The notes beneath the pieces were generated by a model that was not told the DNA's origin, searched no databases, and saw only the letters and a list, made by a program, of their open reading frames with translations. The translations under genes and the position numbers were made by a program. Shown here one piece after another: positions 1-50,292 of a stretch of 50,292 bases of DNA. The stretch is from the NCBI GenBank assembly GCA_001767955.1, contig MEMO01000023.1, positions 1-50,292 on the forward strand. The letters run 5' to 3'. Origin of the DNA: Alphaproteobacteria bacterium RIFCSPLOWO2_01_FULL_40_26 (GTDB lineage Bacteria > Pseudomonadota > Alphaproteobacteria > Rickettsiales > UBA1997). Numbering within the stretch: the stretch's first letter is position 1; each line of letters opens with the position of its first letter.

Positions 1-112
1 CTTTGACGAGATGGACCCCGCAACAAGTGCGGGGTGACAGTGTGGTGAGATTTGTGATTTAGCTTAGAGTCTGTAAATTTGAATCTGGGTTTCTTAAGCG
101 TTATTGGGGTTA
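1..112. mobile_element. Right part of family-D MITE: REP/RPE-like hairpin (ACCCCGC-AACAAGT-GCGGGGT, followed by GACA) plus terminal repeat ...CGTTATTGGGGTTA; runs off window start
   Basis: 40-112 matches 17147-17219 with one mismatch; the hairpin at 12-39 is the reverse complement of the truncated hairpin at ~17131-17148. Confidence 0.8.
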
Positions 113-113
113 T

Positions 114-2387
114 TTAAATTTTAATTGTTTTTAAGCGTAAAGAATTAGCGATTACTGAAACTGAGCTGAGCGACATTGCCGCCGCAGCGAAGATCGGACT
201 CAAATGAAACCCAAATAAACCAGCAGCTAAAGGAATGCCAAGTGCGTTGTAACCAAAAGCAAAAAACAGATTTTCTTTGATGTTACGCATAGTCTTTTTT
301 GAAAGCTTATGAGCTTTGACCAACTTGGCTAAATCACCTTGAAGTAAAACAATTCCAGCGCTTTCAATTGCCACATCAGTTCCATTGGCAACTGCAATTC
401 CAATATCAGCCATTGCCAAAGCTGGAGCATCATTAATGCCATCTCCGACCATTGCCACGATACTTCTTTTTGATTTGAATTCGGAAATAATTTTGCTTTT
501 ATCCTCCGGCAAAACTTCGGCAAAGATTTCGCTGATTCCCAATTTTTTTGCTACTTTCTCAGCGGTTTTTTTGTTATCGCCGGTGAGCATCACTATTCTC
601 AGGCCAAGATTCTGGAGTGTTTTAACCGCATCAAAACTTGATGGCTTAATGGCATCTTCAATTGCAAAAATGGCAGATAATTTTTGATCAACTGCCATAA
701 AAATCACTGTTGCGCCTTCTGCTTTTAACTCATCAGCTTGTGGTTTTAATTCTTCGCAACTCACTTTATGGGACTGTCGCAAATCCCCATTTCTTACCAT
801 TTTTAAACTCGACAAGCCATTGTAAATCAAGGGTTCAGATTTTTCAGAAAGTTGATTTGCGACGGGGCCTTTATTTTCTTCTAAAAATCTGGAATTGCCG
901 ATTAGGATTTTTTTATTTTCAACTTCACCACTGACACCTTTACCAATCGGAGTAATAAAATTTCTCACTTCTTGTAGGTTTATTTGACGCTCTTTAGCAG
1001 CATTTGTAATTGCTTTGGCCAGTGGATGTTCGCTTTGATTTTCTATACTTGCGGCAAGCGTTAAAACTTCTGTTTCAGAAAAGTTTTTAGCTGGAATTAT
1101 TTTAGTTAGATGCGGTTTTCCTTCTGTGAGCGTTCCAGTTTTATCAACCACGATCACATCAACTTTTTCCATACGCTCAAGGCTCTCAGCATTCTTTATC
1201 AGCACTCCATTTGATGCGCCCTTACCAAGTGCAACGATGATCGACATTGGCGTTGCAAGCCCAAGCGCACAAGGACAAGCGATAATCAGAACCGCAACCG
1301 CAGAAATTAATCCACGAATTGAATCACCAAAGAAAACCGTCCAGACAAAAAATGTCAGAATAGAAATTCCGATAACAAGCGGCACAAACCATGACGAAAT
1401 CTGATCAGCTAATTTTTGAATTTTGGTTTGACTACGTTTGGCTTCAGAAACCATTTTGATGATTTTACTTAGCATCGAATCTTCACCCATTTGCAAAACC
1501 TTCATCACGAAAGAACCATCTTGATTGATGGTTGCGCCAATAATCTTATCACCGATCTGCTTTTTTACTGGCATTGATTCACCGGTAATCATTGATTCAT
1601 CAATATTGCTGACACCTTCCACAATCTCACCATCAGCAGGAATTTTTTCACCAGGACGGACGTGCAATAGATCGCCAACCTGAATTTGCTCAATGTCAAT
1701 TTCTTCTTCACCATTTTTTGTGAGGCGGTGAGCAATTGTCGGAGTAAGTTTTATTAAAGCCTGAATCGCATTAGAAGTATTTTTGCGCGCCTTAATTTCG
1801 AGAATCTGACCAAGTAAAACCAAAACAATAATCACCGATGACGCTTCAAAATAAACAGCAATGATGCCTTCATGAGTAAAAAATTCTTGCGGAAAGGTAG
1901 TTGGAAATAAAACTGCAACAAAGCTGTAGACCCATGCTACACCTGTTCCAAGCGCAATTAAAGTGAACATGTTTGATGAACGATTCTTTAAAGAATCAGC
2001 AGCTTTTTTAAAGAAAGGAAAGCCACTCCAGAACACAACGAAACTCGATAAGACCAATTGAATCATCTGCGAAGTTTTGGCGGATAAAATTGTGCTGAAG
2101 TCAAAAAAATGCCCACCCATTTCCATGGCAAAAATCGGCAATGTTAGAATTAATGCGACCAAAAACCTCTTTTTAAAATCAGATAATTCTTCATCAAAAC
2201 CATCATCACTTGCCGTAACTTCAGCTTCCAAAGCCATGCCACATATCGGGCAATTTCCCGGCTTATCTTGCCTGATTTGCGGGTGCATCGGGCAAGTGTA
2301 AATCGCGTTCAGTTGTTTTGTATCTTGCAGCACAACGGGGGCGTTGGTGTGGCAACAATCTTTATGATGAGCGTGATTTTCGTGCAT
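114..2387 (-). CDS. copA: Cu(I)-translocating P1B-type ATPase, carrying a 35-aa MITE-derived insert
   Basis: YTCPMHP...CPICGM metal-binding domain, TGES, CPCALGLA, DKTGT, SEHPL, GDGINDAP, YN and MSLSS motifs; start set at MHENHAHH (2387). Confidence 0.95.
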   Translation of the reverse strand: MHENHAHHKDCCHTNAPVVLQDTKQLNAIYTCPMHPQIRQDKPGNCPICGMALEAEVTASDDGFDEELSDFKKRFLVALILTLPIFAMEMGGHFFDFSTILSAKTSQMIQLVLSSFVVFWSGFPFFKKAADSLKNRSSNMFTLIALGTGVAWVYSFVAVLFPTTFPQEFFTHEGIIAVYFEASSVIIVLVLLGQILEIKARKNTSNAIQALIKLTPTIAHRLTKNGEEEIDIEQIQVGDLLHVRPGEKIPADGEIVEGVSNIDESMITGESMPVKKQIGDKIIGATINQDGSFVMKVLQMGEDSMLSKIIKMVSEAKRSQTKIQKLADQISSWFVPLVIGISILTFFVWTVFFGDSIRGLISAVAVLIIACPCALGLATPMSIIVALGKGASNGVLIKNAESLERMEKVDVIVVDKTGTLTEGKPHLTKIIPAKNFSETEVLTLAASIENQSEHPLAKAITNAAKERQINLQEVRNFITPIGKGVSGEVENKKILIGNSRFLEENKGPVANQLSEKSEPLIYNGLSSLKMVRNGDLRQSHKVSCEELKPQADELKAEGATVIFMAVDQKLSAIFAIEDAIKPSSFDAVKTLQNLGLRIVMLTGDNKKTAEKVAKKLGISEIFAEVLPEDKSKIISEFKSKRSIVAMVGDGINDAPALAMADIGIAVANGTDVAIESAGIVLLQGDLAKLVKAHKLSKKTMRNIKENLFFAFGYNALGIPLAAGLFGFHLSPIFAAAAMSLSSVSVIANSLRLKTIKI
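770..869 (+). mobile_element. Family-A ~100-bp MITE, copy 1, in-frame within copA
   Basis: GGGACTGTCGCAAATC...GATTTGCGACGGGGCC flanked by TTTAT/TTTAT duplication (765-769, 870-874). Confidence 0.95.
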
Positions 2388-2667
2388 ATCAATATTATGA
2401 GTGATTCGGTTTGCAATAGATGTTGGCGGGGCGAATGACCCCAATTGCGAACTTTTCTCCGTTTTTGCGAAGCTAGTATTTTCAAGGGTTTGAAGACTAT
2501 TTCAAATGTACCAAAAAGTTCGCAGTATAAATCTTGATAGGCAATATACCCTTTTGCGAACCTTTAGTATTAGTATCTCCAATGCGGTCTAAAACCTTGC
2601 TACTATTGGTCATTTTAGATATACCTAATTTTCGAAGAAATTTCGAAAATTATAGCGTTTTCGAAAT

Positions 2668-2985
2668 TTACCTAATTTTTCTATAACACTCACTTCCGCC
2701 TTCTTCGGTACAACAGACATAAGACCATCCAGAATTATTTCCCAATTCTTTCGATGCAGCATAATCATATGCAATACTTCCGCACGAGGCTGCGCCTTTT
2801 GTTCTGCCTAAATTATAATCTTTGTCACCATCGGGAAATCGAAACCAAACATTTACATACACATCTTCATAACGTGACAATGGCAATTCGTCCGGTGGAC
2901 CAAAAACTTTTGCTGTTCCAAGACCGCCTCCGGTACACTTATAGAGAATAAAGACCGAGATTATTATTAAGATAATTTTGCCCAT
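2668..2985 (-). CDS. Small membrane-anchored or secreted Cys-containing hypothetical protein
   Basis: 105-aa ORF; hydrophobic N-terminus followed by C; several C-terminal cysteines; same strand and 31 bp downstream of abiEii. Confidence 0.6.
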   Translation of the reverse strand: MGKIILIIISVFILYKCTGGGLGTAKVFGPPDELPLSRYEDVYVNVWFRFPDGDKDYNLGRTKGAASCGSIAYDYAASKELGNNSGWSYVCCTEEGGSECYRKIR

Positions 2986-3016
2986 ATGATTTATAAAAAT
3001 GTTATTTCTTCAGATT

Positions 3017-4282
3017 TTATTTTCTTGTTCTACCTAAGTAATTTCTAGATGAGAAAACCACGGGTCGGCTACTAATCTTCGGTGCATTAATACCGCCATC
3101 TTCAACAATTTCTATTTCATACTTAGGCATAAAGACATTGCTTGTAACTGTGGCGCCAATCATACGGTCAATACGAAATGCTTTTGGCTTACCTTCATGA
3201 ATTGCGTAGAGTAGAATTTTATTTTCAGAAGTAGTCCTGAATGAGTATGGTTCTAGGATGTATTGCTTATGTTCTCTTTTTTCATTTTGGTAATCGAGAT
3301 TAATACACAAATGACTCGCAGCAGCAAATCTGATATTCTGCACAACTTTTAATCTACTTTCAAAAATAGAATTTCTACTTCCTTCATCTTTGCCAATTCT
3401 CAAAACTGGTAATGGTTTTTTATTTAAATGACCGGCAAGCCAATTAAAAAATATTGGTAATTCGTTCCAATAGCTTTCAAACGGGGGTAATATTTGTAGC
3501 TGATGTTTAAGTTGGCTATCCCATTGAACCCTGAATTCTTCTTGCTTCGGATCAAGTGTTTCCATGCTTGGAACGGCGATGCCTTTAAAACCGCATTTTT
3601 CTTTGATGGAAGTATTTAATTTTTCTAAATCAACTTCGATGCCGTGACGGTACATGTTGACCACATCGTAAAGATCCCTTGCACCAGGCCGTTTTCTTTC
3701 ATCTAAAGCTCGAGTTTTTTCTGCAAAAAGATCAATGTAGTGATAACAAAGAGCGGAAAATAATTTTTTATCTTTGTCAGAATAGATGTGATCTATCTGC
3801 ATCCTGACTGGCTCTAAAACAACTTTTTCATCAATAGTTAAATCTAATTTAATTGTAGGAGCGGAGCCACCTTGGCCAACAGTCATTGGACCGCGGTAAT
3901 AAATATTTCCCTTACAAGAATCGTTGTCTCTTAAGTTTTTATAAATCTCGATTTTGATTGGTGAGAATTTGCCATCGGCTGCAACATCAATGCCAGAGTT
4001 GTTATAAACCCACTGCGCAATTTCAGAAAAAGTTTTTTTGAGGAACTCTTCATTTAGATGGGCTGGATCAAGCAATGTGAAATCAAGATCTTCGGAAAAT
4101 CTATAAGTTTCAAAAAAGCATTTCTTCAAACACGTTCCGCCTTTGAACAGCCATTTATCTTTTAAGTCTTTGTGGCTAGAAATGCCTGCCAGTAGCCATC
4201 CCAGAACATAATCTTTTTCAATTACTTTCGGTTCCAGAGATAATTCTCCGGCTTTTTCTAAGATCTCTCTTTTATCAATCAT
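3017..4282 (-). CDS. abiEii: AbiEii/AbiGii-family nucleotidyltransferase toxin with C-terminal WYL-like domain
   Basis: IEKDY, FKGGTCLKK, YRFSEDLDF, EK..AL..R..ARDLYD motifs; C-terminal IRFAA..LDY..LEPYS..LLYA..FRIDRM..FMP. Confidence 0.9.
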   Translation of the reverse strand: MIDKREILEKAGELSLEPKVIEKDYVLGWLLAGISSHKDLKDKWLFKGGTCLKKCFFETYRFSEDLDFTLLDPAHLNEEFLKKTFSEIAQWVYNNSGIDVAADGKFSPIKIEIYKNLRDNDSCKGNIYYRGPMTVGQGGSAPTIKLDLTIDEKVVLEPVRMQIDHIYSDKDKKLFSALCYHYIDLFAEKTRALDERKRPGARDLYDVVNMYRHGIEVDLEKLNTSIKEKCGFKGIAVPSMETLDPKQEEFRVQWDSQLKHQLQILPPFESYWNELPIFFNWLAGHLNKKPLPVLRIGKDEGSRNSIFESRLKVVQNIRFAAASHLCINLDYQNEKREHKQYILEPYSFRTTSENKILLYAIHEGKPKAFRIDRMIGATVTSNVFMPKYEIEIVEDGGINAPKISSRPVVFSSRNYLGRTRK

Positions 4283-5084
4283 GGTGGTGACTCCAATTTT
4301 GTGGTATTAGTAATTTCCATTTTGTGGAAATTTTTAAATCTTTATATTCGTTATCTAACTTTGAATTTCCTTTCGAAATATTTTTCTCGCAGACCTTAAC
4401 GATGCTTGAATATTTTTCTGCATTGAAACCTTCCAACAAAAATCCAAGACGTTTGAAAGCTGTTTTGTTGCCAAGTTTTTTTAGGTAAGAGAGCAGTAGC
4501 TCCTGATTAAAATGTTCTGATTCTAAATAGCTGAGCAAGCATTTTTCTGCATGAGAAATTCCGCCACCAAGATTCGGATCATTAAGTATATCAGCGATTG
4601 TTCGATGTGGATCTGAAATGTTAATTTTTACCGATCCTCTCCACAAAACTTTTAATCCAAAAAAATTTTCTTCTTTGGTTTTCTTTAAGGAAAAAGTTTG
4701 GCTCTGAATTATTTCATTTCGATTTTTGATCGGCTTGCTAGTCAAAATACAAATCGAACTAAAAATTTGCTCAGTAAATCCCCAATGTTCAGCAGCAGAC
4801 CATCCGCCAACATAAGCTGGTGAAAAGAGAGTCGGAACAACAACCCAAACATCTTCTAAAACTTGCTCACTTGAAACCGTGTCCATCGGAATCGGAGCAT
4901 AAAATCCGCGCTTAATTCTTTTTAACCATCCTTGCTCAGCCCACTCAGCTAATTGTCTTGCAGCCGCATTTCTTCCCATTTTTAAAACTGAAGCACAGTG
5001 CTCTACGGAAAATACTGGACCAGAGCTTCGAAGTAATTGAGCTATTTTTTCTCTACTCTCTGAACTTCTTACTTTGCTTATCAT
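4275..5084 (-). CDS. abiEi: AbiEi-family type IV antitoxin / transcriptional regulator
   Basis: wHTH with LKRIKRGFY, YVGGWSAAEHWGFTEQ, SDPHRTIAD; 8-bp overlap with the toxin start. Confidence 0.88.
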   Translation of the reverse strand: MISKVRSSESREKIAQLLRSSGPVFSVEHCASVLKMGRNAAARQLAEWAEQGWLKRIKRGFYAPIPMDTVSSEQVLEDVWVVVPTLFSPAYVGGWSAAEHWGFTEQIFSSICILTSKPIKNRNEIIQSQTFSLKKTKEENFFGLKVLWRGSVKINISDPHRTIADILNDPNLGGGISHAEKCLLSYLESEHFNQELLLSYLKKLGNKTAFKRLGFLLEGFNAEKYSSIVKVCEKNISKGNSKLDNEYKDLKISTKWKLLIPQNWSHHHD

Positions 5085-5090
5085 AAAAAC

Positions 5091-5145
5091 TATATTAAAA
5101 ATGCTTTAATTAGGTTAAAAGCATAAATTGAGCACTTTTAATATA
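5091..5145. promoter_or_regulatory. Probable AbiEi operator (long imperfect inverted repeat)
   Basis: TATATTAAAAATGCTTTAATT ... AATTGAGCACTTTTAATATA immediately upstream of abiEi; AbiEi proteins autorepress through long promoter inverted repeats. Confidence 0.65.
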
Positions 5146-5214
5146 AAATCAAGCTGTTATATTTAGTAAATCAATTTGATTTTGAGAAATTACTAAACTG
5201 ATTACTTTTTAATT

Positions 5215-6078
5215 ATGACGAGATTTTCACAAATATACCTAGAGCGCGGCAAGCCCAGCAATGATGGCGTCAGAATGCGCCGAAGATTGTATAAATTATT
5301 TGACGATTTATGTCCGACCAACGATCGACACATGATGAATGATATAATCCATAGAGAATTGGGGCAAGATATAGCTCAGTGTGGCACGATGAACTATTAC
5401 TACCCATTCGATGAATTTTTTGAGAATTGCGAGCTGCGCGACTTATTGGATATGCCAAGCATGATTGCAAAATATATCAAAGCTAAGGCAGTAAAGAACG
5501 GATTTGGCGGTAAGAAAGAAATAGAAAAATTACTGGTTGTCACAAACCGCATTTTTAGGGAAGAAAATGTTTTTTATCAAATAGATGATAATGGCGTTGT
5601 TCATCTTTCTCCAGATGAAGAGTTTGAGAAAAATCGTTCATCAACGCTAAAATCTCTCGAGGATCCACGCTATAAAGCAGTTCTAAATCATTTTGAACAG
5701 GCTCACAAGAGTTTGTTAAAACCTCAATATGATTATGCAATTCGAGATATTTTTTATGCCGCTGAATCTTTGGTAAAATTGATGACGGATTATGATAAAC
5801 TGAATGAGAAGTTGTGTCGTGATCTTTTAACAAAAAATGCTAATAAGGCAATTTCGAGCAATAAGCATTCTGAAAAGATGGTGGTATCAATTATGAAAGG
5901 CTATGCTGAGCAAATGGAAGGATATCATGAATTCCGCCACGCACAACCGACCGATAATAATGCATCTATCGAATTAGCCGTATTTGCCGTCAGTAATTTT
6001 TCATCATTCATAAGATTCTTGGTTGAGGTTGATCAAAAACTTATAGCAACAAGCGAAATCAGCCCACAAAAGGTCTAG
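5215..6078 (+). CDS. Hypothetical protein, AbiJ-NTD/HEPN-like abortive-infection candidate
   Basis: N-terminal RFSQ.Y; C-terminal helical region with AIRDIFYAAES and EFRHA; islet context. Confidence 0.55.
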   Translation: MTRFSQIYLERGKPSNDGVRMRRRLYKLFDDLCPTNDRHMMNDIIHRELGQDIAQCGTMNYYYPFDEFFENCELRDLLDMPSMIAKYIKAKAVKNGFGGKKEIEKLLVVTNRIFREENVFYQIDDNGVVHLSPDEEFEKNRSSTLKSLEDPRYKAVLNHFEQAHKSLLKPQYDYAIRDIFYAAESLVKLMTDYDKLNEKLCRDLLTKNANKAISSNKHSEKMVVSIMKGYAEQMEGYHEFRHAQPTDNNASIELAVFAVSNFSSFIRFLVEVDQKLIATSEISPQKV

Positions 6079-6404
6079 ATTAAAAGTTGAGACACACAAA
6101 AAATAATCTCCAAATCTCCGTTTCAAGTGAACCGGATTTTGAACAGTAGTATCAATGCTTCACAAAGATTATCTGCAAAAACATCTCCAATTTTTTCCGC
6201 TTCTCAGGAATTAAAAACAAATTCTGAGCGATTAAAAGTTCGCAAAAGTCCCCTTTGCCTGTGCGGTTTATTGCGAACTAAAAAGGTACATATGATTGAG
6301 CTATAGCTAGAGCGGTCGGAGGTCGTAACGGAGAAAAGTTCGTAGGAAAGCGATGAAAAATCAAAAGTGGTCTGAAGCCTTATTGCTGTAGGGCTGGCAA
6401 GGCG

Positions 6405-6498
6405 TGGCGGACGGAGGGGGATTCGAACCCCCGATATAGCTTTTCAACCATATATCGGTTTAGCAAACCGACGCCTTCAGCCTCTCGGCCATCCGTCC
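6405..6498 (-). tRNA. tRNA-Ser(GCT)
   Basis: GGACGGATGGCCGAG...TTGCTAA anticodon loop, long variable arm, GGTTCGAATCC, encoded CCA. Confidence 0.97.
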
Positions 6499-6588
6499 AA
6501 ACTAAATTCTTCAGCTAGTGAAGGCATCCATTTTCACACTGCTTTGCATATGTAGTCAACTCCGGCTATTTGTTGCAAAAATCATAAA

Positions 6589-6688
6589 GGGACTGTCGCA
6601 AATCCCCGTTTCTCACCATTTTTAAACTCGACGAGCCCTTGTAAATCAAGGGTTCAGATTTTTCAGAAAGTTGATTTGCGACATGGCC
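6589..6688 (+). mobile_element. Family-A MITE, copy 2, intergenic between tRNA-Ser and nrdA
   Basis: 100 bp, 2 substitutions from consensus, ATAAA/ATAAA duplication. Confidence 0.95.
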
Positions 6689-6765
6689 ATAAATCCCGAA
6701 TCCCAACTCTTAAATCAAAAAATTCCCGCTAGACAAATAATTTTTGCGAAAATAAAAAATTTTAA

Positions 6766-6814
6766 AAACAAGATATAGTAGGCAGGATCGTCATAAAACC
6801 ACTAGATATAGTCC
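6766..6814 (+). promoter_or_regulatory. Tandem NrdR boxes
   Basis: AAACAAGATATAGTAG (6766-6781) and CCACTAGATATAGTCC (6799-6814), 33 bp apart, upstream of nrdA; resemble the ACAcwAtATaTwGTg consensus. Confidence 0.75.
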
Positions 6815-6851
6815 AAAGCTGCTTTTCAATAACTTTCTTCGACTTCATTAA

Positions 6852-8723
6852 ATGGCTAAAAAAACAACGTCAAAAACATCAAAAATTTCTGCCAAAATAA
6901 TTTCTCTGAAGCTTCAATCGAAACAAAAATTTGCTGTCGATGTTGATGCAAAAAAAGATGAAAAATTGAGCAATTTTGGCAAGGCGGTTTTGAAGGATCG
7001 TTATCTGATGCCGGGAGAAAATTATCAGGATTTATTTGCTCGTGTTGCTGCTTACTACGCCGACGATTATGATCACGCCAATCGTCTTTACGGCTACATT
7101 GCCAATTTATGGTTCATGCCTGCAACTCCGATTTTAAGCAATGGTGGCACAAATCGCGGCTTACCGATTTCCTGTTTTCTTAACGAAGTTTCCGATTCTC
7201 TTGCCGGTATTGTTGGCTTGTGGAACGAGAATGTCTGGCTGGCATCAAAAGGCGGCGGTATTGGCAGCTATTGGGGCAATCTGCGCTCGATTGGCGAAAC
7301 TGTGCGTGGCAATGGCAAAACTTCCGGCATTATTCCCTTCATCAAGGTGATGGACTCACAAACTTTGGCAATATCGCAAGGTAGCTTGCGCCGCGGTTCG
7401 GCAGCAGTTTATCTACCGATTAATCATCCCGAAATTGAAGAATTTATTGATGTGAGAAGACCAACCGGTGGCGATCCAAACCGGCGCTCGCTTAATTTGC
7501 ATCACGGTGTTGTTATAACTGATGAATTTATGAGAGCGGTTGAGAAGGATGAAGAATTCGGCCTGCGCAGCCCTTTTAGCAATGAAGTGGTTGAAAATGT
7601 CAAGGCGCGCACTCTTTGGACTAAACTTTTAACCGCGCGTGTTGAAACCGGCGAGCCTTACATTCTCTTCATCGATGCTGTTAATCGCACAATTCCCGAT
7701 CATCACAAAAAGCTTGGGCTTCAGGTTAAAACTTCAAATTTGTGCAGCGAAATCACTTTGCCAACCGGCGAGGATCATCTGAAAAAAGACCGTACCGCCG
7801 TGTGTTGCCTGTCTTCATTGAATCTCGAATTTTATGATGAATGGAAAGATCACCCACAAATTCTTGAGGATGTGATGCGTTTTCTCGATAATGTGCTGCA
7901 GGATTTTATCAGCAAAGCGCCTGATTCCATGGCTAAAGCCAAATATTCGGCAATGCGTGAAAGAAGTGTCGGGCTTGGCGTCATGGGTTTTCATTCTTTT
8001 CTGCAAGGCAAAAATGTGCCGATGGAATCAGCAATGGCCAAAGTTTGGAATAAAAAGATTTTCCAGCATATCAAACATGGCGTGGATAAAGCTTCCAAAA
8101 TTTTGGCTAAAGAGCGCGGCGCTTGTCCGGATGCTGCTGAAGCTGGTGTTGAAGAAAGATTTTCCAATAAGATAGCGATTGCGCCAACTGCCTCGATTTC
8201 AATCATCGCCGGCAATTCTTCGCCCGGAATTGAGCCTTTCGCCGCTAATTCCTTCACCCAAAAAACTCTCACCGGATCTTTCAATGTGCGTAATAAAAAT
8301 CTGGTAAAATTGCTCGAATCGAAAGGTAAAAACACCGAAGATGTTTGGTCATCAATCACGATAAATGAAGGCTCGGTGCAACATCTCGATTTTCTTGATG
8401 AGCATGAAAAACTGGTTTATAAAACCGCACAGGAAATTGATCAAAGATGGATTATTGATTTAGCCGCTGAACGTCAGGAATACATTTGCCAAGCGCAAAG
8501 CCTGAATGTTTTTGTGCCCGGCAATGTTTCAAAAAAATATCTCCATGAAATTCATTTTCGTGCCTGGCAAAAAGGCCTGAAGAGTTTGTATTACTGCCGC
8601 TCCACCTCAATTCAGCGTGCTGACAAAGTTTCCAATAAAGGTGAAAAACACGAGATGGAATTTTCAAACCAGAATCAAAAAGGGGTGGAAAGGGAGTTTG
8701 AAGAGTGCTTGGCCTGTCAGTAG
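6852..8723 (+). CDS. nrdA: Class I ribonucleoside-diphosphate reductase alpha subunit (short, no ATP cone)
   Basis: PATPILSN, SCFL, SNLCSEI, APTAS, KSLYYCR, C-terminal CLAC. Confidence 0.95.
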   Translation: MAKKTTSKTSKISAKIISLKLQSKQKFAVDVDAKKDEKLSNFGKAVLKDRYLMPGENYQDLFARVAAYYADDYDHANRLYGYIANLWFMPATPILSNGGTNRGLPISCFLNEVSDSLAGIVGLWNENVWLASKGGGIGSYWGNLRSIGETVRGNGKTSGIIPFIKVMDSQTLAISQGSLRRGSAAVYLPINHPEIEEFIDVRRPTGGDPNRRSLNLHHGVVITDEFMRAVEKDEEFGLRSPFSNEVVENVKARTLWTKLLTARVETGEPYILFIDAVNRTIPDHHKKLGLQVKTSNLCSEITLPTGEDHLKKDRTAVCCLSSLNLEFYDEWKDHPQILEDVMRFLDNVLQDFISKAPDSMAKAKYSAMRERSVGLGVMGFHSFLQGKNVPMESAMAKVWNKKIFQHIKHGVDKASKILAKERGACPDAAEAGVEERFSNKIAIAPTASISIIAGNSSPGIEPFAANSFTQKTLTGSFNVRNKNLVKLLESKGKNTEDVWSSITINEGSVQHLDFLDEHEKLVYKTAQEIDQRWIIDLAAERQEYICQAQSLNVFVPGNVSKKYLHEIHFRAWQKGLKSLYYCRSTSIQRADKVSNKGEKHEMEFSNQNQKGVEREFEECLACQ

Positions 8724-8780
8724 AGATAAGCTCAATAGGTGGTTGTTATGCAATTCTGTATACAAGAAATTAATCATATC

Positions 8781-8861
8781 TGTTCACGATTATCCTGAAA
8801 TAATCGTGAACAACCAGTAAATTTTGGTTGATTTTCACGGTTATTTACCAAATAACGTGAA
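8781..8861. promoter_or_regulatory. Two related palindromes upstream of fic (candidate operators; the first may also terminate nrdA)
   Basis: TGTTCACGATTAT-N6-ATAATCGTGAACA (8781-8812) and TTCACGGTTATTT-ACC-AAATAACGTGAA (8834-8861). Confidence 0.55.
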
Positions 8862-8890
8862 TAAGATAAATCAACAAATAGCTGAAAAAC

Positions 8891-9820
8891 ATGCCAAAAG
8901 ATAGTGATAGTTTCAGTAGAATAACAACTCTCCGCCAAAGATATTACAAGGCTGCAAGCGGCAAAGAGTCCTTGCTTAAATTAATATCAGAAACTGAAAT
9001 TTCTGAGCAAGTCTACAACTCCAACGCCATTGAAAATAGCACACTCTCACTTGAAGAAACTGAAAAGATTCTCCTTCAAATTGATCTAGACCGCTACATC
9101 ACTGATCGTGAAATTTTCGAAGCAAAAAATCTTGCCCGGGTTGTTAATTATATCGAAAAAAAAGCTAAAGAAAAAGAGCTTACGCTCGAAGTAATTTTGT
9201 CTTTGCACAAAATGTTAATCGCAAATATTGACGACAATATCGCCGGAAGATTTCGAAAAAATAATGAATATGTGAAAGTTGGCAACCACATAGCTCCATC
9301 CCCAAAAGAAATTGTAACTTTGCTTGAAGACGCGATTGCCGGTTATCACGGATCCAACCATAAAAATATTGCCAAACGTATTGCGCGCTTACATCTCGCC
9401 TTCGAACATATTCATCCATTTGTCGATGGTAATGGCCGCATCGGGCGCATCATTAATAATTATTTGTTGATTCGCGAAGGCTTTGTTCCAATGAATATCA
9501 AATTTATTGATCGCCAGAAATATTACGATGCCTTCAAAGAATTCGACAAAAAAGGCGCTACTAAAATCATGGAAGAGATCGTCAGCAAAGCGCTTACTAA
9601 CAGCTACCACAAAAGACTGGCCTACCTGGAAGGAAAAAAAATAGTCACACTTTTAGAATATTCCAAAAGCAGTAAAATCTCCCACTCTAACTTGCTAAAC
9701 AAAGCCAACCGCCAAACAATCGAAGCGTTTTTAGAAAGGGGAGTTTGGAAAATCGGTATTGTGATTGGCAAGAAAAAACCGGTCAAAAAATATGGGGTTA
9801 AAAAAGATTCTAAGCGTTAA
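8891..9820 (+). CDS. fic: Fic-family AMPylase (class II, intramolecular inhibitory helix) with C-terminal HTH-like tail
   Basis: HIHPFVDGNGRIGR catalytic motif; SNAIEN inhibitory motif. Confidence 0.92.
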   Translation: MPKDSDSFSRITTLRQRYYKAASGKESLLKLISETEISEQVYNSNAIENSTLSLEETEKILLQIDLDRYITDREIFEAKNLARVVNYIEKKAKEKELTLEVILSLHKMLIANIDDNIAGRFRKNNEYVKVGNHIAPSPKEIVTLLEDAIAGYHGSNHKNIAKRIARLHLAFEHIHPFVDGNGRIGRIINNYLLIREGFVPMNIKFIDRQKYYDAFKEFDKKGATKIMEEIVSKALTNSYHKRLAYLEGKKIVTLLEYSKSSKISHSNLLNKANRQTIEAFLERGVWKIGIVIGKKKPVKKYGVKKDSKR

Positions 9821-9908
9821 GAATAGCAAACCGTAATTTCAGTTGCCTTTTGCCAAACCGCTCCTATCTTGCGCCGCTCGCTTTTTTTCTTCCAATTTAC
9901 GATTTTTT

Positions 9909-9984
<76 letters not shown>

Positions 9985-9988
9985 TTTG

Positions 9989-10405
9989 ATGCAATCCTTT
10001 AAAGCAAAACTCTACCGATTTCTTGGCCTTAAAAGCGTTGTTCAACTTAAACGTTTTCTCATTACCGGCGGCATTTCTACCATCATCAGCTATTTCGTAT
10101 TTCTTGCCAGTCTCCGGTTTTTTCATCTGCATTACATGCTGGCGAATCTTTGCTCTTTTGTTTTGAGCATTATTTTTGCCTATAATTGCAACAAGCATTG
10201 GAGCTTTAGTGGGCCACATCACAAATCGAATCACCTTGCTGAATATCTCGTGGTTTATTTTACCACGCTTGGCGTGAGTATGATCATCCTAAAAATCACC
10301 ATCGATGGTCTTGGCATCATCCCCGAAATCTCCTTCTTCATCTCGCTTTGTTTCACGACCGGGATGAATTTTTTTGGTCTGAAATTTCTTGTCTTCAAGA
10401 AATAA
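9989..10405 (+). CDS. GtrA-family membrane protein
   Basis: RFLITGG, ANLCSF...AYNCNKHWSF, NFFGLKFLVF; about 4 TM segments; ATG at 9989 because the longer ORF runs through the tRNA. Confidence 0.85.
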   Translation: MQSFKAKLYRFLGLKSVVQLKRFLITGGISTIISYFVFLASLRFFHLHYMLANLCSFVLSIIFAYNCNKHWSFSGPHHKSNHLAEYLVVYFTTLGVSMIILKITIDGLGIIPEISFFISLCFTTGMNFFGLKFLVFKK

Positions 10406-12616
10406 AAATTGTGTGCCGTGTTGCAGAAAATCAAAATTATCAATTTTGATTTTTTCTTTTTTAATACAGTCTGGAAGTGCGTATTTTCTAGTCATATTCA
10501 CAATCATATCAAAATCATTTTTGCAAATTTCTGCAATTTTATTGCGCTTAAGAAGCACCAGAATTTTTTTATTTTTTTCGATTATGCATTTTTCTTTTTC
10601 GCAGAAATTTATGGTTTTGAAATAATTTTCACCAAAGTGGTTCATCCAATGTTGACGCTGTTTTGAAGGCCTTAATTTTTTTGAAAATCTCAAACCATTT
10701 TGAGACTGTCGCAAATCCCCATTTCTTACCATTTTTAAACTCGACGAGCCCTTGTAAATCAAGGGTTCAGATTTTTCAGAAAGTTGATTTGCGACATGGC
10801 CATTTCCATCATTAATGGCAAAAAATTTCTGATCTTTTTCAAAAATAATATCCGGTTTTTTGATGAAAAAAATTGTCAAAAATGAAGCGCAAAAAATTGC
10901 AATTCCGGCTAAATGCAATTTTTTTTCAGATTTTTTTTCAGATTTTTTTTCAGATTTTTTTTCAGCAAGGCAAAAAAGCAAAAATCCAAAAGTTGCAATT
11001 ACAAGGCCATGGCTTGGTAGTTGTGGTGTAGTAAGGTTGAAATTGCTGATCTCGGCAATTTTTTTAAGCAGCAAAATTCCCTCATTCATCAAAAGCAGCA
11101 CATATTTTTCCAGACCGAAAGGCATGAAAAAAAACGAAGAAAATCCAAGCGGCATGACAAAAAAGCTGGCTAGGGGAATAGCGAAAACATTGCTTACGAA
11201 ACCAGATAGAGCAAGGCTTTGGAAGCTATGCATCAAAAAGGGTAAAGTGGCGATTTGGATTGCGATGGATAAAAGTGCAATATCAGAAAAATAGCGTAAT
11301 CCGCGAGCTTGGCGAAGCTTGCGATGATAAAAAACTCCAAGCGTGAGAATTGCCGCAAAAGATAGCTGAAAACTAATGCTAAAAACCGCCAGCGGATTGT
11401 ACAAAATCAACAAAAATGCCGCTGTCATTATCGCCCGCTTGGCGTTGATTTTTTCATCAAGAAAAAGCGCTAATAAAACCAAAACAACCATTAAAAATGC
11501 GCGCTGTGCTGGCAATGGCGATCCGGCAATTTTAAGATAAAAATAAGTAGCAAAAATTGCGATAACGGAGGCGATCTTTTTAAGATCAAAATTCAATGCC
11601 AGATATTCACTGCGCGATAGCAGAAAGCGTGTTGCGATAAAAAAAATTGCGCCGGCCAAAGATAGGTGAAAACCGGAAATTGACAGAAGATGCGCCAACC
11701 CGGAATTGCGGATTTTTGCCAGAGTTTCTTTGGAAATTTGTGATTGATCACCAATCAGCAAAGCCGTGGCAATTGCGGCTTCATCGTCTTTTAAACTTGT
11801 TGAAATTCTGGCGCGTATTTTTTCGCGCAAAGCTAAAAACCATTGATCAAAATTGGAGATTTCTCCTTGCCGTAAAATTTTTGCTTCGCCGATGGCAAAG
11901 CCGTAAGCGCCGATTTTTTTCATTTTGGCATCGCGTGCAAAATCGAAATCTTCGGGAAAATCTTTTGGCTTTGGCGGTTGTAACAATGCGCGCAGAGCGA
12001 TTTCATCATTGATTGCAATCGGCGCAGAATTTTTAACCAGATTTATTGAAATTTTTTGCGGTGGATTCGGAAATTTTCCATCATCATTCCAATCAACATT
12101 CTGATAGTTTTTGGCGTAATCGAGAAATTTACGATCAACTTCCTGATAATTTTCCAAATTGACAAAATCTTTGATGATTTTTTTATCAGAGATTTTTTTA
12201 GGTTTTTTCTTTTTTACGATTTTATTGTCGAATTTTGTCCGATATAAAACAGGTTCTGCAATCACTAAATTCAAGCCTTTAAGATGGTTTACCGGATTGT
12301 AAAATTTTTTTATTTCTACGACTTTTCCTGTGATGTCGGCATAAATTTTTCCGCTGATTTCAGTGTGATTGAGAAAAAATTTTTCATAAAAAATCCCGTA
12401 AAAACTGCCGAGTAAAAAGCACAAACATGCAGCACAAATCAGATTGCGAAACAGGATTGCGGCACAACAAAAAAGCGCGATAAAAATCGGCAGTTTTGAT
12501 AAAAAATTTTGCGGATAGGAGAAATAAAAAACTGCGCCGAAACCAAAGAAGACGGGAATCCACAGCCAAAAATTTTTTCTTTCTTGCTCTAAAATTCTGG
12601 TGATTAATAACCCCAC
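10289..12616 (-). CDS. comEC: ComEC/Rec2 DNA-uptake channel with MITE insert and SEKK repeat
   Basis: SGLAHLLSISGFH, AQRAFLM, SFQLSF, NVFAIPL motifs. Confidence 0.9.
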   Translation of the reverse strand: MGLLITRILEQERKNFWLWIPVFFGFGAVFYFSYPQNFLSKLPIFIALFCCAAILFRNLICAACLCFLLGSFYGIFYEKFFLNHTEISGKIYADITGKVVEIKKFYNPVNHLKGLNLVIAEPVLYRTKFDNKIVKKKKPKKISDKKIIKDFVNLENYQEVDRKFLDYAKNYQNVDWNDDGKFPNPPQKISINLVKNSAPIAINDEIALRALLQPPKPKDFPEDFDFARDAKMKKIGAYGFAIGEAKILRQGEISNFDQWFLALREKIRARISTSLKDDEAAIATALLIGDQSQISKETLAKIRNSGLAHLLSISGFHLSLAGAIFFIATRFLLSRSEYLALNFDLKKIASVIAIFATYFYLKIAGSPLPAQRAFLMVVLVLLALFLDEKINAKRAIMTAAFLLILYNPLAVFSISFQLSFAAILTLGVFYHRKLRQARGLRYFSDIALLSIAIQIATLPFLMHSFQSLALSGFVSNVFAIPLASFFVMPLGFSSFFFMPFGLEKYVLLLMNEGILLLKKIAEISNFNLTTPQLPSHGLVIATFGFLLFCLAEKKSEKKSEKKSEKKLHLAGIAIFCASFLTIFFIKKPDIIFEKDQKFFAINDGNGHVANQLSEKSEPLIYKGSSSLKMVRNGDLRQSQNGLRFSKKLRPSKQRQHWMNHFGENYFKTINFCEKEKCIIEKNKKILVLLKRNKIAEICKNDFDMIVNMTRKYALPDCIKKEKIKIDNFDFLQHGTQFLFLEDKKFQTKKIHPGRETKRDEEGDFGDDAKTIDGDF
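10702..10801 (+). mobile_element. Family-A MITE, copy 3, in-frame within comEC
   Basis: 100 bp, 1 substitution; flanks ATTTT/ATTTC; encodes GHVANQLSEKSEPLIYKGSSSLKMVRNGDLRQS. Confidence 0.95.
10919..10966. repeat. 12-bp tandem repeat x4 (TTTTTTTTCAGA) encoding AEKK-SEKK-SEKK-SEKK in ComEC
   Basis: Read directly; each unit holds a T8/A8 run; last unit ends in C. Confidence 0.95.
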
Positions 12617-13302
12617 AAATTGGATTTGAAATTTTGCAAAATGAATTCCTTGTGTAATTCCAGCTCTTTGTTTGATATGGAGAATTCACGTCTTGGCAAT
12701 GTTGATCTACTTCGTGTGATGGAGATTTTTTCTGTGTTTTTTGTTTCAGTTTTTACTTGGCCTATCGTTTCTCCAAACCCAAATCCGGTTTGCATGCCTC
12801 CCATCAATTCGATATAAACTTCGCAAAGCAGTTCAGTATCAAGCAATGCGCCGTGTTTAGTGCGGTGCGATAGATCAATGTTGAATCTTTTGCACAGAGC
12901 ATCAAGTGAGGCCTGTGCGCCTGGAAATTTCTGGCGTGCGATTGAAAGCGAATCGGTGATGTTTTCACGTGTAAGCGGTTCAAGTCTAAGGATTTTTAGC
13001 TCGTGATTGATGAATTTGGTGTCAAATGCGGCATTGTGAATGACCAGCTGTGCGCCTTTGATGAAATCAAGAAATTTGTAAACGATGTGATCAAAAATCG
13101 GCTTATCCTGCAAAAATTCGCTGGAAATTCCGTGAATGGCAAAAGCTTCAGAAGGTATGTCGCGTCTGGGGTTAACGTATGAATGAAAAACTCTGCCGGT
13201 TTTGATTTTGTTAACCATTTCAATGCAGGCAATCTCGATGATTTTATGACCATCACGGGGATCGAGACCGGTGGTTTCTATGTCGAGACAGATTTCACGC
13301 AT
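12604..13302 (-). CDS. dnaQ: DNA polymerase III epsilon subunit
   Basis: LDIETTG, HNAAFD, SLDALC, HGALLD DEDDh motifs. Confidence 0.96.
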   Translation of the reverse strand: MREICLDIETTGLDPRDGHKIIEIACIEMVNKIKTGRVFHSYVNPRRDIPSEAFAIHGISSEFLQDKPIFDHIVYKFLDFIKGAQLVIHNAAFDTKFINHELKILRLEPLTRENITDSLSIARQKFPGAQASLDALCKRFNIDLSHRTKHGALLDTELLCEVYIELMGGMQTGFGFGETIGQVKTETKNTEKISITRSRSTLPRREFSISNKELELHKEFILQNFKSNLWGY

Positions 13303-13304
13303 TT

Positions 13305-14105
13305 TTAGTTGGTAGTTGATTTTAGTCGGCAGAAGGAGCGGGAAGAATTGGATTGAATGAAGTCTGCCACTTCCTGAACCAATTTGGTGGAAAATGTTTT
13401 GGCGAGCTGATTGGCGTGATCGCTGAAATTGCTGTTTTTTTCTTCGAAAAGTTTTTTGAAGAAATTTCTTAAAGCGTGGATTTCTTCGCGTGAAATGTTG
13501 CGGCGCTTCATGCCGATCAGATTTAATCCGGCTAAAAATGCGCGTTCACCGATAACTGTTCCGTAAGGTATGACATCGCTTTCAACGCCGGACATGCCGC
13601 CAATCATAGCGCCCTGGCCGATGCGTACAAATTGGTGAATCGCTGAAAGTCCGCCAATAACAGCATAATCGCCAATTGTAACATGGCCTCCAAGGGTGGC
13701 ATTATTGGCCATGATGACGTGATCGCCGATGATGCAATCATGAGCGATGTGAATGCCAACCATGAGCAGACAATTGCTGCCGATTTTAGTAACCATGGCG
13801 CCATCTTGTGTGCCAAGATGGATTGTCGCATGTTCGCGGATTTTGTTGTTATCGCCGATTATGACTTTTGATTTTTCGCCGCAGAACTTGAGATCCTGTG
13901 GTTGCAGACCGATTGTTGTGAAAGGAAAAATCACATTGTTTTTGCCGATTTCCGTATCGCCTTCGATAATGACATGTGATTTTAGAATCGTGCCATCGCC
14001 GATTTTTACATCATCACCAACCACACAAAATGCCCCGATTTCAACGTTGGAACCAATTTTAGCTTTAGGAGAAATAATCGCGCTCGAGTGTGTTTGTGGT
14101 ATCAT
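13305..14105 (-). CDS. lpxA: UDP-N-acetylglucosamine O-acyltransferase
   Basis: Hexapeptide repeats, PQDLKF, HIAHDC, GHV, HQF, GLNLIG. Confidence 0.96.
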   Translation of the reverse strand: MIPQTHSSAIISPKAKIGSNVEIGAFCVVGDDVKIGDGTILKSHVIIEGDTEIGKNNVIFPFTTIGLQPQDLKFCGEKSKVIIGDNNKIREHATIHLGTQDGAMVTKIGSNCLLMVGIHIAHDCIIGDHVIMANNATLGGHVTIGDYAVIGGLSAIHQFVRIGQGAMIGGMSGVESDVIPYGTVIGERAFLAGLNLIGMKRRNISREEIHALRNFFKKLFEEKNSNFSDHANQLAKTFSTKLVQEVADFIQSNSSRSFCRLKSTTN

Positions 14106-14107
14106 GG

Positions 14108-14560
14108 TTATTTTTTTTCTTTATCGACGATCATTGCCGAGAGTTCTGCTTCAGAAACTTTTTGACCATCAACCATTGCTATAGCCGCAAACTTGCACAC
14201 ATTGCCGCGATTTTGTACGATTTCAACATGAAGCTCCAAAACATCGCCCGGAACCACCGGCTTTCTGAATTTGGCGCCGTCAATTGACATGAAATAAACC
14301 AATTTATCTTCGGCTTTAAAATCGGGAGCGGCGGTTACCATCAATGCCCCAGCCTGCGCCATAGCTTCGATAATCAAAACCCCCGGCATGATCGGGTGAT
14401 CTGGAAAATGTCCTAAAAAATGTGGCTCATTGAAGGTCACATTTTTTATCGCGACGATTTTTTTATTTGGTTCGACAGAAACTACCTTATCCACCAGAAG
14501 AAACGGATAGCGGTGCGGCAGTGATTTTAGAATTTTTTCTATGTTGATCAAAGTAGGCAT
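14108..14560 (-). CDS. fabZ: 3-hydroxyacyl-ACP dehydratase
   Basis: LPHRYPFLLVD, GHFP..PIMPGVLIIEAMAQ. Confidence 0.97.
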   Translation of the reverse strand: MPTLINIEKILKSLPHRYPFLLVDKVVSVEPNKKIVAIKNVTFNEPHFLGHFPDHPIMPGVLIIEAMAQAGALMVTAAPDFKAEDKLVYFMSIDGAKFRKPVVPGDVLELHVEIVQNRGNVCKFAAIAMVDGQKVSEAELSAMIVDKEKK

Positions 14561-14628
14561 ATTTACGATTTATGACAAATGACGTAAGGCCTGAAAGGCC
14601 GAGTAATTTGCAATTTACACAAATTTAA

Positions 14629-14663
14629 CCTAAATCCTAAATCCTAAATCTTAAATCCTAAAT
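14629..14663. repeat. Heptamer tandem repeat (CCTAAAT)x5, one unit degenerate, immediately upstream of ilvI
   Basis: Read directly. Confidence 0.9.
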
Positions 14664-14670
14664 TAACTTT

Positions 14671-16443
14671 GTGACTAACTTGAAAGAAACTCATAAACTA
14701 ACCGGTGCAGAAATCATCGTTAAAGCTTTGGTTAATGAAGGTGTTGACGTGATTTTCGGTTATCCCGGCGGTGCGATTTTACCATTTTATGATGCGCTTT
14801 TTTTGCAGAATAAATTGCATCATATTTTAACTCGTCATGAGCAAGCCGCGGCGCATGCGGCTGAAGGTTATGCGCGTTCAATGGGCAAGGTTGGTGTTAT
14901 CACTGTCACATCTGGTCCTGGCGCAACCAATGCCATCACCGGTCTTACAGATGCCTATCTCGATTCCATCCCGTTAGTTTGTATTTCCGGGCAGGTTGCA
15001 ACCGGATTGATTGGTACTGATGGCTTTCAGGAGGCCGATATTACTGGTCTCACGCGTTCATGCACCAAACATAATTATCTCGTCAAGGATGTTAATGATT
15101 TGGGATATATCATTCACGAAGCCTTTTATATCGCGCGTTCCGGCCGTCCGGGTCCGGTTTTGATTGATGTGCCAAAAGATGTGCAAAATGGGTATGGAAT
15201 TTATAGCGGAAAAATGGCGATTAATCGCGCTTCCTATCAGGTGAAAAAACGCCAGTTTGAACTTCATCATGATAAAATTTCTGCAGCAATTGATCTCATT
15301 GAAAAAGCCAAGCGCCCAATATTTTACACAGGTGGTGGCATTATAAATTCCGGTGAAAAAGCCTCAAAATTGCTTGGTGAATTTGTGCGCGAAACAGGAT
15401 ATCCAATCACCAACACCTTGATGGGGCTTGGCGGATTTCCGGCCAGCGATTCACATTTTATCGGCATGCTCGGCATGCATGGCACTTATGAAGCCAATAT
15501 GGCGATGTATGAATGCGATGTCATGATCAATATCGGCGCACGCTTTGATGATCGCGTTACCGGCCGCGTTTCCGGCTTTTCGCCTCATTCAAAAAAAATC
15601 CATATCGACATTGATGATTGTTCGATTGGCAAAATAATTCACGTCGATGTGCCAATCGTTGGCGATGCCGCCTGTGTGCTTGAAGCGTTGTTTTGTGAAT
15701 GGAAAAGACGTGGCAATAAAAATCGCAAAAAAGAAATTTCTATCTGGTGGAGCAAAATCAAAAAATGGCAGGACGTTAATTCACTTTCTTACGAAGAAAG
15801 CAGCAAAGTAATCAAACCAGAATATGCCATGCAGCGTTTAAATGCCTTGACGCGCGACCATAAGCCTTTTGTTTCAACTGATGTCGGCCAGCATCAAATG
15901 TGGGCAGCGCAATATATCCAATTTGATGAGCCAAAAAAATGGTTAACCTCCGGCGGCCTTGGCACCATGGGCTATGGTGTGCCTTCTGCGGTTGGCGCGC
16001 AGGTGGCAAATCGCGATGCTTTGGTTATTTGTGTCAGCGGTGATGCCAGCTTCATGATGAATATGCAGGAACTCGCCACCATCAAGCAATATAGCTTGCC
16101 GGTGAAAATTCTTATTTTGAATAACCGCTATATGGGCATGGTGCGCCAATGGCAGGAGTTGATTTATGAAAAGCGTGAAAGCCAGTCTTACATGGAATCT
16201 CTGCCCGATTTTATGAAACTTGCTGAAAGTTTCGGCATTAAGGGAATTGAATGCGACAAACCCGATCATCTCGATAAAAAAATTCTTGAGATGATCAATC
16301 ATCAAGGCCCGGTTTTGTTCAATTGTGTGGTGGAAAAAAGTGAAAATGTTTTCCCGATGATTCCCGCCGGATCAGCTCACAATGAAATTCTGCTTGGCTC
16401 TCAAGCGAAGCTTTATGTGACCAAAGATATTAACGCGGTTTAA
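14671..16443 (+). CDS. ilvI: Acetolactate synthase large subunit
   Basis: FGYPGG, RHEQ, TSGPGATN, DVGQHQMWAAQ, GDASF..N TPP motif. Confidence 0.95.
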   Translation: MTNLKETHKLTGAEIIVKALVNEGVDVIFGYPGGAILPFYDALFLQNKLHHILTRHEQAAAHAAEGYARSMGKVGVITVTSGPGATNAITGLTDAYLDSIPLVCISGQVATGLIGTDGFQEADITGLTRSCTKHNYLVKDVNDLGYIIHEAFYIARSGRPGPVLIDVPKDVQNGYGIYSGKMAINRASYQVKKRQFELHHDKISAAIDLIEKAKRPIFYTGGGIINSGEKASKLLGEFVRETGYPITNTLMGLGGFPASDSHFIGMLGMHGTYEANMAMYECDVMINIGARFDDRVTGRVSGFSPHSKKIHIDIDDCSIGKIIHVDVPIVGDAACVLEALFCEWKRRGNKNRKKEISIWWSKIKKWQDVNSLSYEESSKVIKPEYAMQRLNALTRDHKPFVSTDVGQHQMWAAQYIQFDEPKKWLTSGGLGTMGYGVPSAVGAQVANRDALVICVSGDASFMMNMQELATIKQYSLPVKILILNNRYMGMVRQWQELIYEKRESQSYMESLPDFMKLAESFGIKGIECDKPDHLDKKILEMINHQGPVLFNCVVEKSENVFPMIPAGSAHNEILLGSQAKLYVTKDINAV

Positions 16444-16445
16444 CA

Positions 16446-16958
16446 ATGTCTGAAATCAAAAAACACGTAATTGCCATCATAGTTGATAACGAGTTTGGAG
16501 CTTTGGCGCGCATCGTCGAACTTTTTTCTGCGCGTGGTTATAACATCGAAACATTGACCGTTGCGCCGATCACTCACGATAAGAAAAAATCGCGCATTAC
16601 CATCACAACTTATGGCAGCGACAAAACCATCGAATTGATTTGCAAATTATTGAGAAGAATTGTGCCGGTGCATCATGCTGCTGAACTTACTGCTTCTGAA
16701 GGTTATATCGAACGTGAACTGGCTTTGGCGCAAATTATCGCTGACGAAGAAACACGTGAAAAGGCTATCGCAATGATGGAAAAATATCGCAGCTATGTGA
16801 TTGATATTGAAGGCGATTCACTGGTTTTTGAAATTATCGGCGATTCAAAAACCATCGAAGAAGCGCTTGAAAACCTCACCGATTATGGCCTTGCCACAAT
16901 ATCACGCACCGGCATCGCTGCTGGTTTCAAGGGCAAGAAGAGGTTGGATGAGGTTTAG
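16446..16958 (+). CDS. ilvH: Acetolactate synthase small (regulatory) subunit
   Basis: ACT domain NEFGALARI..LFSARGYNI, ERELAL, RTG. Confidence 0.93.
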   Translation: MSEIKKHVIAIIVDNEFGALARIVELFSARGYNIETLTVAPITHDKKKSRITITTYGSDKTIELICKLLRRIVPVHHAAELTASEGYIERELALAQIIADEETREKAIAMMEKYRSYVIDIEGDSLVFEIIGDSKTIEEALENLTDYGLATISRTGIAAGFKGKKRLDEV

Positions 16959-17055
16959 AACCTGTTCAGGTTCTTAGAGTTGCAAGTTTAAAACTGCTTC
17001 ATAACTTGGCCGCGCGCTCGTAAGGGCTGTAAACTTTCATCAATTTTAAATAATC

Positions 17056-17219
17056 TAACCCCAATAACGCTTAAGGAATTATGGCTTAAGTCTACAAACT
17101 CTAAGTAAAACCAATAAACTCCACCACACTGTCACCCCGCACTTGTGTGTGGTGAGATTTGTGATTTAGCTTAGAGTCTGTAAATTTGAATCTGGGTTTC
17201 TTAAACGTTATTGGGGTTA
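17056..17219. mobile_element. Family-D MITE, internally deleted, TA-bounded
   Basis: Terminal inverted repeats TAACCCCAATAACG(C/T)TTAAG; contains truncated TGTCACCCCGCACTTGT hairpin; right arm matches 40-112. Confidence 0.85.
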
Positions 17220-17228
17220 ATCTACACC

Positions 17229-17507
17229 ATGACTATCGCAACTATGTCCCCATTTTTCATCATCGACACATTACAATTTTCGAAAAGACTGCACAAAGCC
17301 GGTCTCGATCAGAAGGTCGCCGAAGAGCTTGCTGAGGCGATTAAAGATACACAAAATCAAACCGTGGAAGGTTTGGCAACGAAACAGGATTTGAAAATTT
17401 TGGAGCAAAAAATTGATATGTTGGAACACAAACTTGTCACAAAAATGTTCCTGATGATGACCGTTGCAGTTGCTGTCATTGCCTGGCTTGATAAAGTCAT
17501 AAATTAG
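17229..17507 (+). CDS. DUF1640/CCDC90-like small coiled-coil membrane protein
   Basis: DTLQFSKRL..AG...AE.LA, LATKQDL, C-terminal TM helix. Confidence 0.75.
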   Translation: MTIATMSPFFIIDTLQFSKRLHKAGLDQKVAEELAEAIKDTQNQTVEGLATKQDLKILEQKIDMLEHKLVTKMFLMMTVAVAVIAWLDKVIN

Positions 17508-17584
17508 AGCCGACCTTTTTCTTGACTGATAGACTTTGCAAAAATAGCTTGCCGCACCTTCTTTAAATCTTCTTTACCAAAACA

Positions 17585-17779
17585 ATGGCTGGAAAACCGA
17601 AAGCTTCAAAAGCAAAAAGAAATTCCATTTTGTTTAAAATGGTTAGCACTGCTGACACAGGGTTTTATTACCTCGCGCGCCGCAATCCTAAACAAAAACA
17701 GGAAAAAATGGTTTTTACAAAATACGATCCCGTACTGCGCAAGCATGTGGAATTTAAAGAGCAAAAGCTCTCAAGCTAA
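17585..17779 (+). CDS. rpmG: 50S ribosomal protein L33 (Cys-free type)
   Basis: VSTADTGFYY...KYDPVLRKHVEFKE. Confidence 0.95.
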   Translation: MAGKPKASKAKRNSILFKMVSTADTGFYYLARRNPKQKQEKMVFTKYDPVLRKHVEFKEQKLSS

Positions 17780-17791
17780 GCTCTAAATTTG

Positions 17792-17819
17792 GGCGGCCAA
17801 ATGGCCGCCTTTTTTATTT
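17792..17819 (+). terminator. Rho-independent terminator after rpmG
   Basis: GGCGGCCA-AA-TGGCCGCC followed by a T tract. Confidence 0.85.
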
Positions 17820-17826
17820 CTGAAAT

Positions 17827-18783
17827 ATGCTATCTTCTCTTTCTTCTCAAATTATTGGAATAGTCGAACAGGCCTCAATTGCTTGTTATGACTGGATTGG
17901 CAGAGGTGATAATAAAGCTGCCGATGCTGCGGCGGTAAAATCAATGCGCAGTAGTCTGAATCAGATGAATATCAACGGAACCATTGTAATTGGTGAAGGT
18001 GAGCGCGATGAAGCACCGATGCTTTTTATCGGTGAAAAAGTTGGAAAATGTAAAAACGAAAAAGGTGGTGTTGAAATTGATATTGCGCTTGATCCACTTG
18101 AAGGAACCACAATTTGTGCCAATGCCGGCGAGTCTTCACTGGCAGTTATTGCTTTTGCCAAAAAAGGTGGATTTTTGCATGCGCCGGATGTTTATATGGA
18201 CAAAATCGCGGTTGGAGCTGGTCTGTCTGAAGGTGTAATCGATCTCGATAATTCTCCGAAAAAAAATCTGCAAAATATCGCTAAAGCCAAAAAATGTGCG
18301 ATCTCTGATTTAACCGTGATGATCCTCGAACGCTCACGCCATGATGAACTCATTGCCAAAGTGCGTGAAGCCGGCGCAAAAATTCGTCTGATCGGCGATG
18401 GCGATGTTGCCGGAGTTATCGCCTGTACCTCACAAAACACTCGCGTTGATGTTTATATGGGAATTGGTGGCGCGCCAGAAGGTGTTCTCGCTGCGGCAGC
18501 GCTGCGCGTAATCGGCGGACAAATGATGGGACGTCTGATTTTTGGCGATAATAAAAAACAAATTGAGCGCGCAAAAAAAATGGGCATCAAAGATTTAAAC
18601 AAAAAATATATCGCAACAGAAATGGCCAGAGGTGATGTGATTTTCGCCTGTGCCGGCGTCACTGATGGATACATGCTGCGCGGTGTTAGAAAATGCAAAA
18701 AAACTGGAAAAATTTTCGTGAATTCACTGTTGATGGATTCGGCAGCAAAAAAGGTAATTACTACTGTTTCCGAGATTTTATGA
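17827..18783 (+). CDS. glpX: Class II fructose-1,6-bisphosphatase
   Basis: IGEGERDEAPML, DPLEGT, APDVYM, DGDV, GGAPEGV. Confidence 0.96.
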   Translation: MLSSLSSQIIGIVEQASIACYDWIGRGDNKAADAAAVKSMRSSLNQMNINGTIVIGEGERDEAPMLFIGEKVGKCKNEKGGVEIDIALDPLEGTTICANAGESSLAVIAFAKKGGFLHAPDVYMDKIAVGAGLSEGVIDLDNSPKKNLQNIAKAKKCAISDLTVMILERSRHDELIAKVREAGAKIRLIGDGDVAGVIACTSQNTRVDVYMGIGGAPEGVLAAAALRVIGGQMMGRLIFGDNKKQIERAKKMGIKDLNKKYIATEMARGDVIFACAGVTDGYMLRGVRKCKKTGKIFVNSLLMDSAAKKVITTVSEIL

Positions 18784-19226
18784 GCAATATCAAAATCCTG
18801 TCGCAATATGTTAAAAACCTGTCATTCCAGGTGCCGCAAGCTTTTGAAGTGTTTATGAAAAATCCGCAAAAGCCGGATATTTCAGTTGCGATTGATCTCG
18901 ATGCCAAAAAACTTTCAGCGCAAAATTATGAAATAACCATAAAAATTTCTGCCAATGCCACAACAAAACCAGATAAGCTTTTTGATTGCGAAGCCAGCTA
19001 TGCCGGACTTTTCGCTGTGCAGAATGTTGAAGGTGAAATGCTTGAACAGATTTTGCTGATTTATTGTCCAAACCTTCTTTTCCCTTTTTTGCGCCGCATT
19101 GTTGCAAATTTAACCACGGATGCCGGATTTGCGCCGCTAATGCTTGATCCTATTGATTTCGCAACGCTTTATGCCAGAAGAAAAGCGGCTGAAAAAATGC
19201 CGCCGATTAACGATACGGTGAATTAA
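18780..19226 (+). CDS. secB: Protein-export chaperone SecB
   Basis: QYVKNLSF, YAGLF, CPNLLFPFLR, PLMLDPIDF..LY; ATGA overlap with glpX. Confidence 0.93.
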   Translation: MSNIKILSQYVKNLSFQVPQAFEVFMKNPQKPDISVAIDLDAKKLSAQNYEITIKISANATTKPDKLFDCEASYAGLFAVQNVEGEMLEQILLIYCPNLLFPFLRRIVANLTTDAGFAPLMLDPIDFATLYARRKAAEKMPPINDTVN

Positions 19227-19231
19227 AAAAT

Positions 19232-20317
19232 ATGAAAAAAATCACAGCGGTTTTTTTGACACTTTTTTGGATAAATTTTGCTCATGGTGCCGACACTTAC
19301 AAATTTGATCAAAACCACGTCAATATTGACTGGTCTTGTGGGCATTTTGGTTTTTCCTATCCAACCGGAAAATTTACCAATGCTGATGGGGTAATAATTC
19401 TGGATGAAAAAAATCCGCAGAATAGTTCGGTGAAGGTGACGATTTACACATCTTCGTTAAATACCGGCATTGCCAAATTTGATGAACACTTAAAAAGCGC
19501 GGATTTTCTTGATGTGGCACAATTTCCGGTGGCAAAATTTGAAAGTGCGGCAGTAAAAATTACCGGCAAAAAAACCGCCAAAGTTTCAGGAGAATTAACG
19601 CTTCATGGCATAACCGATCGTGTGGTTCTTGATGTTAGACTTAACAAAATTGGTGTTAATCCTTTCTCGCAGAAAAAAACCATCGGTTTTAGCGCGGAAA
19701 CAACAATCAAGCGTTCAAAATTCGGCATGCAATTTGGTCTGCCGGGAATTTCTGATGAGGTAAAAATTGCTATTGAGGCTGAAGGAATCCTTGTTTCATC
19801 TGATGATTTGCCTTCCGACATTGCCTGGAAAATCATACCGGAAAAAAGTTCAATGAAATTCACAGCGATGCAGGATCAATCCCTGATTTCCGGCTCTTTC
19901 AAAAAATTTGACGGCAAAATTAATTTTGATCCAAAACATTTGCAGGAAAGCAATGTTGAAATCGAAATCGATACCACTTCTGTTGATACTTCTTTTGCTG
20001 AAGCGCTGGATGCAATTCAAAACGCAGCATGGCTTGCAACCAAAGCCTTCCCCAAAGCGATTTTCAAAGCGACAAAATTTATTCATCTTTCCGGCAAAAA
20101 CGAATTTCGCGCTGCTGGAGTTTTAACATTAAAGGGAAAATCCGTGCCGGTTAATCTTGATTTTGTCTTGAAGGAATATGGCAAAACCAACGCCCACATG
20201 ACCGGAACTGCAACGTTAAGACGCAACAATTTTGATATCGGCCACCGCGATCCAAAAAAGGCCAATGGAATTCGTGATGAAATTATAATCGATGTTGAGG
20301 TGTTTGCGCAGAAATAG
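19232..20317 (+). CDS. Periplasmic tandem double-YceI protein
   Basis: Signal peptide; two YceI repeats (H.GFS...DEHLKSADFLD..FP..GELTLHG; WL....FP..GVLTLKG..R..F.IG). Confidence 0.85.
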   Translation: MKKITAVFLTLFWINFAHGADTYKFDQNHVNIDWSCGHFGFSYPTGKFTNADGVIILDEKNPQNSSVKVTIYTSSLNTGIAKFDEHLKSADFLDVAQFPVAKFESAAVKITGKKTAKVSGELTLHGITDRVVLDVRLNKIGVNPFSQKKTIGFSAETTIKRSKFGMQFGLPGISDEVKIAIEAEGILVSSDDLPSDIAWKIIPEKSSMKFTAMQDQSLISGSFKKFDGKINFDPKHLQESNVEIEIDTTSVDTSFAEALDAIQNAAWLATKAFPKAIFKATKFIHLSGKNEFRAAGVLTLKGKSVPVNLDFVLKEYGKTNAHMTGTATLRRNNFDIGHRDPKKANGIRDEIIIDVEVFAQK

Positions 20318-20318
20318 T

Positions 20319-20346
20319 GGCCATATCCAAATCAACTTTCTGAAAA
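20319..20346 (-). mobile_element. Truncated family-A MITE end, opposite orientation
   Basis: GGCCATATCCAAATCAACTTTCTGAAAA versus consensus end GGCCATGTCGCAAATCAACTTTCTGAAAA. Confidence 0.75.
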
Positions 20347-20511
20347 CGTCTCCACAAATTGCTGTTGTAAATGAATCACAAGATTCACTGCAGCAAGAAA
20401 AAACAGATTTCTATAATCTTGTTTCACCTACCCACCTCCAATCCTTCCTCCAAAACTACCACCTCAACCCCAACCTCTCCGATTTCGCGGTTGTTCTTAA
20501 AATTCTGTGTC

Positions 20512-20675
20512 TAGAGCCTGTCTTCAAACTCATCACAGCTCGATTTTTCAGAAATTTTGAGCGACTTTTCGGCAAAATTTTGCTGCTGTATCTGGCATAC
20601 TGCAAAAAATTTTGCCGAAAAACGAGCCAAAATTTGTGGAAAAGCGAGCTGTGATGAGTTTGAAGACAGGCTCTA
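20512..20675. mobile_element. Family-B palindromic MITE (160 bp plus TA duplication), copy 1
   Basis: TA-GAGCCTGTCTTCAAACTCATCACAGCTCG...CGAGCTGTGATGAGTTTGAAGACAGGCTC-TA; near-identical to 36783-36946. Confidence 0.95.
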
Positions 20676-20681
20676 ATCAAC

Positions 20682-20760
20682 AGATCCTGAAACAAGTTCA
20701 GGATGACTGGCTTTAAGATCGGTGTTTCCAAGATGTCATCCTGAACTTGTTTCAGGATCT
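20682..20760. repeat. Family-E REP-like inverted hairpin pair
   Basis: AGATCCTGAAACAAGTTCAGGATGAC ... TGTCATCCTGAACTTGTTTCAGGATCT; also at 32702-32766. Confidence 0.9.
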
Positions 20761-20879
20761 AATTTTCTCGGACACAAGATTTTAAGAACAACCACAAAAA
20801 CCTCTTCAAACTAAAAACCACAATCACTGACGGTGAAGCTAAAACCAGTGGGGAGATCGGATATGAAGAAATCAGCTAA

Positions 20880-20995
20880 AAACGCCAATTCCGGATAAGG
20901 CATCAAGCCAATCTCGATTAGTTCCCTCTCCCACAAGGGGAGAGGGGAGTAGATCGAGAAAAATTTAGGCAGGTTCTTATCCGGAATTGGCGTTT
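20880..20995. mobile_element. Family-C MITE: 20-bp perfect terminal IR with central CCCTCTCCC/GGGAGAGGG hairpin
   Basis: AAACGCCAATTCCGGATAAG / CTTATCCGGAATTGGCGTTT; single copy in this window. Confidence 0.75.
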
Positions 20996-21245
20996 AAAGG
21001 CTGAACAGGGGCAGTTTATTGAGCGGTTTAATGAGGATTTACAAATTTTCGTTCAAGGGAATTTGCGGTATCTAAGAAAAGAGTTTAACAAGGTGAGAAT
21101 CATAAAAAATTTAGTGTCTATTTTTAATCAAAATCCAGAAAATTTCTTTGATTTAAGAATTTTTAATTGAGAAAATTAATCTGAGTTTTAGAGAAAAAAT
21201 TCTTCGTAAAACCAGTTGAAATTTCACCAAAAAAATCGCCTAAAA

Positions 21246-21686
21246 ATGAACATCACAAATAACAAAAAAACATCCGAAAAAAAGTTAGCTGTTCTCAAGA
21301 AAGCCCTCCTTCTATTTCTTTCAGTTTTTCTATTTGTAACGACAGCCGCCTGCTCCTCTGTGTTTAATAAGTTTAGGAAGGGGTTTTATTTTGAGAAATA
21401 TGGAATTGCACAAGAAGCGCAGGAAGCGTTATTAGAAGCGTATCCAATCGGATCAAGTGTTAAGAAATTAGTTAAAATATTAGAAAAAGCAGGATCGAAA
21501 TGTGGAACGATAATTAATCCAGAATTTCAAAATAAATCAGAGTATAAAAATTTGATTTATTGTGATTATTATAAATCAAAATTTCTTTTTTTTTCAGTAG
21601 AGTGGAGAGTTTTAGTTAGATTTACTTTAGAAAAGCCTGACAAAATTTCTTCGATAAAATTACTTAAGTTTTTTCATGTTTTATAA
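21246..21686 (+). CDS. Predicted lipoprotein directly upstream of the RTX gene (candidate immunity/partner protein)
   Basis: Basic N-region, hydrophobic stretch, TAA-C lipobox; very AT-rich; 27 bp from RTX start. Confidence 0.7.
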   Translation: MNITNNKKTSEKKLAVLKKALLLFLSVFLFVTTAACSSVFNKFRKGFYFEKYGIAQEAQEALLEAYPIGSSVKKLVKILEKAGSKCGTIINPEFQNKSEYKNLIYCDYYKSKFLFFSVEWRVLVRFTLEKPDKISSIKLLKFFHVL

Positions 21687-21713
21687 GTTTTTAACCTTAA
21701 ATTCTAAATAACA

Positions 21714-24700
21714 ATGCCAGCTAAAATCGAAATCAAATCACGACAAACAGATTACAATAATTTTCTTCCTAGCGATCCTAATCACATGTATATTGTTTAT
21801 ACAAATGAAGCAGGGGAGAGTAGGGTTTTGAGAGGTAATCCAAAAAATGAAACGTTGTTTGGGGCTTTGTTTGATGACATTTTGATTGTTGATACGAACT
21901 ATGATGAAACCTCTCCAGATTGGGATTCAAGTGGCACACACCCCCACCAACCAATCTTCACCGGCACCGACTCAGAAATGTATTCCCTAATCTCCCTTGC
22001 CATCACCGAAATGAACCGCATCAACTCTCAAGGCTATGATTACAATCTCCCGATTTTCGAAACACTTCTTCCAAACACTCCATGGGCTGAATTAAATAAT
22101 CAAAATAGCAACTCATCTGCGATGGCTTTAGCTAAAGTCATGGGATTTGAAAATCAGATATTGCGATTCATTTATATCAACAATCTCAATGTCCCAGGAT
22201 ATGATTCACCAATTGAACATTCTGTTTTTGAAAAATCAGTTGATTCGCTTTTTAGTGCCATAAGTTCCTCTAGCCAATCCATTAGTAATTTTTTGAATGT
22301 AGCAGCAAACCTTCTCGGAATAAGCATTATTAATGAGAAGGATTTTGCTCTCGAACTGCTAACAAAAGAATTTCTTTCAGCCAATCCGCAGTTTAATGGC
22401 TTAAAGCTAAAACTTAACCTTGTTGAATCATCCCACCTCCAATCCTTCCTCCAAACCTACCACCTCAACTCCAACCTCTCCGATTTTGCAGGAATTATTC
22501 CAAGCGTTATAATCAATGACGGCAACGGAGGAAACTTCAACCTCACAGCCCTTCCAGATTTCTCCAACCTCATCGGCGAAGAACAAGATTCAGTCTGGAA
22601 TAACTTCACCAACCAGTTTCTCGAATCAGCTTTATCTTCCTTCAACTACGACATTGACCAATTCACCAATTTCCTGAACCAGAACAGAATCTCATTCTTC
22701 CAATTTAACTCCGATCTAACCTCATCTCTTGGAGCTGATGGAGATGATGAAGGCATATTCTCCCCCTCCTTCGATTCCTACTTCAACCAGTCAATCCTAA
22801 AAAATCTCAATCTCGACAAAAACCTCTTCAAACTAAAAACCACAATCACTGACGGTGAAGCTAAAACCAGCGGAGAGATTGGATATGAAGAAGTAAGTTA
22901 TAATGAACCGGACTTTACGCAGAGACAAACCACAACAACTCAAACCATTGCAATTCCTGCAGATCAGATTGGTAATGCAATCTACTATCTCGAATCACAA
23001 GATTATAAAAACATCGAAGAATTCGAAAACGACCAGCTAAATCTACAGCAGGAATATGACAGAATCACCAGATGGATGGTGGATGATTTAAAGATTGAAC
23101 AGGGGCAGTTTATTGAGCGGTTTAATGAGGATTTACAAAATTTTATTCAAGAAAACTCGCAGGATTGGCAGGAGAAATTTTCGGATTTTTCGCATAATTA
23201 TGATTTGGAATGGAAGGATTTAACGAGAAATGCTATCTCCAATTGGCACGCCGATGTTGAAGCTTTGCTCGATGAATATGAAGGTATCACCTACTACAAT
23301 CCTGAAACTTATCAAATTTCAGACATCACCGGCACTTTAAAATCAGGGCTTGGTGGAGATTGGGATTTTGATCCATGGAATGAGGATGGTGAAATTCTCG
23401 CTCATGGTTATTGGGAGATAGCACAGGATTTTGAAATTGTTGGGGAGTTTGAGGATTATTGGCGGTGGTTTGATTCCAATTCTGACGGCTTTATTTCGCA
23501 GGAAGAATTTTATGAGGATTGGAATAAATTTATCACCTATCTTGAGGATAATGGCTATTATGAAAGGCTGGAAGCTTTTGATTACAGCGAACTAAGCTAT
23601 AATGGTCCGGAATATTTTGAACAATTCGATGATAATGGTGATGGCTTGATTAATGAATATGAATTTGATTATGGCGGTGAGGATGATTACCGCGAGTGGG
23701 CATTGTGGGATTCTTCTGATGGTTATTGGGCTGATTATAATCCTTACGATGAAATCAATTGGCAGGAAGCTTTAATCATGGCCGATTGGTCGCCATATGA
23801 ATCAATCGAGGAGGCGTTTGATGTTGTTCATAGCGTGAATTTTAGCGAACGCTGGGTTTATGTTGATGAAGATTATGTCGCCTCTGATTATTGGGACATT
23901 GAAGCCGAAGTGAGTTTTGAAACTACTAGTCCCGATTATTCCGAACTTCATTTCAGCAATTTCATTTCCGCTAATTCCTGGGAACTTGAAATCAGCACAG
24001 AATGGAAGCCAAGTGATATCGCATTCGATGTTAATTTTGATGCCAATTTCAATTTTGATGTTGAAGCAATCAACCGCGCTTTCGAACAATTTGCTTATGA
24101 TTTCCTCTACCAACCGCTCGTTGATTATCGCGATTACGACACTGCAAAATTTGAAAATGCCAGCTATAGCCTTGTTGAATCGGACAATGCGGTAATTTCT
24201 GGAGGAGTTGCAAATGAAATCATCATTTCAAAAGCAATATCACTACAAGTCGATGCCGGCGATGGTTTAGATATCGTCAATGGCAGTGAAGGCGCTGACG
24301 AAATTGATGGCGGGAATGGCGATGACATTCTGATTGGTAATGGCGGCAACGATGTTTTGCGTGGTGGTGAGGGTAATGATCTGTTTGTTTTCGATAGCTC
24401 TAATGATGGTGCAAGCCAAGTCATTGATTCCGATGGTGCCATCATCATCGATGAAAAAAGATTGGCAGGAATTGCCATTCAAGATGGCAATTCAGATCGT
24501 TTCATGCTTGGCGCAAAAACATTGCAGATGATTGAAAATGACTTGCTGGTTTCTTACGGAACTAACAACTCAATTCTGATCAAAAATTTTGAGGATAAAA
24601 AATTTGGTATCACTCTTAATCGCAATCCGGAAAGCAATCTAGAACATGTTGAAATCGATGAAGATAATGCAGTGATATTTGATGTTTTGGCCAGCGTTTC

Positions 24701-26078
24701 CGATGTGGACAATGATCAACTAAATCTTGCCGCAATCAATCAGCCGGAAAATGGCAAAGCAGAAATTATTGACGGCAAAATCAAATATACTCCAAACTCC
24801 AATTGGCATGGCTCTGATAGTTTGCGTTATCTCATTTCCGATGGTCGTGGCGGATTTTTGGAAAAAACTTTGAGCATCGCAGTAAATTCAGTAAATGATG
24901 CTTTGGCTATCGATTATTCAATAGGCAATCTCTCGGCTAAAACCACTCAACAATTTATCTTCAAACTCCCGGCTGATTTAATTTCTGACATTGACAGCGA
25001 TGCCCAAATACAAATCAAAAAAGCCGATGGTTCAGATTTGCCATCATGGTTAAGTTTTAATTCGGAAACCAAAGAACTCCGCGGCACTCCACCATCATCA
25101 GCCTATGGTTTACAAAATTTTATCCTCATTGTTTCTGATGCTGAATATGAAGTCAGGAAAAATTTTGGTTTGGTGGTGGATTCCGATTTAACTCTAAAAT
25201 CAGGAGCAAATCTAATTACCGCCAATGAAAATAATGATCCCATCTCTTCTTCAGAGGGAAACAAAGCCGATCTCGTTATTGGCGATGAGCGTGATAATGT
25301 CCTCGAATTTAAATCTGACGGCAATTGGTCTAAGCCAAGTTACTGGGCCTGGAATCCATATACCAACGATTGGGTTAGAATCTTTACAAAAATTAGAAGC
25401 TTTGATGCCTTTGATGGTAAAGGTGGTTATGATATCCTTAATCTTACTGATGGCCATGATACAATCTTTCTTGATGATCAATATTCACAAAATGGCAGTC
25501 AAAGTGGAGCAAGATTAGCTAATATCGAAGAAATCAACGGCTCCGACGGTGATGATATCATTGATCTTTCTTCCCGAAAATACACCTACAACGACATCAC
25601 CCTTAATGGCAATGATGGCAACGATGTTCTCTGGTCAAACGACGGCAACGACATCATCAATGGCGGGGCAGGAAATGATCACATAGTCGGCGGCAGAGGA
25701 GATGATATTCTCAATGGCGATGAAGGAAACGACATCATCAAAGGCCATGACGGCAATGACACAATCGATGGCGGAAAAGATAACGATAAAATCACCGGCG
25801 GATTAGGCGCCGATATTTTAAGCGGAGGCATTGGCAATGATGTCTTTATCTATGAAAACATCGCAGATTCAACCAGAGACAACACCGACCTCATCCTCGA
25901 TTTCATCCAAAACCAGGACAAAATCGATCTCTCCCAAATCGCAGAAATAAACTCCCTTGACGATCTCAACATCATTTTCCAAAACAACCAAACCCTAATT
26001 GAAGCCCAAGACCACGATTTCCAAATCAAACTCAATCAACAGATACAGCTTACGGAGCAGGATTTTTTGTTTAGTTGA
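21714..26078 (+). CDS. Large RTX-type calcium-binding protein, type I secretion substrate
   Basis: GGxGxDxLx nonapeptides in two clusters, cadherin/Ig-like domains (DVDND.L, VNSVND, LPSWLSF), C-terminal D.I.DF...DKIDLS...DFLF signal, two EF-hand-like loops. Confidence 0.92.
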   Translation: MPAKIEIKSRQTDYNNFLPSDPNHMYIVYTNEAGESRVLRGNPKNETLFGALFDDILIVDTNYDETSPDWDSSGTHPHQPIFTGTDSEMYSLISLAITEMNRINSQGYDYNLPIFETLLPNTPWAELNNQNSNSSAMALAKVMGFENQILRFIYINNLNVPGYDSPIEHSVFEKSVDSLFSAISSSSQSISNFLNVAANLLGISIINEKDFALELLTKEFLSANPQFNGLKLKLNLVESSHLQSFLQTYHLNSNLSDFAGIIPSVIINDGNGGNFNLTALPDFSNLIGEEQDSVWNNFTNQFLESALSSFNYDIDQFTNFLNQNRISFFQFNSDLTSSLGADGDDEGIFSPSFDSYFNQSILKNLNLDKNLFKLKTTITDGEAKTSGEIGYEEVSYNEPDFTQRQTTTTQTIAIPADQIGNAIYYLESQDYKNIEEFENDQLNLQQEYDRITRWMVDDLKIEQGQFIERFNEDLQNFIQENSQDWQEKFSDFSHNYDLEWKDLTRNAISNWHADVEALLDEYEGITYYNPETYQISDITGTLKSGLGGDWDFDPWNEDGEILAHGYWEIAQDFEIVGEFEDYWRWFDSNSDGFISQEEFYEDWNKFITYLEDNGYYERLEAFDYSELSYNGPEYFEQFDDNGDGLINEYEFDYGGEDDYREWALWDSSDGYWADYNPYDEINWQEALIMADWSPYESIEEAFDVVHSVNFSERWVYVDEDYVASDYWDIEAEVSFETTSPDYSELHFSNFISANSWELEISTEWKPSDIAFDVNFDANFNFDVEAINRAFEQFAYDFLYQPLVDYRDYDTAKFENASYSLVESDNAVISGGVANEIIISKAISLQVDAGDGLDIVNGSEGADEIDGGNGDDILIGNGGNDVLRGGEGNDLFVFDSSNDGASQVIDSDGAIIIDEKRLAGIAIQDGNSDRFMLGAKTLQMIENDLLVSYGTNNSILIKNFEDKKFGITLNRNPESNLEHVEIDEDNAVIFDVLASVSDVDNDQLNLAAINQPENGKAEIIDGKIKYTPNSNWHGSDSLRYLISDGRGGFLEKTLSIAVNSVNDALAIDYSIGNLSAKTTQQFIFKLPADLISDIDSDAQIQIKKADGSDLPSWLSFNSETKELRGTPPSSAYGLQNFILIVSDAEYEVRKNFGLVVDSDLTLKSGANLITANENNDPISSSEGNKADLVIGDERDNVLEFKSDGNWSKPSYWAWNPYTNDWVRIFTKIRSFDAFDGKGGYDILNLTDGHDTIFLDDQYSQNGSQSGARLANIEEINGSDGDDIIDLSSRKYTYNDITLNGNDGNDVLWSNDGNDIINGGAGNDHIVGGRGDDILNGDEGNDIIKGHDGNDTIDGGKDNDKITGGLGADILSGGIGNDVFIYENIADSTRDNTDLILDFIQNQDKIDLSQIAEINSLDDLNIIFQNNQTLIEAQDHDFQIKLNQQIQLTEQDFLFS

Positions 26079-26097
26079 GTTTAATTGCACCTTCTAA

Positions 26098-26218
26098 GAG
26101 CCTGTCTTAAAACCCACCGCGCCTCGCTTTTCCATAAATTTTGGCTCGTTTTTTGGCAAAATTTTGCCGCTGTATCCGGCATAATCGGGTTGAAACAGGA
26201 TGATTTTAAGATGGGCTC
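26098..26218. mobile_element. Degenerate, internally deleted family-B MITE
   Basis: GAGCCTGTCTTAAAA...TTTTAAGATGGGCTC ends; internal AAATTTTGGCTCGTTTTT and AAAATTTTGCCGCTGTATC match family B. Confidence 0.75.
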
Positions 26219-26291
26219 CAGTCATTTTTATTTCCTTTTAATTTTGCTTTTTTAAAAACTTTTTCTTCTTGTTGCAATCAAGCGTATTTCC

Positions 26292-26636
26292 ATGTTCGAA
26301 ACTGTTAAAATAATCTTCATTACCAAAGGTGAAAAAAAGGAATTTCAGGTTCCTGCTGGAACAACCGTGCTTGAAGCTGCCCATCAAAATAACATTGATT
26401 TGGAGGGCGCATGCGAAGGCTCTCTCGCTTGCTCGACTTGTCATGTCATTCTTGACCAACAATTTTACAACAAATTGTCACCAGCAAGTGAAGACGAAGA
26501 AGATATGCTTGACTTGGCATTTGGTTTAACTCCAACTTCGCGTTTGGGTTGTCAAATCATTCTTACTAAAGAATTGGATGGGTTAACTCTGACTGTGCCG
26601 GAGGAGACTCGCAACGTTTCAATCAACAACAATTAA
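26292..26636 (+). CDS. fdx: Adrenodoxin-type 2Fe-2S ferredoxin
   Basis: [14 protein letters not shown] ... SRLGCQ. Confidence 0.95.
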
Positions 26637-26644
26637 TTAAAAAT

Positions 26645-28057
26645 ATGAGTAAGGGAATATTGATCAAATTTGTCATCGTTTTAGTTGTAGCCGCTTTGTC
26701 TTATAGCGTGTTTTGGTTTTTTAAAATGGGGCAGGTTGAAAAGCAGATAAACAAATTTATCAGCGAAAATGGTTCCAATATTTCCGCCGGAGAAATTTCA
26801 GTTTCCGGCTTTCCCTTGATGCAAAAAGTGGTGATTAAAGATTTGAAGTTCACAATCCCCAACGCTTTGTTAGACAAACGTCAAGTGATTATAAAAAATC
26901 TTGAAGCAAAAGCGGGAATTTTTTCTTCTGATTTTGCTGTTGCTTTGGTTGAACAAGTTTCAGTTCAGGATATTGATGGCAGCGTTGCTAATGTTGAATT
27001 TAGCAAAGAGCCGGAAATCATGATCTCGTTTAGTGATGGCAGAATTTCCAAATTTTCTTATAACGATTTTGGATACAGAATTTTTGATGCGGAAAAAAAT
27101 GTGATTTATGCGGCTGCAAATTCCAATGTTGTTATTGATTCAGCAGTTTTGGAAGATGAAAAAATTTCAACTAAAATCAGCGTTGTTGCCAGAGACATTG
27201 AAGGTTTTGGTGTGATAGATGCTTACAAAAATGCTTTAGAAAAAAAGATTATTGATGGTTTGAAAACCGGTGAAATTGCAATCGGTAATGCTACCACTGC
27301 CTTGATTCCACCTCAAATCCAGAATGAGCAGGTTCAAAATAGTTCCTCTGTTGCGACACCAAAAGTTGAAACTCCGGCGCAAGCTGTACAAGCACAACAG
27401 ACAGATGGTCAGCAAAATATTACATCTCAAAATCAAGCTCAAAATCAGGAAACGCCAGCTGCAACAACAGCTGAAAATGCTGAAGTTCCGGCAACCATCG
27501 CCGACAATTCCATCGTAAAGAGCAATTTTACTCTTGATGTTGAATATGTGCTGACGCCAAATAAATCAGAACAACAGGTTCCTTTTGATCCGACACAGAT
27601 TCAGGAAATTCCATTGCAATATGCCAAGCTGGTCAAGATCAATAATTTGGATTTCTCAAATCCGCTTTACAAGATAGTGATCAACGGTGAGATGAATGTT
27701 CTTGCCGATGATAATCTTCCTTCCGGCGGTCTTTCCATAAAGGTGGAAAAAATCGATAATCTTGTCAGTCAACTCACAACCGGTTTCACACAAATGGCTG
27801 AAAAAGATAAGACGGTAGTGAGTGCCATTACCGATGTTCAATCATCCGATCTTGCTTCGGCCGGAAATATTTCCGATGATTCTTATCAGGTTTTCTTATC
27901 CAGAATTTCTGCCAATCTTTCTGTTATTGCCAAAGAATTGGCTGCCAAAAATCCGGTAAGCAAGGAAGACGTTGCGCAGTTTGATGTTAGAAGAGAAAAG
28001 AATCTCGATTTTCTGATCAACGAAACCACCATTCGCGAAGTTCTTGGAAAGTTTTAG
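26645..28057 (+). CDS. Hypothetical membrane-anchored periplasmic protein (DUF2125-like N-terminus)
   Basis: N-terminal TM, Y..FW, SGFP motif, Q/A/T-rich linker. Confidence 0.6.
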   Translation: MSKGILIKFVIVLVVAALSYSVFWFFKMGQVEKQINKFISENGSNISAGEISVSGFPLMQKVVIKDLKFTIPNALLDKRQVIIKNLEAKAGIFSSDFAVALVEQVSVQDIDGSVANVEFSKEPEIMISFSDGRISKFSYNDFGYRIFDAEKNVIYAAANSNVVIDSAVLEDEKISTKISVVARDIEGFGVIDAYKNALEKKIIDGLKTGEIAIGNATTALIPPQIQNEQVQNSSSVATPKVETPAQAVQAQQTDGQQNITSQNQAQNQETPAATTAENAEVPATIADNSIVKSNFTLDVEYVLTPNKSEQQVPFDPTQIQEIPLQYAKLVKINNLDFSNPLYKIVINGEMNVLADDNLPSGGLSIKVEKIDNLVSQLTTGFTQMAEKDKTVVSAITDVQSSDLASAGNISDDSYQVFLSRISANLSVIAKELAAKNPVSKEDVAQFDVRREKNLDFLINETTIREVLGKF

Positions 28058-29021
28058 ATCTGTATTAGCGTGGGCCGAGAGAATTCTCGGCAATATCGAT
28101 AATAACAGGCTTGATGCGTTGATTTTGCTTTCCCACATCACTTCTTTTTCCAAAGAAAAGATAATTTTTAATCCTGATTTTAAGTTAAATTACGACCAAA
28201 AAGAAAAGTTTTTTGAGCTTGTTGAGCGCAGAGTAAAGCATGAGCCGATTTCTCATCTTATTGGCAAAAGAGAATTTTTTGGTGCAGATTTTTCAGTCAG
28301 TAAAGATGTTCTCGATCCAAGACCGGATTCAGAAATTTTGATCGAGGCGATTTTGAAAAAATTTCCAGACCGCAATCAAAAATTGAAAATTGTTGAACTC
28401 GGAGTTGGTTCGGGATGTTTAATTATTACCTTGCTTACAGCCTTTAAATCAGCCTGTGGAACCGGAATTGATATCTCCAATGCTGCACTCGAAATTTGCA
28501 AAAAAAACGCCGCAAAATTTGGAATCACAAAACGTTTAACTTTACTAAAGTCTAATCTTTTCAACCAAATTCCAAACAACGAAGCACGAAGCACGAAGCA
28601 CGAAGCACGAAAATTTGACCTCATCATCTCAAACCCCCCTTACATCCCAAGCGATGACATCAAAAATTTACAGCCGGAAATTGTCTTATTTGAACCAAGA
28701 ATTGCTCTTGATGGCGGAAAGGATGGTTTGGATTTTTATCACAAAATTGCAGCAAAAGCAGAAAAATTTTTAAACCAGAATGGGACTGTCGCAAATCCCC
28801 AGTTCCTGCCATTTTTAAACGCGATGAGCCCTTGTAAATCAAGGGTTCAGACTTTGCAGAAAGTTGATTTGCTACATGGCCAGAATGGAAAAATTTTTCT
28901 TGAGATTGGTTATGGCCAAAAAGAAAAAGTGATTGAAATTTTTACTAAAAAGGGATTTTTGTTTATCGAAGCAAGCCTTGATTTGGCTGGCATTACGCGT
29001 GTTTTAGAATTTTCATGTTAA
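28044..29021 (+). CDS. prmC: Release-factor glutamine methyltransferase with two repeat-derived inserts
   Basis: EPISHLIG.REF, VLDPRPDSE, ELGVGSG, SNPPYI, EP..ALDGG.DGL, EIGYGQ, DLAG..R. Confidence 0.95.
   Translation: MESFRSVLAWAERILGNIDNNRLDALILLSHITSFSKEKIIFNPDFKLNYDQKEKFFELVERRVKHEPISHLIGKREFFGADFSVSKDVLDPRPDSEILIEAILKKFPDRNQKLKIVELGVGSGCLIITLLTAFKSACGTGIDISNAALEICKKNAAKFGITKRLTLLKSNLFNQIPNNEARSTKHEARKFDLIISNPPYIPSDDIKNLQPEIVLFEPRIALDGGKDGLDFYHKIAAKAEKFLNQNGTVANPQFLPFLNAMSPCKSRVQTLQKVDLLHGQNGKIFLEIGYGQKEKVIEIFTKKGFLFIEASLDLAGITRVLEFSC
28580..28611. repeat. Heptamer tandem repeat (CGAAGCA)x4.5 inside prmC
   Basis: Read directly; translates as EARSTKHEARK. Confidence 0.95.
28782..28881 (+). 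mobile_element. Family-A MITE, copy 4, in-frame within prmC, read on the opposite element strand
   Basis: 100 bp, 8 substitutions, no indels; AGAAT/AGAAT duplication; QN-[GTVANPQFLPFLNAMSPCKSRVQTLQKVDLLHG]-QN. Confidence 0.95.
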
Positions 29022-29842
29022 TTGCAAAAACCATTACAATAATCAGAAATTTCCTATCACAGGAAAAAAAACTTGGCAAAAAAATCGCCTTTGTTCCAAC
29101 TATGGGAGCGTTGCATGATGGGCATTTGGCTTTGATTAAAAAAGCTCGCAATCTTGCAGAAATCGTGGTTGCAAGCATTTTTGTCAATAAAGCGCAGTTT
29201 AATGATTTGTCTGACTACGAAAAATATCCAAGGCAGTTTGAAAAAGATGTCGAGCTTTTGAAAGAAGCTGGCGCCGATTATATTTTTATTCCTGATGATG
29301 AGGAAATTTATCGCAATGAAATTTCTTTCAGAATTATGTCAACAAGGCTTACCGATTGTCTTTGCGGCGCTAATCGTCCCGGGCATTTTGACGGTGTAGC
29401 TTTGATCATCGTCAAATTATTCAATATCGTGAAACCTGACTTGGCAATTTTCGGCGAAAAAGATTTTCAGCAATTTTTGCTGATTAAAAATTTGGTGCGC
29501 GATCTTGATTTTGATGTGGAAATTATAGGCCATGAACTTGTGCGTGAAACAAGCGGTCTTGCCATGTCATCACGAAATAAAAGATTGTCCGCTGATGCCA
29601 AAATCAAAGCCGCAAATATTTTTAGGATTTTGTTGGAAATTAAACAAAATCCAAAAACCCTTCCCTTAAAACACATAGAATTATTGCAAATCGGTTTTGA
29701 AAAAATTGATTATCTTGAAATTCGCGACGAAGAAAATTTAGGTTTAATCACAACCCATGATGCTCTGTATGATATTCCGGCGAGAATATTCATTGCCGTT
29801 TATCTGGATGACGTTAGGTTAATTGATAATTTACGACTCTAA
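29015..29842 (+). CDS. panC: Pantoate--beta-alanine ligase
   Basis: FVPTMGALHDGH, RPGHFDGV, FGEKDFQQ, GLAMSSRN, RLIDN. Confidence 0.97.
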   Translation: MLIAKTITIIRNFLSQEKKLGKKIAFVPTMGALHDGHLALIKKARNLAEIVVASIFVNKAQFNDLSDYEKYPRQFEKDVELLKEAGADYIFIPDDEEIYRNEISFRIMSTRLTDCLCGANRPGHFDGVALIIVKLFNIVKPDLAIFGEKDFQQFLLIKNLVRDLDFDVEIIGHELVRETSGLAMSSRNKRLSADAKIKAANIFRILLEIKQNPKTLPLKHIELLQIGFEKIDYLEIRDEENLGLITTHDALYDIPARIFIAVYLDDVRLIDNLRL

Positions 29843-29851
29843 TTTGAAATT

Positions 29852-30907
29852 ATGATTTATATCATCATCAGCAATATTGGCATGGCGGTAATGATGATTT
29901 TCATCTATTTCAGATATTCACGTTTTCGTATTAGCACCGCTTCAGAAATTAAGAATCTGCAAAATAAAAACGAGCAGCAAGCGCAGGAACTAAAGGATAC
30001 CGATCATAAATTGCTTCAGGCAACCAAAACCGACAATGACAAAATCCAGTCCCTTTTAACTGAAATAGATGAGTTGCGCAAAGAGAAAGAAAATGAAGTG
30101 AAGCTTCGTCTCAATGCTGAAAAGCAAATCGAGTTAACGATGCAAAAAGTCGAGGAACTACAAAAGCGTATTGATGATTGGCGCGTGATGCAAGATGCGG
30201 TTATGCGTGATTCCAAAGATGCCATGTTCAAAATTGGCAATGATCTTTTCAGAAAACTTAACGATAGCTACAAGCAGGAAGTTGAAACCAACAAAAATCT
30301 TATTGGCAGAGTTTCAAAAACTGTCAGCGAATTTTTTGATAAATTTTCTGTCGGTCAACAGACGCAAAAAAAACCAGCCAATTTGTCAGAATCTGCATCA
30401 GAGAATCATCACGAAGAGCAGCATCATGTCGCCGACGACACAACAAAAAAGCTAATTTCCGACTTGGTCGAAATCATGAAAGCCGGTGGCCATATGGTGA
30501 GTAAAAATTATTTCATGCCGGCAAATTTTGATGAGCAAAAGGCAAAATTGATGTTATGCGAAATGGCTTTTGTTGCTTCAGGAAAATTGCATATTTTTGA
30601 TTTCAAAGCCTGCCGCTATCTTGTGGAATACAATCAGCTTGCGGCCAAGAACAAAGTTATGGCGCAAAATACTCTGAAACAAAAACTCGACAAATATCTC
30701 GCTTATTTAAGCAATCCCAAATATCGCGATTCGATTGTGAAAGTGATGAAGGCAAGCAGGGCGCAGTTTGAGAAAGATGCAATCACGATAGTTGTACCAT
30801 CAATTGCCGATTTGCAGATAATAAAGGAAATACGCTACTACGAAAAAGCGCGCAAACTCGGTTTAGATGTTTTGGAATTTGACGAAGTGAATAACATTGT
30901 TTTGTGA
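29852..30907 (+). CDS. Hypothetical membrane-anchored coiled-coil protein (RmuC-like architecture)
   Basis: N-terminal TM, long coiled coil, C-terminal globular domain with IFDFK. Confidence 0.55.
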   Translation: MIYIIISNIGMAVMMIFIYFRYSRFRISTASEIKNLQNKNEQQAQELKDTDHKLLQATKTDNDKIQSLLTEIDELRKEKENEVKLRLNAEKQIELTMQKVEELQKRIDDWRVMQDAVMRDSKDAMFKIGNDLFRKLNDSYKQEVETNKNLIGRVSKTVSEFFDKFSVGQQTQKKPANLSESASENHHEEQHHVADDTTKKLISDLVEIMKAGGHMVSKNYFMPANFDEQKAKLMLCEMAFVASGKLHIFDFKACRYLVEYNQLAAKNKVMAQNTLKQKLDKYLAYLSNPKYRDSIVKVMKASRAQFEKDAITIVVPSIADLQIIKEIRYYEKARKLGLDVLEFDEVNNIVL

Positions 30908-30908
30908 A

Positions 30909-30925
30909 TTTGAAGACAGGCTCTA
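30909..30925. repeat. Solo family-B terminal repeat
   Basis: TTTGAAGACAGGCTCTA identical to the family-B end. Confidence 0.75.
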
Positions 30926-30950
30926 GGGCAATTGATCAAAAAATTCCTGC

Positions 30951-32726
30951 ATGAAATTTGGCAATCTTCTTTCCCTCGCCCCCTTCTTTGCGCCATACAA
31001 ACGCGATGTGTTTTTTGCCTTGCTGGCTTTGCTTATAACTACGCTGATGGTTTTGTTTTTTGGCAAGGCGATCAAATATCTGATTGATTTTGGCTTTGCC
31101 AAAACAACAACAGGTTATGGTGATTTGTTTTCGCTGAATCTGATTTTGTCGGTTTTTTTGCTGGCGGTGATTGTTCTTGCGGTGGCCGGCTATTTTCGTT
31201 CTTTTCTCATCAATTCAGCGGCAGAAAAAGTAATCTCTGATTTACGAAAGAAAGTTTATGACCACATCATTCGCGTTTCCGCAGAATTTTTTGAATTGAC
31301 AAAAACCGGCGATGTTATCTCGCGTCTGACCGTTGACAGCGTTGTGCTCTATGATTGCATTAGCAGCACGGTTTCATTTCTTTTACGCAATCTTTTGTTG
31401 TTTGCTGGTGGGATAGTTTTTCTGTTTCTAACCAGTTTCAAACTCACTTTAATTTCAATTTTTCTGATTTTTTTTGCCATCGCTCCGATAATTTTTATGG
31501 GAAAAAAGGTGAAGGCATTATCGCATAAATCACAGTCTGCTCTAGCATCAATTGGTTCTCACATTGAAGAAACAATCAATGGCATAAAAACTATTCAATC
31601 CTATTTGTGCGAAGAAAAAGAAGCGCGCAATTTTTTTTCTTTTGTTGATTCGGCGCTAAAAATTTCCCTGCAAAAAATTCATGTAAAATCACTGATGATT
31701 GCTTTTGTCATCAGTTTGTCATTTGGTTCAATCGTGCTTGTTTTGTGGGTTGGCAGCCATGATGTTATCAATGGTAAAATCACTTCCGGCGATCTTTCCT
31801 CTTTTATTTTTTATTCCGTGGTTGCGGCAACCGCGCTGGTTTCATTGAGTCAAATCGCCGGACAATTACAAAACGCTTCAGCTGCCGCGGCAAGAATTTT
31901 TGAATTATTACAGATACAATCCCCGGTCAGAGAAATAGCCAATCCGCAGAGTTTTGAAGTGTGCAAGGAAATCACCGTTAAATTTCAAGATGTCAATTTT
32001 TCCTATCCTGGCCGTAAAGATTTTTCAGTGCTTTCCGGTTTTAATCTCGAAATAAAACCGCGTGGAAAAATTGCCATCGTCGGTTTAAGCGGTTCAGGAA
32101 AAAGCACTTTGCTGCAATTGCTTTTGCGTTTTTATGATGTTGATGCAGGCTTGATAACATTGAATGGATGCGACATCAAAGCGATGTCATTTTCTGATTT
32201 GCGCAAAAATTTTTCCTACATTTCGCAGGATTGTTTCATTTTTTCCGGAACGGTTTTTGAAAATATTTCCTATGTTGATAAATCGATCACCACAGAGGAT
32301 GTCGCAAAAATAATTTCACAAAATCAGGCGTTGAATTTCATCAATCATCTGCCACAAAAAATGCATACATTTGTTGGCGAAAAAGGTATAAAACTTTCCG
32401 GTGGCGAACGTCAAAGAATTGCGGTTGCGCGCGCGATTATCAAGGATTCACCAATTTTACTTCTCGATGAAGCAACTTCATCTCTCGACAATCAAAATGA
32501 ACAATTCATCAATCAGGCCATTCTTGATTTGGCAAAGGATAAAACCGTCATCACCATCGCTCACAAACTTTCTTCAATCATCAATATGGAGCGCATAATT
32601 TTTATCAAAGATGGTGAAATTGTTGAGATGGGATCGCATCAGCAACTGATTGTAAAAAACGGTTTTTACAAAAAAATGTATGAAGCGGAGATGTTTGAAA
32701 TAGATCCTGAAACAAGTTCAGGATGA
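30951..32726 (+). CDS. ABC exporter, fused TMD and NBD (MsbA/ABCB-like)
   Basis: About 6 TM segments, GLSGSGKST, LSGGERQR, LLLDEATSSLD, IAH; C-terminal DPETSSG derives from family-E repeat. Confidence 0.92.
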   Translation: MKFGNLLSLAPFFAPYKRDVFFALLALLITTLMVLFFGKAIKYLIDFGFAKTTTGYGDLFSLNLILSVFLLAVIVLAVAGYFRSFLINSAAEKVISDLRKKVYDHIIRVSAEFFELTKTGDVISRLTVDSVVLYDCISSTVSFLLRNLLLFAGGIVFLFLTSFKLTLISIFLIFFAIAPIIFMGKKVKALSHKSQSALASIGSHIEETINGIKTIQSYLCEEKEARNFFSFVDSALKISLQKIHVKSLMIAFVISLSFGSIVLVLWVGSHDVINGKITSGDLSSFIFYSVVAATALVSLSQIAGQLQNASAAAARIFELLQIQSPVREIANPQSFEVCKEITVKFQDVNFSYPGRKDFSVLSGFNLEIKPRGKIAIVGLSGSGKSTLLQLLLRFYDVDAGLITLNGCDIKAMSFSDLRKNFSYISQDCFIFSGTVFENISYVDKSITTEDVAKIISQNQALNFINHLPQKMHTFVGEKGIKLSGGERQRIAVARAIIKDSPILLLDEATSSLDNQNEQFINQAILDLAKDKTVITIAHKLSSIINMERIIFIKDGEIVEMGSHQQLIVKNGFYKKMYEAEMFEIDPETSSG

Positions 32727-32766
32727 CCCTCAAAACAATTGTCATCCAGAACTTGTTTCAGGATCT
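32702..32766. repeat. Family-E hairpin pair overlapping the stops of two convergent genes
   Basis: AGATCCTGAAACAAGTTCAGGATGAC-N12-TGTCATCCAGAACTTGTTTCAGGATCT. Confidence 0.9.
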
Positions 32767-33564
32767 TATCACCAACGGAATCGCGCCAATCAGATCCTGC
32801 GGCATCATTCCCACTTCTCCCTGTTTTTTAGCGATTAAATCTCCGGCGCTGGCATGAATTTCAACGCCATAAATTGCGGCATTTTTTAAATCCAAACCTT
32901 GTGCAACAAGTGCAGCGATTATACCACACAGAGCATCACCCATTCCAGCGGTTGCCATTCCAGGATTGCCGAATTGACATTCATGCAAAAAATCGTCACC
33001 GCAAATTAATGTATTTTTTCCTTTCAAAATTGCGATGCAGCCGAATTTTTTTTGCAGTTTTTTTACTGCCATTTTTCGATTTCTTTGAATTTGTGTTGTG
33101 TCCAAACCGAGTAAACGCGCTGCTTCACCAACATGAGGAGTGATAATTGCATTTTGTAATTTTAAGATTTTTTTATTTTCTGAAATCAGATTTAACGCAT
33201 CGGCGTCGATTATTTTTGGTAGTTTTGAGGCAAGAGTTTTTTTAAGTAAATCTTTTGCCCAGCTAGATTTCCCAAGCCCGCATCCTATTGCGATTACATT
33301 CTTGTTATCGAAAATTTTTCCGTCGTAAATTGTCATCGCATTGGGCAATCGTGCCAAAAGCGCAGTATAATTTTCCTTACGACTTAAAACACTAACCTTG
33401 CCTGCGCCAGTGCGATAAGCGGCTTCAGCGGCCATAATTATTGCACCTCCCATGCCATAATCGCCGCCGATAATTAATACATGACCAAAATCTCCTTTGT
33501 GAGAATCTGGTTTGCGCTTAAAAAGTTTTGGCAATTTCGATAACAAATGAATTTCTTCCGACAT
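32758..33564 (-). CDS. nnrD: NAD(P)H-hydrate dehydratase (stand-alone; start uncertain)
   Basis: SHKGDFG..LIIGG, G.GLG, IIDADAL, ITPHVGE, LKG, MATAGMGD.L.G. Confidence 0.92.
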   Translation of the reverse strand: MSEEIHLLSKLPKLFKRKPDSHKGDFGHVLIIGGDYGMGGAIIMAAEAAYRTGAGKVSVLSRKENYTALLARLPNAMTIYDGKIFDNKNVIAIGCGLGKSSWAKDLLKKTLASKLPKIIDADALNLISENKKILKLQNAIITPHVGEAARLLGLDTTQIQRNRKMAVKKLQKKFGCIAILKGKNTLICGDDFLHECQFGNPGMATAGMGDALCGIIAALVAQGLDLKNAAIYGVEIHASAGDLIAKKQGEVGMMPQDLIGAIPLVIRS

Positions 33565-34201
33565 TTTTTGAGTTAGGAATTTGATAACCGCCATAAAATG
33601 CAAAATCTTGCGGGAAGGCGTAACTAAAGCCTGTAGCTAATATTCCAAGCGCATGATTTCCGGAATACCAATCGGCAATCAAACTGAAATCATCAGTAAT
33701 TTTTTGTTCAAATCCGCCGATAAAACAGGTGACGCTTTCGCCAAAAATTTGTTTGGTGCCATTGCTGATTCCGGCAGTTAAGCGCGTGTTGCTTTGTGGA
33801 ATGATAATGCTGCCGCTACTGTAAATCCAGTGTCCTATGCCCTGTCCCTGCAATGAAATCGGTATCATTAATCCAAAAATTATTTTTGGCTGATAAGAAT
33901 TTTTTGTGGCAAGAGGAAAAACATTTTTTGCACCAATGCCAAGCGAAACATTTTGTGAAGCCGGCGTGCTTAAATTGAATTGTGTGATGTTGAGTTCAGT
34001 ATCATAGCCAATTCCGTGTGCAAAATAGTTGGTTGCAGCCCAAAACTGACCTGGATCTTTGGCGCGAAATTGCGATTCATGCTGCAAAAAAATTTTATTT
34101 TTTGTGAGTACATCAACAGATGGAACATTGAAAATGGTTTGTTGAGCGTTGGCTTGGAAGCGAATAAAAATGACAAAGAAGAAGAAAATAAATTTTTTCA
34201 T
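33518..34201 (-). CDS. Secreted / outer-membrane beta-rich hypothetical protein
   Basis: Signal peptide MKKF...ANA, amphipathic beta strands, C-terminal Phe. Confidence 0.65.
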   Translation of the reverse strand: MKKFIFFFFVIFIRFQANAQQTIFNVPSVDVLTKNKIFLQHESQFRAKDPGQFWAATNYFAHGIGYDTELNITQFNLSTPASQNVSLGIGAKNVFPLATKNSYQPKIIFGLMIPISLQGQGIGHWIYSSGSIIIPQSNTRLTAGISNGTKQIFGESVTCFIGGFEQKITDDFSLIADWYSGNHALGILATGFSYAFPQDFAFYGGYQIPNSKNVGRNSFVIEIAKTF

Positions 34202-34253
34202 GTTGCATTGAAATAGCCAATCTCCGCCTCTTTGAGGCTTTGTCATACATATC

Positions 34254-34353
34254 GGGACTGTCGCAAATCCCCATTTCTTACCATTTTTAAACTCGACGAG
34301 CCCTTGTAAATCAAGGGTTAAGATTTTTCAGAAAGTTGATTTGCGACATGGCC
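34254..34353 (+). mobile_element. Family-A MITE, copy 5, overlapping the exonuclease 3' end
   Basis: 100 bp, 1 substitution; flanks ATATC/ATAAT (imperfect); supplies PCRKSTF-stop. Confidence 0.93.
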
Positions 34354-35152
34354 ATAATTTTAAAAATTCAGCAAAATGTGATTTTTCTGCGGATTTTTTT
34401 TCTAAAAACTGCCGCAGATTTTTTTTACATTTCACAAAAGAATCATGTGAAATTGAACCGTTGTGATGTTGGTAAATCATATAAAGCAGATAGGTGTTGA
34501 TGACATCAGTTTCACAATAATCGCGGATTTCCTGTAATTTTCCTTCGTCATAAAGTTGTGTTACCATTGAGCCATCAACGCCAATTTTTCCGGGCAGGCC
34601 AAAGGCGGCGCAAAGTTCATTCATTTTCACTTTTGCTGAAGCGCCGAAATCAGAAAATGCTTCGGCCAAATCGCAGTGCCAATCAAGTGAATAACGCTGA
34701 TTGTAATTGTTCCATTTATCGCCACTTTTGTAGAGCCACGCTGCTTCAACAGAATGTTTCATCGCTGCATATTTTAAAACCGGCATGTCAAAATTTTTGC
34801 CGTTGAAACTGACTAATCGCGAGAGATGTTTTTTTAGATGCGAAAAAAATCCTTTAACCAAATCGGCTTCAGAAGAGCTTAAATCACCGCCGGAACGTAT
34901 GTCTGTGATGTGATAAATTTCCTGTCCATTGAAATTGCGTTCGATTTCCGCTTCAAGAAAACTGATGGCAATGATTTGGTGGAATGGTTGGCGCAAAAAG
35001 GAATTTTTCTGGTCGGTGATGTTGAGATGATATTTTATCAAATCATGGCGCAGCTCTTCTTTTGTGGCATTTTGCAGATCAAGCAAATTTCTTGCCGCGT
35101 TTAAATCCGGGATTGTTTCAATGTCAAAAATGAAAAGATTTTGATGTTGCAT
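34328..35152 (-). CDS. PolB-like 3'-5' exonuclease
   Basis: FDIETIPD, SFNG..FD.P, H.DL, YCETDV.NT. Confidence 0.9.
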   Translation of the reverse strand: MQHQNLFIFDIETIPDLNAARNLLDLQNATKEELRHDLIKYHLNITDQKNSFLRQPFHQIIAISFLEAEIERNFNGQEIYHITDIRSGGDLSSSEADLVKGFFSHLKKHLSRLVSFNGKNFDMPVLKYAAMKHSVEAAWLYKSGDKWNNYNQRYSLDWHCDLAEAFSDFGASAKVKMNELCAAFGLPGKIGVDGSMVTQLYDEGKLQEIRDYCETDVINTYLLYMIYQHHNGSISHDSFVKCKKNLRQFLEKKSAEKSHFAEFLKLWPCRKSTF

Positions 35153-35209
35153 TTAGTTAAGTTTTAAATGGAATTACGGCAAATTTAACCCTTTGAAATT
35201 TCCAAAAAA

Positions 35210-36178
35210 ATGCAAGCGATTGTTCTACATAAAGTCGGAGATGCCGACAATCTCAAGATCGAAAAAGACGAAGATCCAAAACCAAAAAAAGATGAAATTC
35301 TGATAAAACACACGGCAATTGGTGTGAATTTTTTTGATGTCTGTTTTCGTAAAGGCCAATATGCAATTTCAAAAATGCCGGCAATTCTTGGCATGGAAGC
35401 TTGCGGTTTGGTCGAGGCGGTTGGAGATGGTGTGACCAATTTTAAAATCGGAGAACGCGTCGCATATGCCACCGGTGGTATAGGCGCTTATGCTGAAAAA
35501 AGAGCAATCAATCAGCATCATGTCGTGATTCCGCCAAAAGAATTAACCGATGTTCAAATCGCAGGAACCTTGTTTAAAGGCTTAATGGCGCATGCCTTGC
35601 TGCATCGTGTTTATATCTCAAAAAGAGCGAAGAAGATTTTGATTCATGCTGCCGCCGGAGGGGTTGGGCATTTGCTTTGCCAATGGGCAAAATTTCTTGG
35701 TTTGGAAGTGATTGGAACTGTTGGCTCCGAAAACAAGATTGCTTTTGCCAGGGAAAATGGCTGCAACCATGTAATCAATTACAAAACTCAAAAGCTCGTT
35801 GATGAGGTGGCAAAAATTACCAACTATGAGGGTGTTGGTTTGGTTTATGATTCTGTTGGCAAAGACACTTTGGAAAAATCTCTCGAATGTTTGTGGCCGA
35901 TGGGCATGTGTGTTTCCTTTGGCGAATCTTCCGGAAATACTGAAAAACTGGATTTAAATCAGATGGTTGCAAACTCGCTTTACATTACGCGTCCGACATT
36001 AGCGCTTTACAAAGCTAATCGCATTGAACTCACAATTTCTGCCGATGAAGTTTTTGCCGCTGTGATGCAAGGAATTTTGAAGCCGAAAATTACAACTTAT
36101 GCTTTCAAAGATGTTGCTAAAGCCCATCATGATTTGGAAAGCCGCAATACGATGGGATCGTTGGTGCTAACTGTTTAG
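35210..36178 (+). CDS. qor: NADPH:quinone oxidoreductase (zeta-crystallin/MDR family)
   Basis: IGVNF.D..R.G.Y, LG.E..G, HAAAGGVG, VYDSVG, AH..LESR. Confidence 0.92.
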   Translation: MQAIVLHKVGDADNLKIEKDEDPKPKKDEILIKHTAIGVNFFDVCFRKGQYAISKMPAILGMEACGLVEAVGDGVTNFKIGERVAYATGGIGAYAEKRAINQHHVVIPPKELTDVQIAGTLFKGLMAHALLHRVYISKRAKKILIHAAAGGVGHLLCQWAKFLGLEVIGTVGSENKIAFARENGCNHVINYKTQKLVDEVAKITNYEGVGLVYDSVGKDTLEKSLECLWPMGMCVSFGESSGNTEKLDLNQMVANSLYITRPTLALYKANRIELTISADEVFAAVMQGILKPKITTYAFKDVAKAHHDLESRNTMGSLVLTV

Positions 36179-36508
36179 GATTACCTTCAAATTCTGTTTG
36201 ATTTTTCTGGTATCAGTTTTGCTTAAAGCGCCGATTTTGCCTTTAACCAAAGCTGTATCAATTGTGAATATTTTCATTCTGATTACGCATTTATTCTGCA
36301 AATTTGTGCCTTCATAATTGGTGATTATGTGATCGCTCCAAAAATTGGAATTCTTGGCGGAAGTTATCATGGATAGAATCAAATTGTTATTTTTCTGATT
36401 ATATTCCTCATTTGATAGAACCAATGCCGGCCTGTGTTTATATTTACTTTCATCATCAGCAAAAGGAAATGGAACAACTACGATATCAAAGGGTTTGTAG
36501 GTGATCAT
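36167..36508 (-). CDS. PemK/MazF-family toxin
   Basis: DIVVVPFPF.D..K.RPALVLS, MITS. Confidence 0.9.
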   Translation of the reverse strand: MITYKPFDIVVVPFPFADDESKYKHRPALVLSNEEYNQKNNNLILSMITSAKNSNFWSDHIITNYEGTNLQNKCVIRMKIFTIDTALVKGKIGALSKTDTRKIKQNLKVILNS

Positions 36509-36509
36509 A

Positions 36510-36758
36510 TTATGATTTTCTGATTAGGTTTTCGAGGTAAGAAAATTGTTTGTCATCTTCTTTTGAATTCCACTCCTGCATGTTTTTTTGCATTAGCTTA
36601 AGAAGATTTTTATCAATTTTTTCAACTTTCTTCAATGTGGCTGAGTTGCCCCTGATTTCAAATGTTATATAGTCTCCAGCATGTATAGCGAGTCTTTCAC
36701 GCACTTCTTTTGGAATTGATGTTTGAAACTTTGTTGTGACTTTTGATAAAGTTTTCAT
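36510..36758 (-). CDS. AbrB/MazE-family antitoxin
   Basis: SKVTTKFQTSIPKEVRERL.I..GD.I.F; 1 bp from toxin. Confidence 0.9.
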   Translation of the reverse strand: MKTLSKVTTKFQTSIPKEVRERLAIHAGDYITFEIRGNSATLKKVEKIDKNLLKLMQKNMQEWNSKEDDKQFSYLENLIRKS

Positions 36759-36782
36759 CAGTAAGTGTAATTTAGTATTACG

Positions 36783-36946
36783 TAGAGCCTGTCTTCAAAC
36801 TCATCACAGCTCGCTTTTTCAGAAATTTTGAGCGACTTTTCGGCAAAATTTTGCCGCTGTATCTGGCATACTGCAAAAAATTTTGCCGAAAAACGAGCCA
36901 AAATTTGTGGAAAAGCGAGCTGTGATGAGTTTGAAGACAGGCTCTA
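36783..36946. mobile_element. Family-B MITE, copy 2, in the TA operon promoter region
   Basis: 164 bp from TA to TA, 2 differences from copy 1. Confidence 0.95.
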
Positions 36947-36977
36947 ATACCGTAATTAATCATTTTTTCTTTTCAAA

Positions 36978-50292: not shown

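Follow-up and report, generated by a model that had tools for sequence, protein, structure and literature searches.

The window, that is, the whole stretch of 50,292 nucleotides analysed here, was found to carry five full copies of a 100-bp repeat and a truncated fragment of its right end (Table 1). All five copies are free of indels and share one orientation; counted from the sequences, copies 1 to 5 have 4, 2, 1, 8 and 1 substitutions relative to the genome-wide consensus. Three of them lie in frame in long open reading frames (ORFs), those of a P-type ATPase, ComEC and PrmC. Copy 5 provides the final residues and the stop codon of a PolB-exonuclease-like gene. The five orthologue matches of this gene run no further than query residues 255–271 of 274, and three of them contain a stop. 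In local alignment the fragment agreed with the right end of the element at 27 of 29 positions, with one gap.

Table 1 Copies of the 100-bp element in the window and the genes in or beside which they lie.
Feature	Positions	Strand	Remarks
Heavy-metal P-type ATPase, 776 aa	114–2444	-	Pfam E1-E2_ATPase, Hydrolase, HMBD; copy 1 inside HAD/hydrolase region
MITE copy 1	770–869	+	In frame on minus strand of P-type ATPase gene; perfect duplication TTTAT at 765–769 and 870–874
tRNA gene	6408–6498	-	Neighbour of copy 2
MITE copy 2	6589–6688	+	Intergenic; perfect duplication ATAAA
Ribonucleotide reductase gene	6852–8723		Neighbour of copy 2
ComEC-like competence protein, 775 aa	10289–12616	-	Pfam Competence, 189 bits
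MITE copy 3	10702–10801	+	In frame on minus strand inside ComEC; imperfect duplication ATTTT/ATTTC
Truncated right-end fragment of the element	20319–20346	-	Directly after stop codon of YceI-like gene (19232–20317)
PrmC/HemK-type release-factor methyltransferase, 325 aa with insert	28044–29021	+	Pfam PrmC_N, MTS
MITE copy 4	28782–28881	+	In frame on plus strand inside PrmC; perfect duplication AGAAT
MITE copy 5	34254–34353	+	3' end of PolB-exonuclease-like gene; imperfect duplication ATATC/ATAAT
PolB-exonuclease-like gene	34328–35152	-	ORF extends 26 nt into copy 5 and stops there

The element is bounded by terminal inverted repeats of 16 bp, which are imperfect in the studied genome and share the core GTCGCAAATC. 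A central hairpin appears in the predicted fold (-33 kcal/mol, z -3.7; none of 200 shuffles was as stable), and a stable hairpin is predicted for the RNA of both orientations. When the consensus was translated in all six frames, each strand proved to have exactly one open frame, in phase 0 and starting from the terminal G; the longest open frames have 33 codons, and no transposase gene lies inside. That one sequence is open on two strands is not as striking as it may seem, since an open frame on each strand also occurs in 12% of random 100-mers with the same composition. The net gain per insertion is 105 bp, or 35 codons. An earlier note on this DNA had described the five copies and the fragment, their perfect and imperfect flanking duplications, the C before every left flank, the inverted repeats, the hairpin, the single open frame on each strand, the three in-frame copies and the gain of 35 codons, and each of these points was confirmed when the sequence was analysed anew.

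The studied genome, that of an uncultured bacterium, measures 1.44 Mb and has a G+C content of 40%. Its RpoB is closest to PDB entry 7ye1, an entry cited, in the parts of the papers available, by work on Caulobacter crescentus.

A whole-genome search with nhmmer returned 50 matches to the element, 47 of them near full length and 88–100% identical to the consensus, so that a chance origin of the repeat is excluded; metagenome contigs of the same organism hold further copies. Copies occur in both orientations and also between genes. Of the 49 that could be placed, 25 are in frame in long ORFs, defined as frames open for 30 codons or more to either side of the copy, where gene calls are ORF heuristics and not the output of a gene finder; two of the 25 are weak cases, one in a transposase remnant and the other an interrupted copy. 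Only one of the 49 breaks a gene in its middle, and the broken gene is an IS1634 transposase. In three more the element replaces the C-terminal tail, and the remaining copies are intergenic or at gene ends, several directly after the native stop codon. Open-frame intervals account for 23 of 48 for the element and for 26 of 318 for all other repeats of the genome. The in-frame hosts include NuoG, MurC, Ddl, TrmD, PrmC, RibF, HemH, ParB, ComEC and the P-type ATPase.

Of 47 copies, 37 have a perfect flanking duplication of 5 bp and 44 have a match at the sixth base; in five, the left flank is followed by the final two bases of the element. The duplication is 5 or possibly 6 bp long. A C precedes the left flank in 41 of the 47, as in all five copies of the window, which gives the target consensus C(41/47)-A-T-W-A-T.

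The insert was missing from the orthologues of all six host genes tested. For PrmC no counterpart was found in any of 30 congeners, where not every row had both flanking pieces; all 12 aligned congeners showed an exact gap of 35 columns, and the open frame measured 282–313 aa in 26 of the 30. The single clear orthologue of the P-type ATPase (genome G024) is without residues 526–558 and is 741 aa long, compared with 776 aa. Residues 607–637, approximately, of ComEC are without counterpart in G001 and G011, and the flanking matches abut in the DNA of both. The 35 residues are likewise absent from NuoG and HemH in sister species (10 of 10 orthologues each), and TrmD has an empty site in eight of nine, the ninth carrying an unrelated insert. 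In the predicted model of PrmC the insert forms a loop (residues 247–279, pLDDT <50) between a helix and a strand at pLDDT 88–95.

Small size, terminal inverted repeats, a duplication whose length is fixed and whose sequence varies, dispersed copies and empty sites are thus all present, as in a MITE; an autonomous element with the same ends was found in sister species and not in the studied genome. The suggestion of the earlier note that the repeat is a MITE family tolerated in coding sequence, resembling the Rickettsia palindromic elements (RPEs), was therefore sustained by the repeats, the duplications, the multicopy status and the empty sites, and by the 25 of 49 copies in frame. One outcome that would have spoken against it, a majority of frame-breaking copies in coding sequences, was not observed, with one break against 25 copies in frame.

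No cognate transposase was found in the window, as the earlier note had remarked, nor anywhere in the assembly, which is 97.5% complete, or among the additional metagenome contigs, and therefore the agent of what seems to be a recent burst is missing. A search for a transposase bounded by the same ends was successful in the sister species G011 and G133. Contig C64 of G011 (locus L160, 911–2245) holds a 1335-bp element with these ends, flanked by the duplication AGTAT and containing an intact ORF of 338 aa, and contig C22 of G133 holds a broken copy. The ends of this longer element align to those of the MITE across 16 nt; a clean duplication was seen in only one of the three copies examined. 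The 338-aa transposase exceeded the Pfam cut-offs for DUF772 (60.8 bits) and DDE_Tnp_1 (45.5 bits) and stayed below those of NCBIfam for IS1182 (145.5 versus 270) and IS5_4 (124.3 versus 140). This 1.3-kb, IS5/IS1182-like insertion sequence is likely to be the parent of the MITE. A 5-bp duplication is, to our knowledge, not the usual figure for IS5 subgroups. Among 126 genomes of the family, 18 contain the end motif GGGRCTGTYGCAAATC and none contains the reversed control pattern, and the DUF772 plus DDE type of transposase was present in 35 of the 125 other genomes. Diverged relatives of the 100-bp element were also detected in two other genera; at 25–34% divergence, and spanning at least three genera, they keep the length and, in most, both open frames, and in G133 and G098 their ends form the perfect inverted repeat GGGGCTGTTGCAAATC.

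The element could instead be moved by the IS1634-family transposases of the studied genome itself. No other DDE_Tnp_1 transposases were detected in the assembly, where IS1634 has three copies, of which one retains an intact ORF of 511 aa. IS1634 duplications are given as 5–6 bp in the available part of one source (PMC6352166), and an IS1634-derived MITE with a 6-bp duplication is described for Methanosarcina barkeri in the available part of another (PMC3852290). However, the ends of the three IS1634 copies bear no significant similarity to those of the MITE, seven of eight comparisons giving p ≥0.16 and the eighth being an internal 12-mer, and one of these copies is itself broken by the MITE, whereas the insertion sequence of the sister species has matching ends and a 5-bp duplication. 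Mobilisation by IS1634 is therefore considered very unlikely, and derivation of the MITE from IS1634 was rejected since no IS1634-matching ends were found on it. Tn3-derived miniature elements (TIMEs) carry Tn3-type inverted repeats of about 38 bp. This class was also discarded: the genome has no DDE_Tnp_Tn3 match, the inverted repeats of the element measure 16 bp and its putative parent is IS5/IS1182-like, so that the AT-rich 5-bp duplication is the sole feature that fits.

The fate of insertions was assessed with a target-site model, in which 14.7% of the sites are non-coding, 37.5% are coding and stop-free, and 47.6% are coding and stop-bearing. To find at most four stop-bearing copies among 49 has a probability of 3e-9 under this model. 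Because the copies from which it was derived are survivors, it should favour in-frame sites, which should render the depletion test conservative; it nevertheless remains a model. Since it predicts 48% stop-bearing insertions and yet few are seen, such insertions into genes have evidently been purged, as far as the model holds. It also predicts the orientation bias itself, 68:32 being expected and 18:7 observed. In quantitative terms, the model shows that a filter of purifying selection, without any targeting, would be enough to give the always-in-frame pattern.

The same pattern might be read as decay, the hosts being degenerating genes of a shrinking genome in which inserts are tolerated under relaxed selection and many of the proteins work poorly or no longer at all. 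The genome is indeed small, repeats are plentiful in it, with 366 intervals that make up 4% of its DNA, and the ratio of in-frame to non-coding copies is about what a neutral model predicts. Against this, the frames of NuoG, MurC, Ddl, TrmD, PrmC, RibF, HemH and ParB, whose genes are usually essential or single-copy, are intact on both sides of the insert, the near-absence of stop-bearing insertions shows selection on host genes to be active, and the insert of PrmC falls in a loop while the core of the fold is confidently predicted; decay on this scale is given only a slight chance. That the 105 nt are excised from the transcript or the protein as an intron or intein would be, leaving the proteins at their original length, is a possibility raised in the earlier note and hardly credible in spite of the stable RNA hairpin: self-splicing introns far exceed 100 nt and inteins far exceed 35 residues, copies are found in both orientations and in intergenic DNA, the scarcity of stop-bearing copies within genes is what translation and not removal predicts, and Rfam at gathering thresholds matched three tRNAs and no other family in the whole window, so that a self-splicing intron or other described RNA family was rejected.

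It thus appears very probable that the repeat is a MITE of an IS5/IS1182-like parent, mobilised in trans and filtered for reading frame by selection. It would be a non-autonomous 100-bp transposon that takes its 16-bp ends from a group of insertion sequences, about 1.3 kb long, resident in this bacterial family; these encode a transposase of roughly 338 aa (DUF772 plus DDE) and make target duplications of 5 bp. A transposase of the type seen in the sister species would have acted in trans, cutting the MITE at its inverted repeats, and the MITE would then have been inserted at staggered cuts in AT-rich C-ATWAT sites, adding 100 + 5 bp each time. The cognate gene was presumably lost later from the studied genome, or failed to assemble. 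The genome is gene-dense, and most of its target sites are intragenic. Where the element enters between two codons, whichever way round, the host protein would gain 35 residues and would not be truncated, because the phase starting from the terminal G is stop-free on each strand; insertions in the other two phases would bring stops and were evidently removed by selection. Copies in phase, between genes or at stop codons survived. Some fifty copies are the outcome, and half of these lie in intact genes, of which many serve core housekeeping functions. The 35-residue insert would be translated, and the host proteins would keep their function.

A more tentative reading is that selection has acted on the lineage of the element itself and made it harmless in genes, as an adaptation to gene-dense reduced genomes, which offer hardly any landing place other than coding sequence. 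The 100-bp length is kept in all relatives found and the stop-free reading of both strands in most, and for this reason such an adaptation is possible, if somewhat doubtful; a burst in one species would then have carried one and the same 35-residue stretch into some two dozen proteins, many of which are core enzymes.

Most records of selfish DNA in frame in housekeeping genes have so far come from Rickettsia. The element offers an independent and cleaner case: its ends are sharp, its target sites are duplicated and follow a motif that can be measured, sister species have a candidate for the parent transposase, and in many relatives the sites are empty. The family has an identifiable type of transposase, represented by the likely parent in sister species; were the adaptation real as well, the family would be a tractable model of how RPE-like elements move and how proteins absorb inserts. 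The presence of the same 35 residues, in two alternative versions, in about 25 different proteins is a natural experiment on where folds tolerate insertions. In the annotation of metagenome-assembled genomes, inserts of this kind give inflated protein lengths and cause domain matches to be split.

No description of this element was found in the literature searched. Like MITEs derived from IS5 and IS1182, it appears as a non-autonomous, multicopy deletion derivative that keeps only the inverted-repeat ends, with the difference that the transposase of its putative parent is below the NCBIfam cut-offs for IS1182 and IS5_4. It also differs from RPEs in its clear terminal inverted repeats, its 5-bp target duplications and its identifiable parent insertion sequence; we know of no transposase for RPEs. 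The IS1634-derived MITEs of Methanosarcina are similar in being small and multicopy with a 6-bp duplication, but are archaeal and 247–249 bp long according to the available part of the source (PMC3852290), and the IS1634 ends of the studied genome are unlike those of the element. Open frames that overlap or are fused with annotated genes are described, in the parts of the sources available (PMC10969869, PMC5896051), for ERIC and other enterobacterial elements, for QMITE1 of Coxiella burnetii and for MITEb and MITEe of Anabaena; QMITE1 measures 300–400 bp with direct repeats of 2–3 nt, compared with 100 bp and 5-bp duplications here. Among these systems, and within the same parts of the sources, half of a family lying in frame in core genes is described for RPEs alone. 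RPEs (Ogata et al. 2000, 2002) measure about 150 bp and form ten families according to the available part of a review (PMC10969869), compared with the 100 bp of the element; as there described, both are short palindromic repeats that, in a small genome, are found in frame in unrelated housekeeping genes and add a conserved peptide to them, with roughly half of the copies in ORFs and an insert that appears compatible with the fold of the protein. By this description RPEs are the closest precedent of the element.

The 100-bp element of the window was found to represent a new MITE family that has multiplied in a single species and is tolerated within genes as the Rickettsia palindromic elements (RPEs) are. 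The earlier note had read it, from the sequence alone, as a coding-tolerated MITE family behaving in the manner of RPEs, and this reading was borne out by copies across the genome, target duplications, empty sites in orthologues and reading frames. The five full copies lie where they had been placed, each 100 bp long, aligned without gaps as claimed, and with 1 to 8 differences from the genome-wide consensus; the flanking duplications assigned to them are correct, the truncated end agrees with the right end of the element at 27 of 29 positions, and translation of the consensus returns the single open frame per strand, starting at the terminal G, that the note had described. The proposed hairpin likewise holds, either strand folding as RNA into a long structure closed by the inverted repeats, with CCCTTG/CAAGGG as central stem (-33 kcal/mol, z -3.7; 0 of 200 shuffles folded as well).

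Three of the five window copies are in frame, as had been stated, within long ORFs assigned by Pfam to a heavy-metal P-type ATPase, ComEC and the release-factor methyltransferase PrmC. The fourth is intergenic, with a tRNA gene on one side and a ribonucleotide reductase gene on the other, and the last lies at the stop codon of a PolB-exonuclease-like gene, the end of which is now 26 nt inside the element; orthologue matches to the protein stop at query residues 255–271 of 274. Other repeats were seen in the same region. A second palindromic family, of approximately 166–169 bp and starting AGAGCCTGT, has many copies genome-wide, a few of them in open frames, and one is nested within a 100-bp element. 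Two copies of a 73-bp repeat are 99% identical; the repeat recurs where many of the assembly's contigs end, beside a GGACCCCGCAACAAGTGCGGGG hairpin, and is probably part of a longer, assembly-breaking repeat. Around the start of a 1454-aa ORF, three collinear blocks of 73–88 bp recur at a distance of about 2 kb with 86–92% identity, apparently as paralogous duplicates.

Positions of the elements, repeats and genes discussed. G000 is the source genome, G011 a sister species and G015 a further relative; C denotes contigs and L extracted loci.
Feature	Sequence	Positions
Full 100-bp copies	window	770-869; 6589-6688; 10702-10801; 28782-28881; 34254-34353
Truncated right end	window	20319-20346
Second palindromic family	window	20512-20677; 36783-36948; 26097-26183
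Second palindromic family	G000:C31	59083-59241
73-bp repeat	window	40-112; 17147-17219
Collinear blocks	window	20414-21071; 22415-23165
1454-aa ORF	window	21714-26078
Copy read in second frame	G000:C12	14354
DNA polymerase III alpha, C-terminal part	G000:C9	22353-23519
Tandem 21-bp repeats	G000:C12	13286-13369; 13895-13999
Tandem 21-bp repeats	G000:C16	76468-76553
Tandem 21-bp repeats	G000:C29	16415-16495
Paralogous ORFs (~295 aa)	G000:C31	37467-38351; 38881-39765
Paralogous ORFs (~295 aa)	G000:C26	28215-29099
Paralogous ORFs (~295 aa)	G000:C27	12023-12922
Paralogous ORFs (~295 aa)	G000:C34	19942-20799
IS1634-family element	G000:C1	13761-15296
IS1634-family element	G000:C28	~7400-8850
IS1634-family element, broken by the MITE	G000:C26	~42150-43756
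MITE within the C26 IS1634 element	G000:C26	42606-42705
DUF772 remnant	G000:C17	41695-42408
DUF772 remnant	G000:C31	~21919-22400
DUF772 remnant	metagenome L071	2073-3170
Paralogous empty site (DUF772 remnants)	G000:C1	15308-15400
Probable parent insertion sequence	G011, L160	911-2245
Contig starts/ends with shared repeat	G015	e.g. L129-L137; C25:2-585

The source assembly (1.44 Mb, 38 contigs, 97.5% complete, about 40% G+C), of which the window is one entire contig, gave 50 matches to a profile made from the five window copies. The closest solved structure to the RpoB of this genome is entry 7ye1, cited in papers on Caulobacter crescentus, which makes the host a probable alphaproteobacterium. 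Near full length was reached by 47 of the matches, with 88–100% identity to their consensus; the other three comprise one degenerate copy, one at a contig end and one interrupted by a different, nested repeat. Among the 47, a perfect 5-bp duplication flanks 37, the target consensus is C(41/47)-A-T-W-A-T, and 44 have, just before the duplication, the same base with which the element ends. As the left flank is followed by the last two bases of the element in five copies, the staggered cut may span 5 to 7 bp; every copy adds 105 bp net.

For 25 of the 49 placeable copies the reading frame extends 30 or more codons without a stop in each direction, and 31 of the 49 lie wholly within a start-to-stop ORF. 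Phase 0, which starts at the terminal G, is used by 24 of the 25 in-frame copies, the exception being read in a second frame opened by a T-to-C change at position 35, a subfamily feature. Outside the window the host genes encode FolC-like and MurC-like Mur ligases, a biotin/lipoate ligase, RibF, a class-I amidotransferase, an AddB-like nuclease, Fic, an alpha/beta hydrolase, the C-terminal part of DnaE, Ddl, RlpA, ParB, NuoG, a Methyltransf_28 protein, an iron alcohol dehydrogenase, TrmD, an ABC-F ATPase, a formyltransferase and ferrochelatase. A single copy disrupts a gene part-way through, that of an IS1634 transposase; three replace a C-terminal tail, and the remaining copies are intergenic or at gene ends, several of them directly after a native stop codon, the AT-rich target often including such a codon. 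Open frames hold 23 of 48 intervals of the family versus 26 of 318 of all other repeats in the genome. The DnaE copy resides in a separate 388-aa ORF (HHH_6 and OB fold). Open frames of this genome also contain tandem 21-bp repeats (GCAACAAGTGCGGGGTGACAA), which would encode 7-residue repeats, and a set of five paralogous ORFs, about 295 aa each, shares 75–85% identity in DNA.

The frame behaviour of the copies is accounted for by a simple selective explanation. With a position weight matrix derived from 47 sites, scoring of the genome returned 60,233 candidate sites, 14.7% of them non-coding, 37.5% in a stop-free phase and 47.6% in a stop-bearing phase of ORFs of at least 150 aa. Under this target model the probability of four or fewer stop-bearing copies among 49 is 3e-9, and that of one or none 8e-13, which indicates that stop-bearing insertions were purged; the matrix was built from surviving sites, so the depletion test should be conservative. 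In-phase copies persist at a roughly neutral ratio to non-coding ones. Selection on the peptide might have been read from the orientation of the in-frame copies, of which 18 are read opposite to and 7 along the element (p 0.04 against 1:1), but the target motif alone gives 68:32 (p 0.83); in the opposite-strand orientation the target reads NAT-WAT-G and fits the codon phase. The pattern needs neither gene targeting nor selection on the peptide.

Orthologues without the insert, the empty sites sought by the earlier note, were recovered for PrmC, the ATPase, ComEC, NuoG, ferrochelatase and, in eight of nine congeners, TrmD. In all 30 congeners the PrmC match breaks off near residue 248 and, in those with a second, downstream match, which not every one of the 30 had, resumes near residue 280, the two pieces abutting in the DNA; alignment with 12 congeners leaves a gap of exactly 35 columns. 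The one clear ATPase orthologue (G024, 76% identity) is devoid of residues 526–558 and has 741 aa versus 776 aa, ComEC of G001 and G011 is without residues from about 607 to 637, and the inserts of NuoG and ferrochelatase are absent in 10 of 10 congeners each. In the ninth TrmD (G003, locus L116) the linker concerned bears an unrelated palindromic insert. Unrelated in-frame insertions occupy variable loops of PrmC in three other relatives too (L036 of G016, L037 of G014 and L038 of G044); some of the sister-species loop insertions look like translated palindromic repeats, and in-frame repeat insertion may be common in the genus. An AlphaFold model of PrmC, computed from a 10-sequence alignment (mean pLDDT 77.8), places the insert at segment 247–279 with pLDDT below 50, as expected from an alignment that has no homologues for it, between a helix (230–242) and a strand (283–287) with pLDDT of 88–95, and shows it in a predicted connection, not in a core element. 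That the peptide is an ancient protein segment was rejected because of the 88–100% DNA identity of the copies, their occurrence in both orientations and in intergenic positions, the duplications and the orthologues without insert.

The element was also present in independent data. A metagenome scan with the 19-mer left end gave 37 loci, 36 of which contain the element, the remaining one being a chance match of 70% G+C. This genome accounts for 33 at 99.3–100% identity, including L062, apparently two copies joined in a chimera; L063 and L071 lack any long match to it but contain its repeat families, and together add at least five element copies outside the bin. L063, 12.9 kb from the same organism, has four copies beside Fic, DsbH-like, MbnB/TglH-type and HlyD genes. 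The window region occurs in nine listed runs, all of them DNA and recorded as groundwater or soil metagenomes. In four of these, assembled contigs reproduce the junctions of flank and element at 770, 6589 and 10702 with zero differing letters. No contig of these four runs skips an element; contigs drop rare variants, and insertion polymorphism may still exist. Among 185,579 species genomes, a collection that does not include this genome, end cores spaced 58–78 bp apart gave 15 single, chance-like matches, none of them element-like.

A mobilising transposase was sought in the source genome. Outside the known copies the 10-mer end cores occur four or five times per strand, and none led to a parent element; self-BLAST of the genome disclosed no long repeat with MITE ends, Pfam family searches no rve, Tn3, DDE_5, DDE_3 or ISL3 transposase, and the 37 metagenome loci no parent. 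The genome contains three IS1634-family elements with mutual identity of about 80%, one of them with an intact 511-aa ORF (309.7 bits against NF033559); a table in PMC6352166 gives duplications of 5–6 bp for IS1634, but the IS1634 ends are unlike those of the MITE, which dismisses it as parent, and one of the three is itself interrupted by the MITE in a stop-bearing frame. Truncated IS5_1-type transposase remnants, with DUF772 only and a paralogous empty site, were dismissed too: they are of another IS5 type, share only 25% identity with the parent described below, and are merely MITE targets, two of them carrying a copy.

A transposase bounded by the same ends, which the earlier note had proposed looking for, was found in sister species. 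DNA search of 126 family genomes disclosed relatives of the element, 100 bp long and about 75% identical, in G133 (same genus) and in G098 and G107 (two other genera), 2–3 copies each, with perfect ends (GGGGCTGTTGCAAATC) and 5-bp duplications. The end motif GGGRCTGTYGCAAATC is present in 18 of the 126 genomes and a reversed control pattern in none. In G133 it flanks a 1.4-kb element with a broken DUF772 and DDE gene, and in G011 a 1335-bp element with AGTAT on either side and an intact 338-aa ORF with DUF772 and DDE_Tnp_1, nearest in NCBIfam to IS1182 and IS5_4, below both cut-offs. The first 16 nt at both ends of this insertion sequence align to both MITE ends, and the MITE right end resembles one of them for about 15 nt further, with a one-base shift (partly by eye). 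This insertion sequence is the probable parent. Transposases of its type were found in 35 of 125 other family genomes and are absent from this genome, where tblastn with the G011 protein gave a weak, DUF772-level match only (E 6.6e-4). On this basis the element is read as a MITE of this IS5/IS1182-like family, amplified in the one species, where the transposase may since have been lost, may never have been assembled or may have been supplied from elsewhere.

Further derivatives sharing the ends are 124 bp, 141 bp and about 620 bp long. The last terminates at least 25 contigs of G015, carries a decayed transposase remnant and is apparently the form present in high copy in that genome, where one stretch of about 145 bp, ending with the shared inverted repeat, is the stopping point of at least 25 contig ends. 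A 945-aa ORF adjoining an element end in G015 had no Pfam match.

Coding compatibility may itself have evolved. Openness on both strands is not remarkable for one sequence, as each strand has an open frame in 12% of random 100-mers of the same composition, both being in phase 0 in 1%. All seven copies in relatives are exactly 100 bp, six have both phase-0 frames open, and two lie in frame in ORFs; among the four distinct variants, both frames have stayed open in three after 25–34 substitutions, for which simulation gave 4–8% each. Because these variants are related to each other, this is suggestive, not proof, of an evolved trait of the element lineage.

No description of the element was found in open-access literature text. 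The review PMC10969869 counts intragenic ERIC elements, QMITE1 of Coxiella and Anabaena MITEs among the MITEs that bear ORFs, and PMC5896051 gives QMITE1 as 300–400 bp with 2–3-nt repeats. The closest precedent is the RPEs, described in PMC10969869 as ten families of about 150 bp with nearly half of the copies in ORFs as in-frame fusions. Compared by description, the element behaves like an RPE, and it offers a tractable second example of such tolerance within genes.

Follow-up and report, generated by a model that had tools for sequence, protein, structure and literature searches.

RTX proteins whose N-termini are preceded by a partner gene (FrpC/FrpD, ApxIVA and many unnamed examples) have posed a question of function for decades. 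The locus considered here resembles the FrpD-FrpC/FrpA system of Neisseria meningitidis in having an upstream exported partner and an RTX substrate of a type I secretion system (T1SS). Neisseria loci also carry extra frp cassettes. In the portions available to us, the literature describes N-terminal variability (PMC5472700), a further likeness, treats FrpD-FrpC mainly as an adhesin (PMC5472700, PMC7078468) and also hypothesises an antibacterial effector–immunity pair (PMC6759196); an antibacterial role is hypothesised in these portions, and no demonstration for a T1SS RTX protein was found there. The present locus differs from the Frp loci in that neither the RTX protein nor its partner has a Pfam match to the Frp families, the partner is probably not lipidated, and the two slots are filled in the genus by numerous enzyme folds and partner families that are unrelated to one another.

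According to the available part of its description, the Stenotrophomonas pair Smlt3024/Smlt3025 shows that N-terminal domains of the RTX type can act as antibacterial toxins in the periplasm, the immunity protein being FrpD-like (PMC6759196). Unlike the present locus, it is delivered by a T4SS and arrays are absent from that description; its likeness to the N-terminus here is by description only. The CDI (CdiA-CT/CdiI, TpsC cassettes), MafB and Rhs arrays, as far as the accessible text goes, share with this locus a constant carrier, a variable toxin, a cognate immunity gene and truncated extra modules with carrier homology (PMC5472700, PMC3482391). They use T5SS/T6SS, whereas a T1SS is predicted here, and the arrangement is mirrored: the putative toxin is N-terminal, the putative immunity gene lies upstream, and displaced modules lie upstream and are 3'-truncated. 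Where the classical definition of a polymorphic toxin places the toxin domain at the C-terminus, the variable domain here is N-terminal; polymorphic-toxin logic would thus be reversed when the secretion signal is C-terminal.

Two further groups are comparable at the level of single domains. The permuted NlpC/P60 proteins Tox-Act1, TseH, DUF4105 and DUF3750 have, like the N-terminal domain here, the His first and the nucleophile last, and TseH is also a fold match; Tox-Act1 is reported, in the part available, as a phospholipase toxic in the periplasm (PMC12994826). This group differs from the present family, in which the nucleophile is mostly Ser, the domain is fused to RTX repeats rather than linked to a T6SS, and the putative immunity gene lies upstream. 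The Lipocone (Min-Wnt) proteins include a toxin domain N-terminal to RTX repeats, with periplasmic BamE-like immunity proteins, in an account that is one sentence long in the available text and does not mention swapping, arrays or a carrier there (PMC12419801). The partner here has helices followed by three strands, with BamE among its weak matches (Z 4.9).

The locus and its constant carrier

In the window (the whole analysed stretch of 50,292 nt), the locus of this groundwater bacterium consists of a small exported-type gene (21246-21686, forward strand) and an RTX gene of 1454 aa (21714-26078, forward strand). The host genome looks Rickettsiales-like (1.44 Mb, two VirB4 paralogues), and the host appears to belong to a Rickettsiales-like aquatic genus. 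A search for an ATP/ADP translocase detected none, and its control was not detected either. A promoter scan of 20250-21800 found no site scoring above shuffles.

The RTX protein carries a constant acidic block at aa about 234-830 (22415-24203), which shares 32-53% identity with proteins from G006, G022, G067 and P0002; its EF-hand-like motifs are weak, with matches below the cut-off. The remainder (24204-26078) contains RTX nonapeptide repeats, Ig/cadherin-like domains and a serralysin-type C-terminus (PF00353 with E 2e-32, PF17963, PF17892, PF05345). The Gly-Asp-rich nonapeptide repeats near the C-terminus reach 111 bits for PF00353 against a cut-off of 23, so that the protein is predicted to be a type I-secreted substrate. 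Exporter genes were found on another contig of the genome (C22), unlinked to the locus: the PrtD-type match is over the cut-off, while the TolC- and HlyD-type matches are below it, the latter cut by the contig end. No Asp-Pro self-processing motif (DP-L-x-L-D) was found by eye in the RTX translation; the motif occurs in other RTX genes of the same genome and genus, so that the likeness to FrpC self-processing lies in the sister carriers.

Among 1531 candidates, no shorter protein (30-798 aa) bearing the carrier block was found. A search of the ESM Atlas with the block gave no usable match, and when genome and metagenome collections were scanned by pattern, nothing beyond the already known G022 and G006 loci came up.

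The N-terminal domain and its exported partner

The variable N-terminal domain (aa 1-190; 21714-22283, forward strand; 72 homologues; model pLDDT 91.5) is predicted to be a papain-like enzyme of the permuted NlpC/P60 type. The sequence-only reading had proposed a permuted papain-like fold with Ser in place of Cys, and the fold searches agree with it: they return permuted papain-like enzymes, and both motifs on which it relied are present, H-M-Y-I-V-Y at aa 24-29 and NSNS at aa 131-134. The best Foldseek match was TseH (E 0.021, prob 0.96), with none at E 0.001 or better. In the VIA search, seven of the eight top rows were permuted NlpC/P60 proteins with moderate Z-scores of 4.8-7.7, that is, below 8 and within the range that the tool calls common; these included CLN5 (Z 7.7, rmsd 3.4, 136 aligned) and TseH (Z 7.0, rmsd 4.5, 131 aligned). 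ESM feature neighbours, which serve as leads only, were DUF3750 (0.87) and TseH (0.86). Neither Pfam at E 0.5 nor NCBIfam gave a family name.

The His that precedes the predicted nucleophile, His24, is kept in 67 of 68 aligned homologues. Instead of the catalytic Cys expected of permuted NlpC/P60 papain-like enzymes, Ser132 is present here, and 60 of 63 aligned homologues have Ser (51) or Cys (9) at this position; the C33 paralogue is one natural member with Cys. Asp69 and both flanking Asn are conserved as well. Tox-Act1 and TseH, taken as analogues, point to envelope lipids or lipoproteins as the probable target.

Exchange of Cys for Ser often inactivates papain-like enzymes. It could accordingly be argued that the Ser version has lost catalysis and works through binding, only the Cys versions being enzymes, and the activity of natural papain-like families with Ser is called speculative in the accessible part of PMC10318531. 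We consider this unlikely, given that Ser is the majority residue and is retained together with His24, Asp69 and both Asn, and that the same partner family accompanies the Ser and Cys versions. The natural Ser/Cys variants within one papain-like family offer material for the study of serine catalysis.

The small upstream gene (GC about 0.32) encodes a 146-aa protein with a hydrophobic leader, modelled as helices and then three strands (pLDDT 86.2), and is predicted to be the immunity protein. It had been read as an AT-rich lipoprotein gene abutting the RTX start. The AT-richness and the position hold, with a gap of 27 nt, but lipidation is doubtful: T-A-A-C36 departs from a canonical lipobox, a Cys at that place is missing from all 11 aligned partner homologues, and most leaders end in A-x-A. 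The product is better termed an exported protein. Neither Pfam nor NCBIfam names it, and Foldseek on its model gave nothing clear. In VIA, 2pww scored best (Z 6.0); like it, BamE (4.9) and BtiO, an immunity protein (4.6), fall within the range that is common for the tool. FrpD (5edj) stood at rank 29 (Z 3.5, rmsd 3.5, 64 aligned). A database search with the partner family gave four matches, and outside the genus the family was not found in 400 genomes drawn from the phylum.

The modelling of the complex, which had been suggested as a check, placed the partner on the His24/Ser132 site with a score of 0.77, against 0.00 for the best of three controls. Among solved pairs, 116 of 157 attain the mark used for this score, as do 2 of 215 mismatched pairs. 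At least 94% of contacts are shared between runs, with partner pLDDT of at least 83, and the modelled interface takes in residues 24 and 131-133 of the N-terminus. The model puts the last five residues of the partner into the active site.

Differing N-termini and the upstream remnant

Over aa 226-1454, the carrier shares 32-54% identity with those of G006:C22, G067:C15 and P0002 in each segment tested, whereas aa 1-225 have no real match in these carrier relatives. The N-termini found on this carrier are of five unrelated types, and all four types with genomic context have their own upstream partner: besides the small gene here, DUF5625 (G006, G022:C244), a TPR protein (G022:C80) and a small membrane protein (G067). 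These differing pairs bear out the proposal of swappable partner and N-terminus units on a constant carrier, and they exclude the outcome that had been named as refuting it, a single N-terminus in all homologues. Searches based on the carrier alignment A1 reach slightly less far because it omits P0002. Profile comparison of the N-terminal domain here with the His/Cys type of G006 gave no match (prob 0.1), and the two are therefore counted separately, although both may be papain-like. No paper on DUF5625 and immunity was found.

Seven of the 44 genomes of the genus have the N-terminus type of this locus, at eight loci in all and each time just behind the same small-gene family, and eight of the nine copies of that family precede it. 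Across the genus, 32 hand-picked pairs comprised 17 partner families and 16 N-terminus families. Wherever two pairs agreed in the partner family (32 comparisons), they agreed in the N-terminus family too, and three comparisons shared the N-terminus only. This coupling was reached by 0 of 5000 permutations, a test that overstates because the pairs were picked by eye from related genomes. A hydrophobic leader was found in 31 of the 32 partners. The lipase N-terminus family has two unrelated partner families, and one pair has HlyC upstream in place of an immunity gene. The 32 pairs leave out RTX ORFs that start beyond the sequence or contig examined (G001:C4, G016:C2, G018, G002 and the 5765-aa ORF of G067), as well as two in G065 whose start or partner is not clear. 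Pfam gave no match for most genus N-termini; it recognised Peptidase_M23 and Lipase_3 (at or near the cut-off) and DUF6973, with sub-threshold matches to phage-lysozyme, SLT and microcin V. By these matches, the recognised N-termini would aim mostly at the cell envelope.

Upstream of the small gene lies a broken copy of the carrier. Directly 3' of the yceI stop, a 29-nt fragment of a genome-wide repeat (20318-20346; 44 merged sites on 21 contigs) shows where the remnant was cut at its 5' side. The next 67 nt (20347-20413, forward strand), single-copy in the genome and different from the live RTX gene, are open in the remnant frame and likely represent the final 22 codons of an N-terminal allele that differed and has been lost. 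They fit the junction in the G067 allele best, but weakly (61 of 5000 shuffles, six comparisons); a search of the rest of this genome found neither the G067-type N-terminus nor its partner. Block 1 (20414-20488, forward strand) copies 22415-22489, the start of the constant carrier, with 88% identity and differs by three synonymous and five non-synonymous codons. It is followed by nested palindromic, MITE/RPE-like repeats (20489-20793), a 164-bp element (20512-20675) within an element of about 143 bp, with inverted arms I1, I3 and I4 and with 88 and 102 genomic sites; they replace 326 nt of carrier sequence, and free copies of both elements are present elsewhere in the genome. Block 2 (about 20794-20881, forward strand) copies about 22816-22903 with 92% identity, with three synonymous codons and one non-synonymous codon changed. 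A 116-bp palindromic repeat (20880-20995; arms I6, 78 genomic sites) replaces about 190 nt of carrier. Block 3 (20993-21071, forward strand; 86% identity to 23087-23165) was absent from the sequence-only reading, and the frame stops shortly after it. The gaps and the 29 nt after yceI are thus palindromic repeats with 44-102 sites in the genome, those in the gaps bringing stop codons. A half copy of the 164-bp repeat also lies 3' of the RTX stop (26097-26183).

The block matches lie well outside what chance would give (BLASTN E from 1e-19 to 1e-29). All three blocks are in one reading frame (about 1 in 9 by chance), which we do not use as evidence because stops fall between them. The earlier statement that the remnant matches the RTX gene and differs just upstream is upheld by the three blocks and by the upstream peptide as it was quoted, the unique variant sequence being limited to the 67 nt. 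The differences in block 2 were also said to be mostly synonymous; this is so, but over the three blocks there are 8 synonymous and 13 non-synonymous changes among 77 codons, which makes the argument weak. Given these short, repeat-cut blocks and the 67 unique bases, the remnant is debris, a headless scar rather than a usable silent cassette. It likely marks an earlier N-terminus swap.

It should be noted that single contigs in three public runs, which may include the source sample, run from yceI across block 1 (19800-20518) and from the tail of block 3 across the RTX N-terminus (21016-22845), with zero differences. No RNA run was listed as carrying the sequence. The repeat-filled middle of the remnant was not bridged with 31 letters on both sides in these runs. 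In a further run, X9, a contig joining 23095 back to 21002 (44 shared letters, depth 4.5) is a probable graph artefact, being absent from the other three runs.

The remnant might instead be debris of a simple duplication of part of the same allele, jumbled by palindromic repeats and recording no swap. The shortness of the unique sequence, the deletion ends at repeats and the excess of non-synonymous changes would suit such an origin. We nevertheless find it improbable: the similarity ends exactly at the family-wide switch point between variable and constant sequence, and the 22 codons contain no stop, keep the frame and show a weak fit to another allele's junction. Moreover, truncated or headless carrier copies recur upstream in seven other genomes at 81-99% identity to the live gene. 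Duplicated carrier segments of 278-784 nt were found in G001, G017, G033, G065 (two contigs), G023 and G022; G022:C80 and G017:C2 have headless remnants laid out as here, and whole displaced modules are present in G001, G033 and G065, with partner genes kept as orphans in G033. The displaced modules with carrier homology lie upstream of the live genes. No description of such upstream arrays or of the N-terminus repertoire was found in the literature, of which the supplements of PMC3482391, PMC12419801 and PMC12994826 may list such architectures.

Proposed system and competing explanations

Based on the above results, we consider it probable that the locus is a type I-secreted antibacterial toxin–immunity system with an N-terminal toxin, renewed by recombination in the carrier, with older heads stranded upstream. 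The small partner would wait in the periplasm, its C-terminal strand predicted to plug the active site of the N-terminus. An incoming piece composed of a partner gene, a new N-terminus and carrier would cross over in the constant carrier block, the likely recombination substrate, to give the live gene; the crossover falls within the carrier because the T1SS signal must remain C-terminal. The displaced head, left with a truncated carrier, could not be secreted, while its partner gene may continue to give protection. Deletions ending at palindromic repeats may later have removed both the displaced head and its partner from this locus.

A broader proposal seems to us evenly balanced for and against. 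It is that such loci form a mirror-image class of T1SS polymorphic toxins, with N-terminal warheads (papain-like, lipase, M23, lysozyme-like and pore-former-like), upstream exported immunity genes and displacement that stacks orphan modules upstream. This class would be rich in the Rickettsiales-like aquatic genus, would include a serine-nucleophile NlpC/P60 family on a new acidic carrier without the FrpC self-processing module, and would recast FrpC/FrpD-type loci generally as antibacterial weapons. At least 16 N-terminus families, each matched by its partners, are available in the genus, and the folds of several can be recognised as attacking the envelope; with these at hand, the antibacterial hypothesis is testable by ordinary toxin-rescue assays.

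A variable adhesin, with the small protein as surface anchor for the RTX N-terminus and with N-termini that vary the binding target, is distinctly less probable than the antibacterial system. The carrier does have Ig/cadherin-like domains, FrpD is described in the available text as binding the FrpC N-terminus tightly in a proposed adhesin pair (PMC5472700, PMC7078468), and a binding model by itself fits an anchor as well as an inhibitor. Such a role is difficult to reconcile with the hydrolase folds among the swapped domains (M23, lipase, papain-like), with a modelled partner that covers the catalytic residues, with a partner family most of whose members have a cleavable A-x-A leader without an anchoring Cys, and with 17 unrelated partner families.

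Effectors directed at a protist, another eukaryotic host or a predator, the partner guarding the producer's envelope or acting as a chaperone, are the least probable: the Rickettsiales-like genome, the hlyC-like acyltransferases that adjoin RTX genes and the fact that any membrane could be a substrate for permuted NlpC/P60 lipid enzymes would allow them, but peptidoglycan-type hydrolases occupy the same slot (M23, with weak lysozyme and SLT matches), dedicated exported partner genes, with orphans kept in G033, suit inter-bacterial conflict, and relatives of such toxins aimed at hosts usually lack an immunity gene according to the available part of PMC12419801. The antibacterial reading suggests interbacterial conflict in a lineage that, by its inferred taxonomy, is related to host-associated Rickettsiales.

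Variable N-termini on a shared RTX carrier

In the window, yceI (stop at 20317) is followed by a broken carrier copy (the remnant), a 146-aa partner gene (21246–21686) and a 1454-aa RTX gene (21714–26078), whose product combines RTX repeats and Ig/cadherin-like domains with a serralysin-type end. The sequence-only reading had proposed an N-terminally polymorphic RTX system here, which is borne out: the constant block carries unrelated N-termini, each with its own upstream gene where the context is known. The block after aa 234 was present in three of 61 genomes (the window's own, G006 and G022) and in five of 44 genus genomes, adding G067 and a fragment in G061, as well as in the database protein P0002. 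Against three full-length relatives, aa 226–1454 were 32–54% identical in each segment, and aa 1–225 gave no real match. The six N-termini compared represented five unrelated types, and each type with known context had a specific upstream gene (DUF5625, a TPR protein, a small membrane protein or the window's partner family). The window's type also occurs on other carriers: one on C33, another contig in this genome (Cys for Ser, partner 34% identical), and carriers of the self-processing type in G001, G011 and G017. The acidic carrier block (22415–24203) had no family and no Atlas match, and its relatives were few. As a calcium-dependent linker, it may take the place of the self-processing module.

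RTX repeats were found in 19 of the 44 genus genomes. The N-terminus profile detected eight loci in seven of the 44, two of them broken (G023, G064), each directly 3′ of the window's small-gene family. This N-terminus accompanies eight of nine small-gene copies, the ninth (G033) being an orphan within an array. Thirty-two pairs of upstream gene and N-terminus, hand-picked by eye from 20 fetched stretches and earlier loci, comprised 17 partner and 16 N-terminus families. The same partner family came with the same N-terminus family in 32/32 comparisons, and the N-terminus alone was common to three. The observed coupling was matched by 0/5000 permutations, a figure inflated by relatedness and hand-picking. 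A hydrophobic leader was found in 31 of 32 partners, the exception being an HlyC gene. Nameable N-termini among the genus loci were M23 peptidase, lipase and DUF6973, with weak matches to lysozyme, SLT and microcin V.

The same genome contains a second RTX island (C33, 1–19979, minus strand, stretches L001 and L055; C22, L002). On C33, a 498-aa exported gene precedes a 5082-aa RTX gene with a lipase-like N-terminus and an Asp-Pro motif, followed by a partner homologue and a papain-like domain in its Cys version. C22, which may continue C33, carries an RTX end, an outer-membrane-type gene, and hlyC-like, tolC, prtD and hlyD-like genes.

Predicted enzyme and partner

Among 72 homologues of the N-terminal domain, His24 (67/68) and Asp69 (69/72) were conserved, and positions 131–133 read Asn-Ser/Cys-Asn (Ser 51/63, Cys 9/63). 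The domain model (pLDDT 91.5) matched TseH in Foldseek (E 0.021). The structure-comparison search VIA returned CLN5, TseH, PPPDE deSUMOylase, Aichivirus 2A, PLAAT4, a Bacillus peptidase and YiiX (Z 7.7–4.8). With moderate scores, the matches converge on one group, in line with the permuted papain-like fold suggested earlier. A member of this group, Tox-Act1, is described in PMC12994826 as a periplasm-toxic phospholipase, and serine-bearing papain-like families such as DUF3750, of unproven activity, appear in PMC10318531. Most of the homologues (P0003–P0074) are short or lack RTX repeats (at least eight repeat motifs in five), which means that other carriers use this domain too.

The partner model (pLDDT 86.2) comprises helices and then three strands; BamE and the immunity protein BtiO are among its weak fold matches. 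Its homologues mostly have an A-x-A leader and no Cys, which makes the initial lipoprotein label doubtful. The sequence-only reading had also named a modelled complex as a check. The complex scored 0.77 versus 0.00 for the best of three controls; the mark was reached by 116/157 solved and 2/215 mismatched pairs, counts that hold only roughly given our own alignments. At least 94% of contacts agreed between runs, with partner pLDDT of at least 83. The modelled interface takes in His24, residues 131–133 and the last five partner residues, which supports binding of the partner at the predicted active site. Among solved structures, the fold searches turned up no comparable complex.

In public run X5, one low-depth contig (2.5 of 21.5) has a one-base insertion at 21679, near the partner gene end, either an error or a low-frequency variant.

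Proposed displacement arrays and the remnant

Carrier segments were duplicated in tandem (81–99% identity over 278–784 nt) in G001:C18, G017:C2, G033:C70, G065:C10 and C33, G023:C7 and G022:C80. G001 and G065 contain serial units of a partner and an N-terminus with truncated carrier, and the layout of the window recurs in G022:C80, where a housekeeping gene is followed by a headless carrier remnant, a partner gene and an RTX gene. An incoming module crossing over within the carrier would produce exactly such arrays, the mirror image of the CDI and MafB cassettes outlined in PMC5472700. Upstream of RTX arrays, L051:12084–14169 (G065:C10) and L053:4720–7646 (G006:C6) hold series of small genes for exported or lipoprotein-like products with no toxin domain after them, possibly strings of orphan immunity genes; five tested genes had no Pfam match.

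The remnant consists of three blocks 88, 92 and 86% identical to the RTX gene in a single common frame. In the two intervals between them, palindromic repeats with 78–102 genomic sites stand exactly in place of 326 and about 190 nt of the RTX gene, and at its 5′ side the remnant is bounded by a piece of a further repeat (44 sites). The remnant is a real carrier copy, but its reading as a silent variant allele was downgraded to a scar, because repeats replace gene sequence and only 67 nt are unique. The claim of mostly synonymous differences, made for block 2, holds there (three versus one); over all 77 codons the changes are 8 synonymous and 13 non-synonymous. Contigs of three public runs reproduced both remnant ends in context without differences, the repeat-filled middle not being strictly bridged. 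Similarity starts where family members switch to shared carrier sequence. The remnant's 22 variant codons best fit the G067 allele junction (61/5000 shuffles, in six comparisons), which hints weakly at a lost head of another N-terminus type.

Known systems and genome setting

The locus appears to work as polymorphic toxin systems do; the observation is genuine, and the initial interpretation stands once the remnant is taken as a scar. An antibacterial toxin–immunity mechanism is probable. In classical polymorphic toxin systems the toxin is C-terminal, and the locus is not of that class; its membership in the FrpC/FrpD family is not established. Published texts describe a variable FrpC N-terminus (PMC5472700) and RTX repeats carrying Min-Wnt domains (PMC12419801). 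Under the terms searched, the first 300,000 characters of PMC3482391, a large survey of polymorphic toxins, had no passage on such systems. The literature covered, with subscription papers and supplements outside its scope, described neither N-terminal displacement arrays on T1SS carriers nor this family.

The genome has 1.44 Mb in 38 contigs (97.5% complete), and the window spans one of these, C23, in full. Its two VirB4 paralogues, the small genome size and 40% GC suggest a Rickettsiales-like alphaproteobacterium, perhaps of the Gamibacteraceae (PMC9352585). Public runs containing the window's sequence are labelled groundwater or soil metagenome.

Several families of ORF-embedded repeats are present in the genome. 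Repeats with 49–89 genomic matches (761–877, 10684–10806, 28567–28617, 28768–28895) lie within long open housekeeping ORFs (114–2444, ComEC-like 10289–12616, PrmC-like 28044–29021, labelled from their translations), resembling in-frame Rickettsia palindromic elements. Another repeat (17050–17221, 55 matches) lies directly before a small CCDC90-like ORF (17211–17507; E 4e-4, below the cut-off).
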